Below, one piece after another: positions 1-64,000 of a stretch of DNA of 64,000 bases. How positions within the stretch are numbered: the first letter of the stretch is position 1; the number at the start of each line of letters is the position of its first letter. The translations under genes were made by a program, and so were the position numbers. This stretch comes from Clostridiales bacterium (lineage in GTDB: Bacteria > Bacillota > Clostridia > Christensenellales > CAG-314): the NCBI GenBank assembly GCA_003537755.1, contig DPQS01000029.1, positions 27,914 through 91,913 of the forward strand, given 5' to 3'. The notes under the pieces are model-generated. The model saw only the letters and a list, made by a program, of their open reading frames with translations, searched no databases and was not told the origin of the DNA.

Positions 1-153
1 ATTTTCATACCCGAGATCTATGCTTTTTTGCAAAATGGTTTCTCTTAATTTGTCGCTTATGTCCGACTTTCCGTTTAATGCTTTGTGTACGGTAACCTTG
101 GAAACGTTCAATTGATCTGCAATGGTTTGCATTGTAACCTTTTTTCTTGTCAT
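1..153 (-). CDS. LacI/GalR-family transcriptional regulator, N-terminal HTH only (gene continues past the left edge)
   Basis: My own translation of the minus strand from the ATG (complement of 151-153) gives MTRKKVTMQTIADQLNVSKVTVHKALNGKSDISDKLRETILQKSIDLGYEN, a classic LacI-type HTH. An AAAGGG SD lies 6 nt upstream. It is missing from the ORF track only because the edge truncates it. Confidence 0.8.
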   Translation of the reverse strand, partial: MTRKKVTMQTIADQLNVSKVTVHKALNGKSDISDKLRETILQKSIDLGYEN

Positions 154-259
154 ATTTTACCCTTTTTTACAGTCAACTTCTAACTTTGATTGAAGAGGTT
201 GTATTTTTCACAAAAACCTTTTTAATAATTTTAACACTTTATGAATACACTTGTCAATC

Positions 260-271
260 TGTTACGTAACA
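260..271. promoter_or_regulatory. Perfect 12-bp palindrome TGTTACGTAACA, candidate LacI-type operator
   Basis: TGTTAC|GTAACA sits in the divergent region between the LacI gene and the first operon. It has the central CG typical of LacI-family operators. No binding data. Confidence 0.35.
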
Positions 272-305
272 AAGAAGTGTATTTTTCGTAATTTTTGAAA
301 AGCTG

Positions 306-334
306 TTGAAAAGCTTATGCAAAATTGCTAAAAT
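306..334 (+). promoter_or_regulatory. Sigma-A-type promoter for locus A
   Basis: TTGAAA (306-311), a 17-nt spacer, then TAAAAT (329-334), about 48 nt upstream of the ATG at 382. A direct repeat TTGAAAAGC x2 overlaps the -35. Confidence 0.5.
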
Positions 335-381
335 AATATCGTATCGTCAATGCAAATTTCGTAAGTAAAGGGGTTTTTTTT

Positions 382-3300
382 ATGAAAAAGATTTACATAG
401 CGATTCTGTTAGCAATTACGATTTTATGCTTGCTTAGCACACTTGTCTTGTCAGCGTGTGATAAAAACGAGCATAGTGATAAAACGGAAGCGATATTAAC
501 TCAAACCGACGACAGCGTGATTATCGGCGTTAAGAAGATGCAAGAGTGGAAGTTCCGGCGTTCGGACGAAGATTGGATTTTTGAAGGTATATATGTAGAT
601 GGAAACAAAACCTTCGTGACGGAAGACGGCGGACTGTTTAGATTCTCACAGTTGACGTACAACAATGGGCGACCATTTTCGATTCTTGATACATCTATCA
701 AACAAATCAGCGTTGAAAGAAACGATAAGGAACAAAAGTCTGTTGTAATAAGCAACGATTATGTTTCTCTTACGCTTACTGCAGTTGATGGCTCTCCGTG
801 GATAAAAAGAAACTTTGCCGTCAATTTGCCTTGTGACAATCACTTTGCCGATTATCAAATCAGTTTTTCGTTGCGCACGGCCGACAACCTGTTTGACCGT
901 AAGGACGGTGCGATAACGACATTTAACAATTCTGTCACATCTGCAGAAATTCCGTATGCTTTTCCCTCAATTTACTCACAGTTTTTTGGAGAAAACAACA
1001 TAACTGACGTAATAAATATAGTCGACTACAATTCCTCCGACTCTGCTATAGGTAAAATGCGACTAAGAAAAGTAAAGGATGTTTTTGAAATAGGTTCGTG
1101 TTCGAAAGAATCTGACAAAAATAGCGGAGATGTGCTGTTTTTTAGTGATTATTGGTATACGAATTGCAACAGCGGCAATGATACTTATGATCTTATAGGA
1201 CTTATGTCTGAGCAAAATGCAATAGTAAGTCCAATGGCTTTTGAAAATCTGGCGTCTCAGGGAAATATAAATGCAAAAACGTTTAAGCAACTCAGTCAGG
1301 GGTTGTACAGTGATTTGTGCGATAGTCGTAGCGTAATCAACGGCGCATTTGTTCCATATGGCTACAGCTCAGGGTGGAGCGAATCGTTTGCCAGCTTTGA
1401 TGTTCTTAAGGGTATCGTGCGTTATGCAATGGCAACAAATGACTCGCAAATGTACAACAAAGCAATTGATATGGTGCGTTATTTGTTGGGTGACAATGGC
1501 TGGGTCACAAAATACAATGGCAAGAATGCTAAAAGTGATGAATACTTTTTGTATATGTCGTATGACGGCAAATTCGGAGCAAACTCCTCCGGGGAGGAAA
1601 CCGGCACCACGGCGGGAATATCTACTTGGAAATACTATGATATGATGGCCAATATTGCCGAGATAGCCGAATTGACAAAGGACAATGATATTGTAAACGG
1701 CTTCTTGCGTCTAATGCCTTTTTTCAATTCGCTTGTGTTAGATGACTACAATCAGCCTGTTGCCTGGTATTACGATACTCGCCAACCTGCCGCAGGTTAC
1801 GAGAACGGTGGCTCCGGCGGTGCTGCGGCAATTTGGGGCTACGTTCATCTTGTTGCGGGACAACTTGAGTCGTCTGACGAAACGGCTCAAAGATGGCAAG
1901 AGGACGGCTTGGCGGCATTGGAACATGCCAACAGTCTAGGGTTCTTTCAAATGTACTCTATTCGCGTGGCTGTAAAATCTGTTTCCCTGGGCTGGGCAGT
2001 GCGCGGTAACGTAAAAGCATATCAAATCACCGGCCAAAAGGAATATTTAGCAAATGCCTCTCATGTGGCAAAAGGATTAGCGTCCTTTTACTACGCAAAT
2101 ACAAACCCGTATACGTTCTTTACATCGTACGGATACTCGTATGCATGTACTAGAGAACGTTGGGAAGCGTACTTTGAAACGGCAAATGCTTTATGGTTGA
2201 TGGCAGATATCGCAAGTGAGATTCGCGATAATGATGCGCTTATGGACGTGTACTATGCTGCGTCAAAGTCACACCAATGGTTTTTCCCGGTAAATGCCAA
2301 TCCTTACGGCAATTTTACGGGTCCGCTTGACTCTTTGGACGCGCATTATGTTCCGTTTGAATTTGGTACCGGCGTGCTTACCGATGCCGCCGGAAATGAG
2401 GGCGGGACGCAATCCGCACTGCGACAAACAAAGGAAATCTATGGTTGTGGAGAAACATTTTTGGAATACCTGATGTTTGAAGCATATGCCCGATGCGTTG
2501 ATGAAAACTTGTTGACATTGTGCGTGACCGGGGCTAAAACGCCTTGTTCTACAACACAGAGGTTTGTTTTCTACAATCCGTTTGCAACGGAAGTATCATC
2601 GGTAGTAGAGTTTGACAATTTTGAAGAAGGAAACTACAAGTTAGTGGTTGACGGCCAAGAAAAAGGTATTTATTCACTTGCTCAACTAAAAAATGGCATA
2701 AAGTTTTCTGTTGCAGCACGTTTTTCTCAAACTGTTGTCATTCAAAAAGTCGGCGAGCAAACGGAATCGCAACTAAATGGCAAAGTAAAACTTAGCGTTT
2801 CCGACGTTTCGCACAAAAGCGCGATATTATCGTTTGGCGGCAAATATGATCATTATATTCTGAAGGTGTCAGAATATACAGACATGTCTGGCTTCTACAG
2901 AATAATTGTGACCGAGGAGGATTACACTCTGTACTTCGACGACGGGCAGGTTCTTTACGTCAACTGTTACGGAATAGACGAAAACGGTCATTCGTCGAAT
3001 TTAAGTGAAACCATACAAATTGAAGGACTGAATGCGGAAGTCGTGGCAAAAGAAACATTCGATTCGGGAAAAACCGACGGATGGACTGTAAACGGAGGTA
3101 GTATAAAGAGCGATTACTTTAGCGGACAGTTTACTCCATCGCAAAGGGATGCAGATACGCCTTTAGTTGCAGAAAAAACATTTAGCTTAACAACTGCGGC
3201 AACGGAATTTGAAATACGTTTTGTTACTAAAAATGCAAATAGTACGATAGATGTTACCGTTTCGGCAAATGGAAAAACAATAGAAGTTGTTAATGGCAAA

Positions 3301-4629
3301 AAGGTGCTGTCGGAAGGAAGTATATATGCATCTCTGGACACATTATTTGACCAAAACGGCAGTGGGGCGGACGTAACGGTAAGAATTGTGAGCGCAGGCG
3401 TAGACAAGGGGTTTTCAATTGACTATTTGCGTTTTGTAAACATCTCGCAACATACAGATGTCACGGCATTTTTAGAAAACAATTTTCAATCTACATGGGG
3501 AGAGAATAAAATTGTTGACGGCAATCTTGTGATCATTAACGACAAGGTGCCTACGGCTATTTCCCAACCCTCGGTTGATGTAACCTTCGACCCGATGGAA
3601 TTGACAACGATAGATGTGCAATTCGAGGGATATCGTGTCGTAGATACCGCGCGTATTACAATAAGCGATTGGCAGGGAAAAACAATTGCCGACACCGGAG
3701 ATTTTTCGGTAGCTATAAACGACGGAAAATTTACCTACGAGGTAACTAAGGACTTTGGCCTTACAAAGAAGGACAAATACACTATTGCGTACTACGTAAG
3801 TAACGATCGAGTTAAAGTGTCTAAAATGAGTTTGCTGGGGAAAAATGGCGGTACGATAGATATTGCTAAGCAAAACGGAGTCGTTGACGGCAACAACGCC
3901 TACATTAACGACGCAGGAGAAATTCGCCTGAAAAACGGAACAATTTATAATTATGGTGAAGTGCGAAAAACTATTCCTGTCGATTTGGACGCAAACCCGA
4001 TAGTGTTTGTAGACGTGGCTGAACTTAAAGGAGCATGGTCGGTAAAACTAATTCCGGAAGGAACCGAAGGAGACATAAGACTTTCGGCGGATACATCCGG
4101 GACCGGAGTCTTTGTGTATGATCTACGTAATGCGCTCAGCTTTTCCGGCAAGGGAAATGTGACATTTTGTTTTTACGTAATAGGCTCGGCTGCCGGAGAT
4201 CAGCAATGCTATGTAAAGATTCCGTCGGTGACATTCGGTAATAGCGTTGACTTGGTTGCTGAAAAAAACGATTGCGTTATTTCTCAAACAAAGTATTCTT
4301 TAGGTCGAGTAAATCTTGCCAATGCTCCGTTCTTGCATATAAACGTGTCCGATATATCGGCAGGTGCATCATGGAAGATTTGCGTAAAGGATGCTAATGG
4401 TAAAAAGTTGGAATTGCGCACTGTGCCGGAACGCAAATACAATTCAAAGTACTGCAGGTCGAAACGTGGACATTATGTGTTCGATGTAAGCGAGATAACC
4501 GGGCTAATCGGATTGCAACAGCTTGAAATTGTCATAGAGGTTGTTGGAAACTCTGCGCAGTGTGCGGTTGGAAATGTTTATTTCAGTGGAAATAACAGTT
4601 TGGGAAACAGATTGCCGCAGGCAATGTAA
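382..4629 (+). CDS. Large surface lipoprotein: unassigned putative glycan-active core, FN3-like domain and four C-terminal beta-sandwich-like modules
   Basis: AAAGGGG SD. Signal peptide with lipobox LVLSAC. Residues ~318-713 align by eye with ORF 11207..14230 (PYGY..SESFA..D..KG; YAC.(R/K)ERWEA; NPYGN; (V/I)PFEF.TG; EGG(T/S)QS..RQ.KEIYG.GE.FL). The C-terminal modules end in V(T/S)F.FY(V/I).G...(I/V)DY-type strands. Confidence 0.85.
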   Translation: MKKIYIAILLAITILCLLSTLVLSACDKNEHSDKTEAILTQTDDSVIIGVKKMQEWKFRRSDEDWIFEGIYVDGNKTFVTEDGGLFRFSQLTYNNGRPFSILDTSIKQISVERNDKEQKSVVISNDYVSLTLTAVDGSPWIKRNFAVNLPCDNHFADYQISFSLRTADNLFDRKDGAITTFNNSVTSAEIPYAFPSIYSQFFGENNITDVINIVDYNSSDSAIGKMRLRKVKDVFEIGSCSKESDKNSGDVLFFSDYWYTNCNSGNDTYDLIGLMSEQNAIVSPMAFENLASQGNINAKTFKQLSQGLYSDLCDSRSVINGAFVPYGYSSGWSESFASFDVLKGIVRYAMATNDSQMYNKAIDMVRYLLGDNGWVTKYNGKNAKSDEYFLYMSYDGKFGANSSGEETGTTAGISTWKYYDMMANIAEIAELTKDNDIVNGFLRLMPFFNSLVLDDYNQPVAWYYDTRQPAAGYENGGSGGAAAIWGYVHLVAGQLESSDETAQRWQEDGLAALEHANSLGFFQMYSIRVAVKSVSLGWAVRGNVKAYQITGQKEYLANASHVAKGLASFYYANTNPYTFFTSYGYSYACTRERWEAYFETANALWLMADIASEIRDNDALMDVYYAASKSHQWFFPVNANPYGNFTGPLDSLDAHYVPFEFGTGVLTDAAGNEGGTQSALRQTKEIYGCGETFLEYLMFEAYARCVDENLLTLCVTGAKTPCSTTQRFVFYNPFATEVSSVVEFDNFEEGNYKLVVDGQEKGIYSLAQLKNGIKFSVAARFSQTVVIQKVGEQTESQLNGKVKLSVSDVSHKSAILSFGGKYDHYILKVSEYTDMSGFYRIIVTEEDYTLYFDDGQVLYVNCYGIDENGHSSNLSETIQIEGLNAEVVAKETFDSGKTDGWTVNGGSIKSDYFSGQFTPSQRDADTPLVAEKTFSLTTAATEFEIRFVTKNANSTIDVTVSANGKTIEVVNGKKVLSEGSIYASLDTLFDQNGSGADVTVRIVSAGVDKGFSIDYLRFVNISQHTDVTAFLENNFQSTWGENKIVDGNLVIINDKVPTAISQPSVDVTFDPMELTTIDVQFEGYRVVDTARITISDWQGKTIADTGDFSVAINDGKFTYEVTKDFGLTKKDKYTIAYYVSNDRVKVSKMSLLGKNGGTIDIAKQNGVVDGNNAYINDAGEIRLKNGTIYNYGEVRKTIPVDLDANPIVFVDVAELKGAWSVKLIPEGTEGDIRLSADTSGTGVFVYDLRNALSFSGKGNVTFCFYVIGSAAGDQQCYVKIPSVTFGNSVDLVAEKNDCVISQTKYSLGRVNLANAPFLHINVSDISAGASWKICVKDANGKKLELRTVPERKYNSKYCRSKRGHYVFDVSEITGLIGLQQLEIVIEVVGNSAQCAVGNVYFSGNNSLGNRLPQAM

Positions 4630-4651
4630 ATAATACTAAAGGAGTATTTAT

Positions 4652-7600
4652 ATGAACAAAAGAATCATTTGTATCGTTTTGGCTATGATTTTTGTGTTAT
4701 GTTGCGTGATGCTGTCTGCATGCGCAGAACACGAATGTAGGCATGTGTGTCCTGAGTGCCAAAAATGCACGGATATCACCTGCAAGGACCCTGTTTGCGC
4801 CGATAAATGCAAGGGGCATACAAAACATGTTTGCGAGCATGTTTGCCCTGTGTGCGGCAAGTGTTTGGATCAAACTTGTAAGAACCCGGTATGCTCCGAT
4901 AAGTGTGACGGAAGCGATCGTATTGTCTATCGTGTAGAAGAAGAGTTTGACAATTCTGAAACCGATTTCGCAAATTGGGATAATGGCGAAATAAAAGACA
5001 TGCACAAGGTTGAAAACGGTAAACTCTTTTTGACGAATACCGGGACAACGGATTATCCTAGCAAAGGTCGCGTTCTTACTGTTACAATAGAGAAGTTCCG
5101 CTACTTGGCGGTAAAGGTTGATTCTCTTGAAGGATCGGATGCCAAATGGTCTATGAAAGTACAATTTGCCCAAGATGAAACGTCAAGCAGAGTTTTAATC
5201 GCGGACAACAAATCTACGGGTTTGCTTTGGGCGGATTTACTTTCTGTTGACGGAATGCCGACTTCCGGTGATGTGACTTTTACGTTGTATATCTACATTC
5301 TGGGCACAAATAGTCAAATCTCTATAGATTATATACGCTCAATAAACGAAATCCCTACGGTACAAGATTTTTCCGAGCAAGGAGATATTAGCGTAACGGA
5401 CGGAACGCTGAGTTTCTACGAAGGTGTAGTAAACGTGAAGTCAGACGCCGGCAAGGTGGCAAAGGTATCTGTTCAGTTTAGTTTTCCTCACAACTTGGTT
5501 AACATGATAGACTTGTACGTAACACAAGTGCAAAACGGGTCATTGTGGTCGCTTTCATGTGACGATATTGTACTTGTTGAGCCAAACGGAAGCATTGGTG
5601 CATTCGGGATAGACGGATTAGTCGCAAAAATCCCTGACGGCAAAACTACTCTGGTATTGTCTGTTCAAGGTGAATGTGTATTTGACAGGATTGCAGCGGT
5701 AGCTTACAATGCTTATGAAGATACTTTGTCCTACAGCTCGGACGATGAACTTCTTTCTGTGTGGAAAGAGCAAGGCTCGGCTTATGTTGAACGTTCGAAC
5801 GGTATGAAGATTAAAAGAGTTTCAAGCGTTGATGAGCCTGCTGCCGTACAGACTTCGGTTACCACCAACATTGCAACATACCCGCAACTTGATGTCGTTG
5901 TTTCGGCTCTTGACAATGCCAAAATAGAGGTTTACTTTGGCGCGGTCAAAGTAGGCGAAATATCTCAAGTCGGAACGTCAAGCTTCAATTTGCTATCGGC
6001 TTATGTCAACGGCGTAGTAACAACTGCACTGAAAATTGTTGTTGTGCCGAACGACGAAGGGTCGCAGGACGTAGACGTTTCGGCAACAATTACAGCGGTT
6101 AAAATCGTCAGAAATGCCGAATACAGTAAAAATGCTCCCGCTCCTAAAGGTACTCAAAAAGAGTGGAACGGTTTCATGAACGAACAGGGTAATAATGCTG
6201 ACAATTTTAGTGGCGATGCCGTAACATATGCGCTTGGCGGAAGTCTTTACATTGTGCAAACTTCATCTGAAGGATATTCCAAAGCGGAAGTTCTTGTAAA
6301 AAATGTTGATTTCTCTGTAAACAGGTATCTGAATATTAAGATAGACGCCATCACTGACGGCGCAAAATTCAAGGTTGATGTTATTCGTAACGTCCAACTT
6401 GAAGGGGAACAAGTGGTGACTGTAATTGGCGAGACTAATCAGACAGGCGTATACACGATCGATTTGTACGCTGTGTTTGGACTTAATCCTGACAATGCAA
6501 CATCTCAAAGAGTATCGTTCTCGATTTTTATTGTAGGCGCAACAGGAAGCAGCTGTCAGGTAGACTACATCAAGTACAATAATACTATAGACGAGGCGCC
6601 GCAAATCATTGACGTAAAACCTACGACAAACGTTACTGTAACCGTTGACGAAGAAGTGGAACTATCTGCCGGCCTTAAATACCACCAAGGAACGGTAGAC
6701 ATAGCGGCATTTATAAATGGTCAAAACGTTACTGAAGATGTTGTTCTCAACGGCATTTTCCGTGCAAATAAATCGGGACAATATACAGTCGTTTTCTCAT
6801 ATCAAGGTGCTCAAAGCCAAGAAAGAACAATTAAAGTAGTGGAAAAGCAACCTATAATTCGAGTTGAAACGGAATCTCAGTCGGTAGTCGTAAATCAGGA
6901 TGTCGAGATTAAGTATAGTATCGCAAACGCTTCGGAAGGTGCAACCGCATCAATAATCGTGAGTCTTGGTGACGACGATGTGACCGCATCTGTTTTGACT
7001 GATAATGTATTTAGAGCAACTTCCACCGGCGAATACACGGTAACTTTTGCTTACGACAATGCCGATTCGCAACAAATCGTTATTACGGTGGTGTCGCACT
7101 GGACATCTACGGATACAAATATTACTATTGCCGAAAACGATGGAACACTTACGATTTTGGCACATAATCAATGGCCGAAAGCGCAAAGAACATTCCGCGA
7201 TATGGTAATTGACGATGCTCCGTACTTAAAAATATCAATAGCCGAAGCAACTGACGCTAATTACAAAATAGAGTTCGGTGACGACTACTACAACGATAAG
7301 CGAGTAATTAAGGCTGAAAGTTGTGAAAAGGGCGTATTTTATATCGACTTACGTCAAGCGCCTTACGAGGGCAAAACAGATAAACCGCAAACAATCACAT
7401 TCTATATTTACGCTGTCGGTACTAACCAAAAGGTAGTGATAGACTGCTTTGATTTTGTAAAGGAAAATCCGCAGGGATCGCAACCAAAGTATGTGTGGAC
7501 AACAAAAGAATCCCACATGACGATAACGCAAACAACGGACAGGCTTGTATTGCATGCGGAAAAAGATTGGCCAAAGGCACAAACTACCATAAACGATATG

Positions 7601-7891
7601 GTAATTGACAATGCTCCGTATCTAAAAATATCAATTTCCTCCGAAACAACCGCAAGATATAAAATCGAGTTCGGTGATGACGCCAGCGGAACGTTCAACA
7701 CAATAAAGGCCGAAAGCGACGAAAAGGGCGTGTTTTACATCGACCTGCGCCAAGCACCCTATGAAGGTAAATTTGATACCGCGCAGACTATCACGTTTTG
7801 TATTTTTGCGGTAGGGACAAACCAAGATGTGGTGATAGACTGTTTTGAATTTATAACAGAAGCGGAATACAATGCTGTTCAAGGAGAATAA
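4652..7891 (+). CDS. Surface lipoprotein: Cys-rich stalk, six ~125-aa modules of unknown family and two Ig-like domains (probable glycan-binding protein)
   Basis: AAAGGAG SD. Lipobox VMLSAC. A duplicated CxxC-rich motif follows the lipobox. Internal module repeats are visible by eye. Two Ig-like repeats each end in G(Q/E)YTV(V/T)F(S/A)Y. Confidence 0.85.
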   Translation: MNKRIICIVLAMIFVLCCVMLSACAEHECRHVCPECQKCTDITCKDPVCADKCKGHTKHVCEHVCPVCGKCLDQTCKNPVCSDKCDGSDRIVYRVEEEFDNSETDFANWDNGEIKDMHKVENGKLFLTNTGTTDYPSKGRVLTVTIEKFRYLAVKVDSLEGSDAKWSMKVQFAQDETSSRVLIADNKSTGLLWADLLSVDGMPTSGDVTFTLYIYILGTNSQISIDYIRSINEIPTVQDFSEQGDISVTDGTLSFYEGVVNVKSDAGKVAKVSVQFSFPHNLVNMIDLYVTQVQNGSLWSLSCDDIVLVEPNGSIGAFGIDGLVAKIPDGKTTLVLSVQGECVFDRIAAVAYNAYEDTLSYSSDDELLSVWKEQGSAYVERSNGMKIKRVSSVDEPAAVQTSVTTNIATYPQLDVVVSALDNAKIEVYFGAVKVGEISQVGTSSFNLLSAYVNGVVTTALKIVVVPNDEGSQDVDVSATITAVKIVRNAEYSKNAPAPKGTQKEWNGFMNEQGNNADNFSGDAVTYALGGSLYIVQTSSEGYSKAEVLVKNVDFSVNRYLNIKIDAITDGAKFKVDVIRNVQLEGEQVVTVIGETNQTGVYTIDLYAVFGLNPDNATSQRVSFSIFIVGATGSSCQVDYIKYNNTIDEAPQIIDVKPTTNVTVTVDEEVELSAGLKYHQGTVDIAAFINGQNVTEDVVLNGIFRANKSGQYTVVFSYQGAQSQERTIKVVEKQPIIRVETESQSVVVNQDVEIKYSIANASEGATASIIVSLGDDDVTASVLTDNVFRATSTGEYTVTFAYDNADSQQIVITVVSHWTSTDTNITIAENDGTLTILAHNQWPKAQRTFRDMVIDDAPYLKISIAEATDANYKIEFGDDYYNDKRVIKAESCEKGVFYIDLRQAPYEGKTDKPQTITFYIYAVGTNQKVVIDCFDFVKENPQGSQPKYVWTTKESHMTITQTTDRLVLHAEKDWPKAQTTINDMVIDNAPYLKISISSETTARYKIEFGDDASGTFNTIKAESDEKGVFYIDLRQAPYEGKFDTAQTITFCIFAVGTNQDVVIDCFEFITEAEYNAVQGE
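4724..4912 (+). repeat. Tandem duplicated cysteine-rich motif (14 Cys in 63 aa) directly after the lipobox Cys
   Basis: The two copies are HECRHVCPECQKCTDITCKDPVCADKCKGH and KHVCEHVCPVCGKCLDQTCKNPVCSDKCDG. Shared pattern: H-V-C-P-x-C-x-K-C-x-D-x-T-C-K-x-P-V-C-x-D-K-C. Confidence 0.8.
7097..7888 (+). repeat. Tandem pair of ~131-aa modules at the C-terminus of ORF 4652
   Basis: Copy 1 spans 7097-7489 and copy 2 spans 7490-7888. Shared blocks: WPKAQ, DMVID(D/N)APYLKISI, YKIEFGDD, IKAES.EKGVFYIDLRQAPYEGK, QTITF.I(Y/F)AVGTNQ.VVIDCF(D/E)F. Nucleotide differences are mostly at third codon positions. Confidence 0.9.
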
Positions 7892-7895
7892 TGCA

Positions 7896-9248
7896 ATGAA
7901 AAAATTGATTGTTTTGTTGTTGCTTTGTGTACTGATGCTGCCTTTTGCCGCGTGTGTAAAAACCCCCGACAGCGATACGAGTAATCAAATAACCGTTTTG
8001 TTCGACAACAAAGATACAAGACTATATCAAAAGATCATAGAACGATTTGAAACGGATTTTCCTCAGTATAAGGTGAATCCTATATGGACTGGCGGTGACG
8101 ATATTCAAACAACGCAAGTTACAAAAATTGGTAACGGCACTGCACCCGACATTATTGTCGGTGGAGACATGTACACCGAAATATATCGTCGTAATTTAGT
8201 CGATCTAACTGAATATATCGAGCGTGACAAGGAACAGCTGAATCTTGATGATATTGTGGGCGGAGTAATGGATCACATGAAAAACAGTGATGGGCAAACG
8301 GTCTTTTTGCCAAGATCGTTCAACTGTAGCTTCCTTTATTACAATAGAGATTTGTTTGATGCAAAACGGGCTGAATTGCTTGCGCTGAATCTTCCTTGCG
8401 AAGAAGGAACTCCCGAAAACGAAAGACACTACCCGAATTCTCAATGGACGATAGCGGACTTCTTTAAGGCCGGCGGAGTGCTTACGCTGTACGAAAACGG
8501 TAATTGTATACAATGGGGTAGCGAAACGCTTACTACCTGGTGGGGAGAATGGCTTATTCATGTTCGTCAAAGCGGCGGAGATTTGTTTGATGCAGACGGA
8601 AATGTTAGTTTCGACAATGACAATTGCAAAAAAGCCATGCAGATAATGCGCGACAAGTCCTATGGCAATCCAACCAATGGCAGACCGAAGATCACATACG
8701 CTCCCGGCGAAACCGATTTTAGCGGTTTTCAGGGAGGAAAGGTTGCAATGGTTTACGGCGGTCATACAAACAACTGGATTCGGTACGATGAAGTTGGCTT
8801 GAATTGGGGAATGACAGTGTTGCCTACAGGTCTTGAAACTCGTAACGGTGCCGAATATGCCATAGAAGGATACGGAATTAGCAAAACAAGCAAGAATAAG
8901 CAAGGTGCATGGGAATTTATCAAGTACCTGAACAATAAGAATGCAATAGATGAACTTGTTGAGCAGGGCGGTCTTCCGATTCGCGTTTCGTCACTAAACG
9001 CCATGCAAAGCGGAGAACGTAAAAATCGTTGTACCCTTGCGTTGGAAGCGATAAATCCAAATGGTAAATACGGTAATTATGCTTGTACTTTGCCGAGATA
9101 TGAGTATTTCGTTGAAATAGCAAATACGGTTGCTTCTGCGGAAATCGGTCTGATGATGTCCAACGATGGTTCGCGTATTTCTATTGATCAATGTGTAAAG
9201 AATATTCAAACAAAAGGTAACAACCTGATAGAGATAAATTATAGATAA
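7896..9248 (+). CDS. ABC sugar transporter substrate-binding lipoprotein (CUT1-type)
   Basis: I prefer the start at 7896 (AAGGAG 10 nt upstream) over the track start 7872. N-terminus MKKLIVLLLLCVLMLPFAAC carries a lipobox. About 450 aa, followed by two permease genes. Confidence 0.85.
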   Translation: MKKLIVLLLLCVLMLPFAACVKTPDSDTSNQITVLFDNKDTRLYQKIIERFETDFPQYKVNPIWTGGDDIQTTQVTKIGNGTAPDIIVGGDMYTEIYRRNLVDLTEYIERDKEQLNLDDIVGGVMDHMKNSDGQTVFLPRSFNCSFLYYNRDLFDAKRAELLALNLPCEEGTPENERHYPNSQWTIADFFKAGGVLTLYENGNCIQWGSETLTTWWGEWLIHVRQSGGDLFDADGNVSFDNDNCKKAMQIMRDKSYGNPTNGRPKITYAPGETDFSGFQGGKVAMVYGGHTNNWIRYDEVGLNWGMTVLPTGLETRNGAEYAIEGYGISKTSKNKQGAWEFIKYLNNKNAIDELVEQGGLPIRVSSLNAMQSGERKNRCTLALEAINPNGKYGNYACTLPRYEYFVEIANTVASAEIGLMMSNDGSRISIDQCVKNIQTKGNNLIEINYR

Positions 9249-9267
9249 AAAAGGTGAGGAATTCTTC

Positions 9268-9305
9268 CGCGGCATCAAACCTGTCAACGACGTTTTGTTG
9301 CCGCG
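9268..9305 (+). other. Intercistronic stem-loop between the binding-protein and permease genes
   Basis: CGCGGCA (9268-9274) pairs with TGCCGCG (9299-9305). There is no U-tract, so it is more likely an mRNA-stabilising or processing hairpin than a terminator. Confidence 0.4.
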
Positions 9306-9417
9306 TAAGAGTTTTGTTTCTAACGAAGAAGCGGAGTAAGTTGACTGCCGATATCAAATACTTTACGATGACGGTTGTTAGTTATGGAGTACTGGAGAAA
9401 GAGAGGATTTAGAGGTA

Positions 9418-10335
9418 ATGAGAAAGCTGATCGGAAAAAGACAACGTAGAAAAAACTTAGCGTTTTATATGTTTGTAATGCCGGCAATCTCGGGCTTTTT
9501 AATATTTACGTTGTATCCAATGATTCGGTCGCTATGGTTTAGCTTTACTGATGCCAGTTTGCTATACTTGGACGAAGCGGAATGGGTCGGATTTAAGAAT
9601 TACTACAACTTGCTTAGCGGCAAAGATAGTTATTTTTGGCAATCTATGGGTAATACGTTTATTTTTGCATTGTTTAACGTTGTCGGTACGCTATTGTTTG
9701 GGTTGATTACGGCAATTCTGCTTACTCGTAACGTCAAGTTTATCAATGTATTCCGTACAATATTCTACTTGCCATCGCTGTTGCCTGCCGTTGCTTCCGC
9801 ACTTATGTTCAGGTGGGTTTTTGATCCGTCTAATGGTATGGTAAATAATATTTTGCGCGTGTTTGGTGTTTCTAACCCGCCTATTTGGCTAGAAAGTGCT
9901 AGTACCGCTTTGTTGACGCTAATATTCATATCATTATATGGTTTTGGTGGCAAAATGATTATTTTCATGAGTGGAATTAACGGAATTTCAAAGGAGTATT
10001 ACGAGGCTGCGGATGTGGACGGTGCGGGATTTTGGACAAAACTATTTAAGATTACATTGCCGCTTCTGTCTCCGATAATTTTTTATAACCTTGTTTTGGG
10101 AACAATCGGCGCATTACAAGTGTTTACCGAGGGTTTTGTAATCAGCGGTGCGGGACCGGGCAACTCTACGTTGTTTTATGTATTGAGGTTGTACAATATT
10201 GCTTATAAGGCTCCTTACAAAATCGGGTATGCTTCTGCAATGGCGTGGATTTTGTTTGTAATAATCGGCGTGATTACCTTGGTCTATTTCGCATTCAGCA
10301 AAAAGTTTATTTTCTATGAAAACGAGGAATCTTGA
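9418..10335 (+). CDS. ABC sugar transporter permease (MalF/UgpA-like)
   Basis: Multi-span hydrophobic profile. EAA loop EYYEAADVDGAGFWTKLFKITLPLLSP. Confidence 0.9.
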   Translation: MRKLIGKRQRRKNLAFYMFVMPAISGFLIFTLYPMIRSLWFSFTDASLLYLDEAEWVGFKNYYNLLSGKDSYFWQSMGNTFIFALFNVVGTLLFGLITAILLTRNVKFINVFRTIFYLPSLLPAVASALMFRWVFDPSNGMVNNILRVFGVSNPPIWLESASTALLTLIFISLYGFGGKMIIFMSGINGISKEYYEAADVDGAGFWTKLFKITLPLLSPIIFYNLVLGTIGALQVFTEGFVISGAGPGNSTLFYVLRLYNIAYKAPYKIGYASAMAWILFVIIGVITLVYFAFSKKFIFYENEES

Positions 10336-10336
10336 C

Positions 10337-11203
10337 ATGAGGAGCAAAAAGTTCAAAACCGAAAAAGTAGTAACGTATACGTTGCTTATTATCGTATCTC
10401 TAGCAATGCTTATGCCGTTGGTAGTGTTGTTTGCTACCAGTGTACGTACATACGATGATCTGGTACAAAATCCTACGCACTTGTTTGGTACCGAGTTTTC
10501 TTTGGATGCGTTTGCTAAAGTGTTGGAAGAAAATCCTTACTTCATGTACTTGGGAAACACGCTGCTTATAACAGTGGTCAGTATTGTGGGGTGTTGCTTT
10601 ACAAGTGCAATGGTCGGATATGGGTTTGCAAGATTCAAGGCTCCCGGATCAAAGTTTCTGTTCGCCTTGTTTATGGCAGGAATGATTATTCCCGGACAAG
10701 TATTGAATATTCCGATGTTTGAGATTTACAAACGTCTAGGTTGGATAAATACTTTTTTGCCGTTTATTATTCCCGTATGGTTTGGCGGAGGAACATTCAA
10801 TTTCTTTTTGCAACGTCAGTTTATGAAAGGGTTACCGCCGGCACTTATGGAGGCTGCCGAAATTGACGGTTGCAGTGAGGTCGGCATTTTCTTCAGGATA
10901 GTGTTGCCGCTTTCTAAGCCTGTGATAACAACAATTGCAGTATTCACTTTTATCAATTGTTGGAACGATTTGTATGGTCCGTTACTTTACTTGGAAGATC
11001 CGTCTTTGTGGACGCTTGCAAAGGGAAACTATATGATTTACCAGGCTGAGCTTGGCAAACAAGGTGTAAGTGGCGGTTCTATTTTGCCATGGAACATAAT
11101 TAGCGCCGCTAATGCGATATCGATTGTCCCGATAATAATTCTTTACTTCTTTGCACAACGAGTTTTTGTTGAAGGTATTGCCACGACGGGGATAAAAGGA
11201 TAA
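10337..11203 (+). CDS. ABC sugar transporter permease (MalG/UgpE-like)
   Basis: I prefer the start at 10337 (GAGGA ~9 nt upstream, 1 nt after the upstream stop) over 10316. EAA loop LMEAAEIDGCSEVGIFFRIVLPLSKP. Confidence 0.9.
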   Translation: MRSKKFKTEKVVTYTLLIIVSLAMLMPLVVLFATSVRTYDDLVQNPTHLFGTEFSLDAFAKVLEENPYFMYLGNTLLITVVSIVGCCFTSAMVGYGFARFKAPGSKFLFALFMAGMIIPGQVLNIPMFEIYKRLGWINTFLPFIIPVWFGGGTFNFFLQRQFMKGLPPALMEAAEIDGCSEVGIFFRIVLPLSKPVITTIAVFTFINCWNDLYGPLLYLEDPSLWTLAKGNYMIYQAELGKQGVSGGSILPWNIISAANAISIVPIIILYFFAQRVFVEGIATTGIKG

Positions 11204-11206
11204 AAA

Positions 11207-14200
11207 ATGAGTTTACTTATTATTAGTGTTCCTGAAGGAATAAAATATACGACAAAACAAATTGTCATTGGTGGCGTTACGAAATACGTCGTTACGATTT
11301 CATCAGACTCAACGGTAACGCTGTCGGAAGGGGCAATAAAAATCGGATACTTCGGTTTTGTTAAAGACAGTCTTGTAATGACGCACATGCCTGAGATCTC
11401 TAACTGTGATCTGCCATTCGCTTTCCCCGCATTTTGTGCCAAAGTAAACGCAGGCGGCGTCTATTTTGTTGTTGATTACTACAAAACGTCCGTTGAACTA
11501 CGCAAAGTAATTGCATCGCAAGGAGAAAACGCATGGGTTTCGCTTACAAATGCGTGTACGACGTTAGGCAAGAATAAGAAACTCTCTGCAGTGTTGTATT
11601 TGGGTGAAACTCAATCTGACAGTTTGTCTGATTTGATAGGAAATTGCGCCCAAACTCTACTTGAAACGGAATCCTACTTAAAAAGAGAATACGCGGTTGT
11701 CGGAGGACAGACTGTCGATTCCTATAAACAGGCGTGTGTCGGATTGGTGTCTAATCTAATGGACAAACGTGCCGTGGTAAATGACGGAATAGGTACTTTT
11801 AATCCATACGGGTATCACGAGATTGGCGCATATAGCGAAAGTTTTGCATGCATGGATGTCGCAAAGGGGATGTATCGTTTTGCATTGAGCAACGACCTTT
11901 ACGGTCCGTTAGAATACATAAAAAAGGAAGTTTACAAGTTGTGCGACGCTTCGTTGAAGCATCCGTGGATTGCAGATTGTCACAATACGCATGGATTTTT
12001 TCATTTCGCATGGGGTTCAATTCCGCAAGACTCAGGAGTGGCAGCAGACATTCCGCGCGATGACCTTTTCTCTGACTATTGCGGTCATGAGGAAGGCGAA
12101 AATCTGCTTTCGACGTTTAAGTATTTCGATCGAGTAAATATTCTTGGTGAAATTGCTTTGTTGCAAAATGATTCGGTAATTAAAGACGGCTTTCTGCGAA
12201 CGTTACCATTTGTTGAAACTTTAAGAAACGAAGACTTTTCTCAACCGGTATCGTATGATTTGGACACTCACGTGCCTGTAACCGGAAACTATGACGGTGG
12301 TAGCGCAGGCGGAGCCGCATTGTATGCGCTAATCAACTTTAACGCATATCGTTTGACGAATGACGAGCGATACCTTGATTTTGCTTTACGTTCGGTAAAG
12401 GCGGCCAACAAGTTGGACTACGACCATATGTTTTCTATGCGTTGCGCTCCCAAACCAATCGCGGTGGCGGCAGTTGTTCGTGCAAACGTATATGCGTATC
12501 AGTTTACAGGTGAAAGTGAGTATTTATATAATGCCGAACGCGTAGCCCAAGGAATATTTGCAAGCTACTATCTTTCGCCGCATCCGTACTGCTATTTTTC
12601 CACTGTAGGCTTCGGATACGCTTGCGCCAAGGAAAGATGGGAAGCATTTCGTGAGATGGAAGAAACTTTGTGGTTGCTTAGTCCGTTTATGAAATACACC
12701 GACAGTGAGGCATTGTTTACTTTATATTTGCTAAATAAACAGAGCGCATTGCGTGCATTACCTATAAACGGTAATCCGTATGGTAATTTGGAAAGAGAAT
12801 ATGAATCGTTCGGAGGGGAGTATATTCCGTTTGAATTTTCCACCGGACATGTCGGGGACAATCCTCCGCAAGAAGGCGGGAGTCAGTCTGATAAACGACA
12901 GATAAAAGAAATTTACGGTAGCGGTGAACTATTTTTGGCGGAACTCATGTATGAAAATTACGCTCGAACAAATCAACCGCATATACTTATTCTGTGTGTC
13001 GATTGTGACATAACATTGCCGAAAAACCAGTTTGTATTTAAGGTCTTTAACCCTCGGAAACAAACCTATGCTTTGGCTACATTCAATGTTCCGAAAGGAA
13101 ATTACGAGTTGATGTACGGAAACCAAAAACTGACGTTTAGCGACAAAACTTTGGCAATAGGCGTCAAGCTAAGCGTGCAGCACGGAGTAACGCAGCTCAC
13201 ATTAAAGAGAACGAGCAAGCCCAAACATGAGCTTGTTGAAAAAAAAGAAGAAGATACCGTAGTTGCAACTCAAATTGGAGACGAAGTGTGCTTAAAGTGG
13301 CGAAAACAAATCGGTGCGCAGTTTTATAAAGTTATCTGTTGTACGGAAATCGGCAAAAAAACACACCTTACAACTAATCAAGAGATCAGTATTGTTATTG
13401 ACTCTGAATTGACGACGGAAATCGAAGTGCTTGCCATTACAAAATGTAGCATTGTAACTGTGGGTAAGAAGACGTTGCGAGGACATAAAAAGTTGTACGA
13501 GTCAAGTCTTGTCGATTTGTTGAATGACAGCACGAAAGTAATCACAAGCAATTTCGATGTCGTTTCTGACGGACACACGTTGATGTTTTATCGTAAAGAA
13601 TTGTGCAAAAACAAGGGCAGAATACTTTTTGATTTAGGAAATATCAAAGGCAATTATTATTTTGAAATCCAAATAGGATCGGTAAACAACGGAGTGCATT
13701 ATACGATTACCGTTTCGGACGGAAAAGATAGATTTGTAACGCAGAATATAAATGATGCGAGATATTTTTGCTCCGAGATGACTTTTGACGGACACGTTAC
13801 TGTGTGTCTAGACGTGCGTTCCGATGCAGGTTTGGGGCTATCCGTAACGAAGTTGTCATTGTATAAAACCGTTTGTTGCGGAAATCCCGTTTTGCCGTTG
13901 CGAATGATAAAAAACGGTGTACGTGCCGAGATAAAAGAAAACTTCTACTATGCCGTGGTAGTGATAACAAAAATAGATAAAGCGTTTGAAATATTGCTGG
14001 ATGGCGAGCCTACATATGGATTGACCGAGCTTAAATTTTTCGACAAGGTAAATCGTCAAAATCGCGGTATATATAAGATTCCATTGAAGAATGGGGCAAA
14101 AACTATAGAAATAAAAGGTATTGGCGGTGGTGTTGAGGTAAAATGCGTTAGATTGACTCAATTCTACGATTACCCGCTGCTTACAGACTACTTAGATTTA

Positions 14201-14230
14201 TCAGACGAGAGGAAGTTTAACAATGATTAG
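11207..14230 (+). CDS. Cytoplasmic paralog of the ORF 382 core (no signal peptide), with FN3-like and C-terminal beta-sandwich-like modules
   Basis: No N-terminal hydrophobic segment (MSLLIISVPEGIKYTTKQ...). Residues ~195-590 share the PYGY/ERWEA/NPYGN/PFEF.TG/KEIYGSGE blocks with ORF 382. It lies directly between the permeases and the GH130 gene. Confidence 0.85.
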   Translation: MSLLIISVPEGIKYTTKQIVIGGVTKYVVTISSDSTVTLSEGAIKIGYFGFVKDSLVMTHMPEISNCDLPFAFPAFCAKVNAGGVYFVVDYYKTSVELRKVIASQGENAWVSLTNACTTLGKNKKLSAVLYLGETQSDSLSDLIGNCAQTLLETESYLKREYAVVGGQTVDSYKQACVGLVSNLMDKRAVVNDGIGTFNPYGYHEIGAYSESFACMDVAKGMYRFALSNDLYGPLEYIKKEVYKLCDASLKHPWIADCHNTHGFFHFAWGSIPQDSGVAADIPRDDLFSDYCGHEEGENLLSTFKYFDRVNILGEIALLQNDSVIKDGFLRTLPFVETLRNEDFSQPVSYDLDTHVPVTGNYDGGSAGGAALYALINFNAYRLTNDERYLDFALRSVKAANKLDYDHMFSMRCAPKPIAVAAVVRANVYAYQFTGESEYLYNAERVAQGIFASYYLSPHPYCYFSTVGFGYACAKERWEAFREMEETLWLLSPFMKYTDSEALFTLYLLNKQSALRALPINGNPYGNLEREYESFGGEYIPFEFSTGHVGDNPPQEGGSQSDKRQIKEIYGSGELFLAELMYENYARTNQPHILILCVDCDITLPKNQFVFKVFNPRKQTYALATFNVPKGNYELMYGNQKLTFSDKTLAIGVKLSVQHGVTQLTLKRTSKPKHELVEKKEEDTVVATQIGDEVCLKWRKQIGAQFYKVICCTEIGKKTHLTTNQEISIVIDSELTTEIEVLAITKCSIVTVGKKTLRGHKKLYESSLVDLLNDSTKVITSNFDVVSDGHTLMFYRKELCKNKGRILFDLGNIKGNYYFEIQIGSVNNGVHYTITVSDGKDRFVTQNINDARYFCSEMTFDGHVTVCLDVRSDAGLGLSVTKLSLYKTVCCGNPVLPLRMIKNGVRAEIKENFYYAVVVITKIDKAFEILLDGEPTYGLTELKFFDKVNRQNRGIYKIPLKNGAKTIEIKGIGGGVEVKCVRLTQFYDYPLLTDYLDLSDERKFNND

Positions 14231-15272
14231 ATGCGAGAGTAATCCAATAATTACAAAAGCCGACGTGGCTCCGTCAACACCGCAAATGGAAGTGCTTGGA
14301 GTTTTTAATTGCGGAGTTGCAAAATATAACAATCAAACTATACTATTGCTTAGAGTCGCCGAAAAAGCCATAGATGTAAACGGATTTGTTCGTGTGCCTA
14401 TTTTTGATGTACAAACAAATCGAGAGGTTATTTGGGATTTCGATACAAATGACCGCTCTATCGATTTTTCCGATGTGAGGTTTGTAAAAACAAAAGATCA
14501 ATTGTTTCTTACAAGCAAATCGCATTTGCGTTTGGCGCGTAGTACTGACGGTATTCATTTTTTAATTGATGATAAACCTTTTCTGTCATCACAATTCTTC
14601 TACGAGGAGTACGGAATAGAAGACCCTCGTATTACGTTTGTTGATGACTGGTATTACATAGACTACAGCGCAACTTCAAGACATGGAGTTTTTACGTGTT
14701 TGGCACGTACCAAAGATTTTGTATCCGTAGAAAAACTAGGCATTATATTTTTGCCGGACAACAAAGACGTGAGTATTTTTCCTCAGAAAATAAACGGGAA
14801 GTATTATGCGCTCAATCGTCCGGTAAGCGCATACTTTCAACGCCCGGAAATGTGGATTTCGACGTCTGCCGATTTGCGCTCTTTTTCGGAGCATCATTTA
14901 TTGTGTGAGCCGCGTCCCGATAAATTTGATAGTACTCGTATAGGCGCAGGGTGTGTTCCTGTGTTAACTTCGAAAGGTTGGCTGGAAATCTATCATGGTT
15001 GTGACAAAAACGACAAATACTGCATGGGTGCACTGTTGTTAGACGCCAATGATCCTACGAAGATTATTGCAAGAAGCGACGAACCTCTACTTCAACCGGA
15101 AATGCCTTACGAGTTAAACGGATTTATGCCGAGTGTTGTATTTGGATGTGGGCTTTTGCAAGAGGGCGACGAATTGAAGCTGTATTACGGCGCATGCGAC
15201 GAAAGCATTTGCTTGGTGTCATTCAGCATAGAAGAAATTCTGCATTCGCTTACTTATATCAACAATATATAA
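14223..15272 (+). CDS. GH130-family beta-mannoside phosphorylase/hydrolase-like protein
   Basis: GAGGAAG SD. It overlaps the upstream stop by 8 nt. Motifs: NPIITKADV, GVFNCG, EDPRITFVDDWYYIDYSA, GAGCVPV.T.KGWLEIYHG, MGALLLD..DPTKIIARS, LKLYYGACD. Confidence 0.75.
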   Translation: MIRCESNPIITKADVAPSTPQMEVLGVFNCGVAKYNNQTILLLRVAEKAIDVNGFVRVPIFDVQTNREVIWDFDTNDRSIDFSDVRFVKTKDQLFLTSKSHLRLARSTDGIHFLIDDKPFLSSQFFYEEYGIEDPRITFVDDWYYIDYSATSRHGVFTCLARTKDFVSVEKLGIIFLPDNKDVSIFPQKINGKYYALNRPVSAYFQRPEMWISTSADLRSFSEHHLLCEPRPDKFDSTRIGAGCVPVLTSKGWLEIYHGCDKNDKYCMGALLLDANDPTKIIARSDEPLLQPEMPYELNGFMPSVVFGCGLLQEGDELKLYYGACDESICLVSFSIEEILHSLTYINNI

Positions 15273-15476
15273 AATAAAATTCAAGTAATGCCGGGTGTCA
15301 ATTGGCTCTATTTTGAGTAACTTACTACAGAAGGGATTTGAATAATGGTAATAGTGATAGCTGTATAGTGTAATACGACTTAAAATGAGGTTACCGTATT
15401 TAATATAAATAGTATCTTAGGTTGTTATTCAAATCAGATTCAAAAAGAATTCGTTCTTATCTAACCACGCTGTTTG

Positions 15477-15567
15477 AAAAATACCGAATGAAATTTCAAA
15501 ATCGTGCCGATTGGAAAGTTAAAATATTGCCGATTGAATTCTGAAAATTGTGCCGATTGCCGCACTG
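15477..15567. repeat. Phased direct repeats AAAAT-NN(N)-TGCCGATTG, three exact cores at 23-bp spacing plus a degenerate flanking unit
   Basis: TGCCGATTG occurs at 15505, 15528 and 15551. The units start with A-tracts at 15498, 15521 and 15544. A degenerate unit AAAAATACCGAATG lies at 15477. All are inside a 0.9-kb AT-rich non-coding gap. Confidence 0.7.
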
Positions 15568-15896
15568 AAAAACTAATTATAGACGATTGTAGAAGTGTGA
15601 AATTGTAACTAAAATAAAGTCCGATTTATTGAAAAATAGTAACTAAAAACTATTGTGGTTCGACGGTGTTTGCGTCCGTGCCACCACATTTCGGCTTATT
15701 CGATTCCGAGTAAGCCGATTTTGCCGTTTGGGGGACATTTTCCCGGTAAAAGATAACAAAAATCATTCCCCGAATCTGCTCAAAAACAGGGCAATTAAAA
15801 CATGTCTTAGTTTATGCAAGGCGGAAACCAACTAATTATAAGCGTTTGTTAACGCATGTATAAAATACGTTTCCACAAACACTTTTTTGTTTTACG

Positions 15897-15932
15897 GCGA
15901 CAGGGCTATTTTCTTGTCTCCGCATTTTTTTT
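15897..15932 (+). terminator. Imperfect rho-independent terminator-like hairpin plus T8
   Basis: GCGACAGG (15897-15904) pairs with CTTGT..CGC (15913-15923) with a 3-nt bulge, then A + TTTTTTTT (15925-15932). It lies 625 nt downstream of the GH130 stop, so what it terminates is unclear. Confidence 0.35.
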
Positions 15933-16122
15933 GCAGATTCTATTGTTCCTGCGCATATCTGATCAAGTCGGTCAGTTGGTATTCTGTGTTACCGTAATAT
16001 ACCGTAAAATCCTTGTCGGTTGCAGACGGCATAATGTAGCCGCTATCTTACATCAAGCAATAAATAATACAAATTGCGTATTTTTTCTCCGTCAAATGTT
16101 ACATATTGCAAATTTATTTGTA

Positions 16123-16151
16123 TTGACAAATGGATAAAAGTTTAGTATTGT
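16123..16151 (+). promoter_or_regulatory. Candidate promoter of locus B
   Basis: TTGACA (16123-16128), a 17-nt spacer, then TATTGT (16146-16151), 28 nt upstream of the ATG at 16179. Confidence 0.45.
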
Positions 16152-16178
16152 ATAGGGGAGTTAATAAGGGGTGCGGCG

Positions 16179-17021
16179 ATGGATAACAACGACAGGTTCA
16201 GGCGACCGTCCGACGGACGATTGCCCCGCAACAGAAAGGAATTATTCTTCAATATAATGCGGTGGCGTTTTACCTACTTGCTTGCCGTCGGTTTGTTGTC
16301 GTTTGCTTTTTTGTTGCCGGATATTGCCGTGTTGACATACAACGACATCGCGGCTTCGGTAATATCGCAAGGCGGCGAAGACGTCGCGTCGAAAATCGTT
16401 ACGCTTCGACTGCAAACGTCGCTGCTGCAAGTCATTTCCTGCGTTGTGCTGTTTTTCGGCGCAAGCGGTGTGTTTTATTTGCTTCGTCAACTTGCATGGG
16501 ATGAACCGACGCCAATCTTTTCGGGATGGCGGAAAGGGGTAAAACAAAATTGGAAACATTACACGTTTTTCGGCGTTTGCGTCGGTATACTTAACGTACT
16601 GAATACCTTTGCCGAAGTGCTGCTGCACGGGTTTGTCAAGTACGTTCCGCGTGCATTGTTTGTTCTCATTGTCGTGCCTGTTTTGTTGTATGCGGCAATT
16701 CTGGACGTTGTATATAGCAAAAAAATTGGCAATCTTCTGTCGAGCGCCGCAACGCTTTATTTCAAAACATTGCCGATAACGCTGTTGTTTGCATTGCTTT
16801 TAGTCGCGCCGAGTTTGCTACTTTTTGTACCGAAATTTACGATACGTTACGCAATTTTGGCTGTTTGGGTGGTGGTTGCCGTACCAATCGTATTGTTTGG
16901 CTGGACGTTGTACGCCATGGACAAATTGGACAAGTTTATCAACAAGGAGCACTATGCAGAAATATACAATAAAGGTGTTTATGTTGACAAAGCCTCGGGC
17001 GAGGAGGATGCGGAGGAATAA
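16179..17021 (+). CDS. Integral membrane protein, YesL/DUF624-like
   Basis: AAGGGG SD. At least five hydrophobic segments. The basic N-terminus followed by ELFFNIMRWRFTYLLAVGLL resembles YesL-type proteins that accompany sugar-ABC loci. The family call is from memory only. Confidence 0.6.
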   Translation: MDNNDRFRRPSDGRLPRNRKELFFNIMRWRFTYLLAVGLLSFAFLLPDIAVLTYNDIAASVISQGGEDVASKIVTLRLQTSLLQVISCVVLFFGASGVFYLLRQLAWDEPTPIFSGWRKGVKQNWKHYTFFGVCVGILNVLNTFAEVLLHGFVKYVPRALFVLIVVPVLLYAAILDVVYSKKIGNLLSSAATLYFKTLPITLLFALLLVAPSLLLFVPKFTIRYAILAVWVVVAVPIVLFGWTLYAMDKLDKFINKEHYAEIYNKGVYVDKASGEEDAEE

Positions 17022-18230
17022 ATGGAAAACTACGAATATATAAAAGATTTTCACAGATTGGGGCTTGGGCTGTTTGTTCATTTCGGATTGTACAGCGTTG
17101 TCGGCAAAGGCGAGTGGTTCTGTTACAATTTGCGTGACGAAGCAAAACAGCAATACGAACAGACTGCGCGCGAGTTTGTTGTCGATGAAAATTGGGCAAA
17201 AAAACTTGTGGCAACGGCAAAAGAAACGGGCGCAAAGTATATTACGCTGACGACGCGTCACCATGACGGATTCAGCCTTTTTGACACTTGCGGTTTGTCC
17301 GACTTCGATTCTCCTCACTCTGCGAGCAAGCGCGACCTTGTTGCGGAGTTTGTAAACGCTTGTAACGCCGAGGGTATTGTGCCGTTTTTTTATCATACGC
17401 TAATCGATTGGCATAACGCCGACTATAAAAACGATTTTGCCTCATATATCGACTATCTCGTCGCAAGCGTTGAGTTGTTGTGCAAAAACTATGGAAAAAC
17501 AGGCGGTTTTTGGTTTGACGGATTTTGGGACAAACCCGACGCCGATTGGCAATTTGACCGCTTGTACGGAACGATTCGCAAGTATCAGCCTACTGCTATG
17601 ATAATCAACAATACGGGGCTGAACGCACTTGGTCAGGTGTCGCACAGAGAAATTGACAGCGTAACTTTCGAACGCGGAAAACCGTGTTTTGTCGATTGTT
17701 CGGACAAACCGCGCGCCGGCGAAATGTGCGAAGGATTGACCGATCACTGGGGCTACGCCGAACGCGATATTTGCGTTAAGTCAACAAAACAAATTGTCGA
17801 AACGTATGTTGATTGTCGCAAATTCGGTTGCAATTTGCTGATTAACACGGGTTTGCAAGGAGACGGTACGGTTTCCCCTATCGAAGAACGTACATTGGCA
17901 AATATCGGCAAGTGGATCGGTTACACGGGAAAATTCCTGTACAATGCCACGCCCGCGAAATTTACTGCCGACGGAGCCGATGTGTTTGTGGACGGTGACG
18001 ATTGCTACGTTGTCGTAAAAGACGTTCCGATGGAATCCAACGTAAACGTTACCCGTATGGGAAACGGCAAACGAACGGTAAGGCTGAACACGAATTGCAT
18101 AATAAGCCATGTTGAGTGGCTGGACAACGGAAAAGAAGCGGCGTGCGACGGCAACTCGATTGTTGTTGCTCCGTTCGATTACGGTACAAGTCTCGGTTGC
18201 CGTGTGGCAAAGGTGGTGTTTGTTAAATGA
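17022..18230 (+). CDS. GH29 alpha-L-fucosidase
   Basis: GLGLFVHFGLYS, YITLTTRHHDGFSLFDT, SKRDLVAEFVNAC, FWFDGFW. The start abuts the upstream stop, with a GGAGGA SD. Confidence 0.85.
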   Translation: MENYEYIKDFHRLGLGLFVHFGLYSVVGKGEWFCYNLRDEAKQQYEQTAREFVVDENWAKKLVATAKETGAKYITLTTRHHDGFSLFDTCGLSDFDSPHSASKRDLVAEFVNACNAEGIVPFFYHTLIDWHNADYKNDFASYIDYLVASVELLCKNYGKTGGFWFDGFWDKPDADWQFDRLYGTIRKYQPTAMIINNTGLNALGQVSHREIDSVTFERGKPCFVDCSDKPRAGEMCEGLTDHWGYAERDICVKSTKQIVETYVDCRKFGCNLLINTGLQGDGTVSPIEERTLANIGKWIGYTGKFLYNATPAKFTADGADVFVDGDDCYVVVKDVPMESNVNVTRMGNGKRTVRLNTNCIISHVEWLDNGKEAACDGNSIVVAPFDYGTSLGCRVAKVVFVK

Positions 18231-18871
18231 AAATCGCATTTTTGGGCGACAGTATAACTTACGGCGGTTGTGCAACAAAACCGGAATACATTTACACATA
18301 CCGGGTCGGCAAAGCAATTGGTTGCGATGTCGACGCGTACGGAGTTGTCGGTACGAGATTAGCCAGACAAACGGTTCCGTCTGCCACGCCGTCATTCGAC
18401 GAAGATTTTTTGACTCGCGCCGAAAAAATGGGCGACGCCGACTTTGTGTTTGTTTTCGGCGGTACAAACGATTACGGTCACGGAGACGCCGAACTCGGCA
18501 ATATTGACAGTACCGACAGTTACACCTTTTGCGGTGCGGTGCGCAATCTGGCAAACTACCTTGCCGGGCGTTACGGAAAGCAAAATTTATGCTTCATTTT
18601 GCCGTTGTGGCGCTATGACGAAGACAATCCCCGCGGAGAGGACGGAGCTCAACCGAAAACGCGTCCTTCGCTGAAAGAGTATGTTAAAAGCGAAATTGCG
18701 GTTTTGGATAGCATGGGAATAAAATACCTCAATTTGCGAGACGTATTCCCCGTTCCGACGACAAAAACTCCGAGCGAATACTATGCGGACGGTTTGCATC
18801 CGACGGATAAAGGACACGAATTGCTTGCCGATTGCATTGTAAAATACCTTGCAGACAACAAAATAGCGTAG
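18227..18871 (+). CDS. SGNH/GDSL-family hydrolase (probable carbohydrate esterase)
   Basis: Block I IAFLGDSITYGG, block III FGGTNDY, block V DGLHPTDKGH. ATGA start/stop overlap with the fucosidase gene. Confidence 0.85.
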   Translation: MKIAFLGDSITYGGCATKPEYIYTYRVGKAIGCDVDAYGVVGTRLARQTVPSATPSFDEDFLTRAEKMGDADFVFVFGGTNDYGHGDAELGNIDSTDSYTFCGAVRNLANYLAGRYGKQNLCFILPLWRYDEDNPRGEDGAQPKTRPSLKEYVKSEIAVLDSMGIKYLNLRDVFPVPTTKTPSEYYADGLHPTDKGHELLADCIVKYLADNKIA

Positions 18872-18896
18872 TTTGAAAAGGATAAAACGGTTAAAT

Positions 18897-19934
18897 ATGA
18901 AACTTACAAAATACAGCGGTAACCCAATACTGAAACCCAACCCTGACAACGCCTGGGAAGAGCGTTGCGTGCTTAATCCCGCGGTGGTGTACGACGAAAC
19001 GAAAAACAAGTTTGTTATGCTTTACCGTGCGGCAGGTAACGATGTGCGCCATCAGATCAAACTCGGGCTTGCCGAAAGCGACGACGGCGTGCATTTTACG
19101 CGAATGTCCGAACAAGCGGTGTTTGCCGGCAGTCACGAAGAACCCGACGGCGGTTGCGTGGAAGACCCTCGCCTTGTGAAAATCGGCGATATGTATTACC
19201 TTACTTATGCGGCCCGTGCTTATGCTCCCGGACGATATTGGTTGGAACCGTATGTAGAGGGCGTGACCAAAGCCCCGAGATACCTTGACGAAACAGATCT
19301 TCTCGGCGACGAAGTGCCGTACTTTGCAAAAGAAAACATCACGGTAAGTTACCTTGCGGCAACAAAAGATTTTCGCGTGTATAAAAAATTCGGTCGCATT
19401 ACCGAAGCGACGGTGGACGATCGCGACGTGTATTTGTTTCCCGAAAAGGTAGGCGACAAGTATGTCATGATTTCCCGTCCCAAGTTCAGAAACGCAGGCG
19501 TATCCATGCCGTCGATATGGATTTCTTTCGGAGACGATCTGATAGAATACGGCAAGCCGCAACTGCTTATGACAGGCGAGCAATGGTGGGAAACACAACG
19601 CATCGGCGGCGGTACACCGCCCGTCAAGACCGACAAGGGGTGGTTTATGCTGTACCACGGCGTTGACGACAAGGGCGTTTATCGTGTGGGCGCGGTACTG
19701 CTTGACCTGAACAACCCTGCCAAAATCGTGGCGCGTACCAAAGATTACATCATGGAACCCGACCGGGATTTCGAGTTGCAAGGCATCTACGAGGGGTGCG
19801 TATTCCCGACGGGTGCGGTGGTCAAGGACGGCACTTTGTACGTTTACTACGGCTGCGCCGACATGTACATAGGTCTTGCGACATGCGATTTCGCCACCTT
19901 GGTTGACTACTTATACAACGAGTGTAAACTGTAA
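18897..19934 (+). CDS. GH130-family protein
   Basis: I prefer the ATG at 18897 (MKLTKYSGNPILKPNP) over the TTG at 18873. Motifs: CVLNPAVVYD, GGCVEDPRLVKIGDMYYLTYAARA, GGGTPPVKTDKGWFMLYHGV, YRVGAVLLDLNNPAKIVART, CVFPTGAVVKDGTLYVYYGCAD. Confidence 0.85.
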   Translation: MKLTKYSGNPILKPNPDNAWEERCVLNPAVVYDETKNKFVMLYRAAGNDVRHQIKLGLAESDDGVHFTRMSEQAVFAGSHEEPDGGCVEDPRLVKIGDMYYLTYAARAYAPGRYWLEPYVEGVTKAPRYLDETDLLGDEVPYFAKENITVSYLAATKDFRVYKKFGRITEATVDDRDVYLFPEKVGDKYVMISRPKFRNAGVSMPSIWISFGDDLIEYGKPQLLMTGEQWWETQRIGGGTPPVKTDKGWFMLYHGVDDKGVYRVGAVLLDLNNPAKIVARTKDYIMEPDRDFELQGIYEGCVFPTGAVVKDGTLYVYYGCADMYIGLATCDFATLVDYLYNECKL

Positions 19935-20016
19935 AAAGTAAGCAAAAAATCAATACGTATGTAAAAACTGCGTACTAAATATCAACAAATTTGCTTACAA
20001 ACAGACTACAATATTT

Positions 20017-20059
20017 GAAAAAAACGGGATTGCTTCGCCGCAAAGCGGTAAGTAATCCC
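20017..20059 (-). terminator. Rho-independent terminator of the AraC-family gene, possibly bidirectional
   Basis: On the minus strand, GGGATTACTTACCGC-TTT-GCGGCGAAGCAATCCC is followed by GTTTTTTTC, 50 nt after the AraC stop. It also lies 90 nt downstream of the convergent GH130 gene. Confidence 0.7.
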
Positions 20060-20109
20060 ATTTGTATTTCCGATTATTTTGTATTTCCGATTGTAATGGC
20101 AGTGATCGT

Positions 20110-20976
20110 TCAAAACGTTTTACGAAAATGCCCCGGGGTCGTTCCGTAAGCGTTTTTGAAATAGGTGTTGAAAGAAGCAAGATTCGTAAAACCAACAAAC
20201 TCGGCAATGTCAATCACTTTCATGTCGGTGGTCATAAGCAAGTTTTGTGCGTAACGCAACTTGTAGTTGACCAGAAATTTGTGCGGAGTCGTGCCGAATT
20301 TTTCGTTGAACAGTCGTGTAAGTTGCATGCGGCTGTAATTGAGCAATATGCTGAGATCGGCAATCGAGTAGTGCAGGAACTCCGTCTTTTTCATTGCTTT
20401 GTTCAGTGTTTGTACCCACTGCGGTTGTTCGTTCAGTCGGCCGTAGTCGATAAAGTCAACGCTTTTGCGGTACAAAAACTGCATTACTATCATTACCGCG
20501 CCGCAAAGCAGACCGTCGTACTCTTTGTAGGCGTCATCGGGCAAAAACATCACCTGGTGGATTATCTCTTCCACTTGCGTAGTCAACTCGGCAGGAAAAG
20601 TTTGCTTGCGCGACATTTTTTGCAGTGTGGCGAAGAAACTGTCGGAGAACATATCGGCGAGACGTTTTATCGCCGATTCCCGGGCAATGATGTTGATGTA
20701 TCGTATTTTTTCCGAACCGACTTTCTTCAGGTAGTGGGTATCGGCCGTGGTGGAAAAGAACATTTGCCCTGCCGTTACGGGGATTTTTTGCCCGTTAAGC
20801 ACGTTGTTCAATTTGCCTTCGGTAAGCAATGTAAATTCCCAGTAGTCGTCATGTCCGTGCGTGGTTGTGTAGTCAAATGTGTTGATGTGGTAGGAAAAAT
20901 CGATTTTGTCGATAAAATTCTCCACGCGTTTGCTTGTGATATTGTCGTTGGTAAATTTGTAATCTATCATGATCAC
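20110..20976 (-). CDS. AraC-family transcriptional regulator (cupin-like sensor plus dual HTH)
   Basis: C-terminus: SIADLSILLNYSRMQLTRLFNEKFGTTPHKFLVNYKLRYAQNLLMTTDMKVIDIAEFVGFTNLASFNTYFKNAYGTTPGHFRK. It is divergent from the GH130/ABC operon. Confidence 0.9.
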   Translation of the reverse strand: MIMIDYKFTNDNITSKRVENFIDKIDFSYHINTFDYTTTHGHDDYWEFTLLTEGKLNNVLNGQKIPVTAGQMFFSTTADTHYLKKVGSEKIRYINIIARESAIKRLADMFSDSFFATLQKMSRKQTFPAELTTQVEEIIHQVMFLPDDAYKEYDGLLCGAVMIVMQFLYRKSVDFIDYGRLNEQPQWVQTLNKAMKKTEFLHYSIADLSILLNYSRMQLTRLFNEKFGTTPHKFLVNYKLRYAQNLLMTTDMKVIDIAEFVGFTNLASFNTYFKNAYGTTPGHFRKTF

Positions 20977-21056
20977 ATTATACCTGTTTGTTTGACGGCT
21001 GTCAACGTTCGATGTTTGATTTTTGCTTTATTTTACGGCAAAAATGTTATGTAATG

Positions 21057-21080
21057 TTACAAATTGCCAATTATTTGTAA
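21057..21080. promoter_or_regulatory. Inverted repeat TTACAAAT-N8-ATTTGTAA overlapping a candidate -35 in the AraC/GH130 divergent region
   Basis: The 8-bp arms are perfect. A direct repeat ATGTTA x2 at 10-bp spacing lies just upstream (21044, 21054). A possible promoter is TTGTAA (21073) -18- TATAGA (21097). Confidence 0.35.
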
Positions 21081-21199
21081 AAAGTTGTGGCAAATTCGTA
21101 TAGAGTGACGGACTTTGAACATGGTAAAATTTCTACGAAGGGACGATTGTTCGCCGAAAAAGGCACATGTCGTTTCTACGCAGGAAGAGGTGTATAAAT

Positions 21200-22240
21200 A
21201 TGGAACTTAACTTTAAGCGATACGATGGCAATCCGATACTCAGACCAAACCCGCAAAATCAATGGGAAAACTTGTGCGTGCTCAATCCCGCAGTGGTATT
21301 TGACAAGGAAACGAATAAGTTTGTAATGGTGTATCGTGCCGGTGGCGACGAAATAAAACATCACATCAGACTGGGACTGGCAACAAGCGACGACGGATTT
21401 AACTTTGTTCGTTACGCCGACAAACCCGTATTCGACGTGGACGAAAACGACGCCGACGGCGGTTGCGTGGAAGACCCTCGTATTGTAAATATCGACGGCA
21501 TATACTACATGACCTATGCTTCGCGCGCATATGCCCCGGGGCGTTACTGGTTGCCGATTGAACAAAAACGCAAGGAAACGAGCGCGTGGATGCGTCCGCA
21601 TGCCGACACCGAACCGTGGTTTTTGCGTACCAACGAAACCGTTACATATCTTGCCGCAACAAAAGATTTTGTCAGTTACAAACGGCTCGGTCGCATCACC
21701 GACGCAAGGGAAGACGACCGTGACGTAGTGTTGTTTCCACGTAAAATCAACGGCAAATTTTACCGCATATCCCGTCCTGTGTTAAACCGGGACCGCTCGA
21801 TGTGGATTTCGTCAAGCGACGACTTGATGGAGTGGCCGACGCGTGCTAAACTGTATTCGGGGGTGGAACCTTGGGAAAACAGCCGTTTGGGCGCAGGCTG
21901 TCCGCCTATCGAAACGGACGACGGTTGGTTGTTGATTTACCACGGGGTAAACGAAAATGACAAGTGCTACCGCGTGGGACTTATGATGCTGGACAGGGAC
22001 GACCCGTCCAAAATCATTGCGCGTAGTAAAAACTTTGTTTTAGAGCCTACGACGGACTACGAAAAGGACGGTTTGTACGCGGGTTGCGTGTTCCCGACCG
22101 GCGCTGTCGTCAAGGACGGCATCTTGTACGTTTACTACGGTTGCGCCGACAAGTATGTCGCGGTAGTGACGGAAAAATTGCAAAACGTGCTGGACTACAT
22201 GAAACTTCCGCAAAATAAGTGCGAACAGCAGAATGGATAA
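21200..22240 (+). CDS. GH130-family protein (paralog of 18897..19934)
   Basis: I prefer the start at 21200 (GGAAGAGG ~9 nt upstream; MELNFKRYDGNPILRPNP). Motifs: CVLNPAVVFD, GGCVEDPRIVNIDGIYYMTYASRA, GAGCPPIETDDGWLLIYHGV, CVFPTGAVVKDGILYVYYGCAD. Confidence 0.85.
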   Translation: MELNFKRYDGNPILRPNPQNQWENLCVLNPAVVFDKETNKFVMVYRAGGDEIKHHIRLGLATSDDGFNFVRYADKPVFDVDENDADGGCVEDPRIVNIDGIYYMTYASRAYAPGRYWLPIEQKRKETSAWMRPHADTEPWFLRTNETVTYLAATKDFVSYKRLGRITDAREDDRDVVLFPRKINGKFYRISRPVLNRDRSMWISSSDDLMEWPTRAKLYSGVEPWENSRLGAGCPPIETDDGWLLIYHGVNENDKCYRVGLMMLDRDDPSKIIARSKNFVLEPTTDYEKDGLYAGCVFPTGAVVKDGILYVYYGCADKYVAVVTEKLQNVLDYMKLPQNKCEQQNG

Positions 22241-22253
22241 AGGAGTTACTTCG

Positions 22254-23942
22254 ATGAAAAACACAGTAAAAATCATTTCTTTGTTGTTGTGCTTCATGAT
22301 GGTTTTTGCCATTGTCGCAGGATGTCATCGCGACAATAGTGAAGATCAGAAGGTTGACAAAAGCAAAACGCAATTGTACGTCAAGTACTACAACGGCGGT
22401 TTCGGCGACGAGTGGCTCAACCAACTTTGCGCCGAGTTCGAAGCGATGTACGCCGACGCTCACTTTGAAGAAGGTAAGACGGGCGTACAAATAATGAAAG
22501 AGTTTAACCGCGGGCAGCTATCCGGACCTAACGATATGAAGGGCAAGCCTATCAACGTGTATATGATGGAAAACATCGATTACTACACCTACGTTGCAGG
22601 CGGCACAATGCTCGACTTGACCGACGTGGTAAACGACTACGCCGTAACGGGTAAGGATACGAAGGAAACGGAAACCAAGATTGTCAACAAAATCATAGAT
22701 TCTTACGACGAGTTTTTGAACGTATCCGGTAAGTACTACGCTTTGCCGCTGTTTGAAACGTCAATAAACCTCAACTACGACATCGATATGTTTGAGCAAA
22801 GAGGTTTGTATTTTGCAGAAGGTAAAACCGCGGAAGATTTTACCGAAGCGGACTTTGCGGACGAAAGCAAAATATCCGCATTGTTTATCAACAACGCCGA
22901 TGACGCCCGCGCCAACGGGCCCGACGGAAAACCCGACACAAGCGACGACGGTTTGCCCGCAACGTACAAGGATTTCCGCGCATTGACAATCTACATGAAG
23001 ATTACCGGCGTAACCCCGTTTGTATGGAACGGTTACGAAACAGGCTATCTTACCGGTCTTATCAACGACATGTGGGCAAACAACGAAGGTGCGGAGCAAA
23101 TGAAGCTCAACTTCACGTTTGACGGCACGGCAAAAACATTGGTCGAACTTGACAACAACGGAAAAGTCGTCAGAAACGAGGACGGAAGCGTCAAATTGGC
23201 AAATGAAACCACCGTTAACGAAGAAAACAAAAACCTTTTGCAATTGCAAAAAGGCAAACTCGACGCAATGGAATTTGCCAAACTGTTGCTTGACGACGGC
23301 TTGGGCAACAAAAACAGTGCAAACTACTACTCCAAGTCTTTTGACAGCGGTTTCAGCAATATCAATGCACAAAACTACTTCCTGGATCCCGACGGAAACA
23401 ACGTAGATCCTATCGGATTTCTTGTTGATGGCGGATGGTGGTACAACGAGGCAAAGGTGCCCGCCGACCGCAACATCGGTATTTTGCCCCTGCCCAAAAC
23501 GGACGCAAACCAAATCGGCAAACCTAATACCAAGGTGTCCGACCGATCGTCATTTATCTTTGTAAACAACGAAACGACTGCGGCGGTGCAACCCGTTGCC
23601 AAGGCATTTGTAAGTTTCCTTCAAAGCGATTACGCAATGGAAACCTACACCAAGTACACAAATACCTTCCGCGCAATGAAGTACGACTTGTCAACGGAAA
23701 CGCTCAACGTGATGAGCGCGTACGGCAAAAGCGTCTACGCAACTCGCAACAGCGACGATACGACCGTTTTGCCATGGACGCCGATTTCGCAAGTGGCGCG
23801 CAAAAACGCAAGTTTGCTCAGTTACCGCACGTATGGTTTCAGTGTAAACACGCAGGAAAACAATCCGCTGATTTACTTCAAAGATCACGCCAACGCAACT
23901 GCGGTAAGTTACTTCGAGACAATCTGGAATTTCCGTAAGTAG
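22254..23942 (+). CDS. Large (~560 aa) ABC substrate-binding lipoprotein (LplA-like class)
   Basis: I prefer the start at 22254 (AAAGGAG SD; MKNTVKIISLLLCFMMVFAIVAGC carries a lipobox). It is followed by two permeases. It is a paralog of the frameshifted gene at 42462. Confidence 0.85.
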   Translation: MKNTVKIISLLLCFMMVFAIVAGCHRDNSEDQKVDKSKTQLYVKYYNGGFGDEWLNQLCAEFEAMYADAHFEEGKTGVQIMKEFNRGQLSGPNDMKGKPINVYMMENIDYYTYVAGGTMLDLTDVVNDYAVTGKDTKETETKIVNKIIDSYDEFLNVSGKYYALPLFETSINLNYDIDMFEQRGLYFAEGKTAEDFTEADFADESKISALFINNADDARANGPDGKPDTSDDGLPATYKDFRALTIYMKITGVTPFVWNGYETGYLTGLINDMWANNEGAEQMKLNFTFDGTAKTLVELDNNGKVVRNEDGSVKLANETTVNEENKNLLQLQKGKLDAMEFAKLLLDDGLGNKNSANYYSKSFDSGFSNINAQNYFLDPDGNNVDPIGFLVDGGWWYNEAKVPADRNIGILPLPKTDANQIGKPNTKVSDRSSFIFVNNETTAAVQPVAKAFVSFLQSDYAMETYTKYTNTFRAMKYDLSTETLNVMSAYGKSVYATRNSDDTTVLPWTPISQVARKNASLLSYRTYGFSVNTQENNPLIYFKDHANATAVSYFETIWNFRK

Positions 23943-23957
23943 CGAATGGCAGCGGTT

Positions 23958-24086
23958 CCGTTGTCGGCGCGAATAGTTTTTGCTTGTGAGACAACGGCTG
24001 ATTGTGCGTTAAACGTCCTCTGCGTATCCTGCAAGACCAATTAAACGGGCGGCGGCAACGGTTTGGCATTGTTTGGCTGCCGCCGC
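23958..24086 (+). other. Two intercistronic stem-loops between the binding-protein and permease genes
   Basis: CCGTTGTC (23958-23965) pairs with GACAACGG (23990-23997). GCGGCGGCA (24049-24057) pairs with TGCCGCCGC (24078-24086). Neither has a U-tract. Confidence 0.5.
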
Positions 24087-24117
24087 ACAAAAAAGCTCCC
24101 GATAAAAGGGGAAAAAC

Positions 24118-25059
24118 ATGACAGGACAAAAGTTAAATGCCGCAAGTGCGGTCAAGAAAAAAATGTCCATGAAGAAGAGCGGAACGCTGTTTTACGTAAC
24201 GATGATTGCGCTTCCGCTGTTGCAGTTTGTGATATTCTACGTAATTGTCAACTTCAACAGTATTCTTATGGCGTTTCAGAATTACGACAACTCTACGGGA
24301 AAGGAAGTAATTACCTTCACCTGGGACAACTTTGCGTACTTTTTCAGCGCAGACGTTGTCGCCGACTTGTGGTTGTGTATCAAAAATTCGTTGATGTACC
24401 TTGCGCTCAACGTCTTTGTCGTCATGCCCGTAAGTTTGCTGTTCAGCTACTACGTGTTCAAAAAGTTTCGTATGGCAAAGTTGTTTAAGGTGATTATGTT
24501 TTTGCCCAGTATAGTTTGTTCTACGGCAATGGTCATCTTTTACAAGTACTACGTCAACGACGCTTTAAGCGGTATGTTCGGCGGACCGGTAATCGGGCCT
24601 ACATTCAATGCGCACCAACAAGGCGTGCTTATCGTGTTCTATTTGTTGATGAGTTTTTCGGGCAACATTTTGTTGTACATCAACGCGATGTGTCAAACGC
24701 CCGAATCGGTAATAGAAGCGGCAAGAATCGACGGCGCAAAGGAAGGACAAATCTTCCTGCACGTGGTTGTTCCGCAAATCTGGGGGACGATTGTGTCGCT
24801 ATTAGTCATCTTCTTTGCATGGGTGGCTACCAACCAGGCTTACTTGTTTACCTTCTACGGTTTCAATGCCAACCGTGAGTATCAGACAATAGGCTACTAC
24901 CTGTTCAACATGGTGCAGGACGGCAGATTTACGAGTTCCGCATTGGAACAAAACTACCGCAAGGCGTCCGCGCTCGGGCTGATGCTGACGCTTATTGTCG
25001 CGCCCGTTACCATTCTTGTCCGCAACCTTATGTTGAAGTACGGACCGAAAGAGGACTAA
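24118..25059 (+). CDS. ABC sugar transporter permease (LplB-like)
   Basis: AAAGGGG SD. EAA loop VIEAARIDGAKEGQIFLHVVVPQI. Multi-span membrane profile. Confidence 0.9.
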   Translation: MTGQKLNAASAVKKKMSMKKSGTLFYVTMIALPLLQFVIFYVIVNFNSILMAFQNYDNSTGKEVITFTWDNFAYFFSADVVADLWLCIKNSLMYLALNVFVVMPVSLLFSYYVFKKFRMAKLFKVIMFLPSIVCSTAMVIFYKYYVNDALSGMFGGPVIGPTFNAHQQGVLIVFYLLMSFSGNILLYINAMCQTPESVIEAARIDGAKEGQIFLHVVVPQIWGTIVSLLVIFFAWVATNQAYLFTFYGFNANREYQTIGYYLFNMVQDGRFTSSALEQNYRKASALGLMLTLIVAPVTILVRNLMLKYGPKED

Positions 25060-25071
25060 GGGAGGCGGCAT

Positions 25072-25983
25072 ATGGCACAAACTAAACTTAAAACTTTCGG
25101 TAAACGCAAACTAAGCGTGTTTGAGTTGATTGTCATGGTGTTGCTCATTGCGTACTGTGTTGCGGTTGTGGCGTTGTTGGTGTGGGGCTTTATGGCTTCC
25201 TTCCGTACCGATCAATCGGTGGCGCAACGTCCGTGGGCGATGTTTGAAGATTTGACGATAGACAACTATCTGGAAGTGTTTGACAACTTCAAAACTTTCA
25301 AATACGTAGACGGCGGCACCCGGACGGTTTACTTCGAGGAAATGTTTCTTAATTCGCTGTTGTATGCGGGCGGCGGAGCATTGATGCAAACGTTGTGTAC
25401 GGCAATAGTTGCGTACCTTACTGCAAAGTACGACAACTTGTGCAGCAAAATAGTGCATTACACGGTAATTGTCACGTTGTCATTGCCCATTGTAGGCAAC
25501 CTGGCAAGTATGTTGCAAATATCCAAGGCTTTGGGGCTGTTCGACAACATTGTCGGGTCGTGGATAATGAAGTTCGGTTTCAACAATATCTACTACCTTA
25601 TTTTCTACGCATTTTTCAAAAAAGTCCCGTGGGAATATGCCGAATCGACATTTCTCGACGGCGGCAATCATTACACGGTGTTTTTCCGTATAATGCTGCC
25701 CCTGGCAATGCCGCTTATCGCGACGGTATTTTTGCTTAACTTTATACAGTACTGGAACGACTTTGAAACGCCGTACATGTTTTTGCCCAACCACACAACG
25801 GCAGGCATAATGCTGTATATGTCCATTATAGGCGGCGGCGGATCATGGTCCGGACCAAGCCCCATACCGCTTACTCCGCAGCTTGCGGCGGCGTTTATGG
25901 TGTTTTTGCCGATATTTGTACTGTTTCTTGTGTTCCGCAACAAAATAATGGGCAACTTGTCCGAAGGAGGTATCAAGGGTTGA
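25072..25983 (+). CDS. ABC sugar transporter permease (LplC-like)
   Basis: GGGAGG SD. EAA-like loop YAESTFLDGGNHYTVFFRIMLPLAMP. Confidence 0.9.
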   Translation: MAQTKLKTFGKRKLSVFELIVMVLLIAYCVAVVALLVWGFMASFRTDQSVAQRPWAMFEDLTIDNYLEVFDNFKTFKYVDGGTRTVYFEEMFLNSLLYAGGGALMQTLCTAIVAYLTAKYDNLCSKIVHYTVIVTLSLPIVGNLASMLQISKALGLFDNIVGSWIMKFGFNNIYYLIFYAFFKKVPWEYAESTFLDGGNHYTVFFRIMLPLAMPLIATVFLLNFIQYWNDFETPYMFLPNHTTAGIMLYMSIIGGGGSWSGPSPIPLTPQLAAAFMVFLPIFVLFLVFRNKIMGNLSEGGIKG

Positions 25984-28900
25984 CGACTACAAAACGTATC
26001 GCTTTATTTGTGTTGTGCTTTGTGTTGGTCGCAAGCGTAGTTGCTTTGGCAATTACTTTTGGCGGCGGCTTCAAGGCATATGCTTCGGACGTGTTCGATT
26101 ACGTCGGGACGATAAAAACGGTCAACGGCTCGATTGAAGGCAACAGACGCGGTTTGCGGTTGTACGGCTACGACAGCGGTGTTACGGCAAACTTCAAAAA
26201 CGCGCAAACCGACGTGTTCGGCGCGGAGTTGCAAATCGGCTCGCACGAAGGCAAGAAGGACCTTAAAAAGTATTCGTTGGTATTTACCGACGTAAAAAGC
26301 GGCAAAAGTTTTGCCGTGCAAGTGGTTTCTTACAGCGACTACAACGATGTAGGCGTTGTGTGCAACGGCAACAAGGGCGGCATTGTGTACTACGAACGTA
26401 AAAACGCCGCATACGGAATGACCGCAGGCTACAACGAAGACGGCGTGTATACAAGGTTTACGTCGGCAATCTGCAATCTGACCTTCGATCCGCAAAGTAT
26501 GCAGGTCAGGGTCAAAGCCGACGACGGTAATTTCCGCGTGGTGTGGGACTTTACCAAGCAATACAACGACGGCAAATTGCTTGCCAATGACCTGCCCGTA
26601 TTCGGAGAGTATACCGTATCGATTGTTTTGGACGAGATTTCGGCAAACAGTCGCGGCGACCTGATGGTTTACACCTTCGGCGGATATTCGCTTGCCGACG
26701 AAACGGTGACATATCGTCCGACAATCTTGTTGCAAAAAGGTCTTAAACCGATTGTCGGTAAACAATTTACTTTACCCGTGGCAAAGGTCACGGACGATGA
26801 CGGCAAGGATGCTTCGGACAAAATAACCGCAACGGTGTACAATGCCGACGGAACGGTGCTTGCCGACAACGTAAAAACGTTTATTCCGCAAAATGCCGAA
26901 ACTATATATGTTTACTACAAGTACACGGACGGACAAACGACCGCCGACTTGTGGTACAAAACGCAAGCGATTACAGAAAGCGACATTACGGCAAAGTTCG
27001 ATTACGACGGCGAGTTGCCCGTCAAGGTGGGCGTAGGTGCAAAAATTACGATACCTTCCGCGACGGTTGCTTCCAATGTGCTTGAAAGCGGCAGTGAAGA
27101 GTGCGTCGTTACTGTAAAAAAAGACGGCGTTGCGGTGGACGGCTACCAAAACATACCGGACGGATTTGTGTACGAAGTCAAGGAACAAGGCAACTACGAA
27201 GTAATTTACGGCGGAAAGACATCTGCCGTGTACAAAACGGATACAAAAACATTTACCGCGGACGAAAAAATGCTTGCGGTAAACGTGGATGCTGTGGAGG
27301 AGTTCGCTTACGGGGCAACGTACAAATTGCCCGTTGCGGAGTTCTGTTTGGGTACAAACAAAACGGAAGTAAATGCAACCGTAACGTATCCTTCGGGCAA
27401 GCAAGCCGACGGCACAATTGCTCTTGACGAAGCAGGCAAGTATACGGTAGGCTACAGTGCGACAATCGACGGAGCAAATTACACGCACGAAGAAACTTTT
27501 GTTGTCAAATTGCCCTATGCCGACAACTTCGACGGCAATGCGGAATATGCGCAAATGCGCGGCAACAATGAGTTTAAGGGCGTCAGACTGTCGCTTGCAA
27601 ACAACCAAACCGTGACATACAACAAGGCTATCGATTTGTCGGATTACACATTTAACGCCGCTACAAACAAGGGCAAAACTCTCCTGGAACTCAACCTCGA
27701 CCCAAAGACAATCGGGTCTGCCGACATCGATTCGCTTTACGTCGTGTTTACCGACAAGTACGATTCGACCAATTACTTCTCGGTGCGCCTGAAGTACTTG
27801 TCGTATTCTCCGCTCAGCACTTTCATTCGTGTACGGTCGAGCAATCAGGCAAGCTGGGTCGGGTACAACTACGACTTTTATTCCTCTGCTCTTCGCGTCG
27901 ATGCGGCGGCGGTGCACGAAGAGGGCGGATTTATCTCGTCTGCATCATTTACTCACAGGCTTGACGAATACGACTTCGGATACGGCTCTTTGAAACTTTA
28001 CTTCGATTACCGGACAAAATGCCTGTATTCGCAACCGTTGTGGCTTACGGGACACAACGACGGCGCTCACCCCGAGTACAACTCGCGCAATGTTCCGTGG
28101 CTTGTGTACGATCTGGACAGTTCCGACAACACGTTGTCCGCAGGTAACAAGCCGTGGGGCGGTTTTACTACGGGCGAGGCATATGTCAGTGTTTATGCCA
28201 AGGGCGTAAGCAGTACGGCGGACGTGTTTATGCTGAACATCGGCGGCGAAGACCTGACAACTCCGCTGTTTGACGATACAAAAGCTCCGACAATTACCGT
28301 AGACGTGGACAAAAACAACGTCCCGTCTGCAAAGGTCGGTTTGCCATACAAAGTGTTTGATTTTACGGCAATCGACGCCGATTCCACAGTGGTAAACAAG
28401 GGCGTTACGGTAACAAACAACGCAACGGGCAAGCAAGTTGCGCTTGACGACAACAATTGCTTTACGCCGATCGAGGGCGAGTACACGCTTGCCTACTATG
28501 CCGTGGACGCATTCGGCTACCGCACCGAAGAAATAATCAACGTAAAGGCAAGTCGCAACGTAGAAACCCCGCAAATTACCGTTTCCGACGGATTGCCGCG
28601 GACAGCTTACTACGGGCAGACAATCACTCTTGCCGATTGCCTGATTACAAAACAAGGTGCAGGCAATGCAGTTGTCGATGTAAAGGTAACTTGCGGCGAC
28701 GTCGAAGTGCCCGTGACAAACGGTAAATTTGTTTGTCTGGGCGCAATCGGAACGTACAACGTTGTTTACACCGTTACCGACTACATCGGTCAAACGGCGC
28801 AGGTAAAGAAGAAAATCATCGTGTCGCTGAGCGACGAATTGCAGTTTGATGAACAGACAATCAGCCTTCCCAAGGCATTTATGCATGGCGACAAGGTGTA

Positions 28901-30206
28901 TTTCGGCGAGTACTCGGCGGTGTACTATGACGCCGACCTGAAACAAATCACCGTGCCTGCAACAATCAGTGTAACGGACGGAGGCGGTACGACTACTGTC
29001 GGTAAAGGGCAAGCCTACACACCTGCCGCAACGGACAGTGTGACGACGGCAAAGGTGGCAATCACATTTGTCGCCGACGGTAAAACGAAAACTATCGAGC
29101 GGGTAATACCCATACACACGGCCAAAAACGGCGACGACTTCATTCAAAGTTACTTTGTGTGCGACAACGCAACGCCGTTTGCAAACAGCAACGGTCTGAC
29201 CTTTGCAAGCTCCGACGGACAGATGAGCTTCTCGTTCGTTCGTCCCGTGTATGCAAGCAATATGATGCTGCGCTTTGTGGCGGACGCAAACAAATTTGCC
29301 GCAAAACGATTCAATGTTGTGTTGACCGACAAATTTGACGGTAAAAAGCAAGTCGCGATTTCCTACACGTTGCAAAGAGGCGTATGGTATTGCTCAGTAA
29401 ACGGCGGAGATGCCGTGGAAACAAGTCTTGACGGCGACGGATATTTGCAACTTAACTACAACAATGCGTCGCATGTGTTTACGGACGGCAACGGACAAGT
29501 GCTCGGCACGGCAGGCGAAATAAACGGTGCAACTTTCAGCGGATTTGAAAGCGGCTACGTTTACGTTGACTGCGCGGTTGAAGGTATCGAGGGCGAAACG
29601 GAAGTCGGCTTGCGTACAATCAACAATCAGACGATCAACAGCGTCAAGCGTGACATGCAGCGTCCTTACGTCAAGGCAGACGGCAAGTACGAAGGCAGGG
29701 TTGCCGCAGGCAGTACCGTCACTTTGCTGTCCGCAACGGCTTACGACGTACTCAACGCTATCGGCGACATCACCGTCAGCGTAAAACTCGGCAACAAAAT
29801 CGTGCTTGAAGAGCAAACTCTTACGGCAGGCAAAAAATTTACCGTAACCGAGTGCGGAACATACACGATTACGTACAAAGTAACCGATTCCGCAAAAAAT
29901 CCGGCTACCGACAAGATAGAGTTTGCCGTGTACGATCCCGTCAAGCCAACGTTGAGTTTCGACGGCGAAATCGCAAGTAAAGCAAAAGTCGGACAAAAAA
30001 TCGATTTGCCCAAGTACACGATAAACGACAACAATCCCGACGGCGTAAAGGTGTATGCGTACATCATGTCGCCCGACGGAACCAAGACAAAAATCGAAGG
30101 TGACACCGTAACATTTTCACAAAAAGGCACATACGTATTAACTTTTTTGGTAACGGACGAACACAACAACGCAACCATGTACAGGTTTGCGGTAACGGTA
30201 AAGTGA
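25980..30206 (+). CDS. 1408-aa secreted Ig-rich protein (conserved N-terminal domain plus many DUF5011/HYR-like Ig repeats)
   Basis: I place the start at the TTG at 25980, with GAAGGAGG 10 nt upstream, overlapping the permease stop (TTGA). The track start 25845 would run through the permease gene. The N-terminus TTTKRIALFVLCFVLVASVVALAI..AYA is a signal or anchor. Repeats follow the pattern D..APTI.V...G.YT..Y.V.D. It is a paralog of 46059..50114. Confidence 0.8.
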   Translation: MTTTKRIALFVLCFVLVASVVALAITFGGGFKAYASDVFDYVGTIKTVNGSIEGNRRGLRLYGYDSGVTANFKNAQTDVFGAELQIGSHEGKKDLKKYSLVFTDVKSGKSFAVQVVSYSDYNDVGVVCNGNKGGIVYYERKNAAYGMTAGYNEDGVYTRFTSAICNLTFDPQSMQVRVKADDGNFRVVWDFTKQYNDGKLLANDLPVFGEYTVSIVLDEISANSRGDLMVYTFGGYSLADETVTYRPTILLQKGLKPIVGKQFTLPVAKVTDDDGKDASDKITATVYNADGTVLADNVKTFIPQNAETIYVYYKYTDGQTTADLWYKTQAITESDITAKFDYDGELPVKVGVGAKITIPSATVASNVLESGSEECVVTVKKDGVAVDGYQNIPDGFVYEVKEQGNYEVIYGGKTSAVYKTDTKTFTADEKMLAVNVDAVEEFAYGATYKLPVAEFCLGTNKTEVNATVTYPSGKQADGTIALDEAGKYTVGYSATIDGANYTHEETFVVKLPYADNFDGNAEYAQMRGNNEFKGVRLSLANNQTVTYNKAIDLSDYTFNAATNKGKTLLELNLDPKTIGSADIDSLYVVFTDKYDSTNYFSVRLKYLSYSPLSTFIRVRSSNQASWVGYNYDFYSSALRVDAAAVHEEGGFISSASFTHRLDEYDFGYGSLKLYFDYRTKCLYSQPLWLTGHNDGAHPEYNSRNVPWLVYDLDSSDNTLSAGNKPWGGFTTGEAYVSVYAKGVSSTADVFMLNIGGEDLTTPLFDDTKAPTITVDVDKNNVPSAKVGLPYKVFDFTAIDADSTVVNKGVTVTNNATGKQVALDDNNCFTPIEGEYTLAYYAVDAFGYRTEEIINVKASRNVETPQITVSDGLPRTAYYGQTITLADCLITKQGAGNAVVDVKVTCGDVEVPVTNGKFVCLGAIGTYNVVYTVTDYIGQTAQVKKKIIVSLSDELQFDEQTISLPKAFMHGDKVYFGEYSAVYYDADLKQITVPATISVTDGGGTTTVGKGQAYTPAATDSVTTAKVAITFVADGKTKTIERVIPIHTAKNGDDFIQSYFVCDNATPFANSNGLTFASSDGQMSFSFVRPVYASNMMLRFVADANKFAAKRFNVVLTDKFDGKKQVAISYTLQRGVWYCSVNGGDAVETSLDGDGYLQLNYNNASHVFTDGNGQVLGTAGEINGATFSGFESGYVYVDCAVEGIEGETEVGLRTINNQTINSVKRDMQRPYVKADGKYEGRVAAGSTVTLLSATAYDVLNAIGDITVSVKLGNKIVLEEQTLTAGKKFTVTECGTYTITYKVTDSAKNPATDKIEFAVYDPVKPTLSFDGEIASKAKVGQKIDLPKYTINDNNPDGVKVYAYIMSPDGTKTKIEGDTVTFSQKGTYVLTFLVTDEHNNATMYRFAVTVK

Positions 30207-30219
30207 CGGGAGGTAAGCA

Positions 30220-32175
30220 ATGAAAAGAGTAATATCGCTTGTATTGACTTTTGTTTTGCTGCTTGCCGTATTTGTCGGTTGCAACGACACGCCCGACAAT
30301 CCCGACACACCGGGCAAACCGCAAATAAACAAAACCGACATCAAAATTGTGGACAACGGCGCGACGGACTACAAAGTGGTCGTTCCTTCCGGTGCAAGCA
30401 GTTTTGTAAATACCGCCGCTTCGGAACTGGTCAATTTTGTCAAGGAAGCTACCGGAGCAACGTTGCCGGTAACTACCGACGGCGAAGAGTTTTCCACTTC
30501 GGCAAAGGTTATTTCCCTCGGCAAAACAACGGTGTTTGACGGTAGCGGAGTCAAATTGACGGAAAAGTTGCGTGAAACGGGCTACGTAATGAAACGCAGG
30601 GGCAACACCCTCATCATCAACGCCAAAGACGACAACGGCATTGTCAGCGCAGTGTACGACATGTTGGGGTACATGCTCGGTCTGGAGTTTTACAGCTACG
30701 ACGAGTATACTCTTGACAAAACGGACACGCTGTACATGCTTGACTTCGATTTGGAGTTTGTGCCGAGTATCGACATGCGCGACATCATGATGCGCTCGTT
30801 AAACACAAACTATCGCCAACGCATGCGTTTGTATGCCGGCAAAGGGTTTGGTCACTGGATTACGTTTGCGCACACGACTACGGGCGCAAGCAACCTTAAA
30901 AACGGCGGTGACGAGTTGTACGGCTTTTTGCCGTTCAGCGTGTATGGCGAAGCGCACAAGGATTGGTACGACGCCTCTCACACGCAATTGTGTTACAGCA
31001 ACGCCGAAATGCGCGCCGAGTTTGTCGAGCAGGTAAAGAAGCGCATTGTCAAAAATCCCGACGGCAAATACCTGATGATCGGACACGAGGACAACTTTGA
31101 AATGTGTCTGTGCGACGATTGCAAGGAGGAACGCACATTGTACGGCGGCTACGGCGGACAGGAATTGCACTTTACAAATCTTGTTGCCGAAGCGGTGGAC
31201 GCCTGGCTCGCCGACAACTATCCCGACCGCGAAATCTTTTACGTGTTTTTCGCATACCAGACTTCGCAAGAGCCGCCGATAAAACGTAAAGTCGAGGACG
31301 GCAAGGAAGTAGGCGTCAAGGACGACAACGGCAAGTATATTCCGCATTACGCGGATCTCAAAATCCGCAAAAACGTAATGGTTATGTATTGCCCGATCGA
31401 CTCGGATTTCAGCAAAGGTTTTTCCGAAACGGAAAACCCCACGCAATACGCTCAGCTAAAGGGGTGGAGTGATATTTATGCGGCGCAAGGGCTGGCAAAC
31501 AACATTATTGTCTGGGGTTACAGTCTTGCCGTGTACAACTACTTTATTCCGTTGTACAACTTCGGCACGTACAAGGCTCACTACAAGTTTTACCGTGACT
31601 GTGGCGTGCATTACATCGACGATCAGGCGTACAGTTCGTCGGGTATTCCGTGTTTCGAAGCAATGCAGATTTACGTACAGTCCAAACTGATGTACGACAC
31701 GTCGCTAAGCTACAACGACCTTTGCTACGACTTTATCGAGCATTACTACGGTCAGGCGGGCGAAACGTTCAAACAGTACTTCGATTACTTCCGCACTTAC
31801 TACGAGTATCTTGCGGAAACAAAGAGTATCAGCGGCAGTATCTGGCAGGAAATGGCAAAGGAGGACTTTTGGCCTACCGAAGTGGTGCAACAACTGATGG
31901 ATTACCTGGACAAGTGCCTTGCCGACATCGAACCGCTCAAGGAAACGGATTATGCTCGTTGGCAAGTGCTTAACGATCGTATTCGTCGCGAACGCCTTAC
32001 GCCGATATTTATGATGTTCAGTTTCCACATGAACGAACTTCCCCATGACAAGCAGGTCGAATATCTTGCCGATATGAAAACCTACACGCAAAAATACGAT
32101 ATTCTGGAAACGCAAGAGTCCAAACGTGACATTTCGACGCTGATCGAAACGTGGGAAACGCAAATCGGAGGTTGA
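30220..32175 (+). CDS. DUF4838-like lipoprotein (putative glycoside-hydrolase-like fold)
   Basis: GGGAGG SD. Lipobox AVFVGC. The N-terminal block IVDNGATDYKVVVP....AASELVNFVKEATGATLPV and the motif CLCDDCKEE are as I recall for DUF4838 proteins. Paralog of 50111..52024. Confidence 0.7.
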   Translation: MKRVISLVLTFVLLLAVFVGCNDTPDNPDTPGKPQINKTDIKIVDNGATDYKVVVPSGASSFVNTAASELVNFVKEATGATLPVTTDGEEFSTSAKVISLGKTTVFDGSGVKLTEKLRETGYVMKRRGNTLIINAKDDNGIVSAVYDMLGYMLGLEFYSYDEYTLDKTDTLYMLDFDLEFVPSIDMRDIMMRSLNTNYRQRMRLYAGKGFGHWITFAHTTTGASNLKNGGDELYGFLPFSVYGEAHKDWYDASHTQLCYSNAEMRAEFVEQVKKRIVKNPDGKYLMIGHEDNFEMCLCDDCKEERTLYGGYGGQELHFTNLVAEAVDAWLADNYPDREIFYVFFAYQTSQEPPIKRKVEDGKEVGVKDDNGKYIPHYADLKIRKNVMVMYCPIDSDFSKGFSETENPTQYAQLKGWSDIYAAQGLANNIIVWGYSLAVYNYFIPLYNFGTYKAHYKFYRDCGVHYIDDQAYSSSGIPCFEAMQIYVQSKLMYDTSLSYNDLCYDFIEHYYGQAGETFKQYFDYFRTYYEYLAETKSISGSIWQEMAKEDFWPTEVVQQLMDYLDKCLADIEPLKETDYARWQVLNDRIRRERLTPIFMMFSFHMNELPHDKQVEYLADMKTYTQKYDILETQESKRDISTLIETWETQIGG

Positions 32176-32176
32176 C

Positions 32177-33586
32177 ATGGCAAAGAAAACAAAAATTATT
32201 CTGATTTGCGCCGCCGCTTTGATTTTGGCAGCGGCAATAGTAACAACGCTGTGTCTGGTGCTTGCCAAGCCGTCCGAAGAAACACCGACGGACAAAACGA
32301 CAATCAGCCTTAACGTAAACGCTTACGCGCTTACCGAAGACGAAACGTTTACAATCGCCGCAACGACCAACTCTACGGACGTAATCAAGTGGACGTCGAG
32401 TAGTCCCGAAGTGGCGTCGGTGTCGTCGCAAGGACGTGTAATAGCAAAGACGGCGGGTGAAACGACAATCACGGCAACGGTTGGCGACGTGTCCGACAGT
32501 TGCAGGGTGCAGGTTGTTGCGGACAATGCGCAAGCGACAATCAAACTTGCTCAGACTACGCTGCGGTTGTCGGTGGCAAGCGGCGCAATGCAAATACAAG
32601 GCACGGTTGTTGGCGGCGACAGTCAACAAACGCTTGCCGAGGCGGGTGCGACTTACGAAACGGACAATGCGTCGGTTGCAACGGTTTCTGCCGACGGCAC
32701 GGTTACGCCGATGTCTGTCGGAAGTACGCTGGTGTTTGTGTCGGCAAACGGTCGCACTAAGACGGTTGCGGTGGAAGTGTACACAATGCTTGTTTCGACC
32801 GCCGAGGATTGGAACGTCATGTTGGGTTTGCCCGGCAACCTTGCGGCACGTTTCTACGTAACAAACGACATCGATTTTTCCGGCGTGACATACAATGCAA
32901 AGACTAATAACGGCGGCGACGTACTGCTCAGTCAAAGTTTCTGCGGTAGTCTTGACGGCGGCGGACACACGATAAGCAACGTTACGTTTGACAGTGCCGT
33001 TTCGTCGCAGTCGCTGTTTGGCACAATGGTGGGTTGCACGCTTACAAACATTGCTTTCAGTAACATTCACTTTACCGCAAGCGGAGCGGCAGGATTGGCA
33101 ATACGAGTTTTGCAACACTACAATGTTGCCGACGAAAACGGCAACGCTACGAGGGAGTTACTGTTTGCTCCGTGCTACGTTACAAATGTTTTCGGAGATT
33201 TTGTCTACGATTACAACGGCGTAAGCGGCATTACCGGCATTTACTACGGCGGCGGTATGGAAAACGTGTTTGTAAATATGCGTATGTCCGACGGCAGCGC
33301 ACTAAACAAAACTACCGATTTTGCCGTTGCAAAGCAAAGCATGATTTGGTCGATGGCGGACCCGAACTGGTTTCCCAACAACTATCTCAACAACGTCGTT
33401 GTCCTTGCCGAACGCGGAGCGGTAAACGCCGCGTGGGACACGACATACGACGGAGCGGGCTTGACAATAAGTCTGTCGGGGCTGCACTGCGTAACTACAA
33501 AAATGGAAGCGGGTTACCTGGTGCGTACGCTGTTTGACAACAATATGTGGACGGTAACGCCTGGACAATTGCCTGAACTGAGATAG
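32177..33586 (+). CDS. Membrane-anchored or secreted protein with two Big_2 Ig-like domains and a GLUG-like / beta-helix-like module
   Basis: N-terminal hydrophobic anchor. Big_2 pattern: W.SSSPEVASVSSQGRVIAKTAGETTITATVG. Then TAEDW...NDIDFSG....FCGSLDGGGHTISNVTF. Confidence 0.75.
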   Translation: MAKKTKIILICAAALILAAAIVTTLCLVLAKPSEETPTDKTTISLNVNAYALTEDETFTIAATTNSTDVIKWTSSSPEVASVSSQGRVIAKTAGETTITATVGDVSDSCRVQVVADNAQATIKLAQTTLRLSVASGAMQIQGTVVGGDSQQTLAEAGATYETDNASVATVSADGTVTPMSVGSTLVFVSANGRTKTVAVEVYTMLVSTAEDWNVMLGLPGNLAARFYVTNDIDFSGVTYNAKTNNGGDVLLSQSFCGSLDGGGHTISNVTFDSAVSSQSLFGTMVGCTLTNIAFSNIHFTASGAAGLAIRVLQHYNVADENGNATRELLFAPCYVTNVFGDFVYDYNGVSGITGIYYGGGMENVFVNMRMSDGSALNKTTDFAVAKQSMIWSMADPNWFPNNYLNNVVVLAERGAVNAAWDTTYDGAGLTISLSGLHCVTTKMEAGYLVRTLFDNNMWTVTPGQLPELR

Positions 33587-33611
33587 AGCGGTCAAACAAG
33601 AATATGTCATC

Positions 33612-33649
33612 GAGTTTTGCATACGTATCAAAAAATCGGCGACAAAATC
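33612..33649 (+). repeat. Copy of the ATACGTAT-centred intergenic motif
   Basis: gagttttgcATACGTATcaaaaaatcggcgacaaaatc. It aligns with the copies at 40556 and (reverse-complemented) 54862. Confidence 0.45.
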
Positions 33650-33702
33650 AAGGGTTGTACCTGTCAGAACGACAGTAAAATTAAATCTTAGGAGGAAACA
33701 CA

Positions 33703-36700
33703 ATGAAACGTTACAAACTGATTGCCGTTTTGTTGGTAGTTGCACTTGTCGCAGTACTTTGCGCGGCTTGTACCGTTACCGAACAACCGCAAATTACCGT
33801 CAAGGTAAACGGCAAGGAAGTCAAGGCAAACGGTACTGTGTACGCCGTAGAATTTGACAACGATGTAACAAAAGCTGTTATCGAAGCAACCGCAACCGTC
33901 GGTGAAATCGATGGCACGGGGACGTTCGACCTTAAGGAAGGCAACAACGAATTTGTCCTTACATTGAAGGCAAACGATTCCGAAACCAAGTACACCGTAA
34001 AGGTTACTCGCAAAGCGTCGGAAAAACCCGTCGACGTAACCCTTGCGGAAGTAAAGGTCGGCGAAACAGTGCTTACCGCTGCGGCAGGCAAGTATGCAAC
34101 GACGGTCGGATACGAAGTTAGTTCCGTTACCGTTTCTGCAACCGCTACGGACAGTGCGGCTACAGTGGACGGCACGGGCGAAAAAACGCTTGTTGTCGGC
34201 AAAAACGAAGTGACGCTTACGGTAAAAAATGGAGAAGCAACGCAGACCTACACTGTTGAAATTACTCGCGAAGCGGCAGTGCTTACCCTTGCGGAAGTAA
34301 AGGTCGGCGAAACAACGCTTACTGCCGACGGTAACGGCGTGTACAAGCACACTGTTGCAAACACCGTCTCCGTCGTGACTATTGCCGCAACCGCAACCAA
34401 GTCTTACGCCACGGTTGAAGGCGCCGGCGAAAAAACGCTTGCCTTAGGCGAAAACACATTTACCCTTACCGTAAAAGCGGACGACAGCACAACCGAGCAA
34501 TACACGGTAAAAGTTACGCGCGAAGCCGCCGACCTTACCCTGAAGGAAGTTAAAATCGGCGACGAAGTGCTTACCGCGCAGAACAGAACCTACACCTGCA
34601 ATGTTGCCAACGACGTTACCGAAGTTACCCTTTCGGCAACAGCCAACAATGGCGACGCAACGCTGCAAGGCGCAGGCACAAAGCAAAATCTTGTGGTCGG
34701 CGAAAACAGATTTGAACTCGTCGTTTCCGTAGGCGAAGAAAAAGCCACTTATACTGTTGTCGTCAACCGCGCAAAGAGCAGTGTAAAAACCATTGCAAGC
34801 ATCATGGTGGACGGCGTTGCCGCAACATTTAACACGGAAAAAGCGACCTACACGGCAACCGTCGGTAAGTACACGGCAAACGTAGTAATCACGCTTGACA
34901 GCACGGTTGCAAGTTACGCACTTGACGAAGAAATAGGCACGCTTGCCGAAGGCAACAACGAATTCGTCATCACCGTAACGGCAGAAGACGGCACGACGGC
35001 AACCTGCACGCTGGTACTTAACGTTGTTTTGCCTATGTTTAACGTCAGTTACATCGGCAACATCGACGGTGCTGTTACAAACGAGGGTTACACCTACAAG
35101 TACGGCGAAAAACAAGCTATCAACATTACTCTTGCAGCGGCTTACAGACAGTCGTACAAAAATCTTGTGGTTACATGCAAGGTTGGCGACGGCGAAGCAA
35201 AATCCGTAACGCTTGACGACAACTACGGGTTTGAAGTGCCTGCGGCGGAAGCAATCGGCAACATTGTGGTGGAAGTTGGTGGCATTGCAATCAACACTTA
35301 TACGGTCACCTATCACCGTGGCGGCGAAGCCACAACCGAAACGGTAGAACACGGCAAAGACGCGCAAAATGCGGCAATTACGCCTAGCACCGAAACAAAG
35401 GACGTGCTTGACGGCTACACCTATATGCACGACGAAAAATGGGTTACCCAAGACGGCGGCATGATTGTTGCCACTCTTACAAACATCACGGCGGACATGG
35501 ACGTGTACTACAAGGACGAAGTGCTTGTGCGTAGCGAAGTTGCGTACTATGCGCCTATGAACGGCGCCGTTACGTATTACACAATCAAGCAAATGAACAG
35601 CTATGTCGCAGGCTTGGAAAACGGCGACGTTGTGTTCAAAGTGCTTATCAAGTCTGTCGCAACGGACGGTTCTTCCGAGGAAGAAGGCAAAACGTCGTTT
35701 GTAATCTACGGCACTGCGGTTTACAATCCTGCCAATGAAATGGGCGTTTCCGTGATGGCAAGCGAGCTCAACAAGTGGTTTACGGTAAAGGCAAGCGCCG
35801 CCGACAAGAAAGTTACCGTTTACAGACCCGACGGCACGGTAGCGACGGAAAAAACGTTTGAAGCGTACGCCGCAGATACAATTTCTCTCGCAATCCACGC
35901 CGACGCGGCTGTTGCGGCAGTCAATCCCGTCATGCCCGAACTTTGCACCGTGACATACCTTGACGAAAACGGCGGACAACTTCACGTCGAAAAGGTCATA
36001 AAAGGCACAGTAGCAAGCTATGTTTACGAAAAAGACGCAATCGATTTGGATGGCGGATACAAACAAGTATTTACAGGCAAGTGGCTTACGGAAAAGAATG
36101 GCACGGATATCGCCGATTTGTCTAATGTACAAAGCAATGTCACTGTTTACCTTGGACTGAACAGCTACGTTTACAAGCATTATGAACCGACGGAATGTCC
36201 TGATTACACAAGAGTGCTTGCCACTAACAAGTATATTTCGTCGAAAGCGGAGGTTGTCAGATTCAGAATCAGAGTATTGTCAAGCACAAATACGGAATAT
36301 CCATCGGTTGTCGTTTATCCGTCTACAACATGGAGCGAAGCCGTTTATGCCGAGGCTGTATCTTTGTATGTGGGGGATATTTTCGGTCAATGGCTTACTG
36401 TCGAAATCAACCAGGCAAAGAAAACCCTTACATTGTATAAACCCGACGGAACGGTCAAAGAAACAAAAACGGTAACGAATTTTGCTTTGAGTAACATCAC
36501 GTTGTGGATGAATTCTCACTCGTTTGACATTGCCGTGGATGTAGAAACTGTGGAGTTTTACGATACGGATAAAACCACGTTGCTGTACTCGGGTCTTGTG
36601 TCTACGGACGGTGGATTTGTGTATACGTCCGCAGCCGACAGCGAAGGTTACACAAAGACAGTCGATACATGGTTACCCATTGACGGAAGCGCAAACAAAA

Positions 36701-37086
36701 TGTATGCGGCAAAGGCAACGTACTCCAAGACAACGGCAAATCCGAATCTGTACAATTATGTCACGTTAAGTGATTTGAATAAATACGTTGTTGCAAATGA
36801 AAACGGAGTTGCTACGTTTAAGGTCAAGTTTACATTCAATGAGTGGACCAGTTTCAAACTCTTTGAAACGGCGCAAAGCACTAAGGAAACAATGCAAATC
36901 GGTCTTGATGTGAGCTGGAGCGGAAAGTGGTTTACGTTTGAACTCGATACAACCAATAAGACTTTGAAAATGACCCAGCCTGACGGTACGGACAAAACAT
37001 ACGATATAACGTCTACCAACGTTTCAGGCTACGCCTTTATGAGAACTGGGGAAAAGGAATTTAGCATAGAAGTAGTGAATTTGTAA
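33703..37086 (+). CDS. Surface lipoprotein: five cadherin-like beta-sandwich repeats, Listeria-Bacteroides (Flg_new)-type repeats and three copies of an unknown ~120-aa domain
   Basis: AGGAGG SD. Lipobox VLCAAC. The repeats are described in the repeat feature and in the findings. Confidence 0.85.
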   Translation: MKRYKLIAVLLVVALVAVLCAACTVTEQPQITVKVNGKEVKANGTVYAVEFDNDVTKAVIEATATVGEIDGTGTFDLKEGNNEFVLTLKANDSETKYTVKVTRKASEKPVDVTLAEVKVGETVLTAAAGKYATTVGYEVSSVTVSATATDSAATVDGTGEKTLVVGKNEVTLTVKNGEATQTYTVEITREAAVLTLAEVKVGETTLTADGNGVYKHTVANTVSVVTIAATATKSYATVEGAGEKTLALGENTFTLTVKADDSTTEQYTVKVTREAADLTLKEVKIGDEVLTAQNRTYTCNVANDVTEVTLSATANNGDATLQGAGTKQNLVVGENRFELVVSVGEEKATYTVVVNRAKSSVKTIASIMVDGVAATFNTEKATYTATVGKYTANVVITLDSTVASYALDEEIGTLAEGNNEFVITVTAEDGTTATCTLVLNVVLPMFNVSYIGNIDGAVTNEGYTYKYGEKQAINITLAAAYRQSYKNLVVTCKVGDGEAKSVTLDDNYGFEVPAAEAIGNIVVEVGGIAINTYTVTYHRGGEATTETVEHGKDAQNAAITPSTETKDVLDGYTYMHDEKWVTQDGGMIVATLTNITADMDVYYKDEVLVRSEVAYYAPMNGAVTYYTIKQMNSYVAGLENGDVVFKVLIKSVATDGSSEEEGKTSFVIYGTAVYNPANEMGVSVMASELNKWFTVKASAADKKVTVYRPDGTVATEKTFEAYAADTISLAIHADAAVAAVNPVMPELCTVTYLDENGGQLHVEKVIKGTVASYVYEKDAIDLDGGYKQVFTGKWLTEKNGTDIADLSNVQSNVTVYLGLNSYVYKHYEPTECPDYTRVLATNKYISSKAEVVRFRIRVLSSTNTEYPSVVVYPSTTWSEAVYAEAVSLYVGDIFGQWLTVEINQAKKTLTLYKPDGTVKETKTVTNFALSNITLWMNSHSFDIAVDVETVEFYDTDKTTLLYSGLVSTDGGFVYTSAADSEGYTKTVDTWLPIDGSANKMYAAKATYSKTTANPNLYNYVTLSDLNKYVVANENGVATFKVKFTFNEWTSFKLFETAQSTKETMQIGLDVSWSGKWFTFELDTTNKTLKMTQPDGTDKTYDITSTNVSGYAFMRTGEKEFSIEVVNL
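33787..35032 (+). repeat. Five tandem ~82-aa cadherin-like beta-sandwich repeats
   Basis: Pattern: L.EVKVGE..LTA....Y...V...V..VT..ATA....ATV.G.GEK.L..G.N...L.V........YTV.(I/V)TR. An identical 30-nt run occurs at 34039-34068 and 34285-34314 (246-nt period). Confidence 0.85.
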
Positions 37087-37107
37087 TCTGTTTCCAATAA
37101 TTTCATC

Positions 37108-37135
37108 GAGCGAGGGAATATCCCTCGCTCTTTGA
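37108..37135 (+). terminator. Terminator-like hairpin after the cadherin-like gene
   Basis: GAGCGAGGG-AATAT-CCCTCGCTC followed by TTTGAAATT. The U-tract is weak, so termination may be partial. Confidence 0.5.
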
Positions 37136-37171
37136 AATTAAACTCTTTGTAAGCAAAAAAAACAATACGTT

Positions 37172-39082
37172 ATGAAAAATCTTGAAATAATTGCTTTTTC
37201 CATCGACCTTGCAAGACAAAAGGAAAGAGCGGAGTTTGTCAAAAATCAAATGAAGTTTTGCCGTGCCAACGGTTACAACACCGTGTTGTTGTACCTGGAA
37301 GCGAGCGTGCGCACAAGCGTTACGGCATTTTTCGACGAGGCTTCTTCGTACTCGCTTGAAGAGATTGCCGACATGGTAAACTACGGCGAAAGTATAGGGC
37401 TTGACGTGGTGCCTGCGTTTGAAACGCTTGCCCACATGGAGAAATTTTTTGTCTACAAGCAGCTTGCCGACCTTGCCGAGTTTGACGACGAACATAGTCG
37501 GGGACGGGATTTTTGCTCGTCGCTCTATCCGCACGGAAGCCACGGCTGCGCAACGAATCCGCGTTTGCAAAGTTTTACAGACAAATACGTTACCGAAGTT
37601 TGCGGCGTGTTCCACAGTAAGTACGTGCATATGGGCATGGACGAGATGTTTCAGTTCGCCTGTTGCGACGATTGCAGACGAACAATTGAAGGCGGCGTGA
37701 CCAAGCAACAACTGTTTGTGGATTTTGTGTTGCATGCACATGCTCTTGTTGCTGCCATGAATCGTACAATGTTGATGTGGGACGATATGTTGGAATACTA
37801 CCCCGTTGCCGGATTGTTGCCGAGAGATATAGTGCTTTGCAACTGGAATTATATTTATGTGGGCGTATCTCCGCGTGGCAAGTGGACGGGACGTAGCGGT
37901 GTCGATCCGTTTGCGTTGTATGACAAACTCGGCTTCAGATATATGTTTTGTTGCAAGGCAGGCAATCTGTCGCAGACGTTTAATGTCGACAGTTACACGG
38001 CATATGCAGAGAGGCACAATCCCCTCGGCGCAATACTCACCTCGTGGGAACGTTCCGATTGTTTCTATCCGTGCTTGCAACCTGTCGTAGCTTATGCGGG
38101 TCGGTTGTGGAGAGGTATGTCGGACGGTAAAACAGCGGTTGACGTATTTGCCGAGTACATTGGCAACGGTGATTTGTCCGAACGTCTGGTCAATCTTTTT
38201 GCACCCGATTTTGTATTTTGCCGTACGGACATCGTTAAGGTAGCGGAAGAAAACAGTCATGTTTTTTCTGCTTACATTGCTCGGTTAAATGCGACACTAC
38301 AAGCATTTGAAAGGTACAAATCGGTACATATCGATGACGACAACGACGTTTTTGACGACCTGTATGCCAATCTTGCTTTGCAGTATGCGCAGTTGTCTTT
38401 GTCGGCTTTGGGCAACAAGATTTTTGACGAGTACGAGTGTGGCGGAGTTGTAACGGCTCAACCGTATCTTGTTGCCATTGAACGAGCCGAAACGTTGTTT
38501 GACCTGGCGCAAAACATAGGCAGTAAATTGTGGACAAAGTATCGCGGTGGGATAACAAGTTGCGGCAATGCCTGGCAAAGGCTGTGCGAAGGAAACAAGC
38601 AACTTGTCGCCGATTTGCGGAAGGATTTGTATTCCGTCGTCGGGCAAAAGCGCGGAGTGTTGCGTTTGCGTCTGATGTTGCCCGACACTTATGCAAGTAT
38701 TCGTGCCGAAGTTTTTGTGCGTTATGTCGGTCAAAGCGAAGATGCGTTGCTGCAGCGCAGCAGTACAAAAACAATGCTTACAATGTTTGACGTCTCGGGC
38801 GAATACGTGTTGCGTTTTGCCACCGAACCGCAACTGATTGAGTACGTTTTGTTTGCCGCCTACGGCGAAGGCGCGCAGTATCCCGTTTATGCCGAACACT
38901 TTGACGGCAAAAATTGGCACGCGCCCGTTGCGGCAAAAGCGGCGTGCGGCATGGTGAAAGGCGAGCAGAATATTTTGCAGAACAACGCAAGTTTTGGTGT
39001 GCTTGGTACAGATGACGGACGTTGTCATCTTGACGATATGTCGCTTGGCAAACAACGCAACGCAATCAGGATAGTTTTTTGA
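37172..39082 (+). CDS. GH20-like TIM-barrel protein lacking the usual N-terminal domain (cytoplasmic)
   Basis: AFSIDLARQKERAEFVKNQMKFCRANGYNTVLLYLE aligns by eye with GFMLDISRNKVPTLATLKKLVDYLSDVKVNMLQLYVE of the GH20 at 59976. It has HMGMDE where that protein has IGGDE. I see no recognisable SD. Confidence 0.6.
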   Translation: MKNLEIIAFSIDLARQKERAEFVKNQMKFCRANGYNTVLLYLEASVRTSVTAFFDEASSYSLEEIADMVNYGESIGLDVVPAFETLAHMEKFFVYKQLADLAEFDDEHSRGRDFCSSLYPHGSHGCATNPRLQSFTDKYVTEVCGVFHSKYVHMGMDEMFQFACCDDCRRTIEGGVTKQQLFVDFVLHAHALVAAMNRTMLMWDDMLEYYPVAGLLPRDIVLCNWNYIYVGVSPRGKWTGRSGVDPFALYDKLGFRYMFCCKAGNLSQTFNVDSYTAYAERHNPLGAILTSWERSDCFYPCLQPVVAYAGRLWRGMSDGKTAVDVFAEYIGNGDLSERLVNLFAPDFVFCRTDIVKVAEENSHVFSAYIARLNATLQAFERYKSVHIDDDNDVFDDLYANLALQYAQLSLSALGNKIFDEYECGGVVTAQPYLVAIERAETLFDLAQNIGSKLWTKYRGGITSCGNAWQRLCEGNKQLVADLRKDLYSVVGQKRGVLRLRLMLPDTYASIRAEVFVRYVGQSEDALLQRSSTKTMLTMFDVSGEYVLRFATEPQLIEYVLFAAYGEGAQYPVYAEHFDGKNWHAPVAAKAACGMVKGEQNILQNNASFGVLGTDDGRCHLDDMSLGKQRNAIRIVF

Positions 39083-39163
39083 CGTGTCGGTGCGTGTAAT
39101 GTGGCTACGCGGGCAGGCAAAATATTGCAAAGAATGTATTTGACAAAAGGACATAAGGGAAAA

Positions 39164-40501
39164 ATGAACAAAGATTTTATTTGGGGCGTCGCCTCTGCCG
39201 CGTATCAGATCGAAGGTGCGGAAAACGAAGGCGGAAGAAGTCCGAGTATTTGGGACAAACAGTTTACGGAAGGCAAAACCCTGGGCGACATGAACGGCAG
39301 TGTTGCATGCGACCACTATCATCGTTACAAGCAAGACATTGCATTGATGCACGAGCTGGGTGTAAAAAACTATCGGTTTTCCGTCAGTTGGTGTCGTATT
39401 ATGCCCGACGGTACCGGCGCCGTCAATGCCGAGGGCGCGCGTTTCTACAACGATTTGGCAGACGAACTGTTGAAGTACGGAATTACGCCGTGGGTTACTG
39501 TTTATCACTGGGATTTGCCCCGCAAGTTGTTTGAAGAGGGCGGTTTTCTGAACGACAAAATAAGCGACTACTTTGCCGATTATGCCCGTGCCGTGGTTGA
39601 AATGTTTGGAGAAAAAGTGTCCAACTACATTATTTTCAACGAGCCGCAAGTCGTGGTAGAGGACGGACATTTTACGGGGGCGCATGCGCCTTTTTTACAA
39701 TTGAGTCGTAGCGACGTTTTTCGCGTTGCGCACAATGTGTTGTTGTGCATAGGTAAGGCGGAAAAGGCAATGCGTAAGGCTGCAAAACACAAACTGAACC
39801 TGGGCGTTTCGCCGTGTTTTACTCCGATGATTCCGACCGAAGGTTGCGACAAGACGTTTGCCGAAAAATACAATTTTTTGCCCAACGGGGAGTTTTACGA
39901 CGGCTGTTTCTTTACCGATGCGTTGATAAAAGGCGAGTTTTCGGACGAATACAAACAGTGGTTTGCCGAGTACGGCTACAACCCGTCGCAAGACGATTTA
40001 CGCACGATAAAGTGCAACTTCGATTTCTTCGGCGTCAACTATTATCAAGGGTTTTATGTCGAAGAAAATGAAAACGGTATAAGAAAATTGCCGCTTTCGC
40101 CCACAGACAAAGTGACGGCGATGGGCTGGAAGGTTACGCCCGAAGGCATAGAATACATCGTCAGGTACTACTACGAGCGTTACGGTCTGCCCATCATTTT
40201 TGCGGAAAACGGCGTTGCGATTACGGAGTGGAAGACGATTGACGGCGAAGTACCCGATTATATGCGGATAGATTTTATTCGCAGGCACATCGAAGTGTTG
40301 AAAAGGGTTGCCGAAACCTACCCCGTAGCAGGCTACTTCTATTGGACATTTATGGACAACTTCGAATGGACGGCAGGCTACTCGAAACGCTTCGGATTGG
40401 TCTATGTGGATTACGCCACGCAGGAACGTACGCCGAAGAAAAGTGCCTACTGGTACAAGAAAGTAATGCAAACCAACGCCGAAGATTTGTCGGTGGATTA
40501 G
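39164..40501 (+). CDS. GH1 beta-glucosidase/beta-glycosidase
   Basis: I prefer the start at 39164 (AAGGGA SD). Motifs: FIWGVASAAYQIEGA, YHRYKQDI.LM.ELG...YRFS.SW.RI.P.G, VTVYHWDLP, IIFNEP (acid/base), IFAENG (nucleophile), YFYWTFMDNFEW..GY..RFG. Confidence 0.92.
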   Translation: MNKDFIWGVASAAYQIEGAENEGGRSPSIWDKQFTEGKTLGDMNGSVACDHYHRYKQDIALMHELGVKNYRFSVSWCRIMPDGTGAVNAEGARFYNDLADELLKYGITPWVTVYHWDLPRKLFEEGGFLNDKISDYFADYARAVVEMFGEKVSNYIIFNEPQVVVEDGHFTGAHAPFLQLSRSDVFRVAHNVLLCIGKAEKAMRKAAKHKLNLGVSPCFTPMIPTEGCDKTFAEKYNFLPNGEFYDGCFFTDALIKGEFSDEYKQWFAEYGYNPSQDDLRTIKCNFDFFGVNYYQGFYVEENENGIRKLPLSPTDKVTAMGWKVTPEGIEYIVRYYYERYGLPIIFAENGVAITEWKTIDGEVPDYMRIDFIRRHIEVLKRVAETYPVAGYFYWTFMDNFEWTAGYSKRFGLVYVDYATQERTPKKSAYWYKKVMQTNAEDLSVD

Positions 40502-40555
40502 GCGCGGGCGGTAAATACCATGCTGACGGCGAGCCGTTGTTAAGGTGAAAAGTTG

Positions 40556-40597
40556 CCCGAAAAATACATACGTATGCAAAATCCGGCGACAAATTAC
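40556..40597 (+). repeat. Copy of the ATACGTAT-centred intergenic motif
   Basis: cccgaaaaatacATACGTATgcaaaatccggcgacaaattac. The core CATACGTATG is a perfect 10-bp palindrome. Confidence 0.45.
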
Positions 40598-40787
40598 GGC
40601 GTTTTGGGCGCAACAAACCAACAAAAAGCAAAAAAAAGTATAAGCAAAATTTCAGAGTTTTCGTCGTTGCTGTCGTTGACTGCATGCGGCAAACTCCGAC
40701 AAATACACACTTTGTGGAAATCTTGTTTCGCTTAAGGGGTTACAAGCGCGTTAAATACAAATAGAATAAATGCAATAGCTCAATGTA

Positions 40788-40814
40788 AAGAGTCCGGGTG
40801 CGGACTCTTTTTTA
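40788..40814 (+). terminator. Rho-independent terminator ending locus C
   Basis: AAGAGTCCG-GGTG-CGGACTCTT followed by TTTTAC. It lies 287 nt after the GH1 stop. Confidence 0.75.
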
Positions 40815-40978
40815 CTCAAAAAAATTGTTTTTCGTGTGTATATGTGAGCGTAATTGTGCGACCGATTCTTTGTCGGCTAGTCAGATTGCCGTCGTCAAAG
40901 AACGCGTAAAAACGCACAAGCCGGTAGGTTTGCGGTAATTCCGTCGGCTTTTAAGTAGCCATGTGATAATCTCTGCAC

Positions 40979-41006
40979 TTGACTAACGGCAAATTTAGTG
41001 TATAAT
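40979..41006 (+). promoter_or_regulatory. Strong sigma-A-type promoter of the ArsR-like regulator gene
   Basis: TTGACT (40979-40984), a 16-nt spacer ending in TG, then TATAAT (41001-41006). It lies 36 nt upstream of the GTG at 41042. Confidence 0.6.
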
Positions 41007-41041
41007 AACCTTATTTACAAGAAAACAACGGGAGGCGCACA

Positions 41042-41977
41042 GTGATTACAGACAAAATACTTACGCTACACATCAACATCCCCAGCGAGCGCGAAAAGAT
41101 TTGCGCCGTAGGCAGGGCATTGTCCGTGCCCGACCGCGTCAGAATATTAAACTTGCTTACCGCGCGTTCGATGAATCTCAACGAGATTTCCAAGGTGTTG
41201 GATATTCCCGTTTCGTCGGTGTCCAACCATATCAACGCTTTGCAGGACGCCGAACTTGTGCTGGTTACCTACCAACCGAGCGCGAAAGGACACGTTAAGT
41301 TGTGCAGCGAGATGGTTTGCATGGTACAAATCAAGCGTGCCACGCCCAAAACTTCGGACAACGACGCATATTGCATGGAAATGCCCGTCGGCATGTACAC
41401 CGACTGCGACATCAAGTCTCCGTGCGGAATGGCAAGCGCGGAAAAACAGCTTTTTGCGCCCGACTCGCCGGAGTACTTCTTTCTGCCCGAGCGCAAAGAT
41501 GCCGAGTTGGTGTGGTTTTCGCACGGGTATGTCAGTTACATGTTCCCGTATTCCTCGCCCGAAGCCAAACCCGTCAACGAAATCAGCTTTTCGTTGGAGT
41601 TGTGTTCGGAGGCGGTGTACTATCGCAACGTGTGGCCCAGCGACATTACCTTTCTGATAAACGACGTCGAAGTGTTGACGTACACATGCCCGGGTGACTT
41701 CGGGGGCAGGAGAGGAGTATACACGCCGGAGTTCTGGCCTGTGTCCAGTTCGCAATTCGGGTTGCTGAAAAAGATTACGGTCAACAAAAGCGGCGCATAC
41801 ATTGACGACCAGCTTGTTTCCAAAGACGTAACGATATCTAGACTAGGCATTGTCGCCGGCAATGCGGTCAAGTTTACCGTTTTGCTGAAAGACGACGCCA
41901 AACACCAGGGCGGAATCAATATTTACGGGAAGCATTTCGGAGATTTTCCGCAAGCTATAATAATGATGATAAGGTAA
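41042..41977 (+). CDS. ArsR/SmtB-type winged-HTH regulator with a ~215-aa uncharacterised C-terminal domain
   Basis: GTG start with GGGAGG 6 nt upstream. HTH: RALSVPDRVRILNLLTARSMNLNEISKVLDIPVSSVSNHINALQDAELV. I cannot assign the C-terminal two thirds to any family. Confidence 0.75.
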   Translation: MITDKILTLHINIPSEREKICAVGRALSVPDRVRILNLLTARSMNLNEISKVLDIPVSSVSNHINALQDAELVLVTYQPSAKGHVKLCSEMVCMVQIKRATPKTSDNDAYCMEMPVGMYTDCDIKSPCGMASAEKQLFAPDSPEYFFLPERKDAELVWFSHGYVSYMFPYSSPEAKPVNEISFSLELCSEAVYYRNVWPSDITFLINDVEVLTYTCPGDFGGRRGVYTPEFWPVSSSQFGLLKKITVNKSGAYIDDQLVSKDVTISRLGIVAGNAVKFTVLLKDDAKHQGGINIYGKHFGDFPQAIIMMIR

Positions 41978-42148
41978 ACCGTGATATCGGTGCACGGAAG
42001 AGACGTTTTTTTGACGGCTGCCGAACGTGATAATCCTTATCCTTGCTTGTTTTGGCATCTCTTGTACAAATAAAATATTTTTTTTACAAAAAACATTTTC
42101 TTTGATTTTTAAGTAACGTACATCTTAACGGCTTTTTGTGGAAATGGC

Positions 42149-42193
42149 ATGAGGAAACTTCTTCGGACAAAAGAGGTTTCCTCATTTTTTTTG
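42149..42193 (+). terminator. Rho-independent terminator after the regulator gene
   Basis: ATGAGGAAACTTCTT-CGGACAA-AAGAGGTTTCCTCAT (one mismatch) followed by TTTTTTTTG. Confidence 0.85.
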
Positions 42194-42461
42194 TTAATTC
42201 TGAACACTGTTTCGATATATCTTCCAAAATTAAGTAACGTTTCCAAAATGTTGAAAACATAACTGTTTAATTTGCCCGAAATATGAATATTCGAGACAGC
42301 TTGAATATGCTACAATATCTTTGGGGAGTTGTACCCTGAAGGCTTTTTGTGCCGTGTTTTGCGAAAAAGGCATTGAATTACAGTGTTTTACTGCCGGTTT
42401 TGCATACTAAAAGCAATCCCAAAATCGGTATTGTCATCTACAAACAATGTGGAGGAAAACA

Positions 42462-44112
42462 ATGAAAAAGAAATTGTCAATGATACTTGCGCTTGTGCTG
42501 ACGCTTTGTCTGGTGTTGTCTTTGTCGGCAGTGCTTGTCGGCTGCGACGACTTGCCCGGCGAGGGCCCCGAAGAAGAAATCGACCCCAACCGTACGCAAT
42601 TGCGCATAGGTAACTACTACGGCGGCTTGGGTGACGGTTGGCTTAACGAGCTTAAACGTCAGTACGAAGAACTGCACCCCGACGTGCAGATACTTATTAC
42701 AAACGACAAACCGTCCTTTACGCCCGACCAACTAAAAAACAGTATTGCCACAGACAAGCACCAACTGTACTTTGTCGAAAAACAATACTATTATGATTTG
42801 GTCAACGACGGCAAATTGGCAGACGTCACGGACGTCGTTACCGAAAAACTTACCAAGTACGGCGAGGACGTGTCGATTGCCGAAAAGATTTCCGACGATA
42901 CCCTGCGTGAATACTACGGAGGCAAAACCACAGGCAACAAGTACTACGGATTGCCCAGTTACATGTCGCACAGCGGAATAGTGTACGACGTGGACTTGTG
43001 GGAGAATAAAGGCTTCTACATTGCAGACGGCTCGACAGACACCAACGTCAAGTACACCAAGGGCGACAACAAGTCGGCAGGTCCTGACGGAATCAAGGGT
43101 ACGCGCGACGACGGTATGCCCGCAACCTACGAACAATTCAAAAAACTTGTCAAAAAGATTACCGCAAGTAACGTTACTCCGTTTATCTGGAGCGGCGGTA
43201 TCGGCGTATACCAGACAATGGCGACGACGGCATGGTGGGCGGACTACGAAGGTTACGACAACTTTTTGCTCAACTACACCTTCAGCGGCAGTTACACCTT
43301 TGACGGCGACAGCACGCCTACGCAAATCACCGAAGAAAACGCCTATATGTTGCAAAAACAAAAGGGCAAAAAGTACGCTTTGCAGTTTGCCAAGGACCTT
43401 GTAACCAACCCCAACAACTACACGCTGAGCAGTGGCGGTACCACCAAGGACCACCTTGGCGCACAGTACGAATTTATCAAGAGCTACCCTTCGTCGCAGC
43501 CCGTGGCAATGATTCTGGAGTCCGACTGGTGGGAAAACGAAGCGCGCAACAACAACGCGTTTTCCGACATGGTTCCCAAGTACGGCGAAAAGTGGGCTTA
43601 TGTATGGCACGCGTAGGTTTGCGTATATGCCCGTACCTAAGACTACGGGTTCGGCGCAAGGTGAAACGGTTTTGTCCACTTCGGCGACATGCTGTTTCTT
43701 CATCAATGCCAACGCAGGCGACAAAATGGATCTGGCAAAAGATTTTTACCAATTTTGCCATACGGAAAACTCTTTGCGCGTGTTCAATGCCTACACGGGT
43801 ATGTGCCGTCCGTTTAATTACACCCTTACCGACGAACAGTACGAAGGTCTGACGTATTTTTCCAAGTATATTTACGATATGTACAAAGGCGAAAACCCCG
43901 CAAAAGTCATCTACGACATCGGTTTGTGCAACACTCGTCTGAGTGACGTCACCTACTTCCGTGACAGATGGGAGTGGAACGCCAACGTCGGCAGTGTTCC
44001 GTACGACAACCCGTTTAAGGCTTTTGCTTCGGACAGTTCGCTGACCGTGGAAAGCTACTTCAACGGCTTGTTCAAGTACCATTCGGAAAACTGGTCGCGT
44101 TTCGGGTTATAA
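42462..44112 (+). pseudogene. Frameshifted LplA-like substrate-binding lipoprotein gene (paralog of 22254..23942)
   Basis: GGAGGA SD. MKKKLSMILALVLTLCLVLSLSAVLVGC carries a lipobox. Frame A stops at 43616 (..KYGEKWAYVWHA*). The homologous continuation (RRFAYMPVPKTTGS.., matching NIGILPLPKTDANQ in the paralog) is in frame +1, which is open from 43513 to 44112. Confidence 0.8.
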
Positions 44113-44126
44113 CCTAATATTTTGTC

Positions 44127-44155
44127 AAAGAGGGAGTTGTTTCAATTCCCTTTTT
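44127..44155 (+). other. Stem-loop or partial terminator between the binding-protein and permease genes
   Basis: AAAGAGGGA (44127-44135) pairs with TCCCTTTTT (44147-44155), with one G-U pair. The T-run forms part of the stem. Confidence 0.45.
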
Positions 44156-44220
44156 GCGGCAAAATTTTCGGTCAGAAAGCAAGTTTTGTAATAAAAATCT
44201 TCAAAAAGGAGGATTTTTAA

Positions 44221-45141
44221 GTGAAAACGCCAAAGAAAAGAAAGCTGGGCGCAAAGATATTTTACTGGGCAATACTGGCATTGCCTTTGTTGCAGTTTGC
44301 TATATTCTACATCGGCGTCAACGTCAACTCGCTGTTGTTGTCCTTCAAGGAGTATTCCGCAGGCGAAGGCTTCAGGTGGCTTGCGTGGGACAATTTGTTT
44401 GCCAATTACAAAAAGTTTTTCGTCGATCTCGGCAACGATATTGTGCTTAAGTATTGTCTGGAAAACTCGTTTGTGATATGGCTGTTTACGGTTATTCTCA
44501 TTACGCCGATTTGTATATTGTTTTCCTACTATCTGTACAAAAAACGCACGTTGAGCAACGTGTTTAAGGTACTGTTGTTTATGCCGACCATTATCCCCGG
44601 GATAGTCATGGTTCTGGTGTACAAGTATTTTGTCGACGGCGGCATACCCATCTTGCTTGAAAAGTGGTTCAATTTGCGGGTTCTCGGCTTGTTGTACAAG
44701 CCCGACACGGCATTGTGGATGATTGTTATTTTCCTTTGTCTGACGGGGTTTGGTACGGGCATGTTGTTGTACACGGGCGCAATGTCGCGCATCGACAACA
44801 GCCTGCTCGAAAGTTGCCAGCTTGACGGAGCCAACTCCTGGCAAGAGTTGTGGCACATCATTCTGCCGTCCATCTATCCTACGTTTACAATGCAGATGGT
44901 TTTCGGCGTGGCGACGTTTTTCACAAGTCAGGCGGCATTGTACAGCTTTTACGGAATAAATGCTGCTCCGCAAAACTACACCATAGGTTATTGGCTGTTT
45001 TTGATGGTGGCGGGCGACAACGGCACTTATTCGCAGTATCCGTACGCGTCTGCCGCAGGTATAGTGTTTACCTTGGTCGCCGCACCCGTAACGCTGTTGG
45101 TCAAGTACCTTATGGAGCGGTTCGGTCCGTCGGAGGGTTGA
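44221..45141 (+). CDS. ABC sugar transporter permease (LplB-like, paralog of 24118)
   Basis: GTG start with AAAGGAGG 8 nt upstream. ALPLLQFAIFY is shared with its paralog. EAA-like loop LLESCQLDGANSWQELWHIILPSIYP. Confidence 0.9.
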   Translation: MKTPKKRKLGAKIFYWAILALPLLQFAIFYIGVNVNSLLLSFKEYSAGEGFRWLAWDNLFANYKKFFVDLGNDIVLKYCLENSFVIWLFTVILITPICILFSYYLYKKRTLSNVFKVLLFMPTIIPGIVMVLVYKYFVDGGIPILLEKWFNLRVLGLLYKPDTALWMIVIFLCLTGFGTGMLLYTGAMSRIDNSLLESCQLDGANSWQELWHIILPSIYPTFTMQMVFGVATFFTSQAALYSFYGINAAPQNYTIGYWLFLMVAGDNGTYSQYPYASAAGIVFTLVAAPVTLLVKYLMERFGPSEG

Positions 45142-45144
45142 CGC

Positions 45145-46062
45145 ATGAAAAGAATTATCAAAAAGAAAGAAAACGACAAGGATTTCAGCGGTGTACGCAG
45201 CAAACCCAACGCCGCAACCGTAGTTACGTTTGTGCTGCTGGCGGTGTACGGAGTTGTCATGATAACGCTGTTTGTCTGGGCGCTGTTTTCCTCGGTCAAA
45301 ACGCAGTACGACTTTGAAAACAACCCCTTCGGATTCCCCGAAGAGTGGAAGTTCAGCAACTACCTTGTCGCCTTGAGTAAGTTCAGCGTACCTGTAATAC
45401 AAGACGGCGTGTCGCGCAAAGTATTTTTGCCCGAGATGTTGCTCAACAGCCTTATTTACTCGGTAGGTTGCACTATTGTCAACACGGCGGTTACATGCTG
45501 TGTGGCGTACGTCACGGCGAAATACAATTACCGTTTCAGCAAAGTGGTGTACGGCATAGTAATCGTAACCATGGTGTTGCCCATTGTCGGCAGTTTGCCG
45601 TCGGAATTGGAAATGGCGCGTAATCTCGGCACGTACGACCACTTCTGGGGCATCTTCGTAATGAAAGCCAACTTTCTCGGTATGAACTACCTGATTTTCT
45701 ACTCGGCTTTCAAAAATTTGCCGTGGGACTACGCCGAGGCTGCGTTTGTCGACGGCGCGTCACACTTCCACGTCATGACAAGGATAATGATTCCGATGAT
45801 ACGACCGGTAATATCCGTAGTGTTGTTGTTGTCCTTCATCGGCTATTGGAATGACTACTACGTGCCCATGATGTTTATTCCCAATCACCCTGTTGCCGCA
45901 TACGGTTTGTATCGCTACCAACAGGCAACCGACTCGGCAATCAGCACTATCCCGATGAAGATAAGCGGATGTATGATAGTGTTTGCGCCGATATTCGTGC
46001 TGTTTCTTTGTATGAAAGACAAACTGATCGGCAATCTGACCGTAGGAGGTTTGAAAGGATGA
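45145..46062 (+). CDS. ABC sugar transporter permease (LplC-like, paralog of 25072)
   Basis: EAA loop YAEAAFVDGASHFHVMTRIMIPMIRP. The C-terminus ..IGNLTVGGLKG matches ..MGNLSEGGIKG in the paralog. Confidence 0.9.
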   Translation: MKRIIKKKENDKDFSGVRSKPNAATVVTFVLLAVYGVVMITLFVWALFSSVKTQYDFENNPFGFPEEWKFSNYLVALSKFSVPVIQDGVSRKVFLPEMLLNSLIYSVGCTIVNTAVTCCVAYVTAKYNYRFSKVVYGIVIVTMVLPIVGSLPSELEMARNLGTYDHFWGIFVMKANFLGMNYLIFYSAFKNLPWDYAEAAFVDGASHFHVMTRIMIPMIRPVISVVLLLSFIGYWNDYYVPMMFIPNHPVAAYGLYRYQQATDSAISTIPMKISGCMIVFAPIFVLFLCMKDKLIGNLTVGGLKG

Positions 46063-49000
46063 AGAAAAAAATTATTCTTGCACTTGTCTGCATTTGTTGT
46101 TTGTCCGCTGTTCTGGCAAACGTCAATGTTGGCGCGGCGGTATTTGTCTACAACTTGTTCGATCTGAACAACTGCTACTCGCAAACAAACGCCGCAGTCC
46201 CGACCGACACCGGCATTACCGTTGCGGACAGGGGATTGCAAATCACAGCCAAAGGCGACGGCGCAAGCGTAAGTTACAAAAACACGGCGAGCGGATTGTT
46301 TGACATATCGTTTTTGCCGTATTCGAGCGCAACTTACGGCGGTTCGAGCTACGAAGGCGACAGCTACGACAACAAGTATCAGGATTTGGACGAGATGAGT
46401 CTTGTCTTTACCGAAACAAACGGCAGCAAGCGTTCGTTTGCAGTCAGACTGACGGGCGGCGCGGACGGCAACAACGTCACGGTAAATGCGTCCGTCGAAA
46501 CAAACGACTACCGCGGAGGTATGTACTACTATCGCGACAACAACGCTTGCGGCAGCACAAGCGGTTACAACGCAAACGGCGTGTATACGTACTTGTACGG
46601 ATGCAGTTTCTCCAACGTTGCGGTCGCTTCGGGAGCGTATGCCTCGGCAAACGTCAGCCCCGTGCGCATTGTGTTTGACCCCGTCGGGATGAAGGTGTAC
46701 GGCTACAACTATGGTTACAATGCATATGCCGCCGAAAAACGCCTTATCTGGGACATGGGCGCAAGCGTAAACGACGGACGAAACGTCGGCGTCAGCTACT
46801 CTTCGTTTGAACAGTACACCGTCAGCCTGGTGTTTGACAAAGTAAAGGCGGGCAAAACGGCTTCGATCGTGCTGTATTCGATAAACGGTCAAAACTTTGC
46901 AAACTCCGTCGCAACAAACACGGCAGGACCCGAATGTGCAGTGTTCGACGTCGGCGCGGCAACGGTGGGCGAAAGTTACACGTTGAAAAAACCGACATGC
47001 TTCGACGTTGTTTCGGGAATCATCGATTTTGACGGACTTGTCAAGGTTGCCTCCCCCGACGGCGAAACGGAGGCCATCTACGCAGACGGAGCAAAGGTTA
47101 CTCCCGACAAGGAGGGCTTCGTCGCGTGGCAGGACGGAGTAAGTTTCGTGTGCCGTGCCACAGGCGACTACACGATCATTTACAAGGCGAAAGACGGCGA
47201 CGGCATTTACGGGCAACCTTACACCGTTACCGTTGCGGCAGCGGCAGCTGCGACGGCAAAATTCATCGTTACCGACGAGTACGAAACCTACCTGCGGGTA
47301 GGCGCAAACATAACGGTGACGGGCGCAAAGTGGATTGTCGGAGACGGCACCGTCGGCGCAACGTGCGTTGTAAGCAGTCCGGACGGGACGATTTTGCAAA
47401 GTCCGTACACGGCGGCGCAACAAGGCAGATACACGCTGACTTATTCCGCCGAGGTGCAGGGCAGGCAGTTGACGACCAACGTGTACGTGTATGCGTTTGA
47501 AGATAACGACGCGCTGCTGCGTTGCACTAACGGTGTGTCTGTAACATCTGCAGGATCCGACCTGCACAGCGAGCTTGCGGGACTTGTGGCGTCAACAACC
47601 GTTGCCAATGGTACGATTACCTACAAGCAGACAATCGACATCAAAAACAAAACCAAGGAAGACACGCTTATCTCGTTTATGGCACTGCCCAGGACAATGG
47701 GCGCGTCGGCAATGGGGCAAATCGCCGTCAGACTGACGGACAGCGCAAACGACAAAAACTACGTATTGTTGCTGGTCAGCCCTTCTACGGAACAGGACAT
47801 GAGCGTTGTTCGCGCAGGCTCGGCGGAGCAGACGCCGGCGGGACGCTCCAACAGTGGCTCGGTGGAGTCCTACGTGGGCGGCGGTACAAAATTCTTCCAC
47901 AGCTTTTACGGTGTGGCAAACTACGTGGACATCACTAAGCAGTTTGTCGACGTGCGCATGGACTACAAGAGCAGGCAAATTTACGTCGGAGACAAACTTG
48001 TGTGCGACCTTGACGACAGCGAGTACTTCGTCAATGCGTGGGATGGTTTTGAAGGCGACGCGATACTGTCGGTTACCATGCGCGAGTTGTCCGGCGACAG
48101 CGCAAGCGTACTTATCGACAAGATTGACGGACAAAAAATCTACGGCAAGTACCACGGCGACTGCGTTCCGCCTGTTGTCGGTGCCGATTTCGACGAAACG
48201 GACATTCCCAAGGCCGTTGTAGGGCGCAAGTATCCGTTGTTGCCCGTCCGCGTGACGGACAATGTCGACGCTTTGCCCGACGTACAAGCTACCGTGACGG
48301 ATCGCAACGGCGTAGTGGAAGTAACGGACAATGCGTTTGTGCCGACTGCGGAAGGCGAGTATTACATTACGTTTGCCGCAACGGACAAGGCGGGCAACCA
48401 AACTACGGTCAGGTACACGGTCAACGCTTATACCGGGATTGACACGCTTGACATATCGACGAACGGCGATGTGCCGTCGCAAGCATATGTCGGCGAAAAG
48501 ATTATTCTGCCTGCCTGCACCGTGGTCGGCGGCAGCGGTATGAATGTGATTACCGTCACCGCAACGGGCAAAAATACCGGTACCGTTTACAACGCGACCG
48601 ACCTTGTGTTTGTACCGCTTGTACAGGACACGTATGAAGTCGTCTACGCCGTGACGGACTACCTCGGGACAAAGCAAACGACGTCGCAAACCGTCGGCGT
48701 AACGATAAACGACAAACCCGTGTTTGACAGCACTCCGCAGCTGCCCGAGATACTTATTTCGGGACGCGCAACGACTTTGCCTCAAGTCAACGCATACGAC
48801 TACAAGGCAAACAAACCGGCGACGGTAGCGGTAATGGTGGAAGCGGACGGCACTACGGAACAGGTTGGCAACGACCTTGTGTACGTACCTCAGACCACGG
48901 CGGCAAATGTGTCGGCTGTGGTTGTGTACACGGCAACTGCGGCAAGCGGCGCAACGCAACAGATGCGCTTTGACGTGCGCATTGTAAGTCTGCGCGACGA

Positions 49001-50114
49001 GGACGGCGCGCTTGTGCTTTCGCGGTACTTTGTTGCCGACAACACCGTGAATCTTGTGCAAAACGAAGACTACCTGACGCTTGACTTCGGCGCGGGCGAC
49101 GACAAAAAGATTGAGTTTGTCAAAAAGCTGTACTCACACGGATTTGAACTGACATTCGACGTCCCGTCGGGCGCAAACAATTTCAACAAACTGTCAATCA
49201 CCCTCACCGATGCGGCTGACCCCGACAAGAAGGTTGTGTTTACTGCCAGGAAGGGCGGCTTTGCCGACAGAACGACGGTTGTGTCGATAAACGGCTTGCA
49301 GGAGGTATCGGTCGAAGGTAACTTCTTCGAGTCGGTCAAGCTGATGCGCGTGGCATACGACAACAAGGACTACTCCGTCAAGGACTCTTCGGGCTTGACT
49401 GTCGGTTACGTCAAGTACTATGCCGACGGCAGTTTGTTCCGCGGATTCTCCGACACGGTGTTTATGCAAATAACCGCCGAAGAGGTGCAAGGCACGTCCC
49501 AGATCAATTTGTACAAGGTGGGCAATCAATTGCTGATGGAAAACGACAACGATTACACCCAACCCATCATTGTAACCGACGGCGAAATATCCCGCTCGGT
49601 CCGGAAAGGACAAACCCTTGTGGTCAGCGCGGCAAAAGCGTACGACGTACTGGGATTTGAAACTACCACAACAGTGTCTGTCGTCAAGGACGGCAAGGTG
49701 ATACTTGCAAACACGTCCGCCGACAAGGAATACACCGTGACATTGGACGAGTACGGCGAATACACGATTGTGTACAGTGCCGTCGATGAAAACGACAATG
49801 TCGCAAACGCAACCCTTGTGGTCAATGTTCGCGACGACGTTGCGCCCACGATACAGGTTGACCGGACAGAGTTGGTTGTATATGCAAATACGGCGGTTAA
49901 ACTGCCGAAAGCGACAGCTACGGACGACGTAAGCGTCGCAAAAGAGTACGTATTTGTGATTGACTGCGACAACAACATGATAAACGTAACCGGCAAGGAG
50001 GAGTACACGCCTGCCAGGAAAGGTATTTATACAATACGCTATGTTGCCGTCGATTCGTCCGGCAACTACGGCATCGTCGATGTCGTTTTGAAGGTTGCGG
50101 AGGCAAAACAATGA
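46059..50114 (+). CDS. 1351-aa secreted Ig-rich protein (paralog of 25980..30206)
   Basis: ATG at 46059 with GTAGGAGG upstream, and an ATGA overlap with the permease stop. Signal peptide MKKKIILALVCICCLSAVLANV. It shares SLVFT(D/E)..G.(K)(R)SFAV, GYN..GVYT and (I/L)(V/I)FDP..M.V with its paralog. C-terminal DUF5011-like repeats (VRDDVAPTIQV...GIYTIRYVAVDSSGN). Confidence 0.85.
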   Translation: MKKKIILALVCICCLSAVLANVNVGAAVFVYNLFDLNNCYSQTNAAVPTDTGITVADRGLQITAKGDGASVSYKNTASGLFDISFLPYSSATYGGSSYEGDSYDNKYQDLDEMSLVFTETNGSKRSFAVRLTGGADGNNVTVNASVETNDYRGGMYYYRDNNACGSTSGYNANGVYTYLYGCSFSNVAVASGAYASANVSPVRIVFDPVGMKVYGYNYGYNAYAAEKRLIWDMGASVNDGRNVGVSYSSFEQYTVSLVFDKVKAGKTASIVLYSINGQNFANSVATNTAGPECAVFDVGAATVGESYTLKKPTCFDVVSGIIDFDGLVKVASPDGETEAIYADGAKVTPDKEGFVAWQDGVSFVCRATGDYTIIYKAKDGDGIYGQPYTVTVAAAAAATAKFIVTDEYETYLRVGANITVTGAKWIVGDGTVGATCVVSSPDGTILQSPYTAAQQGRYTLTYSAEVQGRQLTTNVYVYAFEDNDALLRCTNGVSVTSAGSDLHSELAGLVASTTVANGTITYKQTIDIKNKTKEDTLISFMALPRTMGASAMGQIAVRLTDSANDKNYVLLLVSPSTEQDMSVVRAGSAEQTPAGRSNSGSVESYVGGGTKFFHSFYGVANYVDITKQFVDVRMDYKSRQIYVGDKLVCDLDDSEYFVNAWDGFEGDAILSVTMRELSGDSASVLIDKIDGQKIYGKYHGDCVPPVVGADFDETDIPKAVVGRKYPLLPVRVTDNVDALPDVQATVTDRNGVVEVTDNAFVPTAEGEYYITFAATDKAGNQTTVRYTVNAYTGIDTLDISTNGDVPSQAYVGEKIILPACTVVGGSGMNVITVTATGKNTGTVYNATDLVFVPLVQDTYEVVYAVTDYLGTKQTTSQTVGVTINDKPVFDSTPQLPEILISGRATTLPQVNAYDYKANKPATVAVMVEADGTTEQVGNDLVYVPQTTAANVSAVVVYTATAASGATQQMRFDVRIVSLRDEDGALVLSRYFVADNTVNLVQNEDYLTLDFGAGDDKKIEFVKKLYSHGFELTFDVPSGANNFNKLSITLTDAADPDKKVVFTARKGGFADRTTVVSINGLQEVSVEGNFFESVKLMRVAYDNKDYSVKDSSGLTVGYVKYYADGSLFRGFSDTVFMQITAEEVQGTSQINLYKVGNQLLMENDNDYTQPIIVTDGEISRSVRKGQTLVVSAAKAYDVLGFETTTTVSVVKDGKVILANTSADKEYTVTLDEYGEYTIVYSAVDENDNVANATLVVNVRDDVAPTIQVDRTELVVYANTAVKLPKATATDDVSVAKEYVFVIDCDNNMINVTGKEEYTPARKGIYTIRYVAVDSSGNYGIVDVVLKVAEAKQ

Positions 50115-52024
50115 ACAAGATCATCAGGCTGACAAGCGTAATTCTGGTATTGATGTTTAGTTTGACTATGCTATTTGCTTGTACCGATAACAATGGCAAC
50201 AAGCCGACCTACGAGGAAGATCCGGGCAAAACGCTGACGGAGACAAACATTCTGTTGGCAAACAACGGAACAACCGACTACAAAATCGTCCTTCCCGAAA
50301 ATCCCCAAAAGAAGGAACTTGTGGCGCGTAACGAACTTGTCGAGTTTCTCGGCAAGGCAACAGGCGCAACCTTTGCCGTTGTCAGCGACAACGGATTGAC
50401 ATTCAATCCGCAGGATAAGTACATCTCTGTCGGCAACACCGAGATTCTTGCCACAAGCGGCGTCGCGGTGGAGCAAGACAAACTTACTTCCGACGGATAC
50501 CGCATTGTCACCAAGGGCAACACGGTAATTATTGCCGGTCCGTCCGACTACGGAACACTGTACGGAGCGTACGCTTTTCTCAATTGGCAAATAGGTTTCG
50601 AGACCTACGCCGAGGACGAAGTGTACTACGAAACGAAAACGCAACTCAAGTTGTTGAAATTCGACGAAACGGAAGCTCCCGACTTTGAAAAACGCCAACT
50701 CGGTTACTACACGGCGTGGTCCATCGACAGTTACCGCGACCGTCTGCGCGTGGAACGCCACGGCAAAGACTGGATTTACGGCTCGCACAGTCACTTTACC
50801 ATTATGCCCAAGGGAACCTACTACGCGCAACACCGCGATTGGTACAGCTCGGACGGTACGCAACTGTGTCTTACCAACGAAGAAATGCGCAAGGAATTTG
50901 TTGCGCGGTTGAAGTACATCATTTCTTCGCACCCCGACGAACACTACATTCTGTTGGGCGCCGAGGACGTCAACTCGTTCTGCTACTGTGACAACTGCAA
51001 AAAGGCAATAGCCAAGTACGGCACGGAAAGCGGCGTGGACATGGTGTTTGTCAACAAGGTCGCGCGCGATATCAACGCGTGGCTGGAACAAACCGACCCC
51101 GATCGCTTCATCTACATCGGCACGTTTGCTTACAACAAGACAATTCCCGCGCCTGTCAAAAAGAACGCCGACGGCGAGTATGTCCCCACTCACGTGGACG
51201 TGGTTGCCGAACCGAACGTATTTATCTACTTTGCTCCGCTCGGAGCCAACTTCAGCTACGGTTTCCTGGACGAGGAACACAATTCCGAAATTGCCCAAAG
51301 CATGTTAGGGTGGAAGGTTATCTGTCCGACATTCTGCATCTGGACATACAGTGCAAACTTCTTCAACTATTTTACCAACTTCAACAATTGGGGCACTCAG
51401 GCCTTGCAATACAGGGAGTTGAAAAGTGTCGGCGGTAAGGTTATCTTTGACATGGGTACATGGGACACGGCGGCTCCGTCGTTTGAACGTTTGCGCTCTT
51501 ACGTCACGGCAAAGCTGATGTGGGACACCGAAGCCGACACTCAAAAACTTATTGCCGACTTCATGCAGCACTACTACAAGGATGCGGCGGAGTACATGAC
51601 AAAGTACTACGATCTGATGCGTTCCTACCTTGAAGTAATCCGTGTGGAAAACAACATGGATGCCACCTGCTACGTCAACTACAACAATGTCAAGTACTGG
51701 TCGAAAGCCTACGTTGATACGTGCATGAGCTACTTCGAACAAGCACTTGCCGCAGTGGAAAAGTACAAACAAAGCGACCCGACGTTGTACGAATCGTTGA
51801 CCAAACGAATAAAAATGGAAAAGTTGTCCGTTTTGTTTGTCGCATTGCAACATTACCAACAAACATACACCCCGTCGCAACAAAAGGCAATGATTGACGA
51901 GTTTGAAGAAGTGGCAAAGGCAAACAACGTTATGTATTGGCACGAACACACCAATCTGGCGCAAGGCGACGACGGCGCGGTGGACAAGCGCATCAATGCA
52001 TGGCGGCTGTCGATAGGTGAGTGA
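50111..52024 (+). CDS. DUF4838-like lipoprotein (paralog of 30220..32175)
   Basis: ATGA overlap with the upstream gene. Lipobox TMLFAC. Blocks: LLANNGTTDYKIVLP....ARNELVEFLGKATGATFAV and CYCDNCKKA. Confidence 0.7.
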   Translation: MNKIIRLTSVILVLMFSLTMLFACTDNNGNKPTYEEDPGKTLTETNILLANNGTTDYKIVLPENPQKKELVARNELVEFLGKATGATFAVVSDNGLTFNPQDKYISVGNTEILATSGVAVEQDKLTSDGYRIVTKGNTVIIAGPSDYGTLYGAYAFLNWQIGFETYAEDEVYYETKTQLKLLKFDETEAPDFEKRQLGYYTAWSIDSYRDRLRVERHGKDWIYGSHSHFTIMPKGTYYAQHRDWYSSDGTQLCLTNEEMRKEFVARLKYIISSHPDEHYILLGAEDVNSFCYCDNCKKAIAKYGTESGVDMVFVNKVARDINAWLEQTDPDRFIYIGTFAYNKTIPAPVKKNADGEYVPTHVDVVAEPNVFIYFAPLGANFSYGFLDEEHNSEIAQSMLGWKVICPTFCIWTYSANFFNYFTNFNNWGTQALQYRELKSVGGKVIFDMGTWDTAAPSFERLRSYVTAKLMWDTEADTQKLIADFMQHYYKDAAEYMTKYYDLMRSYLEVIRVENNMDATCYVNYNNVKYWSKAYVDTCMSYFEQALAAVEKYKQSDPTLYESLTKRIKMEKLSVLFVALQHYQQTYTPSQQKAMIDEFEEVAKANNVMYWHEHTNLAQGDDGAVDKRINAWRLSIGE

Positions 52025-52032
52025 GGTGCAAC

Positions 52033-54834
52033 ATGAACAAAAAATTACTACTCGTATTGATGTTTGTTTTGTGCGTGACGTTGTTGTGCGCATGCAAACC
52101 CACCGATGACAATCCGCCTGATCCTGCTCCCGACAAAGTGGAAATTACTCTGTCGGCGCAGCAATTGGAATTGGAAATGGGACAGTCTGCGACCGTCACA
52201 GCAACGGTCAGCGGTAGCGAAGAAGTGCCTGTATGGACAACATCCGCGGCGGGCATTGCAACGGTCAGCGGCGGCAAGGTGACAGCTGTAGCGGATGGCT
52301 CCGCGACAATCACGGCAACGATCGGAGACGTAGCGGCGACTTGCGTTGTTACCGTCAACTCGCACGAAACGGTCACCCTCGACCGCACCGCATTGAGATT
52401 GTTTAAGGGCGAAAGCGTCAAAGTGGGCGCAACGGTAAAAAGGGGGCTTGTCGAACAACAAGTTGCCGTCAGTTACAGCGCGCAACCCGAAGGCTACGTG
52501 ACCGTGGACGACGACGGCGTCGTCACGGGTGTAAAAATTACCAAGTCGCCCGTAACGGAAGTGTTGCTTACGGCAACAACCGCCAACGGTACCACAGCCA
52601 CCTGCACCGTTACGGTGGAAGAAGTTGTGGTAATCAATCTGTCGCAAACCGAAGTCACTTTGCATCCGAACGGACAAAATTCCGCCCGTATCGAAGTCAG
52701 CGGCAAAAAGGGACAATATGCTCTCAATGCCGCTTCGGTAGAGTGGACAAGCAGCAACCCCGACATAGTCGAAGTAAAAGTCGATTCCAAGGGGGCAACT
52801 CTTACGGCAAAAAAGAGCGGAGACGTAACGATCACCGCAAGCGTGGCTGGCTCGTCCGAAGTGGCTGTGTGCAACGTTGAAAGCTGGTACGCACTGTCGA
52901 CGCCCGCCGACATGGAGTACATGCGCACGGATATAAACGGCGTGTTTAAGCTCGTCAGCGACATCGACTTCGGCGGTAAGGCGTGGGACGGCGTTACCAA
53001 ATGGAAAGGCGACGGAATCCCCGACAGCGAGTATTTCGGCGGCACGCTTGACGGACAGGGCTACGCAATCAAAAACATCAACATTTTGTCCGGTTGGAAC
53101 AACGGCATTATCGGTCAGACCAACACCACAAGCGTAGTTCGCAATCTGTCGGTCATCAATCTTGTCAACCAGGACACAAGCAACAAGGTAGGCAGCGTTG
53201 TTTCCTTTAATAAAGGTCTGATAGAAAACTGCTACCTGGAAAACACCATTCAAAGCGACAGTCAAAGCAACTGGAACAGTCACGGCGGCATTGTTGCCAC
53301 CAACGCGCAAACGGGCATAATACGCAACTGTATCGTGCGCGTGACGGCAAGCCGCGCCTACAACAACGCGGGAGCCATTGTCGGCTACAACTGCGGTGTA
53401 ATAGACAATTGCTACGCCATTTGTACCGAAGCGAGGTTGCCTTTGTACGTAGAGTGGAGCAATTCTCTCGGTACCATTACCGATTGCGGCGTGTATACAA
53501 GCGTCGCCGACTTCGTAAGCGGCGCACAACTGCACACTTTTTCCGACAAGGTGTGGACAAACACGGGCTTGGACGTACCGTCGCTGTACCACTACCAAAG
53601 TGTGTCGTTTGACAAAGATACTTTGTACTTTGCGCAGGGTCGTCGTTACAACATCAACCCCGCCAACGTGACGGGAGCAGAGATGCAGTGGCAACTCGCA
53701 GGCGACGACGGCGCACTTGTGTGCGAGCAAAACGCCGACAATTCTCTGAATTTCTTTGCGCGCAAAAAGGGCGTGGCAAGGTTGACCGTCAGGCTTGCCA
53801 ACGGATCTACCGCCGGCGTAAACATTGTAGTTACCGGCGTTGTGATTTCGCCCGACGTCGAAAACGTCAGTCTGGACTACAACAATCCGTCTCTTTCCGA
53901 CGAAAAAGCCATTCGATTGTTTGACGAACAGGGCAACGAGATTACACAGCACCTGACCTTTACTACCACCGACGATCGCGTTGCAACTGTTGGCGAAAAC
54001 GGTGTAATCACCGCTGTCGGCGCAGGAAAATGCTTTATTAACCTGCGTTACATCGATGACGACTATATGCAGTTTGTCGCGGTTGACGTTACGGGTTGGC
54101 AACAAATCTCCACGCCTCAGCAGTTGCAGGCGATGAAGGACAACTACAAACTTAACTATTGCCTTGTCAACGACATCGATTTCGGCAACAACGTGTTTAC
54201 CACCATTACCAAGTGGACGGCGACGGACAGCGACGAATTGTACTTCTCGGGCATCTTCGACGGCAACGGTTACTCTGTCAAAAATGTCAGGATTGTCGGC
54301 AACGACAGCGGTATCTGGGGGCGTACGGCAACCACGGCTGTAATACGCAACACCGTGTTTGACAACATCGAGTTTGCGCCGTCAGGCAACAACACGATTG
54401 CCAACACGTTCGGGGTTGTTTCGTTCAATACAGGCACCGTGCGCGATTGCATTGTAAAAGCCAAATTCAACGTCGGAAACACAACCGACTACCGTACGGG
54501 CGGAGGCATCTGCGGCAACAACGAGTTCCGCGGGCGTGTGTACAACTGCATTTCCTATGTGGACGCCTCGGCAGTAACCGGACCCGAAAACTACGTCGGT
54601 GTGCTGTTCGGACTGTGTCAGGGCGTTGCAAAGGATTGTATAGGCATTGTCGTCGGCAACACGACGGCAACCGTAAATGCAATTTCGTTTATCAACAGCA
54701 GCGGTGTGTCGGCGTGCAAACACTTTGCATCCGAGCAAGCCGCAGTGGCGGAGTACGCGCCTTTCGGTTCGTTTTCGACGGCGGTGTGGAACGTGTCGGA
54801 TACAAGACTGCCTGTGTTGCGCCATTTGTTTTAA
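52033..54834 (+). CDS. Lipoprotein with multiple Big_2 Ig-like domains and two GLUG-like / beta-helix-like modules
   Basis: I prefer the start at 52033 (GAGGTG SD; lipobox TLLCAC). Big_2 pattern: W.TSAAGIATVSGGKVTAVADGSATITATIG. Modules: SDIDFGG...YFGGTLDGQGYAIKNINI and NDIDFGN...YFSGIFDGNGYSVKNVRI. Confidence 0.85.
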   Translation: MNKKLLLVLMFVLCVTLLCACKPTDDNPPDPAPDKVEITLSAQQLELEMGQSATVTATVSGSEEVPVWTTSAAGIATVSGGKVTAVADGSATITATIGDVAATCVVTVNSHETVTLDRTALRLFKGESVKVGATVKRGLVEQQVAVSYSAQPEGYVTVDDDGVVTGVKITKSPVTEVLLTATTANGTTATCTVTVEEVVVINLSQTEVTLHPNGQNSARIEVSGKKGQYALNAASVEWTSSNPDIVEVKVDSKGATLTAKKSGDVTITASVAGSSEVAVCNVESWYALSTPADMEYMRTDINGVFKLVSDIDFGGKAWDGVTKWKGDGIPDSEYFGGTLDGQGYAIKNINILSGWNNGIIGQTNTTSVVRNLSVINLVNQDTSNKVGSVVSFNKGLIENCYLENTIQSDSQSNWNSHGGIVATNAQTGIIRNCIVRVTASRAYNNAGAIVGYNCGVIDNCYAICTEARLPLYVEWSNSLGTITDCGVYTSVADFVSGAQLHTFSDKVWTNTGLDVPSLYHYQSVSFDKDTLYFAQGRRYNINPANVTGAEMQWQLAGDDGALVCEQNADNSLNFFARKKGVARLTVRLANGSTAGVNIVVTGVVISPDVENVSLDYNNPSLSDEKAIRLFDEQGNEITQHLTFTTTDDRVATVGENGVITAVGAGKCFINLRYIDDDYMQFVAVDVTGWQQISTPQQLQAMKDNYKLNYCLVNDIDFGNNVFTTITKWTATDSDELYFSGIFDGNGYSVKNVRIVGNDSGIWGRTATTAVIRNTVFDNIEFAPSGNNTIANTFGVVSFNTGTVRDCIVKAKFNVGNTTDYRTGGGICGNNEFRGRVYNCISYVDASAVTGPENYVGVLFGLCQGVAKDCIGIVVGNTTATVNAISFINSSGVSACKHFASEQAAVAEYAPFGSFSTAVWNVSDTRLPVLRHLF

Positions 54835-54861
54835 TGACGAACAAGCACAAAAAAGATTTGT

Positions 54862-54901
54862 CAATTTGTCGGCAGATTTCTAATACGTATGTGTTTTTTT
54901 G
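54862..54901 (-). repeat. Copy (opposite orientation) of the ATACGTAT-centred intergenic motif
   Basis: The plus strand reads caatttgtcggcagatttctaATACGTATgtgtttttttg. Its reverse complement aligns with 40556-40597, at about 29 of 38 positions by my hand count. Confidence 0.45.
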
Positions 54902-55030
54902 AGTACATGTACGGGCACGAGCGATGTCCGCTGCGTGTACAAAAGTTGCGTTTGTTGTTTGACGCAAGACAAGTAAAAAAGGACTTGACGAAAGGAAACT
55001 TTCGTAAATAAAAACAAGGAGAAAGAAACA

Positions 55031-57823
55031 ATGAAAAGAAAATTGATTGGCACATTGTTGGCGATTATGCTTGTGGCTTCGTTGTTTGCGCTTATCGCAT
55101 GCGAAAAACCCGCCTACAACGTAACCGTTACAGAAAGTGCGCACGGCAAAGTGACGGCGGACCTGTCTACCGTTACCGCCGATGGCAGCGTAACGCTTAC
55201 CGTAACGCCCGACGAAGGCTACATGCTTGACGAGCTTAAGGTAAACGACGCCAAGGTTGACGTTACCGGCAACACCTACGTTGTTGCAAACGTGTCTGCC
55301 GACGTAACGATTACGGCAACATTCAAGGCTGTTACCGTGACTGTGTCCTTTAACGTTGCGCCCACGCAAAGCAAACAAGTAACCTACGGCTCTGTTTACG
55401 GCGAACTGCCTGCTCCCGTCGGACAAACCGGACAACGCTTTGTCGGTTGGTACACGCAGGAAAACGGCGAAGGAACCAAGGTGGAAGCTACAACCGCCGT
55501 TACCGCAACGAAAGACCACACCTTGTACGCATTGTTCACCGACAAGTACCTTGTAACGTTCAACTACACTTCGGGCAGCGGTCGCGAAGAAACTCGTCTT
55601 GTTGCGTACAACACGGCAATAGGAGACTTGCCCACCGTTCAGCCGCCTGTGGCAAGCATATTGTACGGATGGTTTGTCGGCGAAACCAAGATTGATAAGG
55701 ATTACCTTGTTACCGATGACATCACGGTTACGGCAAGCTACATTACGGCAGAACTGTCTCTTAAACAAGGTTCCGGCACTACTGCAATCGCAGGCTTTGC
55801 CGAAGCCACCGACAACAGCTACCCCGAAGTGAATGTAGTTGTCAAAATCGACGGCGAAGTAAAGGAAGTTGCCGTTACGTTGGAAACCACCGACAGCGCA
55901 ATTGCTACAGTCGACGGCGGCAGAGTTACAGCCGTTGCCGACGGTGAAGTGCAAATCATTGCCAAGTACAACGGCGAAGAAATTGCCCGTCTCGATGACA
56001 AAATCACATGTCGCAGTTATGCCGGCTACACAGCCGTTGCCGACAAGGCAGGTTTCCTTGCAATCAAGGACAACAAAGCAGGCAAGTACTATCTTACAGC
56101 CGACATCGACCTGGAAAACGCGGCAATGTGGGACGTAGACAACGGCTACAAGCCCCTGTTCGATGTGTTTACGGGCGTAATCGACGGTCGCGGCCACAAA
56201 GTAAGCAATGCGGTTGCTCACCCGTCGGGTTGGTTCCAGGGTATGTTTACCGAAATGAAAGGCGTAGTGCGCGATATCGCTCTTGTCAACTTCTACACGG
56301 AAACAGGCAAGGCTGCCGGTAACGGTGTGTTCGGCAACGTCAAGGGACTTGTGGAAAACGTGTATCTCGATTACAACGTTCGCTTCTCGGGCGTTCAGGA
56401 AAACCACGCGGTTGCGCCGCTTGCTTCCTATGTGGAAAACGGCGGTATTCTCAGAAACATTGTTGTCAACATGCGTACCGCAAGCAATCAATACGTTGAC
56501 GCGGCGGCGATTGCTTTCTCCGCACAAAGCTGGGGCGGCAAGGTGGAAAACGTATTTGTAATGACAAACGGCAAGTCCGTATCGGCAACAATCAGCGGCG
56601 GCTTGTACTACAAGGAGGCAGCAGAAGGCGTCGGCGACGGAATTACCAAAAACAGCGGAACATATCTGTACACTTACAGTATGCTTAGCAGCGAAACCGA
56701 GGACATCACCAAGCTCGATTCGTCGGTGTGGTCGGTACGTGAAGGCGCAGTGTACTTCCACAACACCCTTGCTCTTGCGCCTACTCCGGAGTACGACATT
56801 GTGTACAACGGCGGCAACATCGTCAAGGAATACGAAACAGAACTGCCTACTGCGGAAATACTCAACATTGTATTTTTGCATAACACGGCAAAGATGGACG
56901 AAGTGCCGACGGGCGCAACCTTTACTTCCACCAAGGAAGATGTTGCAATTGTGGGTGTAGACGACGAAGGCAATGTGTTTGTCCGCTACAACGGCGCAGG
57001 CACAACCACAATTAAAGTCACAATCGGCGAAGTGGAAGTGTCTTTTGACATCACTCTCAACCAAATCGTTCACATCGCATCGGCGGAAGATCTTCGCACC
57101 AAGATGCCCACCAGTCTTAACAGCGTAATAGTACTTGACAACGACATCGATTTGCAAATGAGCACGGTTAAGGGCGGTGACGATTGGAGCAGTTTCGGTA
57201 CATTTACCGGCACGCTTGACGGACAAGGACACAAGATTTCCAATTTCTACGTAGGTAATGGTTGGAGCGGCGGCTTCTTCTTCGCCATGAAAGGTACTAT
57301 CAGAAACATCGCTTTTGTCAATGTAAACAGTCCTTCCGTAACGGCGAATACCGCCAACGGATTGTTTGCTACGCTTGACGGCGGTGCCGTACTGGAAAAC
57401 GTGTACATCGATTACGTGTTCAATGCAAACGGCAGTGTAATCGGCAGTGACCTCAACTATGTTGCCGCAGGACCGGTTTGCGGACCTATATTCTCGGCAA
57501 CGGTAAACAACGTAATCATCAACATTCGCTTCAAGGAAGGTTTCGACTTTGCCAACATCGACAAAATCGGCGCAATCACTGGTAAGGCTTGCTCCTGGGC
57601 GTCAAAGGTGAGTAACGTCAAGGTTATCGTCAACGCGGACGTTAATCTGAAACTCTCTTACGCCGACGCGGTAGAAAACGACGGCGTTCAGAAAACGTGG
57701 ACAAACTGCGCGACATACACAAACTACGCCGCGCTAAAAGCAAGCGATTTGTCGGCGTTTAACGCAAGCGTGTGGAATTTTGCCGACGACGGATTGACCT
57801 TTGGCGAAAACAAAGTACTGTAA
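55031..57823 (+). CDS. Lipoprotein with InlB-B/Listeria-Bacteroides (Flg_new) repeats, a Big_2-like domain and two GLUG-like modules
   Basis: AAGGAG SD. Lipobox FALIAC. Y.VTVTESAHGKVTAD....VTLTVTPDEGY.LDELKVN. F.GWYT.ENGEGTKV...T.V....TLYA.F. Modules: ADIDLEN...FTGVIDGRGHKVSN and NDIDLQM...FTGTLDGQGHKISN. Confidence 0.85.
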   Translation: MKRKLIGTLLAIMLVASLFALIACEKPAYNVTVTESAHGKVTADLSTVTADGSVTLTVTPDEGYMLDELKVNDAKVDVTGNTYVVANVSADVTITATFKAVTVTVSFNVAPTQSKQVTYGSVYGELPAPVGQTGQRFVGWYTQENGEGTKVEATTAVTATKDHTLYALFTDKYLVTFNYTSGSGREETRLVAYNTAIGDLPTVQPPVASILYGWFVGETKIDKDYLVTDDITVTASYITAELSLKQGSGTTAIAGFAEATDNSYPEVNVVVKIDGEVKEVAVTLETTDSAIATVDGGRVTAVADGEVQIIAKYNGEEIARLDDKITCRSYAGYTAVADKAGFLAIKDNKAGKYYLTADIDLENAAMWDVDNGYKPLFDVFTGVIDGRGHKVSNAVAHPSGWFQGMFTEMKGVVRDIALVNFYTETGKAAGNGVFGNVKGLVENVYLDYNVRFSGVQENHAVAPLASYVENGGILRNIVVNMRTASNQYVDAAAIAFSAQSWGGKVENVFVMTNGKSVSATISGGLYYKEAAEGVGDGITKNSGTYLYTYSMLSSETEDITKLDSSVWSVREGAVYFHNTLALAPTPEYDIVYNGGNIVKEYETELPTAEILNIVFLHNTAKMDEVPTGATFTSTKEDVAIVGVDDEGNVFVRYNGAGTTTIKVTIGEVEVSFDITLNQIVHIASAEDLRTKMPTSLNSVIVLDNDIDLQMSTVKGGDDWSSFGTFTGTLDGQGHKISNFYVGNGWSGGFFFAMKGTIRNIAFVNVNSPSVTANTANGLFATLDGGAVLENVYIDYVFNANGSVIGSDLNYVAAGPVCGPIFSATVNNVIINIRFKEGFDFANIDKIGAITGKACSWASKVSNVKVIVNADVNLKLSYADAVENDGVQKTWTNCATYTNYAALKASDLSAFNASVWNFADDGLTFGENKVL

Positions 57824-57871
57824 ACAAATCTCTGTCGGGCGGTCAACCGACTGACAATTGACCGGACAAAC

Positions 57872-57899
57872 CGACGTTGCGACAATTGCCGCAGCGTCG
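57872..57899 (+). other. Stable 10-bp stem-loop without a U-tract in the 173-nt gap before the DUF4965-type gene
   Basis: CGACGTTGCG-ACAATTGC-CGCAGCGTCG (one G-U pair). GACAATTG occurs twice, at 57853 and 57881. Confidence 0.45.
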
Positions 57900-57996
57900 G
57901 GATATGTCGCGGCGCAGGTAAACTACTGCAATGCGGCAAATAAAAACAGAACCAATAAACCACGAAAAATGTAATTACTAAAAGGAAGTTTTTGTT

Positions 57997-59991
57997 ATGG
58001 TTTTGAAAGATAAAAGATTGCCGAGTTATCCGCTGATGGTCAAGGACCCGTATTTTTCCTTCTGGATGCCTGCCGACGATCCGACGGAATCGGATGTGGC
58101 TTTTTGGCACGGCGAGCCTAAACCGTTTGCGGGGGTTTTGACCGTCGACGGCAAGGAGTACCGCTTTTTGGGTAAGGGAGAGCAACCTGCGCTCAGGCTT
58201 GTCCAAACGGAAGTGACGGCATTCGACACAATCTACACGTTTGACGGCGACGACTTCACGTTTGCGGTGGATTTCTTTTCGCCGCTGCCGCCGAGCGACC
58301 CGAGCACGATGTCCCTGCCTGCCGTGTACGTCAACTACACGTTTACAAGCAAAGTCAGCCACGATGTTTCGGTAAGCCTGGCAATGGAGGAACGCGCTTG
58401 TTTCGACACCTGCCGCAAGGAAGAACGAACGGAAGAAATGCGTGTAAACAAATACGTTTTGCCTTGTTGTCAGACTGTTTCGATGGGGCTTTTGCGTCAA
58501 CTTCCGCTGTCCAACAGCATGGACGAAGTCGGCGCGGACTGGGGATATATTTATCTTTGCGGACAAACCGCAGACAGCGTCAAGAGCGACCGCGTGTGGA
58601 CAACCGTACGCAACGACCACAACGGCGCAAATAATGTCAGCGATTTTTTTGTGGTGGCGTTCGATGACATAATCTCTATTTTTTACTTCGGACAGTATTT
58701 GCCCGACTACTGGCAACGCAACGGCAAAAATATCTTTGACGTGATAGCCCACGCCTACTCTGCTCGTAGCGAAATTTTGCATACGTGTCAACAATTTGAA
58801 CACAAATTGCTTGCCGACGCGGCGTGCTACTCCGACGATTACCTGCTTACGTTGTATGCTTCGGTACGTCAATCGGTTGCCGCGCACAAGCTTGTGCAGG
58901 ACAAGGACGGCAACTTGCTGTTTCTGTCCAAGGAGTGTAACAGCGACGGTTGCATTGCCACCGTGGATGTCACCTATCCGTCCATGCCGATGTATCTGTT
59001 GTACAATCCCGAGTTGGTCAAGGGAATGATTTTGCCGATATTCAAGTTTGCGCGCATGGCTGTGTGGAACAAGCCTTTTGCTCCGCACGACGTGGGCATC
59101 TATCCATATTGTCTCGGACAGTACTACGCCGTCAAAAACGGCAGCGAGTGTCGCGATATGACGGTGCACAGTTGGATTGCGCCCGAGGTGTTGCCGTTCT
59201 ACTACCAACTGCCGGCAGATTACGACTTGTTTGACTTCAATCGCCAGATGCCGGTGGAGGAAAGCGGCAACATGATCATTGTCACCTGGTTGTACTACGC
59301 AGTCAGCGGCGACAAGCAGATTCTGGAAGAAAACTTCGACTTGTTCGAAACGTGGGTCAAGTACCTTGTCCGGTACGGACTTGTGCCGGACTGCCAATTG
59401 TGTACCGACGACTTTGCAGGGCATCTGGACAAAAATGCCAACCTTGCCGTCAAGTCCATTGTCGGTATGTATTGCTTTGCCAAGATGGCGGAGGCGTTGA
59501 ACAAACCCGATCTTGCGGCGGAGTACTACGCATTGGCGCGTAACTATGCCGGGCAGTGGAAGACGTTGTACAACGACGGTGACCACACTATGTTGTGTCT
59601 GGACAATCACGATTCGTACAGCCTCAAATACAACATGGCAATCGACAAATTGCTGGGGGCAGGCTTGTTTGACGACGATATCGTGGACAAGGAGTTGCGC
59701 TACTACGACAAGGTTGCAGGCAAGTACGGAGTGCCGCTGGACACGCGCAACACCTACACCAAGACCGACTGGATGTTGTGGGTGGCTGCGCTGGGCGACA
59801 ATACGGAAGTGAACAAATATGCGTCGTACATAGTCAACTTTTTTGCCGACACAACTCAGCGAGTTCCTTTCTCCGATTGGATTGACACCAAAGAGCCAAA
59901 GTATTATACTTTCCGTAACCGCACCGTGCAGGGCGGATTGTTTCTGCCTATACTCAAGGCACAGTGGAGTGAACTATGCAAAACAAAATAG
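57997..59991 (+). CDS. DUF5127/DUF4965/DUF1793 (glutaminase-A-like) putative glycoside hydrolase, cytoplasmic
   Basis: AAAGGAAG SD. The N-terminus LPSYPLMVKDPYFSFWMP.....FWHGEPKPFAGVLTVDGKEYRFLG matches the characteristic start of this family as I recall it. No signal peptide. Confidence 0.75.
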   Translation: MVLKDKRLPSYPLMVKDPYFSFWMPADDPTESDVAFWHGEPKPFAGVLTVDGKEYRFLGKGEQPALRLVQTEVTAFDTIYTFDGDDFTFAVDFFSPLPPSDPSTMSLPAVYVNYTFTSKVSHDVSVSLAMEERACFDTCRKEERTEEMRVNKYVLPCCQTVSMGLLRQLPLSNSMDEVGADWGYIYLCGQTADSVKSDRVWTTVRNDHNGANNVSDFFVVAFDDIISIFYFGQYLPDYWQRNGKNIFDVIAHAYSARSEILHTCQQFEHKLLADAACYSDDYLLTLYASVRQSVAAHKLVQDKDGNLLFLSKECNSDGCIATVDVTYPSMPMYLLYNPELVKGMILPIFKFARMAVWNKPFAPHDVGIYPYCLGQYYAVKNGSECRDMTVHSWIAPEVLPFYYQLPADYDLFDFNRQMPVEESGNMIIVTWLYYAVSGDKQILEENFDLFETWVKYLVRYGLVPDCQLCTDDFAGHLDKNANLAVKSIVGMYCFAKMAEALNKPDLAAEYYALARNYAGQWKTLYNDGDHTMLCLDNHDSYSLKYNMAIDKLLGAGLFDDDIVDKELRYYDKVAGKYGVPLDTRNTYTKTDWMLWVAALGDNTEVNKYASYIVNFFADTTQRVPFSDWIDTKEPKYYTFRNRTVQGGLFLPILKAQWSELCKTK

Positions 59992-61820
59992 TTTTTGTAC
60001 CGCAACCTAAAAAAGTCGTTTACCAAAACGGCTTTTTGCCTTTTGAAGGCTTTGTTTTGGCGCAACGCAAGGTTTTTGGCGGACATACGTTGACCGGGTT
60101 GCAACCGTTTATTGCGGCAAACGGCGTTACGCTTGCTGCACAACAAAATGCCGCATTAGGGTCGCAAGCATACGTCATTACCGTAGACAAGACGGGCGTG
60201 ACGGTGCAGTATGCTACGCAGACAGGATTGCATTACGCCGTGCTTACTCTTTTGCAGGCGGCTAAGCAGTGCAAGGGAAAACTTCCTTTTATGTGCGTGC
60301 ATGATGAGCCGGACTTTGTCAGCCGCGGCTTTATGCTGGACATTTCGCGTAATAAGGTGCCTACGCTTGCCACGCTCAAAAAACTTGTCGACTATCTGTC
60401 CGACGTCAAGGTGAACATGTTGCAGTTGTATGTCGAAGGGCGTTCTTTCTACTACCCGTCCAAGGCGGAGTGTTACTCGCGCCCCGACGATTATCTTACC
60501 TCCGCCGACATAGTCGCGCTTAAAAAATACGCCGAACAACGCTTTGTTTCGCTTGTGCCGTGCGGCAACTGCTACGGACACATGACTTATTGGCTCAATC
60601 AGCCGCAGTACAACCGTCTTGCCTATTCGCCGAACGGTTTCGATTGGAGCAAGGACGGCTTGCATTGCCCGGCAGGCACGTTGAACCCTGCCGACCCCGA
60701 CAGTGTACGGTTTGTCAGAGGCTTGTTTGATGACATGTTGCCTGCTTTCGGCAACGCGGGATTGTTCAACATCGGCGGCGACGAACCGTTTGACACCATT
60801 TACGGCGAACATGCGCTCGACGACGACGGCGAAACCTACTTTTCCTACATGCAACAAATTTGCGCCGACGTGCGTAGCCGCGGACTGACCCCCATGATGT
60901 GGGGCGACGTGGCGCACAACCACCCCGACAAAATAGACCGTCTCGGCGATGTGGTGTACCTGGAATGGCACTACGACAAAGGCTTGTTTAACGATGAGTG
61001 TTGTCGTGTGTATGCGCAAAAGGGTGCGCGGTTTTACGTGTGTCCGTCGTCGGGGCTGTACAGCTCGGTGACGGGCAAGACGGACAACATGCTTGCCAAC
61101 ATCGCCGAAGCGGCGTACTACGGCAAAAAGCACGGCGCGGAAGGAATGCTCAACACCGATTGGGGCGACGGAGCGTCAAGTCAAAGTTTTGTTTCGAGCG
61201 TGTATTGTCAGGGCGTTGCGGCGTGCTACTCCTGGAATGCAACCTGTTTTGACGACGGTGAGTTGCAACAGTGGTTGAACGACAATGTGTACGGGTGCAA
61301 TCTGTCGGCAATTGTTGCCGACCTTGGCAGATACGTCAATTTGCAAAAGCAGAAGATGAACATGATTCCGTTTTTGTTCAGCGCACTGTATATTCGCGGA
61401 CTGGACTGCATGCAGGTGGACTACGACAACTATTCCGACCCGTTGGCATTTTTCCGCCGTGACGAACTGTTGACCACCGACGAGAGTAACGACACGCAGG
61501 CATTTCTGGATGACATCAGGGCGCGACTCGACAGCGTGGACAACGGCAATCTGTATTGCGCCGAAGCTCGCTATGCGCTGGACATGCTGACGTGGGCGGT
61601 TATGCACACGCGAGTGTGTCGCGGCTTGCGCAACGACAACCCCGACGTGGGACTTGTGCGTCAAACGGCGGATTTTGGTGAAAAATGCGTATTGCAACAC
61701 AAGCAGGTATGGTTTGCGCGCAACAAGCGCAGCGACTACGCAAAGGCGTCGTTCAGGTGGACAAGATTGGTAAAAAAATACAGACAGTTGTTGTCGGAAT
61801 TGACTGCAAAAAGGAAATGA
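59976..61820 (+). CDS. GH20 beta-N-acetylhexosaminidase-like enzyme, cytoplasmic
   Basis: It overlaps the upstream gene by 16 nt. Motifs: HDEPDFVSRGFMLDISRNKVP...LKKLVDYLSDVKVNMLQLYVEG and FNIGGDEP (catalytic D-E pair). Confidence 0.8.
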   Translation: MQNKIVFVPQPKKVVYQNGFLPFEGFVLAQRKVFGGHTLTGLQPFIAANGVTLAAQQNAALGSQAYVITVDKTGVTVQYATQTGLHYAVLTLLQAAKQCKGKLPFMCVHDEPDFVSRGFMLDISRNKVPTLATLKKLVDYLSDVKVNMLQLYVEGRSFYYPSKAECYSRPDDYLTSADIVALKKYAEQRFVSLVPCGNCYGHMTYWLNQPQYNRLAYSPNGFDWSKDGLHCPAGTLNPADPDSVRFVRGLFDDMLPAFGNAGLFNIGGDEPFDTIYGEHALDDDGETYFSYMQQICADVRSRGLTPMMWGDVAHNHPDKIDRLGDVVYLEWHYDKGLFNDECCRVYAQKGARFYVCPSSGLYSSVTGKTDNMLANIAEAAYYGKKHGAEGMLNTDWGDGASSQSFVSSVYCQGVAACYSWNATCFDDGELQQWLNDNVYGCNLSAIVADLGRYVNLQKQKMNMIPFLFSALYIRGLDCMQVDYDNYSDPLAFFRRDELLTTDESNDTQAFLDDIRARLDSVDNGNLYCAEARYALDMLTWAVMHTRVCRGLRNDNPDVGLVRQTADFGEKCVLQHKQVWFARNKRSDYAKASFRWTRLVKKYRQLLSELTAKRK

Positions 61821-61890
61821 TATGAAAAACAGCGAGTATCGATTGATGCATAATCAGCCGCCGTCACAAGCCGAGGCTTGACCACCATTT

Positions 61891-61923
61891 AGTTACAGCC
61901 ACAAATAGTTTATGGCTGTAACT
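61891..61923 (+). other. Perfect 11-bp stem / 11-nt loop hairpin upstream of the GH32 gene
   Basis: AGTTACAGCCA-caaatagttta-TGGCTGTAACT. No U-tract follows. It lies 38 nt upstream of the ATG at 61961. Confidence 0.5.
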
Positions 61924-61960
61924 CTAATCGTGCACGCTCGGGTGCCAAAAATTATTAGAG

Positions 61961-63406
61961 ATGATTAAACCTATGAAAAAAGATTACTACAAGCCCGTTT
62001 ACCACTTTTCGGCTTCCGATGGTTGGCTGAACGATCCAAACGGATTGGTGTACTTCAATGGTAAGTACCACATGTTTTATCAGTATCACCAAAACTGTCA
62101 CATAGGACAGCCCGATCGCGTACAGTGGGGACATGCCGTAAGTAATGATATGGTAAAGTGGCGCGACTTGCCGGTTGCGCTTGTACCTGGCGAAAAGTAC
62201 GACAAGGACGGCTGTTGGTCGGGTACGGCTGCGGTAAAAGACGGCAAGTTGTATTTGTTATACACAGGTTTTGTTCGTACAAAAAACGGAAGCAGACAGA
62301 CTCAATGTCTGGCGTGGTCCGACGACGGGATACATTTTGAAAAGTATGCGAAAAACCCCGTAATAGGATCGGATAAAATACCGAAGTATGCGTCCGTGCA
62401 GGATTTTCGCGACCCGGACATTTTCCTTTGCAACGGCAAATACTACGTAGTTGTCGGATCTCATACTAACAGAGGCGTTCCGCAGGTATTGTTGTACAGT
62501 ACCGAAAATTTGTTCGATTACGAGTACTGCGGAGTTATGAGTAAGCGTTCCCGTGCGGGTAAGATGTGGGAATGTCCCAACTTTGTTCGATTCGGCGAAA
62601 AGCAGTCGCTTATCGTGTCGCCTATCGAGTATCCGTCGGACGGCTACAAGTGCGTTAACTTGAATTCCACCGTGTACGGCGTAGGTAAACTCGATTTTTC
62701 GGAGGGCAAGTTTGCAATGGGTTCCTTGCGCGAACTGGACGCGGGGTGTGATTTCTATGCCACAAGATGTATTCAGCTTGATGACGAAACACCCGTTATG
62801 GTCGCCTGGGCGCAAACGTGGGGACGTAAAAACGTCACTATGGACAATGGTTTCGGTTGGGGCGGCGTAGTAACACTGCCTCGCGTTATGTCGTTGAGTA
62901 AAGGAAAAATACGCCAAAAACCTATTTCGGCAATAAGCAAATATTGCAAAAATAAAGTAAAGATAGAGTGTAATTTTGACGGGAAAAAGCAATTTGACGG
63001 TGTTTCCGGCAGGACGGTAAGACTGAAAGGCAAGGTTTCGTCGCATGGCGCAAACTATTTCAGGATACGGTTCTTTGTCGGGGACGGATATTACGCCGAG
63101 TTTGTTTTCGACACGGTCAACAATGTATGCAAATTCGACCGCTCTGCCTCGCAACATGCGCAAGGCGGCATGGATAATGACGAAAACTCCGACAACGGCA
63201 TACGTTTTGTAGAGTACAGAGGCAAAAAGGGCGAAGTTTCTTTTGACCTGTTTCTGGACAACTGCATTGCCGAATTGTTTATAAACGGCGGCGCGACAAC
63301 GGCTACAAACCTTGTTTACAACCCGCAAAACGCCGACGGAATTGAGTTTGAAACGGACGGAGAATGCACACTGTCGCTTACCAAGTACGACATTGTTGTC
63401 GATTAA
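61961..63406 (+). CDS. GH32 beta-fructofuranosidase (sucrose-6-phosphate hydrolase/invertase-like), cytoplasmic
   Basis: YHFSASDGWLNDPNGLVYFNGKYHMFYQY (nucleophile block), FRDPDIF (RDP), MWECPNF (EC acid/base). The start could also be the ATG at 61973. Confidence 0.9.
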   Translation: MIKPMKKDYYKPVYHFSASDGWLNDPNGLVYFNGKYHMFYQYHQNCHIGQPDRVQWGHAVSNDMVKWRDLPVALVPGEKYDKDGCWSGTAAVKDGKLYLLYTGFVRTKNGSRQTQCLAWSDDGIHFEKYAKNPVIGSDKIPKYASVQDFRDPDIFLCNGKYYVVVGSHTNRGVPQVLLYSTENLFDYEYCGVMSKRSRAGKMWECPNFVRFGEKQSLIVSPIEYPSDGYKCVNLNSTVYGVGKLDFSEGKFAMGSLRELDAGCDFYATRCIQLDDETPVMVAWAQTWGRKNVTMDNGFGWGGVVTLPRVMSLSKGKIRQKPISAISKYCKNKVKIECNFDGKKQFDGVSGRTVRLKGKVSSHGANYFRIRFFVGDGYYAEFVFDTVNNVCKFDRSASQHAQGGMDNDENSDNGIRFVEYRGKKGEVSFDLFLDNCIAELFINGGATTATNLVYNPQNADGIEFETDGECTLSLTKYDIVVD

Positions 63407-63422
63407 AAATCGTAAAAAATTT

Positions 63423-64000
63423 ATGTGGAAACAGAAACTGTGCCTTGCCACAAACGAACAATTCGGCGAGGCGGAAGAACGACAAATAGAACTTATTCGC
63501 GCGGCAGGATTTGACGGCTTTTTCTGTATGTACGCCGACGGCAAAGATCTTGGCTCGGTGCGACGGATTGCCGATAGTTGCGGCGCGTACTTCCAGTCGG
63601 TGCACGCGCCCTTTGTGTCAATGCGTAAATTATGGTACCCCGGCGACAATACGCCTGCTGCAGTCGATGAACTGCTGCATTGCATACGGGACACGGCAAA
63701 TGTCGGAGTGTCGACGGTAGTTATGCATGCGTTTATCGGATTTGACGACCACGTGCCAACACAACAGGGCTTGGACAACGTGAACTTTCTTGTGGACGAA
63801 GCCAAGAGGTGTAACGTGCGTCTTGCATTTGAAAACACCGAGGGTGAAGAGTACCTTGCGGCAATTATGCAGGCTTTTGGCGACCGTCCGTACGTCGGTT
63901 TTTGTTGGGATTCGGGACACGAGATGTGCTATAATCACAGCCGTGACATGCTTGCGCTGTATGGCGACAGGCTGTTTTGTACGCACCTCAACGACAACCT
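63423..64000 (+). CDS. Xylose-isomerase-like TIM-barrel (sugar phosphate isomerase/epimerase family) protein, 3' end beyond the window
   Basis: My own translation from the ATG at 63423 stays open to the edge: MWKQKLCLATNEQFGEAEERQIELIRAAGFDGFF...VRLAFENTEGEEY...VGFCWDSGHE...LFCTHLNDN. It is absent from the ORF track because no stop lies in the window. Confidence 0.75.
   Translation, partial: MWKQKLCLATNEQFGEAEERQIELIRAAGFDGFFCMYADGKDLGSVRRIADSCGAYFQSVHAPFVSMRKLWYPGDNTPAAVDELLHCIRDTANVGVSTVVMHAFIGFDDHVPTQQGLDNVNFLVDEAKRCNVRLAFENTEGEEYLAAIMQAFGDRPYVGFCWDSGHEMCYNHSRDMLALYGDRLFCTHLNDN

Follow-up and report, generated by a model that had tools for sequence, protein, structure and literature searches.

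Paired secreted and cytoplasmic toroid proteins in a predicted β-1,2-mannoside utilisation locus of a Clostridiales bacterium

A 64,000-nucleotide stretch of a Clostridiales bacterium contig, here called the window, carries two paralogous proteins, one secreted and one cytoplasmic, which bracket a carbohydrate importer and are followed by a GH130 phosphorylase of the β-1,2-mannoside type. Our reading, to which we give about an even chance, is that the paralogs are enzymes belonging to an unclassified (α/α)6-toroid glycoside-hydrolase family, that they belong to a LacI-controlled locus for the use of a β-1,2-mannoside glycan, and that residues E543 and D551 of the cytoplasmic copy are catalytic.

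Results

The locus consists of the following features.

1..153, minus strand: LacI-family regulator, N-terminal HTH, cut by the window edge (Pfam LacI PF00356, E 2.6e-7)
260..271, no strand: perfect palindrome TGTTACGTAACA in the divergent promoter region, candidate LacI operator
382..4629, plus strand: predicted surface-anchored lipoprotein paralog, 1415 aa (translation and BLASTP core borders)
4652..7891, plus strand: predicted second surface lipoprotein, 1079 aa (lipobox LSAC read from the translation)
7896..9248, plus strand: predicted lipoprotein solute-binding protein (SBP) of a CUT1-type carbohydrate ABC importer (Pfam SBP_bac_1, E 1.3e-26)
9418..10335, plus strand: ABC permease 1 (Pfam BPD_transp_1, E 3.4e-13)
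10316..11203, plus strand: ABC permease 2 (Pfam BPD_transp_1, E 3.1e-19)
11207..14230, plus strand: cytoplasmic paralog, 1007 aa (translation, BLASTP, AF2)
14223..15272, plus strand: GH130 subfamily-4-like β-1,2-mannobiose/-triose phosphorylase, last gene of the locus (Pfam GH130, E 6.9e-51)

The LacI gene is divergent from the locus and scores 30.8 bits against a PF00356 cut-off of 27; LacI genes also flank the homologous loci L014, L023 and L024. The palindrome TGTTACGTAACA is found once in the window, and an identical 12-mer lies 5' of the secreted paralog in the Acholeplasmataceae locus L013; in the Peloplasma locus L014 it has the LacI gene on one side and the operon on the other. A promoter and terminator scan gave no enrichment over shuffled sequences.

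ORF 382-4629, ORF 4652-7891 and the SBP are predicted to be bacterial lipoproteins, as judged by eye from their translations against the lipobox pattern [LVI][ASTVI][GAS]C. The N-terminus of ORF 382-4629, MKKIYIAILLAITILCLLSTLVLSAC, is a lipoprotein signal with the lipobox LSAC. In ORF 4652-7891 the lipobox is followed by Cys-rich repeats and then by Ig-like and unassigned β-sandwich repeats, its Pfam matches being Ig-like only and all sub-threshold; orthologues sit in the same position in six loci (L001, L002, L004, L005, L012 and L014), and the protein is probably concerned with glycan capture or scaffolding. The SBP has the lipobox FAAC. Its start is given as 7872 in the ORF list, but MKKLIVLL... 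at 7896 is likelier; in L003 the called gene encodes 450 aa. ORF 11207-14230 begins MSLLIISVPEGIKY and has no hydrophobic signal, and AF2 models this segment as the first β-sandwich strand (pLDDT 84-94). The first-pass annotation had called ORF 382 a lipoprotein and ORF 11207 a protein without signal peptide, and had named a binding protein, two permeases and a GH130; the translations and the model bear out the first two calls, and Pfam each of the others. Its layout of outside copy, importer, inside copy and GH130 also stands, except that the second lipoprotein, ORF 4652-7891, had been left out.

The two paralogs, the only copies in the window, are 34% identical (51% positives) over 637 columns (BLASTP, E 2e-88), a similarity that by sequence comparison is far above chance. 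The alignment runs from aa 174 to 786 of ORF 382 and from aa 53 to 666 of ORF 11207. All of the conserved blocks quoted in the first-pass annotation lie within it (PYGY, SESFA..D..KG, YAC.(R/K)ERWEA, NPYGN, (V/I)PFEF.TG and EGG(T/S)QS..RQ.KEIYG.GE.FL), but the shared region is some 610 residues long rather than the 400 then estimated, and takes in one β-sandwich on either side of the helical core. AF2 models (pTM 0.90 and 0.89) have a β-sandwich, an (α/α)6 toroid and a second β-sandwich, the toroid consisting of 12 long helices (aa 140-517) and one capping helix. An (α/α)6 toroid has six inner/outer helix pairs whose connections are short on one face, the opposite face carrying long active-site loops; by the models, and by Foldseek probabilities of 1.0 to many toroid enzymes, the paralog core is predicted to belong to this fold class, as its toroid-like helices had earlier suggested. 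The domains are as follows.

382-459, plus strand: predicted signal and lipobox of ORF 382-4629
901-2739, plus strand: core common to both paralogs, in ORF 382-4629
1171..2487, plus strand: predicted (α/α)6 toroid of the secreted paralog, aa ~264-702 (BLASTP alignment onto AF2 domain borders of the cytoplasmic paralog)
2740-4629, plus strand: β-rich C-terminal region of ORF 382-4629, 600 aa
11207-11611, plus strand: N-terminal β-sandwich of ORF 11207-14230
11612-12961, plus strand: toroid of ORF 11207-14230
12962-13213, plus strand: C-terminal β-sandwich of ORF 11207-14230
13214-14230, plus strand: 340-aa extension of ORF 11207-14230, cytoplasmic clade only

A clade-specific N-terminal domain lies between the lipobox and the shared core of ORF 382-4629, and the counterpart of its C-terminal region is a gene of its own in Mollicutes and in L024. 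ORF 11207 has a 10-residue loop insertion, specific to the cytoplasmic clade, that adjoins the invariant E295.

The family is rare: among 1.84 billion representatives, 34 clusters reach E≤1e-30. A scan of metagenome contigs contributed only 5 more loci. The family divides into a lipoprotein clade of ~800-aa proteins (13 members; all have a signal sequence at the N-terminus, and a lipobox is present in most) and a monophyletic cytoplasmic clade of ~1000-aa proteins that lack a signal. Core identity is 53-58% inside the clades and 37% across them, and we take the split to be ancient. About 85 further proteins, none with any Pfam domain, share parts of the fold. Twenty distant relatives are all 'hypothetical' by source name and gave no significant Pfam family, the exceptions being sub-threshold GH127 matches and one 3-keto-disaccharide-hydrolase domain; the genomic contexts of distant relatives at L015 and L016 were uninformative.

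Which residues might be catalytic? The 34-sequence family alignment has 50 invariant columns, and when these are mapped on the AF2 model all of them sit in the long loops of one toroid face or in neighbouring helix turns. Among them are eight carboxylates (D186, E295, E476, E479, E543, D551, E568 and E574), many aromatics, seven Arg or Lys residues, and Tyr and Asn; there is no invariant Cys, no invariant Asp-Asp pair, and no His in either the 50 invariant or the ~65 near-invariant columns. The wealth of invariant Glu and aromatic residues, first remarked on in the window pair, is a property of the family, and in the models the placement of these acidic and aromatic residues is as in toroid glycosidases. 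The seven basic residues would equally suit an anionic substrate or phosphate. Two segments of the cytoplasmic copy are of particular interest.

12632..12643, plus strand: ERWE motif (E476-E479), where helix 11 starts, invariant in the family
12833..12859, plus strand: PFEF...GD segment with E543 and D551, invariant in 34 sequences

No distant relative that aligns at the E543 position lacks this Glu, nearly all retain D551, and only about half retain E568. We propose E543, in the PFEF block, and D551 as the best candidates for catalytic carboxylates; by BLASTP mapping their equivalents in the secreted paralog are E660 and D668. The ERWE motif is family-specific and likely a determinant of substrate specificity, and its absence from the distant relatives means that homology does not constrain specificity. 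The most conserved loops (aa 465-468, 520-525 and 546-564) have AF2 pLDDT <50, and pocket geometry is not readable there.

Searches were made of Pfam (2025), NCBIfam (2026) and the PDB (2026), with the curated gathering score as cut-off. ORF 382 had no Pfam match and, in NCBIfam, two sub-threshold signal-peptide matches only; ORF 11207 had only sub-threshold matches to C5-epim_C (15.9 against 23.3) and GH127_cat (13.6 against 24.9). When the 34 members were scanned with Pfam at E≤1, no family recurred in more than five of them and nothing was significant, as was also the case with NCBIfam, and PDB sequence searches with each protein, the family profile and two distant relatives gave no significant match. 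The literature searched (β-1,2-mannanase, Lin0857 context, DUF1861, Peloplasma physiology) holds no description of the family. On these negatives in Pfam, NCBIfam, PDB and literature the core would lie outside any CAZy family, which agrees with the first-pass annotation, in which it could be placed in none.

The fold matches are to generic toroids (AGE epimerases, GH76, GH9 and GH94) at identities of 15% or less, and the catalytic signatures are absent for all four toroid families checked. Membership in the AGE, GH76 and GH127 families is rejected because these signatures are not conserved. A GH76 enzyme is recognised by a consecutive Asp-Asp pair (cf. the D136/D137 variants, PDB 6y8f) together with a family profile match; here there is no such invariant pair and no GH76 Pfam model at E≤1, and a PDB profile match to BT_3782 (4mu9, E 0.024) covers one 34-residue helix motif. 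GH127 and GH146 enzymes have a Cys nucleophile and a Cys3-Glu zinc site, of which the Cys are not invariant in the present family, and PF07944 reaches 13.6-14.5 bits against a cut-off of 24.9, in one of 34 members.

The GH130 partner can be placed more closely. It matches Lin0857 (PDB 5b0p) end to end (Lin0857 residues 5-350, E 2e-104), and scores 440 bits with NCBIfam NF050092, below the equivalog cut-off of 550. GH130 subfamily 4 enzymes are marked by a five-bladed propeller profile, a lid loop of ~50 aa that restricts substrates to DP≤3 (DP2-3), and an Arg and a Glu that set β-1,2 specificity (PMC12814180). The window enzyme retains the Lin0857 lid (52-105), the LLLRVAEK and GIEDPR segments and the Arg and Glu, features that place it, as judged from its translation, in subfamily 4. 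Because the lid limits the enzyme to DP≤3, an upstream shortening activity is needed.

One gene order is shared by Clostridia-like MAGs, Mycoplasmatota zrk7, Peloplasma, Acholeplasmataceae and Cohnella. It begins with the secreted copy and runs through a surface protein, the SBP, two permeases and, in some cases, a GH130 to the cytoplasmic copy and GH130. A propeller of the β-mannoside phosphorylase type is present in 10 of the 11 assessable loci; in eight it is a Lin0857-like lidded GH130, in one a divergent GH130 only, and in one GH130 is replaced by a GT108 protein homologous to mannogen enzymes of Leishmania. The logic of outside copy, importer, inside copy and GH130, at first read from the window alone, is thus conserved in 10 of 11 loci and in several phyla, and the cytoplasmic paralog is present in every complete locus. 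In L009, GH130 is absent within 10 kb and CBM96/GH28-like proteins are found instead. Genes next to the divergent member P0032 encode a GH38 and a GT108 protein homologous to Leishmania MTP-4 (E 1e-99), and one bacterial GT108 enzyme phosphorolyses β-1,2-mannosides (PMC10913872). From the GH130_4 subtype and the GT108 locus we infer that the glycan, earlier described as a β-mannoside, is a β-1,2-mannoside. Mollicute loci additionally carry a Lyx_isomer cupin and a PfkB kinase, for mannose catabolism, and the first gene of the Peloplasma locus encodes a SASA-type acetylesterase, a hint that the mannan is decorated and not plain.

Discussion

How might such a locus work? ORF 382, together with ORF 4652, would cut the polymer endo-wise at the cell surface, and the binding protein and two permeases would import the resulting oligosaccharides. 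In the cytoplasm ORF 11207, with its insertion beside E295, would trim them to DP2-3, and the lidded phosphorylase, acting on DP2-3 only, would convert these to mannose 1-phosphate and mannose. The target glycan is most simply β-1,2-mannan or oligomannan.

Might the core instead cleave another bond, the substrate being a glycoconjugate or heteroglycan in which β-1,2-linked mannose is no more than one component, with GH130 acting at the last step only? It might remove a cap, or free β-1,2-mannobiose or -triose blocks from an aglycone or from a backbone of another kind. The acetylesterase or GH38 α-mannosidase of some loci and the GH28/CBM96 neighbours in L009 would agree with this, as would a family-specific ERWE motif; the core gene set, however, includes no other glycosidase, the window locus having the two paralogs and GH130 only, and the accessory genes for catabolism all concern mannose; we consider this possibility unlikely. 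The order β-sandwich, toroid, β-sandwich also recalls glycoside phosphorylases of the GH94/GH65 type, which might act on longer oligomannans. In Foldseek, cellobiose and chitobiose phosphorylases of GH94 and one GH65 enzyme match across their full set of three domains (E 5e-8 to 5e-6), the invariant Arg and Lys residues could serve such an enzyme, and the automatic UniProt name of member P0013 is 'Glycosyl hydrolase 36 catalytic domain-containing'. That name is not reproduced, and the GH94 / 'Glyco_hydro_36' model PF17167 is absent at E≤1 in 34 of 34 members. The superpositions have RMSD ~23 Å, TM ~0.3 and 7-10% identity, a membrane-anchored extracellular copy would be atypical of phosphorylases, and the loci already have one or two propeller phosphorylases; a phosphorylase core seems to us decidedly improbable.

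If the core were a polysaccharide lyase, with an acidic polymer containing mannose as its substrate, the many basic residues and the invariant Tyr and Asn would be accounted for, and there is a Foldseek match to the lyase BACCELL_00875 (5no8, E 2e-8), along with weak C5-epim_C Pfam matches in five of 34 members. The known toroid lyases of the PL8/PL15/PL21 type, however, use a His/Tyr/Asn(/Arg) catalytic set, and His is never invariant here; 5no8 aligns with the toroid alone over only 292 columns at TM 0.3, and none of the 11 loci has uronate-catabolic genes (KduI/KduD, GH88/GH105). A hydrolase is favoured, and a lyase we regard as very unlikely. More doubtful still is a sugar epimerase or isomerase of the AGE type that remodels the reducing-end mannose. 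AGE enzymes have conserved catalytic His residues on their inner helices, and against this the present family has none invariant; the likeness to cellobiose 2-epimerase and mannose isomerase is at the fold level only. It is true that AGE toroids (cellobiose 2-epimerase, mannose isomerase and YihS), which act on mannose-type sugars, give the best toroid-only Foldseek matches (3vw5, 8wbu and 5x32; E 2-4e-6, the best ~2e-6; TM 0.5-0.6), and pairs of an epimerase with a GH130 are reported from β-1,4-mannan pathways (PMC12871903). But identities are 9-15%, the GH76 and GH9 hydrolases score nearly as well, AGE toroids are known neither with flanking β-sandwiches nor in secreted forms, and a lipoprotein copy with 600 aa of surface domains and flanking β-sandwiches would ill suit a small-sugar isomerase. 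Least credible of all is a non-catalytic glycan-binding or scaffold module: the extracellular proteins are rich in binding-type β-sandwich repeats, but a cytoplasmic paralog accompanies every complete locus, and the eight carboxylates and other invariants gather in or beside one loop face.

Which known systems does the locus, read as one for β-1,2-mannoside hydrolysis, resemble? Endo-β-1,2-glucanases (GH144 in bacteria, GH162 in fungi) feed sophorooligosaccharide importers and GH94/GH3 enzymes. Such systems likewise join an (α/α)6-toroid depolymerase of a β-1,2-homoglycan to oligosaccharide import and cytoplasmic phosphorolysis, whereas the present locus has a mannoside-specific GH130 downstream and an extra cytoplasmic paralog; GH144 and GH162 are not among the best 50 Foldseek matches of the core, and there is no PDB sequence match. 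The GH76 α-1,6-mannanases are surface-lipoprotein endo-mannanases of yeast-mannan loci that share the toroid fold (E 5e-6 to 1e-4, TM up to 0.7 on target) and a 'Y.LTGD..YL..A' helix motif, but the genomic partners here are β-, not α-mannoside enzymes. In the Leishmania mannogen cycle β-1,2-mannan is turned over by phosphorolysis (GT108 MTPs), and a GT108 adjoins one divergent member of our family; that cycle, however, is an intracellular storage turnover, and we know of no toroid hydrolase linked to it, nor did the literature examined describe one. The likeness to Lin0857 and Uhgb_MS (GH130_4) concerns the partner GH130 only, not the toroid core. The Thermoanaerobacter sp. X-514 cluster Teth514_1785-1796, for 1,2-β-oligomannan uptake, likewise combines an ABC importer with GH130 β-1,2-mannoside phosphorylases, but has a GH5, two GH130_6 phosphorylases and GDP-mannose genes; its description mentions no toroid paralogs, and an extracellular depolymerase was not identified (PMC4264767).

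A larger claim can be made with rather less than an even chance of being right. The locus may provide the first example of a new family of glycoside hydrolases, with the first endo-β-1,2-mannanase at the surface and a cytoplasmic β-1,2-oligomannan trimmer, and may represent the first complete bacterial pathway for foraging β-1,2-mannan and the tip of a larger unannotated toroid superfamily. No endo-acting β-1,2-mannan depolymerase was found in the literature searched; the β-1,2-mannoside enzymes known so far are the exo-acting GH130 and GT108 propellers. If the claim is true, the source of the DP2-3 substrates of lidded GH130_4 phosphorylases would be explained, and natural targets might include glycans such as Candida cell-wall β-mannosides and trypanosomatid mannogen. 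In Candida albicans, β-1,2-oligomannosides act as adhesins and immunodominant epitopes, and Leishmania needs mannogen for its virulence (PMC4264767, PMC10913872); hydrolases specific for such glycans would therefore make useful analytical, diagnostic and possibly therapeutic tools. The analysis also supplies a functional hypothesis for a rare and phylogenetically scattered locus, of which the cultured carriers are Peloplasma aerotolerans M4Ah, Mycoplasmatota zrk7 and Cohnella sp. 56.

The locus and its two paralogous proteins

The locus is made up of seven genes, all in one direction, with a divergent regulatory gene beside them.

Genes of the locus (window coordinates)
1-153, divergent: LacI-type regulator
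382-4629: ORF 382, lipoprotein paralog, 1415 aa
4652-7891: ORF 4652, second lipoprotein, 1079 aa
7872/7896-9248: solute-binding protein
9418-10335 and 10316-11203: two permeases
11207-14230: ORF 11207, cytoplasmic paralog, 1007 aa
14223-15272: GH130

The first-pass annotation described secreted and cytoplasmic paralogs that share a core. The observation is real, because BLASTP aligns ORF 382 (aa 174-786) with ORF 11207 (aa 53-666) at 34% identity over 637 columns (E 2e-88), because every motif block quoted earlier is found in that alignment, and because the N-terminus of ORF 382 carries a lipoprotein signal (LSAC) and that of ORF 11207 carries none. The common region had been put at ~400 aa and in fact extends over ~610 aa; the gene layout was right for the genes listed, and omitted ORF 4652 and the divergent LacI-type gene. 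Lipoprotein signals are also present in ORF 4652 (LSAC) and the solute-binding protein (FAAC). No third paralog is found within the 64-kb window.

Right behind the lipobox of ORF 4652 (window 4720-4930, aa ~24-90) lie two Cys-rich repeats, HVCPxCxKCxDxTCKxPVCxDKCxG, without a Pfam match. The motif is unusual in a bacterial surface lipoprotein, and may be metal-binding or disulphide-rich.

Predicted fold and conserved site

To what family does the shared core belong? Neither paralog passes any Pfam or NCBIfam threshold. When the 34 members of the family were scanned one by one, no Pfam family recurred; C5-epim_C was found in 5 of them, at E≥0.0014. Searches of the 2026 PDB with phmmer and profiles gave no match except a 34-residue helix motif in BT_3782 (E 0.024). 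The source names are 'hypothetical protein' throughout, bar one automatic UniProt name, 'Glycosyl hydrolase 36 catalytic domain-containing', for which the Pfam scan gives no supporting match.

AlphaFold2, with the family alignment as input, models aa 1-678 of ORF 11207 with pLDDT 85 and pTM 0.90, as three domains.

Domains of the ORF 11207 model
aa 1-135: N-terminal beta-sandwich
aa 140-517, with capping helix 572-582: (alpha/alpha)6 toroid of twelve long helices
aa 586-669: C-terminal beta-sandwich

The toroid modelled alone has pTM 0.89, and the earlier guess of an (alpha/alpha)6 toroid is borne out by both models. The PDB matches found by Foldseek are generic toroid relatives only, at ≤15% identity. 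For the whole protein they are the SSV19 tail protein, lyase BACCELL_00875, GH94 phosphorylases, GH95, GH116, GH9 and GH127 (E 3e-9 to 5e-6, TM 0.2-0.6); for the toroid they are AGE-superfamily epimerases and isomerases, GH76 mannanases and GH9 (E 2e-6 to 3e-4, TM ~0.5).

The family alignment has 50 invariant columns, with D186, E295, E476, E479, E543, D551, E568 and E574 (ORF 11207 numbering), seven Arg/Lys and many aromatics among them. The loop face of toroid carbohydrate enzymes is the substrate-binding side, and in the model all invariant columns appear to lie in the long loops of one toroid face or in adjoining helix turns; the most conserved loops are poorly predicted (pLDDT below 50), so that pocket geometry is not readable from the model. 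Since no His, Cys or Asp-Asp pair is among the invariant columns, catalytic machinery of the AGE, GH127 or GH76 type is disfavoured. Which of the invariant residues might be catalytic? Alignment of 14 distant superfamily members with the family HMM shows P541-x-E543 in every relative aligned at this point, D551 and Y570 in almost all and E568 in roughly half of them; the ERWE motif is lost. Because the former persist and ERWE does not, we propose that E543 and D551 are the catalytic carboxylates and that ERWE is a specificity element.

Partner enzymes and the proposed pathway

The window GH130 aligns over its full length with Lin0857, the Listeria beta-1,2-mannobiose phosphorylase (E 2e-104). 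Both the ~50-residue lid and the two residues responsible for beta-1,2 specificity, an Arg and a Glu, fall within the match. The lid confines GH130_4 enzymes to DP2-3 (PMC12814180). Among homologous loci, 11 have enough flanking sequence to assess a phosphorylase partner. Eight contain a GH130 closely homologous to that of the window (49-71% identity); a divergent GH130 is the sole GH130 of another; one has a DUF1861/GT108 gene matching the Leishmania mannogen enzyme MTP-4 (E 1e-99), together with GH38; and one, L009, has no GH130 or GT108 within 10 kb. One GT108 enzyme of bacterial origin acts as a beta-1,2-mannoside phosphorylase/transferase (PMC10913872). Two distinct beta-1,2-mannoside propeller families are therefore tied to the core, and no other evidence bears as strongly on the substrate class.

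We propose that the surface lipoprotein paralog cuts a beta-1,2-mannoside-rich glycan, probably aided by ORF 4652 in a capture or scaffold role; that the ABC system would take up the oligosaccharides; that the cytoplasmic paralog would trim them to DP2-3; and that the lidded GH130 would phosphorolyse these to Man-1-P and mannose, the operon being under control of the LacI regulator. The analysis establishes the fold, the localisation of the paralogs, the synteny and the specificity of the partner; that the core is catalytic, which bond it cuts, how endo- and exo-action are divided and which residues are the catalytic ones are inferred. We would give this mechanism as a whole an even chance. 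The main rival keeps the beta-1,2-Man units of the glycan and has the core cut another bond; we consider it rather improbable. Might the core instead be a phosphorylase, a lyase, an epimerase, or not catalytic at all? Enzymes of the first three kinds occur among the generic Foldseek matches, the AGE-type machinery is argued against by the invariant residues, and we regard each of these four readings as very improbable.

Distribution and evolution

The core is rare. Among 5.8 billion proteins, word-indexed searching picked out 18 and 16 relatives. When 1.84 billion cluster representatives were searched exhaustively with a profile, 119 matched at E≤1e-3, only 34 of them at E≤1e-30. Scanning one genome for each of 185,579 species found 11 loci, and 241 million metagenome records held 5; both are undercounts, as these scans depend on exact peptide patterns. 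What ~85 further proteins (P0061-P0144, 700-1500 aa) share with the family is limited to the final helices plus the C-terminal beta-sandwich, or to a portion of the toroid. All 20 scanned distant relatives are without a significant Pfam domain, bar one 3-keto-disaccharide-hydrolase domain. The distant relatives appear to form a larger unannotated toroid superfamily, whose common residues are P-x-E543 and D551.

The family has two clades. Lipoprotein members are ~800 aa; all of them begin with a signal sequence, and a lipobox is present in most. Cytoplasmic members are ~1000 aa, with no signal and a 340-aa C-terminal extension peculiar to the clade. Cores are 53-58% identical inside a clade and 37% identical across the two, and a neighbour-joining tree places the cytoplasmic members in one monophyletic group, which makes the duplication older than the spread of the locus. 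Cytoplasmic members also have a 10-residue insertion (aa 276-285) and fixed substitutions flanking invariant E295, consistent with an altered cleft shape. The extension of ORF 11207 (aa 670-1007, window 13214-14230) is beta-rich, conserved in the cytoplasmic clade only, and without a Pfam or PDB match.

The window gene order is repeated in two Clostridia-like MAGs, Mycoplasmatota zrk7, Peloplasma aerotolerans, Acholeplasmataceae MAGs and a contig binned as Trichloromonas; Cohnella sp. 56 has the locus in rearranged form. A perfect 12-bp palindrome, TGTTACGTAACA, lies at window 260-271, in the divergent promoter region that separates the LacI-type gene from the operon, and is identical at the equivalent upstream site in Acholeplasmataceae (L013, 3158-3169) and Peloplasma (L014, 7768-7779). 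We read it as a candidate operator, and its conservation across phyla suggests horizontal transfer of the entire locus together with its regulation. G+C is 0.385-0.434 in window 1-16000, which holds the locus, and higher, 0.445-0.537, in 16000-64000; the lower value, with relatives in low-GC Mollicutes, is consistent with horizontal acquisition.

Several loci have additional genes. Those of Mollicutes also encode a second GH130, which is divergent, a small Lyx_isomer-type cupin and a PfkB kinase, with a class II aldolase in that of zrk7 and a SASA-type acetylesterase as the first gene in Peloplasma (accessory genes at L014 7867-9474, L002 9465-10004 and L001 14196-16042). These additions point tentatively to a substrate that is acetylated and to a route from mannose through fructose to fructose-phosphate. 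In L023 the GT108/DUF1861 gene matching MTP-4 (6q50) adjoins a GH38 alpha-mannosidase and a divergent fn3-containing family member (10485-11468 and 11483-14650); in this group bacteria could have their own version of mannogen turnover. In Cohnella sp. 56 (L011, 1983-4718) a DUF5696 protein (E 5e-173), a two-component system and an AraC regulator adjoin the family member, and regulation there is unlike the LacI type found in other loci.

Other glycan clusters in the window

As a whole the window forms an island in which glycan loci are stacked one after another. A second glycan-utilisation cluster (16179-40501) starts 900 bp past the end of the locus, and contains a GH29 fucosidase, GDSL esterase, permeases, DUF4838, GH20 and GH1, and two more GH130s (18873-19934 and 21167-22240) whose best NCBIfam match is beta-1,2-mannobiose phosphorylase (216-235 bits). 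Its proteins at 20062-21054 and 22233-23942 are without a Pfam match, and a 1453-aa protein (25845-30206) has only a marginal Ig-like match. A third cluster (41042-57823) has a 1381-aa protein with no Pfam match (45969-50114), permeases (44221-46062), Big_2- and Flg_new-repeat surface proteins, and another DUF4838/GH67N-like protein (50111-52024).

Follow-up and report, generated by a model that had tools for sequence, protein, structure and literature searches.

What do two neighbouring, similarly ordered surface and import cassettes do, and is one a copy of the other? The window, a stretch of 64,000 nucleotides from an uncultured Clostridia bacterium of the human gut, contains one conserved operon in two copies, old and diverged, called here cassettes A and B. 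All 14 open reading frames are present with the lengths originally predicted, and all lie on the plus strand:

22233..23942, + strand, A1: lipoprotein solute-binding protein, 569 aa, lipobox VAGC, preceding two permease genes
24118..25059, + strand, A2: ABC permease, BPD_transp_1 (Pfam 1.3e-9)
25072..25983, + strand, A3: ABC permease, BPD_transp_1 (Pfam 2.1e-9); its stop overlaps the A4 start
25980..30206, + strand, A4: 1408-aa giant, secreted or N-terminally anchored
30220..32175, + strand, A5: lipoprotein (FVGC), GH67N/GH20b-like N-domain and DUF4838 TIM-barrel (Pfam DUF4838 1.4e-45)
32177..33586, + strand, A6: N-terminally anchored, two Big_2-type Ig domains and one GLUG-type module (Pfam Big_2 1.9e-12)
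33703..37086, + strand, A7: 1127-aa lipoprotein, Cadherin-like beta-sandwich repeats (Pfam Cadherin-like 3.5e-18)
42447..44112, + strand, B1: disrupted gene for a solute-binding lipoprotein, reading as 389 aa plus 170 aa
44221-45141, + strand, B2: ABC permease (Pfam BPD_transp_1 1.5e-13)
45145-46062, + strand, B3: ABC permease (Pfam BPD_transp_1 3.2e-16)
46059..50114, + strand, B4: 1351-aa giant on the A4 plan (D1, 2 Ig, D2, 3 Ig, D3, 2 Ig)
50111..52024, + strand, B5: lipoprotein (LFAC), GH67N/GH20b-like N-domain and DUF4838
52021..54834, + strand, B6: lipoprotein, Big_2 domains and two GLUG-type modules (Pfam Big_2 6.7e-14)
55031..57823, + strand, B7: lipoprotein, Flg_new (Listeria-Bacteroides) repeats and two GLUG-type modules (Pfam Flg_new 9.3e-11)

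Homology is significant for six of the seven gene pairs, which keep the same order and show 26-42% identity and E-values from 3e-12 to 4e-99 (BLASTP, cassette A vs B). The values are 9e-47 and 30% for A1/B1a, 4e-61 and 38% for A2/B2, 1e-77 and 42% for A3/B3, 2e-57 and 26-27% over 1062 aa for A4/B4, 4e-99 and 30% for A5/B5, and 3e-12 and 31% over 182 aa for A6/B6, which also share further module matches. The seventh pair had been expected to match as well, but A7 and B7 give no match below 1e-3 in this comparison. A direct pairwise run aligns them solely in their lipoprotein signal peptides (E 0.002), and they are therefore positional analogues rather than homologues. Extended DNA identity between the cassettes is absent, as claimed, blastn returning matches of just 26 and 41 nt. 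Separate orthologues of each cassette exist elsewhere, and the B4 orthologue found in other samples (P0156) is 86% identical. The low pair identity, the absence of DNA identity and the B4 orthologue indicate that the duplication is old, in agreement with the original prediction. The cassettes are anciently diverged and probably serve different glycans. The further claim that both copies have been maintained does not hold in this strain, because B1 is disrupted. The suspected frameshift is real and stems from a tandem duplication of the four nucleotides TATG at about 43599-43602, as seen against an intact 549-aa orthologue (L018:290-1939). The same lesion occurs in contig L025, which is 100% identical, and the binding protein of copy B has been lost in this strain.

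The gene order extends well beyond this genome. Among the loci of 71 non-redundant relatives of the giant, with evaluable loci as denominators, the order binding protein-permease-permease-giant-DUF4838-Big_2/GLUG is kept in about 90-97%, near-invariant despite just 23-30% protein identity. The second permease lies directly 5' of the giant at 59 of 61 loci, and both permeases and the binding protein precede it at 37 of 39. On the 3' side, DUF4838 follows directly at 44 of 47 loci, and DUF4838 and then Big_2/GLUG at 37 of 42. The three surface proteins, which had been proposed to travel together, thus do so near-universally, and in company with the transporter. The conserved core is six genes: binding lipoprotein, two CUT1-type permeases, giant, DUF4838 lipoprotein and Big_2/GLUG protein. 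A7 is kept in A-type loci only, and the seventh position is that of a variable surface lipoprotein. Where orthologues of A5 share 73-77% identity, those of A4 share 52-55% and those of A6 45-50%; the surface proteins outpace the enzyme in divergence, a pattern typical of exposed binding proteins. The predicted overlaps of permease stop and giant start are real, GGAGG-N8-TTGA at 25980 in A and GGAGG-N8-ATGA at 46059 in B, and a start-stop overlap likewise joins these genes in L001, L003, L018 and L024.

Every cassette protein other than the permeases has a lipobox or a signal anchor. The description of A1 as LplA-like could not be confirmed: neither A1 nor B1 has a Pfam binding-protein match, A1 has no Pfam match of any kind, and it gives only a weak match to an NgcE-type binding protein (NCBIfam, 2.5e-8). 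No ABC ATPase gene lies within the window.

In the giant A4 a signal or anchor segment is followed by D1 (37-245), three Ig repeats, D2 (512-764), three Ig repeats, D3 (1040-1222) and two Ig repeats, eight Ig repeats having been mapped in all. The three D domains are paralogous (hhalign: D1-D2 89%, D2-D3 96.7%). The AF2 model of A4 D2 has a pLDDT of 96.7, and its fold resembles that of ConA and the legume lectins, which are the top Foldseek matches; the matches are geometrically weak (TM 0.33-0.48), and GH16 glucanases are also listed. A4 has no Pfam or PDB sequence match, and inspection of the giant sequence shows that it lacks a lipobox, an LPXTG motif and an anchor at the C-terminus. The family comprises 336 clusters at E<=1e-30 and is uncharacterised. 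Its predicted fold and its context suggest that the giant may capture glycans.

The AF2 model of A6 places a transmembrane helix at residues 2-28 and predicts two Ig domains with confidence, while the GLUG-type module (DIDF..F.G.LDG.GH.I.N) is modelled poorly, pLDDT falling below 60 past residue 300. In B6 the module motifs are at residues 339 and 742, and module 1 scores 25.4 bits against Pfam Glug PF07581 (cut-off 20.5). B6 probably starts at ATG 52033 and not at GTG 52021; its length is then 933 aa, which is also that of its L018 orthologue. A homologous module of ~280 aa is common to A6, B6 and B7 (BLASTP). The C-terminus of A7 consists of three ~130-aa repeats, and B7 has a weak Pfam Peptidase_M26_N match.

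In the CAZy families GH163 and GH185, which are beta-N-acetylhexosaminidase-type enzymes, DUF4838 forms the catalytic domain (PMC10570127; PMC10154615), so that the three surface proteins cannot all be called functionally uncharacterised, as had been done; that description stands for the giant family. GH163 is an endo-acting surface enzyme that cuts GlcNAc-b1,2-Man in complex N-glycans (PMC10570127; PMC10154615), and GH185 targets 6-sulfo-GlcNAc of O-glycan-like structures (PMC10570127). The B5 match (Pfam 4.4e-53) covers 2-325 of the 325 profile positions. In A5, residues D291, N320, Y346, W416, Y434 and E591 are invariant across 46 cassette DUF4838 homologues. A5 is a putative GH163/GH185-type beta-N-acetylhexosaminidase-like glycosidase.

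The cassettes are flanked by regulators and carbohydrate-active enzymes:

17022-18230, + strand: GH29 alpha-L-fucosidase (Pfam), 5' of cassette A
18227-18871, + strand: GDSL esterase (Pfam), 5' of cassette A
18873-19934, + strand: GH130 (Pfam), 5' of cassette A
20110..20976, - strand: AraC-family regulator, cupin/AraC_binding and HTH_18 (Pfam HTH_18 9.9e-21, HTH_AraC 5.4e-14), divergent from the cassette A operon
21167..22240, + strand: GH130 beta-mannoside phosphorylase-like, cytoplasmic (Pfam Glyco_hydro_130 8.4e-56)
37172-39082, + strand: GH20-like protein, cytoplasmic (Pfam), 3' of cassette A
39101-40501, + strand: GH1, cytoplasmic (Pfam), 3' of cassette A
41042..41977, + strand: ArsR/SmtB-type HTH regulator, 311 aa, 5' of cassette B (Pfam HTH_5 1.5e-9; NCBIfam)
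57997-59991, + strand: DUF4964/DUF5127/GtaA six-hairpin protein, cytoplasmic (Pfam), 3' of cassette B
59976-61820, + strand: GH20, cytoplasmic (Pfam), 3' of cassette B
61961-63406, + strand: GH32, cytoplasmic (Pfam), 3' of cassette B

The two cassettes do have regulators of different types, AraC beside A and ArsR-type beside B, as had been noticed. The AraC gene has a perfect sigma70-like promoter (21005-20977, minus strand); the plus-strand ORF opposite this gene (20062-21054) is its shadow. A strong terminator-like hairpin (42149-42185) separates the ArsR-type gene from B1. The GH130 gene at 21167..22240 opens the A-type operon, runs 8 nt past the start of A1 and is kept 5' of A1 orthologues. 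The top NCBIfam model for its product is beta-1,2-mannobiose phosphorylase, with a score under the model's cut-off, an observation that counts against an N-glycan assignment. L007 and L013 likewise carry the GH29, GDSL esterase and GH130 genes 5' of their A-type cassettes. GH20-like and GH1 genes lie 3' of A7 orthologues in L001, L013 and L014, and six-hairpin and GH20 genes 3' of the B-type cassette in L019. In a census of 118 flanking ORFs, AraC regulators are commonest (17), followed by GH130 (11), GH20 (9), GDSL (6), GH2 (5), GH29 (3) and ROK (3), so that GH130 and GH20 are the commonest catalytic neighbours across the family. GH78 or GH94 takes their place at some related loci, and the substrate therefore varies among family members. 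Pfam searches of the window found no GH18, GH85, GH33, GH38 or GH92. A full N-glycan pathway needs an endo-beta-N-acetylglucosaminidase (GH18/GH85), a sialidase and an alpha-mannosidase, none of which is present, and this too counts against N-glycans.

With moderate confidence, we favour a reading in which the cassettes are paralogous Gram-positive polysaccharide-utilisation operons (gpPUL type) for the capture, trimming and import of glycans that contain HexNAc and mannose and are probably N-glycan-like. The geometrically weak D2 matches, the poorly modelled GLUG module, the missing Pfam binding-protein match of A1 and B1, the lack of an ATPase gene in the window and the giant's lack of an anchoring motif count against it. 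The substrate and the binding roles are inferred, and the steps of the mechanism are drawn from gene content, synteny and the predicted D2 fold. The giant and Big_2/GLUG proteins would bind the glycan at the cell surface, the likeliest substrates being N-glycan-like structures of host or dietary origin, and the DUF4838 lipoprotein would cut it to oligosaccharides. The binding lipoprotein would hand these to the permeases, energized by an ATPase encoded elsewhere, and cytoplasmic GH130 phosphorylases, GH20, GH29, GH1 and GDSL esterase would complete the breakdown. The AraC regulator may control cassette A and the ArsR-type regulator cassette B. Enzymes known to act on the cores and antennae of N-glycans include GH130, GH20 and fucosidases (PMC10154615). 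The suggested analogy with Sus systems is plausible in its division of labour among surface lipoprotein enzyme, lectin-fold/Ig array, binding protein and permeases, but the idea is not new: Sus-like loci in Gram-positives are established as gpPULs, a term whose definition covers these loci (PMC5320581). Beside the Bacteroides Sus systems, the cassettes are a little-studied Gram-positive counterpart and not a new principle.

The same architecture could possibly, though with distinctly lower probability, serve another mannose- or HexNAc-containing polymer in each cassette, such as acetylated beta-mannan, fungal beta-1,2-mannoside or mannoprotein, chitooligosaccharides, mucin O-glycan or bacterial exopolysaccharide. 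The GH130 model match, the nearby GDSL esterases and GH1, the GtaA-like protein and GH32 after cassette B, the GH78, GH94 and GH2 flanking relatives, the glycosidase families missing from the window and the GH185 specificity all point this way. Against it, a GH163-type DUF4838 with GH20, GH29 and GH130 is the described N-glycan antenna/core set (PMC10154615), and GH130 and GH20 predominate family-wide. The GH16 glucanases among the weak D2 matches (1gbg, 1u0a, 3d6e) mean that the giant may itself be catalytic, with at least one ConA-like domain acting as, for example, a GH16-like endo-glycanase or transglycosylase and the DUF4838 protein as a secondary exo-acting enzyme. This is unlikely: invariant D2 acidic residues exist (D592, D676, D711, E733), and A-type members keep an HEEGGF stretch, but conservation of that stretch does not extend to B-type or distant members, the glucanases rank below lectins, and the GH16 ExDxxE motif was not seen by eye in family consensus sequences. 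The threefold domain repeat with Ig spacers is typical of a binding array, and the conserved T-D...N...D...D pattern may recall the metal/sugar site of a lectin-like sandwich.

Glycan capture coupled to import, the preferred reading, is also to be set against the more improbable proposal that attachment to host or particles is the task of the giant, the Big_2/GLUG protein and the seventh protein, which would act as adhesins or envelope scaffolds and be co-regulated with the transporter but hand it no substrate. Adhesins and S-layer-associated proteins do often contain Ig, Cadherin-like, Flg_new and GLUG modules, and the surface proteins of the cassettes diverge rapidly; yet their adjacency to permeases and DUF4838 is near-invariant at such low protein identity, permease and giant genes overlap translationally, and the neighbours are nearly all CAZymes and sugar regulators. 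Chance juxtaposition of unrelated surface genes, recent segmental duplication or an assembly artefact, to which the unrelated A7 and B7 and the frameshifted B1 might have pointed, is refuted and has next to no probability left, given the homology of six pairs, the absent DNA identity, the orthologues of each cassette and synteny kept in dozens of loci. The A-B adjacency was also assembled in another run, and a second contig carries a tandem pair of diverged cassettes that are 32-48% identical.

Cassettes A and B share one arrangement: a binding lipoprotein (A1, B1), two ABC permeases (A2 and A3, B2 and B3), a giant protein (A4, B4), a DUF4838 lipoprotein (A5, B5), a Big_2/GLUG protein (A6, B6) and a variable lipoprotein (A7, B7). 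An ORF check of the window bore out the predicted gene lengths and places all the genes on the plus strand. All-against-all BLASTP of cassette A against cassette B proteins gives significant similarity for six pairs, with E values from 3e-12 to 4e-99.

Similarity between equivalent proteins of cassettes A and B
A1/B1a: 30% identity, E 9e-47
A2/B2: 38% identity, E 4e-61
A3/B3: 42% identity, E 1e-77
A4/B4: 26% identity over 1062 aa, E 2e-57
A5/B5: 30% identity, E 4e-99
A6/B6: 31% identity over 182 aa, E 3e-12

The original prediction was of seven matching pairs, but the similarity between A7 and B7 is confined to their lipoprotein signal peptides. As judged from sequence, six of the seven pairs are therefore true paralogues, while the seventh position is occupied by unrelated surface lipoproteins. 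The predicted overlap of the permease stop with the giant start is exact in both cassettes, with GGAGG located eight bases upstream in each. B1 is indeed frameshifted, the cause being a 4-nt tandem duplication (TATG, window 43599-43602) relative to an intact 549-aa orthologue with 90.7% DNA identity. The observation is thus confirmed in part, with six of seven pairs homologous and one gene, B1, broken, and the interpretation placed on the cassettes is partly supported.

A recent duplication is rejected, since blastn finds no DNA identity between the cassettes beyond matches of 26 nt and 41 nt, in agreement with the predicted lack of extended identity. An assembly artefact is rejected because the same A-to-B adjacency was assembled in another sequencing run, possibly from the same sample; over 20.9 kb this second contig matches at 100% identity, the B1 lesion included. 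Chance juxtaposition of unrelated genes is also rejected, because the order of neighbours is kept in related loci. With A4 residues 1-1200 as query, exhaustive phmmer searching recovers 778 cluster representatives of the giant family at E<=1e-3, of which 336 reach E<=1e-30, including forms of ~1400 aa and forms of ~1000 aa that do not have D1, the first of the three lectin-like domains (D1 to D3) of the giant; a word-index homologue search under-reported the family, with 19-26 matches. A-type peptide patterns occur in 12 of 185,579 species genomes, all uncultured Clostridia or Firmicutes MAGs and apparently from human-gut studies (Hadza, Nepal, HGM, UMGS), and the D2 motif [PLS]WxGFTTGE picks out 71 loci in metagenomes. 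Gene order was scored with one HMM per cassette family in 96 loci, the counts being made on 71 giants non-redundant at 90% identity.

Gene order around the giant gene in related loci
Second permease directly upstream of the giant: 59/61 loci
Both permeases upstream of the giant: 51/53 loci
Both permeases and the binding protein with the giant: 37/39 loci
DUF4838 directly downstream of the giant: 44/47 loci
DUF4838, then the Big_2/GLUG protein, after the giant: 37/42 loci

The last count agrees with the prediction of a co-inherited trio of surface genes. The seventh gene differs among loci, being Cadherin-like, GLUG-containing or absent. Pfam assignments for 118 flanking ORFs from 59 loci give 17 AraC, 11 GH130, nine GH20, six GDSL and five GH2, with three each of GH1, GH78, GH29, ROK and ArsR. 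Contig ERZ1106932 NODE-46, from another organism, has two complete cassettes (L046 and L072), separated by ~15.5 kb and with 32-48% identity between their members. The arrangement resembles that of A and B in the window, so diverged copies residing together recur. Locus L045 is listed with this pair. Variants of the block also occur: an extra ~1310-aa giant, lacking both a preceding permease gene and a following DUF4838 gene, lies directly upstream of a complete cassette at L048:1848-5780 and L053:2162-6136, two tandem DUF4838 genes follow the giant in L096, and none follows it in L056.

Sequence searches with A4 and B4 return no Pfam or PDB match except weak Ig, and the isolated D1, D2 and D3 regions have no Pfam match even at E<=5. 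The three domains, each of ~200-260 aa, are paralogous to one another (hhalign probability 89% for D1-D2 and 96.7% for D2-D3), and two or three Ig-like domains come after each of them. From 81 sequences, AF2 gives a model of D2 with a pLDDT of 96.7 and a pTM of 0.93. Its best PDB matches in Foldseek are legume lectins (E 2e-4 to 1e-2, probability 0.85-1.0), with a TM of only 0.33-0.48 and a sequence identity of only 8-11%, while GH16 glucanases rank lower. D2 is thus predicted to have the ConA-like lectin/glucanase fold, a curved beta-sandwich, and D1 and D3 are predicted to share it by their homology to D2. Residues T591, D592, N598, D676, D711, W726, G728 and F729 are conserved across the giant family, and D592, N598, D676, D711 and W726 are candidate carbohydrate-binding residues. 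As in the ConA-like superfamily, the D2 model is a beta-sandwich whose best matches are sugar-binding, including the archaeal legume-lectin domain 7elv. Unlike legume lectins, the domain has no Pfam or PDB sequence match and is embedded three times in a 1400-aa array of Ig domains. D1 to D3 are unannotated, their predicted fold being only distantly lectin-like, and a sizeable uncharacterised protein family stands at the centre of the system.

Each of the lipoproteins A5 and B5 combines a GH67N/GH20b-like N-domain with a complete DUF4838 domain (PF16126; E 1.4e-45 for A5 and 4.4e-53 for B5, the latter covering profile positions 2-325 of 325). A5 is the most conserved protein among orthologues (73-77% identity), and the surface proteins are the least conserved (52-55% for A4, 45-50% for A6). 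In 46 non-redundant cassette homologues, which are 23-90% identical to A5, residues D291 (in IGHEDN), N320, Y346, W416, Y434 and E591 are invariant, as would be expected if the enzyme is active; this invariance is also indirect evidence for the putative retaining, substrate-assisted cleavage of a beta-HexNAc linkage. A sequence search of the PDB found no relative of A5. DUF4838 is the catalytic domain of GH163 and GH185, both distantly related to GH20; the founding GH163 member, BT1035, acts at the cell surface on complex N-glycans, where it cleaves GlcNAc-b1,2-Man and releases LacNAc, while GH185 is a 6-sulfo-GlcNAcase (PMC10570127; PMC10154615). Sp_0475, a GH185 6-sulfo-beta-GlcNAcase of Streptococcus pneumoniae, resembles A5 and B5 in having a DUF4838 TIM-barrel distantly related to GH20 and a Gram-positive host, but it is cytoplasmic and exo-acting, in a cluster without signal peptides (PMC10570127), whereas A5 and B5 are lipoproteins with the extra N-domain. 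The enzyme domain is already known; the DUF4838 papers searched do not describe the cassette.

In A6, an N-terminal TM helix is accompanied by two confidently modelled Big_2 Ig domains and one copy of a ~280-aa module that is present twice in B6 and twice in B7. Module 1 of B6 scores 25.4 bits against Pfam Glug (PF07581; cut-off 20.5), and B7 has weak Peptidase_M26_N matches; on these matches the module is named GLUG-type. The A6 module, B6 module 2 and the B7 modules have no direct Glug match and are linked only by BLASTP homology (E 1e-5 to 2e-12) and a common motif, F.G.(L/F)DG.G(H/Y).(I/V).N, followed by short N(I/V)-containing repeats. The GLUG motif and N(I/V) repeats are also found in large surface proteins of Firmicutes and in the M26 IgA1 proteases of streptococci; unlike in those proteases, the modules here have no protease domain attached, are joined to Big_2 or Flg_new domains and belong to a sugar-import operon. 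We know of no established function for the GLUG module. PDB sequence matches of the A6-family profile and of B6 are to Big_2 domains only, and a fold search with the A6 model gives only Ig matches. Since the A6 homologue search listed only variants 86-99% identical, the alignment was shallow and the GLUG-type module was modelled poorly. Among the A6 matches listed, 120 are separate entries at 86-99% identity, most of them single-member, and P0001, a cluster representative 99% identical to A4, stands for 475 member sequences; these numbers suggest that the gut lineage is common and that its surface protein A6 (window 32177-33586) is rich in allelic variants. At the seventh position, A7 carries Cadherin-like repeats together with three repeats at the C-terminus, while B7 has Flg_new repeats with its two GLUG-type modules. 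Neither LPXTG with a hydrophobic tail (C-termini read) nor cohesin or dockerin (Pfam) was found in the cassette surface proteins, which sets them apart from cellulosome/amylosome-type and sortase-anchored systems.

A2, A3, B2 and B3 are BPD_transp_1 permeases (Pfam), two per cassette, with weak UgpA/UgpE/MalG/GlcU-type matches (NCBIfam). A1 and B1 have no Pfam match, and a PDB sequence search with A1 gave nothing useful; each carries a lipobox, which together with the gene position fits a solute-binding protein. A1 has a weak NgcE-type binding-protein match (2.5e-8, far under the cut-off; NCBIfam), and its equivalent in the distant locus L020 matches SBP_bac_1. No ABC ATPase domain was found among the scanned window ORFs of at least 150 aa; in Firmicutes, CUT1 systems commonly rely on a shared MsmK-type ATPase encoded at a distance. 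The binding-protein genes of these cassettes are disrupted repeatedly, with assembly error in low-coverage contigs a possible cause. The A1 orthologue of a 98.5%-identical strain (L029:4742-6451) has the nonsense change Q380* (CAA>TAA), and in L017, L036 and L058 the binding-protein ORF is likewise split. The L017 and L036 cassettes are near-identical, with giant, permease, DUF4838 and Big_2/GLUG ORFs of equal length, and their binding-protein ORFs are split at different positions. Split genes number five for the binding protein, against two for the giant and one for the permease.

Regulators and candidate partner enzymes flank both cassettes:

20110-20976, minus strand: AraC regulator, near cassette A
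Upstream of cassette A: GH29, GDSL esterase, GH130, this AraC gene (divergent) and another GH130, overlapping the start of A1
Downstream of A7: GH20-like protein and GH1 (Pfam)
41042-41977: ArsR-type HTH regulator, before cassette B
42149-42185, plus strand: terminator-like hairpin with a 15-bp stem and then T8, between the ArsR-type gene and B1
Downstream of cassette B: DUF4964/DUF5127/GtaA six-hairpin protein, GH20 and GH32

The hairpin is the strongest terminator-like site in the 40-60 kb part of the window, and since it lies ahead of B1, the ArsR-type regulator is probably transcribed apart from cassette B. The cytoplasmic DUF4964/DUF5127/GtaA protein ('glutaminase A'-like; 57997-59991, plus strand) follows a B-type cassette both here and at L019:13857-15812. 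Opposite the AraC gene, a 330-aa ORF (20062-21054, plus strand) is its shadow; it still matches orthologous loci at 35-80% identity in tblastn and could mislead annotators. A 280-aa ORF (16179-17021, plus strand) without a Pfam match has a weak MusI-family membrane-protein match (2.2e-4) and is kept upstream of GH29 in L007 and L013.

A gpPUL is defined by an enzyme, a transporter and a regulator (Sheridan et al. 2016, PMC5320581). The window has the DUF4838 proteins A5 and B5, whose activity is predicted, with flanking GH130, GH20, GH29 and GH1; two BPD_transp_1 permeases and a lipoprotein binding-protein gene per cassette; and AraC (A) and ArsR-type (B) genes with predicted control. On gene content, the loci fit this published definition. 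As in the gpPULs of Roseburia and Eubacterium rectale, a glycan-degrading enzyme, an ABC sugar importer, a regulator and cytoplasmic GHs that would finish the breakdown are found together, and regulators of the AraC type as well as of the ArsR type are recorded in gpPULs (PMC5320581). The cassettes differ from these in being a fixed six-gene block, in having the lectin/Ig array and the Big_2/GLUG protein as separate proteins rather than CBMs fused to the enzyme, in having a DUF4838 enzyme instead of a classical endo-glycanase, and in their host, an uncultured Clostridia lineage. They share with Bacteroides Sus-like systems, and in particular with the B. thetaiotaomicron complex N-glycan loci that include BT1035 (GH163), a surface DUF4838 lipoprotein enzyme, surface proteins with Ig-like and binding domains (as SusE/F), a binding protein that feeds a transporter, and GH130, GH20 and GH29 partners. 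No SusC (TonB-dependent transporter) or SusD domain was found in any window protein, and there is neither an outer membrane nor a hybrid two-component regulator, import being by an ABC system. With the exception of DUF4838, their binding proteins have no sequence homology to Bacteroides counterparts. Because SusC and SusD are absent, the cassettes are functional, non-homologous analogues of Sus systems.

Gene content, homology, synteny, the D2 fold and the predicted surface signals together suggest a division of labour: glycans would be bound on the surface by the giant and the Big_2/GLUG protein, trimmed by the DUF4838 lipoprotein and taken in as oligosaccharides by the binding protein and permeases. 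Cytoplasmic GH130, GH20, GH29, GH1 and esterase would finish the breakdown, with AraC- and ArsR-type regulators governing expression. The recurrent partnership of GH130 with GH20, together with the GH163 precedent, points to N-glycan-like substrates containing HexNAc and mannose. This assignment is uncertain, since no GH18, GH85, sialidase or alpha-mannosidase is found in the window and the accessory enzymes vary among relatives; cassettes A and B probably differ in substrate.

The overlap of the permease and giant genes leads to the hypothesis that their products form a physical complex. It is possible, if rather doubtful, that the six-gene core is an undescribed, widespread Gram-positive machine in which the giant, docked on the ABC transporter, serves as a multivalent antenna, a structural and logical counterpart of SusCDEFG. 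If docked in this way, the giant would be made in step with the second permease through the overlapping start and stop codons, would gather glycans for the DUF4838 enzyme and would pass the products to the binding protein; the domains D1 to D3 would then be three new lectin-like families, and the GLUG modules would have a first function. Far less is understood about the means by which Gram-positive gut bacteria rival Bacteroides for complex glycans from host and diet than about the Sus paradigm. Gut and fermenter metagenomes contain the conserved block in hundreds of protein clusters, which indicates a recurrent surface apparatus: an ABC importer linked to a GLUG protein, a GH163/GH185-type enzyme and a lectin-array protein that is uncharacterised. 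It offers as concrete targets new DUF4838 specificities, of interest for N-glycan remodelling, three unannotated lectin-like domains and a testable role for GLUG, in carriers that are uncultured Clostridia of human-gut metagenomes, including Hadza and Nepali samples.

A third sugar-import locus (382-15272, plus strand), whose proteins have no relation to A4 or B4, encodes two large lipoproteins, SBP_bac_1, two permeases, a 1007-aa protein and GH130. The lipoproteins (382-4629, 1415 aa; 4652-7891, 1079 aa with a Cys-rich CxxC N-terminus) have no Pfam match, and the 1007-aa protein, which has no signal peptide, is 34% identical to the 1415-aa lipoprotein over 630 aa.

Follow-up and report, generated by a model that had tools for sequence, protein, structure and literature searches.

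Two giant secreted proteins encoded in the window, which is the whole 64,000-nucleotide stretch of Clostridiales DNA analysed here, carry a protein module, termed D, whose family is large, has never been described, and is found in uncultured gut Clostridia. Each giant is a triplicated super-repeat in which a D module is followed by two or three Ig-like spacers. Structure models suggest that the D module is an undescribed beta-sandwich of about 200-260 amino acids. In our best reading, which we consider to have about an even chance of being correct, these proteins are Gram-positive functional analogues of the surface glycan-binding proteins (SGBPs) of Bacteroides.

Two cassettes and their permease-giant junctions

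The giant genes reside in two cassettes, A and B (Table 1). By the definition of a Gram-positive polysaccharide utilisation locus (gpPUL) as a regulator with an ABC transporter and glycoside hydrolases (PMC13543919), both cassettes are loci of this type. Cassette A holds an AraC-family regulator, a solute-binding protein (SBP) with two permeases, and GH130, DUF4838, GH20 and GH1 enzymes; cassette B holds an HTH_5 regulator, two permeases, a frameshifted SBP gene, and DUF4838, GH20 and GH32 enzymes. The AraC-family gene has a perfect TTGACA-17-TATAAT promoter match on the minus strand (21005 to 20977) and is found at the same position in loci L001 and L004, and the plus-strand open reading frame at 20062-21054 is probably spurious. 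The HTH_5 gene keeps its position in L019 and is followed by a terminator-like site (42149-42185). The closest solved relatives of the GH130 protein are beta-1,2-mannoside phosphorylases (9fj8, 7fip and 5b0p). No Pfam match was obtained for the cassette A SBP, which gave a weak match to an NgcE-type SBP. Both DUF4838 proteins match PF16126 far above its cutoff of 26.6 bits (A, E 1.4e-45, 156 bits; B, E 4.4e-53, 181 bits), and the Pfam scan found only GH67N (Glyco_hydro_67N) and DUF4838 domains in them, and no carbohydrate-binding module (CBM).

Table 1. Features of cassettes A and B in the window
Feature	Position	Strand	Remarks
AraC-family regulator	20110..20976	-	divergent from cassette A; NCBIfam ChbR/RhaS-type, E 5e-16
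GH130 phosphorylase	21167..22240	+	first gene of cassette A operon; Pfam Glyco_hydro_130, E 8e-56
Solute-binding lipoprotein, A	22233..23942	+	569 aa, divergent; lipobox AIVAGC
ABC permease 1, A	24118..25059	+	Pfam BPD_transp_1
ABC permease 2, A	25072..25983	+	Pfam BPD_transp_1; ends ..LSEGGIKG-stop; last codons hold Shine-Dalgarno of giant A
Shine-Dalgarno GGAGG, giant A	25966..25970	+	9 nt before TTG
Giant A	25980..30206	+	TTG start, 1408 aa; SP-D1-Ig3-D2-Ig3-D3-Ig2
Signal peptide, giant A	25980..26084	+	aa 1-35, ..KAYA/SD; putative cleavage site, from alignment of homolog N-termini
D1, giant A	26085..26723	+	aa 36-248; about 14 beta strands (AlphaFold2)
Ig-like 1-3, giant A	26724..27500	+	aa 249-507 (AlphaFold2)
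D2, giant A	27501..28283	+	aa 508-768; hallmark of the family
Ig-like 4-6, giant A	28284..29096	+	aa 769-1039; best PF16403 match aa 920-948
D3, giant A	29097..29669	+	aa 1040-1230 (hhalign to D2; AlphaFold2)
Ig-like 7-8, giant A	29670..30203	+	aa 1231-1408; no anchor after
DUF4838 (GH163/GH185-type) glycosidase lipoprotein, A	30220..32175	+	lipobox AVFVGC
Big_2 / HL_N-beta surface protein, A	32177..33586	+	N-terminal transmembrane segment
HTH_5 (ArsR-type) regulator	41042..41977	+	upstream of cassette B; Pfam
Solute-binding lipoprotein gene, B	42447..44112	+	split by frameshift near 43602
ABC permease 1, B	44221..45141	+	Pfam BPD_transp_1
ABC permease 2, B	45145..46062	+	ends ..LTVGGLKG-stop
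Shine-Dalgarno GGAGG, giant B	46045..46049	+	9 nt before ATG
Giant B	46059..50114	+	ATG start, 1351 aa; paralog of giant A
D1, giant B	46149-46934	+
D2, giant B	47490-48167	+
D3, giant B	48966-49568	+
DUF4838 glycosidase lipoprotein, B	50111..52024	+	lipobox TMLFAC; 4-nt overlap with giant B
Big_2 surface lipoprotein, B	52021..54834	+	4-nt overlap with DUF4838 gene

The sequence-only reading had placed both giant starts within the stop codon of the second permease gene and their Shine-Dalgarno sites within its coding sequence, and both placements are exact. The TTG of giant A (25980-25982) overlaps the TGA of permease 2 (25981-25983), and the ATG of giant B (46059-46061) likewise overlaps a TGA (46060-46062), forming in each case an NTGA. 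Each GGAGG falls in the codons for the conserved permease C-terminus, ..GG(I/L)KG, and that of giant A is kept in orthologous permease-giant junctions. Both giant reading frames are open further upstream (to 25845 for A and to 45969 for B). At 13 of the 16 ortholog junctions compared, an ATG, GTG or TTG is present in the same NTGA overlap and begins the same MTxxKR/MKKK N-terminus, which supports the starts as assigned.

It had also been claimed that this overlap implies stoichiometric co-expression with the transporter. This conclusion is not supported, because such overlaps are frequent here and remote relatives have gaps instead. By their coordinates, about one third of adjacent plus-strand gene pairs in the window overlap by 4-20 nt. 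Further examples are 18227/18230, 50111/50114 (giant B and DUF4838) and 52021/52024 (DUF4838 and Big_2). In the remote members L006, L024, L026 and L022, the permease and giant genes are separated by 11-50 nt or by an extra gene. One might still argue for a partnership of giant and transporter in fixed stoichiometry, with 1:1 production enforced by the overlap, given that an NTGA with an internal Shine-Dalgarno site is seen at both paralogs and the NTGA in most of the ortholog junctions. However, the Shine-Dalgarno site coincides with the conserved GG motif of the permease C-terminus, and a third permease in the window likewise ends in ..GIKG. Moreover, translational coupling makes a gene dependent on the one upstream but does not fix a molar ratio. 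We regard 1:1 partnership as extremely improbable. Nor do the giants belong to the families of ABC importer core subunits (SBP, TMD or NBD): neither giant matches SBP_bac, BPD_transp_1 or ABC_tran, and the SBP and permeases are separate neighboring genes. The giant genes share operons with the ABC permease genes and are probably translationally coupled to them. The NTGA overlap, with its Shine-Dalgarno site in permease coding sequence, is the usual close packing of operon genes and secures co-expression at no set ratio. It is routine operon architecture, and not evidence of a transporter subunit.

A module present in three copies

Giants A and B are homologous from end to end (26% identity, BLASTP 2e-58). 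An N-terminal domain and a second conserved region had been recognized from their motifs, and these motifs recur in a 27-sequence consensus (SLVFTD..S.KSF.V, GYN..GVYT, FDP..M.V, YTVS.VFD and N.TVTY...ID). The two regions are related to each other, however. Sequence comparison and AlphaFold2 models reveal them to be copies of one all-beta module of about 200-260 amino acids, of which a third copy exists (hhalign D1 to D2, 97%, E 1.6e-11; D2 to D3, 96%, E 1e-8). The models are all-beta, with pLDDT values of 84 and 92, and predict about 14-16 strands for each D module, which is compatible with the 13-15-stranded, two-sheet jelly-roll of concanavalin-A-like proteins.

Among orthologs, D1 and D2 are the best-conserved parts (mean identity 65-70% and 61-69%, respectively), and Ig-like domains 1-3 are the least conserved (39-55%). 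Conserved residues of D2 are D592 (100%), N598, D676, D711, D713, W726, G728 and F729, of which D592, N598, D676, D711, D713 and W726 are located in loops or at strand ends of the model. No conserved Glu or His was found in D2. The conserved residues of D3 are D1117, F1186, G1188, F1189, Q1217 and D1225, and the acidic cluster of D2 is absent from both D1 and D3.

The AlphaFold2 strand pattern of giant A reveals eight Ig-sized beta domains arranged 3+3+2. Five to eight DUF5011/HYR-like Ig domains had been expected; neither giant has a Pfam match to HYR at E<=0.01. Matches to PF16403 (Bact_surface_Ig-like), of which we take DUF5011 to be an earlier Pfam name, are weak. Against a gathering cutoff of 27 bits, giant A reaches 27.8 bits over the whole protein with no single stretch passing, and giant B reaches 19.4 bits. 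The precomputed PF16403 label is frequent on homologs. Ig-like domains 1-3 of giant A are homologous in register to domains 4-6 (hhalign 99%), and domains 7-8 are homologous to a two-Ig, 244-residue protein of locus L022 that has a C-terminal transmembrane anchor.

The possibility that the N-terminal domain belongs to a known lectin or enzyme family was checked against Pfam and PDB sequences, and none matched. Specifically, D1, D2 and D3 of both giants, each scanned alone against Pfam at E<=10, gave nothing relevant, and 18 diverse D2 segments yielded no recurrent family. Profile searches of PDB sequences returned no match for D1 or D2 and only spurious matches for D3. NCBIfam likewise gave no match, and no CBM or lectin family, nor any solved CBM or lectin, was found to be related in sequence to D modules. 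With the multi-domain models as queries, Foldseek gave nothing beyond generic Ig-chain matches, at TM-scores below 0.25. The neighbors found are tandem beta-sandwich surface proteins, including SraP (4m00), SGBP-B (6e57), Sap (6qx4) and GhpA.

The N-termini of the giants look like cleavable type-I signal peptides, ending in ..GGGFKAYA/SD in giant A and ..NVNVGAA/VF in giant B. In both subfamilies, small AxA-type residues occupy the predicted cleavage site, whereas identity in the rest of the signal peptide drops to 20-40%. This makes the proposed retention by an N-terminal hydrophobic segment unlikely. The reported lack of a C-terminal wall anchor proved correct: the final 80 residues contain no LP.T[GAS] motif in A, in B or in 25 homologs, Pfam detects no SLH or other wall-binding or anchor domain, and both giants end right after the last Ig-like domain. 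The lipobox pattern [LVI][ASTVI][GAS]C is absent from the signal peptides of A and B. Some B-type homologs carry ..LITAC, and a crude lipobox pattern flags 39 of 191 family members. Lipoboxes are present in the SBPs, both DUF4838 proteins, the Big_2 protein of cassette B, and Cadherin-like and Flg_new neighbors. A cleaved giant for which no anchor was found might diffuse away, or partner proteins may retain it on the cell.

Family size and gene order

A profile of D2 recovers 1,826 cluster representatives at E<=1e-3 and 1,518 at E<=1e-10, where clusters were counted at 50% identity (about 1,800 in the family). All lineages with this cassette are known through metagenome-assembled genomes alone; these derive from human gut samples, Hadza and Nepali ones among them, and from other metagenomes. 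The association of giant and permease extends beyond this DNA. Permease 2 lies upstream of the giant in 24 of 24 fetched loci with upstream sequence, immediately so except in L022 and L023, where one small gene intervenes, and the DUF4838 gene is directly downstream in 26 of 26. L027 and L028 keep the same permease-giant-DUF4838 order, and an SBP gene precedes the permeases in the fetched loci that cover that region. The resulting five-gene core (SBP - permease - permease - giant - DUF4838 glycosidase) persists when giants share only 19-25% identity and when the accompanying enzymes vary (GH130/GH20, GH3/GH78, GH43 or GH38/GH42). This synteny could partly reflect descent from one ancestral operon.

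Among 19 members of unusual length or architecture, the only Pfam domains are of Ig type (Big_2, PF16403, YDG and Flg_new), with one member having in addition a GH20C C-terminal domain; no catalytic or anchor domain was found in these 19. Two loci differ in arrangement. In L022, the anchored two-Ig protein is encoded separately, just before the giant, and an anchor like it is fused in P0037. In L028, D modules are present in the Big_2-type gene itself.

Possible roles of the giant proteins

We propose, at roughly even chances, that the giants are secreted, non-catalytic glycan-capture proteins that serve the DUF4838 enzyme and the ABC importer. A giant would be exported by Sec, with its signal peptide cut off, and would be held near the surface by non-covalent contacts, for example with lipoprotein neighbors or the wall. 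The D modules would bind a complex glycan, with the Asp/Asn/Trp cluster at the strand ends of D2 as a candidate site that is possibly Ca2+-dependent, and the Ig-like domains would keep these modules away from the membrane. The adjacent DUF4838 (GH163/GH185-type) enzyme, held by its lipid anchor, would cleave the bound glycan. The lipoprotein SBP would then pass oligosaccharides to the ABC importer, and cytoplasmic GH130, GH20, GH29 and GH1 enzymes would finish the process.

This proposal can be compared with known systems. Like the SusE/SusF-like SGBPs of Bacteroidota, the giants are extracellular, consist of tandem Ig-like or beta-sandwich domains, are proposed to be non-catalytic, and diverge in sequence from locus to locus. 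Both are encoded in a glycan-utilisation locus beside a transporter and a glycosidase, which in SGBP loci is a surface endo-glycosidase. Bacteroides ovatus SGBP-B (6e57) is one of the structures that Foldseek matched to the C-terminal half (E 2e-9, TM-score 0.13-0.19). In contrast, SGBPs are outer-membrane lipoproteins of diderms that work with a SusC/D TonB-dependent transporter, whereas the giants lack a lipobox and occur in monoderm Clostridia with an ABC importer. The giants are also three to four times larger and contain, in triplicate, a module without any sequence relative. No SusC/SusD-type family was detected by Pfam in the long open reading frames of the window or in the called genes of the fetched loci. 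We therefore rejected the giant as an SGBP proper, on the grounds of its missing lipobox, the missing susC/susD pair, and the ABC transporter.

The neighboring enzyme belongs to the same family, PF16126, as the GH163 enzyme BT1035 of Bacteroides thetaiotaomicron, the founding DUF4838 enzyme, whose C-terminal F5/F8 domain has been proposed to be a CBM (PMC10570127). Because the DUF4838 proteins studied here have no Pfam-detectable CBM, a binding partner in trans would fill this gap; binding would reside in a separate 150-kDa protein encoded immediately upstream. To our knowledge, described gpPULs, with their wall- or lipid-anchored enzymes, capture substrate through CBMs fused to these enzymes and through the SBP. 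In the literature searched, no dedicated giant protein without catalytic function was found to have a fixed place between permease and enzyme genes.

An alternative is that the giant is itself an enzyme, in which one or more D modules form a novel beta-sandwich hydrolase or lyase that makes a first endo-cut before DUF4838 acts. Four Asp residues (D592, D676, D711 and D713) are highly conserved in D2 and could be catalytic instead of ligands for metal or sugar. The gene always lies within glycan-degrading operons among the fetched loci, homology cannot speak against activity for a module without a known family, and beta-jelly-roll enzymes are common. GH16 is described in these terms (PMC6827312). 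We nevertheless consider an enzyme unlikely, as D2 has no conserved Glu or His, its acidic cluster is not common to D1 and D3, three tandem copies separated by Ig-like spacers seem more typical of binding modules, and a D module never replaces or is fused to a catalytic domain in the 19 varied members.

It is similarly doubtful that the giant is a docking or scaffold subunit that joins DUF4838, Big_2 and/or the SBP-permease complex while binding no glycan of its own. Alone among the surface proteins of its cassette, it has neither a lipid nor a transmembrane anchor, and it would need partners to stay on the cell. Its invariant place between the permease and DUF4838 genes, the anchored two-Ig protein of L022 with its fused counterpart in P0037, and the D modules in the Big_2-type gene of L028 are all in keeping with such a subunit. 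Yet the D modules, and not the terminal Ig pair, are best conserved, and scaffolding and glycan capture do not exclude each other. A host or particle adhesin, placed in the operon for co-regulation only and with no role in substrate processing or uptake, is very unlikely in our estimation. The tandem Ig-like build and the Foldseek neighbors that are adhesins and S-layer proteins (SraP, Sap and GhpA) would suit an adhesin. In SraP, a serine-rich repeat adhesin, a lectin module is joined to cadherin-like modules, and the giants resemble its ligand-binding region, as well as Sap and SbsB (4aq1), as beta-sandwich chains of Gram-positive surfaces (Foldseek probability 1.0, identity 10-14%, TM-score 0.13-0.24). 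Unlike SraP and S-layer proteins, however, the giants show no LPXTG motif and, by Pfam, no SLH or other wall-binding domain of the kind that adhesins use, and their genomic context is nutritional rather than cell-envelope related. Furthermore, very divergent cassettes with differing enzyme sets share the five-gene order, which points to a role connected with the importer and DUF4838 rather than with a particular host ligand.

An extension of the glycan-capture reading, to which we assign a low probability, is that the giant, the DUF4838 lipoprotein and Big_2 form a surface complex docked over the SBP-dependent ABC importer, as a monoderm counterpart of the SusCD "utilisome." In such a complex, the partners would keep the giant, which has no anchor of its own, in place, and the giant would deliver captured glycan first to the enzyme and afterwards to the SBP.

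Far less is understood of how gut Firmicutes forage for glycans than of the Sus-like systems in Bacteroides. With the D-module family, one class of glycan-utilisation loci in Gram-positive bacteria gains a simple genomic marker, and the D module is a candidate new CBM family. The giants may explain how DUF4838 enzymes that have no Pfam-detectable CBM find their substrates. If the surface complex does exist, then the five-gene core would be the hallmark of an unrecognised, widespread glycan-uptake machine of uncultured Clostridia (Christensenellales/Borkfalkiaceae-like) and some Bacilli, built around a new binding-module family.

Architecture and export of the giant proteins

Giants A and B, two paralogous large secreted proteins each encoded in its own operon (cassettes A and B), align end to end with 26% identity (E 2e-58). 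The motifs quoted for them in the earlier sequence-only reading match the consensus of a 27-sequence alignment. That reading also described an N-terminal domain and a second conserved region. These two regions, D1 (residues 36-248) and D2 (508-768), are homologous copies of one all-beta module by profile-profile comparison (97%, E 1.6e-11), and the same type of comparison relates D2 to a third copy, D3 (1040-1230; 96%, E 1e-8). Among the Ig-like domains of giant A, Ig1-3 align in register with Ig4-6 (99% over 234 columns), both blocks also align with Ig7-8, and eight Ig-sized domains are counted. Because both the modules and the Ig blocks are homologous among themselves, the architecture is SP-D1-Ig3-D2-Ig3-D3-Ig2 (SP, signal peptide), a triplicated unit of one module plus Ig spacers.

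AlphaFold2 half-models of giant A, built with 27-sequence alignments, are all-beta and confident (pLDDT 84 for the N-half and 92 for the C-half), with approximately 14-16 strands per D module, a number that would fit a ConA-like jelly roll. Conservation among orthologs is highest in D1 and D2 and lowest in Ig1-3. Within D2, the conserved residues are D592 (100%), N598 (94%), D676 (95%), D711 (95%), D713 (82%) and W726 (94%), which the model places in loops or at the ends of strands. No Glu or His is conserved in this module.

The N-termini of both giants resemble Sec signals, with Lys/Arg residues, a hydrophobic core and small residues, and end in ..KAYA before SD (giant A) and ..VGAA before VF (giant B). 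An AxA-like site is kept in both subfamilies and the remainder of the signal peptide is just 20-40% identical; the pattern is that expected of proteins cut by signal peptidase I. Neither giant carries a lipobox or an LPXTG motif, and a Pfam scan detects no anchor domain in either, in agreement with the earlier view that a C-terminal wall anchor is lacking. In contrast, their extracellular neighbors are lipoproteins: L-x-x-C lipoboxes are present in the solute-binding proteins (SBPs), both DUF4838 proteins, Big2_B, and the Cadherin-like and Flg_new proteins.

The D-module family

Searches with known families returned little. For the DUF5011-like Ig domains proposed previously, PF16403 (cutoff 27 bits) gives a marginal Ig-type score with whole giant A (27.8) and falls below cutoff with whole giant B (19.4). 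NCBIfam models yield a sub-threshold OmpL47-type match to the whole proteins. Isolated D1, D2 and D3 have no Pfam match at E<=10, and 18 diverse D2 segments share no recurrent weak Pfam family. When PDB sequences were searched by phmmer and profile hmmsearch, D1 and D2 profiles found nothing and D3 produced spurious matches only. Foldseek was run with whole half-models as queries (both against PDB, the N-half also against BFVD) and returned generic beta-sandwich or Ig-like chains with TM-scores <0.25, including contactin, complement C3/C5, the S-layer proteins Sap and SbsB, SraP adhesin, Bacteroides SGBP-B and phage fibres; the jelly-roll-like D modules were never picked out individually.

Word-indexed searches identified 38 relatives of about 1,000-1,430 aa, all unannotated, and a further search of this type with an 18-sequence D2 profile returned five fragments only. 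When HMMs were searched exhaustively with a D2 profile of seven sequences, 1,826 representatives of clusters were recovered at E<=1e-3, with 1,518 of these reaching E<=1e-10 and 288 reaching E<=1e-30. D1-D2-D3 (102) and D2-D3 (72) are the main architectures among 212 fetched sequences, which are not an unbiased sample. Crude pattern tests on the 191 members above 800 aa indicate an N-terminus resembling a signal peptide in 182, a lipobox-like pattern in 39 and a C-terminal TM anchor in one. Nineteen relatives with unusual architectures carry Ig-type domains only, plus one GH20C C-terminal domain. The latter belongs to the metagenomic protein P0147 (591 aa), in which a D2-like module (residues 44-272, E 1e-35) is joined to Glyco_H_20C_C (395-575), the sole glycosidase-family Pfam domain among these unusual proteins.

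Family members that carry a name in their source are always called "hypothetical protein," and their hosts are MAGs labelled Clostridia, Clostridiales, Christensenellaceae/Candidatus Borkfalkiaceae or Bacilli. An alignment scan of genomes for the A subfamily, which reaches close relatives only, matched only uncultured Clostridia/Firmicutes MAGs, mostly with human-gut titles (Hadza, Nepal, HGM, UMGS). The family is not described in the literature found on DUF4838, PF16126, GH163 and gpPUL surface-binding proteins. Within the window, the three other large proteins (1415, 1079 and 1007 aa), both Big_2 proteins and the Cadherin-like and Flg_new proteins were considered as paralogs of the giants and rejected, as none has a D module.

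Gene order, translation starts and neighboring genes

Genomic context provides the strongest result of this analysis. A DUF4838 gene lies directly downstream of the giant gene in all 26 fetched loci. In each of the 24 that include sequence upstream of the giant, permease 2 is found there, and, as far as the contigs extend, permease 1 and an SBP of ~545-590 aa come before it. Loci L027 and L028 show the same order. Even the most distant relatives retain it: P0017 (25% identity), P0019, P0056 (the ~1,000-aa class) and P0038 (24% identity), the last with one small gene inserted. The flanking genes vary: GH130, GDSL, Cadherin-like and GH20 in A-type cassettes; Flg_new and GtaA-like in B-type cassettes; GH3, GH78 and GFO oxidoreductase in L022; GH43 in L026; and GH38, GH42 and GH109 in L028. 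The gene after DUF4838 is usually of the Big_2/HL_N-beta type. In L028 such a gene (P0193), downstream of two tandem DUF4838 genes, encodes D2-like modules, and therefore D modules are common to the "giant" and "Big_2" positions. The 767-aa protein encoded next, ahead of the GH38, GH42 and GH109 genes, may be the D-module protein P0104, judged by length.

Coordinates of features in the window and, where named, in homologous loci
Feature	Position	Strand	Detail
Very large lipoprotein	382-4629		1415 aa
Very large lipoprotein	4652-7891		1079 aa
Protein without signal peptide	11207-14230		1007 aa
Long open reading frame	20062-21054	+	between two GH130 genes
AraC-family regulator	20110-20976	-	ChbR/RhaS-like, E 5e-16
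Promoter match of AraC-family regulator	21005->20977		perfect TTGACA-17-TATAAT
GH130	21167-22240		directly upstream of cassette A SBP
Cassette A SBP	22233-23942
Second permease, cassette A	25072-25983		TGA stop 25981-25983
Upstream reach of giant A open frame	25845
GGAGG, giant A	25966-25970		9 nt upstream of start
Giant A	25980-30206		1408 aa; TTG start
Terminator-like site	42149-42185	+	15-bp stem, then T run
Cassette B SBP gene	42447-44112		split into two ORFs
Insertion junction in cassette B SBP	~43598-43606		4 nt
Permease, cassette B	45145-46062
Upstream reach of giant B open frame	45969
GGAGG, giant B	46045-46049		9 nt upstream of start
Giant B	46059-50114		1351 aa; ATG within ATGA
SBP, L001	6365-8065
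SBP, L022	5605-7371
Two-Ig protein, L022	9265-9999		244 aa
Big_2/HL_N-beta gene, L028 (P0193)	10001-12379
Protein following P0193, L028	12559-14862		767 aa

The gene positions proposed from sequence alone are correct, in that each giant starts in an overlap with the permease stop codon behind a GGAGG Shine-Dalgarno (SD) sequence. Although open frames extend upstream of both starts, the positions are settled because orthologs preserve them: 13 of 16 compared junctions place an ATG, GTG or TTG at this NTGA overlap and continue into the same kind of N-terminus, basic at first and then hydrophobic. The SD is encoded by Gly-Gly codons at the permease C-terminus (..EGGIKG-stop and ..VGGLKG-stop). 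Since a third permease in the window also terminates ..TTGIKG-stop, and the C-terminus of E. coli MalG is similar, this is a feature of the permease family that happens to supply an SD.

No + strand terminator-like site beyond chance was found inside either cassette. Co-transcription of the giants with the permease genes is supported and translational coupling is probable. However, such coupling is ordinary in this window and uninformative on stoichiometry: counted from ORF coordinates, 4-20 nt overlaps occur at about a third of + strand junctions, including giant B/DUF4838 and DUF4838/Big_2. In addition, closer relatives keep the NTGA overlap, whereas it shrinks to 1 nt in L004 and L019 and is replaced by gaps of 11-50 nt (L026, L006, L024) or an intervening gene (L022). 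Thus, the stoichiometric co-expression with the transporter claimed earlier does not follow.

Several neighboring genes have characteristics of their own. Cassette SBPs are unusually long (543-590 aa) and lack a Pfam match, with the first ~190 residues alone weakly matching NgcE/CPR_0540-type sugar SBP models; they look like a divergent, cassette-specific subfamily. The 4-nt insertion that splits the cassette B SBP gene (window GCTTATGTATGGC, close relative L027 GCTTACGGC) has the look of a tandem duplication of TATG/TGTA. L019 and L027 have intact orthologs (543-548 aa), whereas L015 and L024 again show a split SBP gene. Either the cassette B importer of this strain is without its binding protein or the assembly is in error. 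The terminator-like site, the strongest of the region, separates the HTH_5 regulator gene from this SBP gene, which suggests that the regulator, probably controlling the cassette B operon, is transcribed apart from it. The long + strand frame between the GH130 genes has no family match, and the AraC-family regulator on the opposite strand is probably the true gene here. The two very large lipoproteins precede a third SBP-permease-permease set and are not related to the giants. The larger has no Pfam match; the other has marginal sub-threshold Ig/PKD-type matches only and a Cys-rich stretch directly after its lipobox (..HECRHVCPECQKCTDITCKDPVCADKCKG..). The 1007-aa protein comes after the third permease pair.

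Proposed role and glycan substrate

Enzymes of GH163 and GH185 have DUF4838 (PF16126) as their catalytic domain (PMC10570127). The GH163 founder, BT1035, cleaves within complex N-glycans and has a C-terminal F5/F8 domain proposed as a carbohydrate-binding module (CBM), and the GH185 founder, Sp_0475, is a 6-sulfo-GlcNAcase (PMC10570127). By Pfam scan, the DUF4838 proteins of the window show GH67N-like and DUF4838 regions only, with no CBM. We therefore propose, with roughly even confidence, that the giant is an exported, non-catalytic protein that would capture or present glycan for the DUF4838 enzyme and the SBP-dependent importer, because it is exported, displays three modules on Ig spacers, has no Pfam-detectable catalytic domain and conserves an Asp/Asn/Trp set in D2. 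Glycan binding, Ca2+ dependence, surface retention and glycan identity are all points that we infer.

Surface retention may depend on partners. This is hinted at by the L022 protein between permease 2 and the giant homolog, whose two Ig-like domains are homologous to the last two of the giant (96.5%) and which ends ..STSCMG..(TM)..RKRKEEK, and by P0037, in which a similar end (..SSGCSGD..(TM)..RKKENE) is fused. These Cys-containing C-terminal ends resemble a membrane anchor or a sorting signal, and NCBIfam has no model for them.

Other roles can be envisaged for the same architecture. A novel jelly-roll enzyme is unlikely, D2 having no conserved Glu or His. We consider it similarly improbable that the giants are purely structural scaffolds, as conservation concentrates in D1 and D2. 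An adhesin function, to which the SraP and S-layer matches might point, is less probable again. The permease overlap is what recommends the giant as a stoichiometric transporter partner, and with the overlap so ordinary this role is very improbable. A surface complex of the giants with the importer is also doubtful, but would increase the interest of these proteins if true.

Cassette A contains three GH130 genes, GH29, a GDSL esterase, GH20 and GH1. Complex N-glycans were considered as its substrate on the basis of GH130, GH20, GH29 and DUF4838, and were withdrawn as a firm claim because the SBP-adjacent GH130 is closest to beta-1,2-oligomannan/beta-1,2-mannobiose phosphorylases (9fj8, 1.5e-60; 7fip; 5b0p; with Lin0857 among the beta-1,2-mannoside phosphorylases) and far more distant from the N-glycan enzyme UhgbMP (Man-beta-1,4-GlcNAc, 5e-28). 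The target may instead be beta-1,2-mannosides, such as fungal mannan. The candidate substrate is a beta-mannoside- and GlcNAc-containing glycan.

The nearest functional concept is the Bacteroides SGBP, from which the giants differ in lipidation and SusC/D linkage; their locus is a gpPUL as defined in PMC13543919. Neither that 2026 review nor other literature found describes a giant non-catalytic protein fixed between permease and glycosidase genes. The module family and its conserved cassette are new, whereas the theme they would serve, surface glycan capture, is known.
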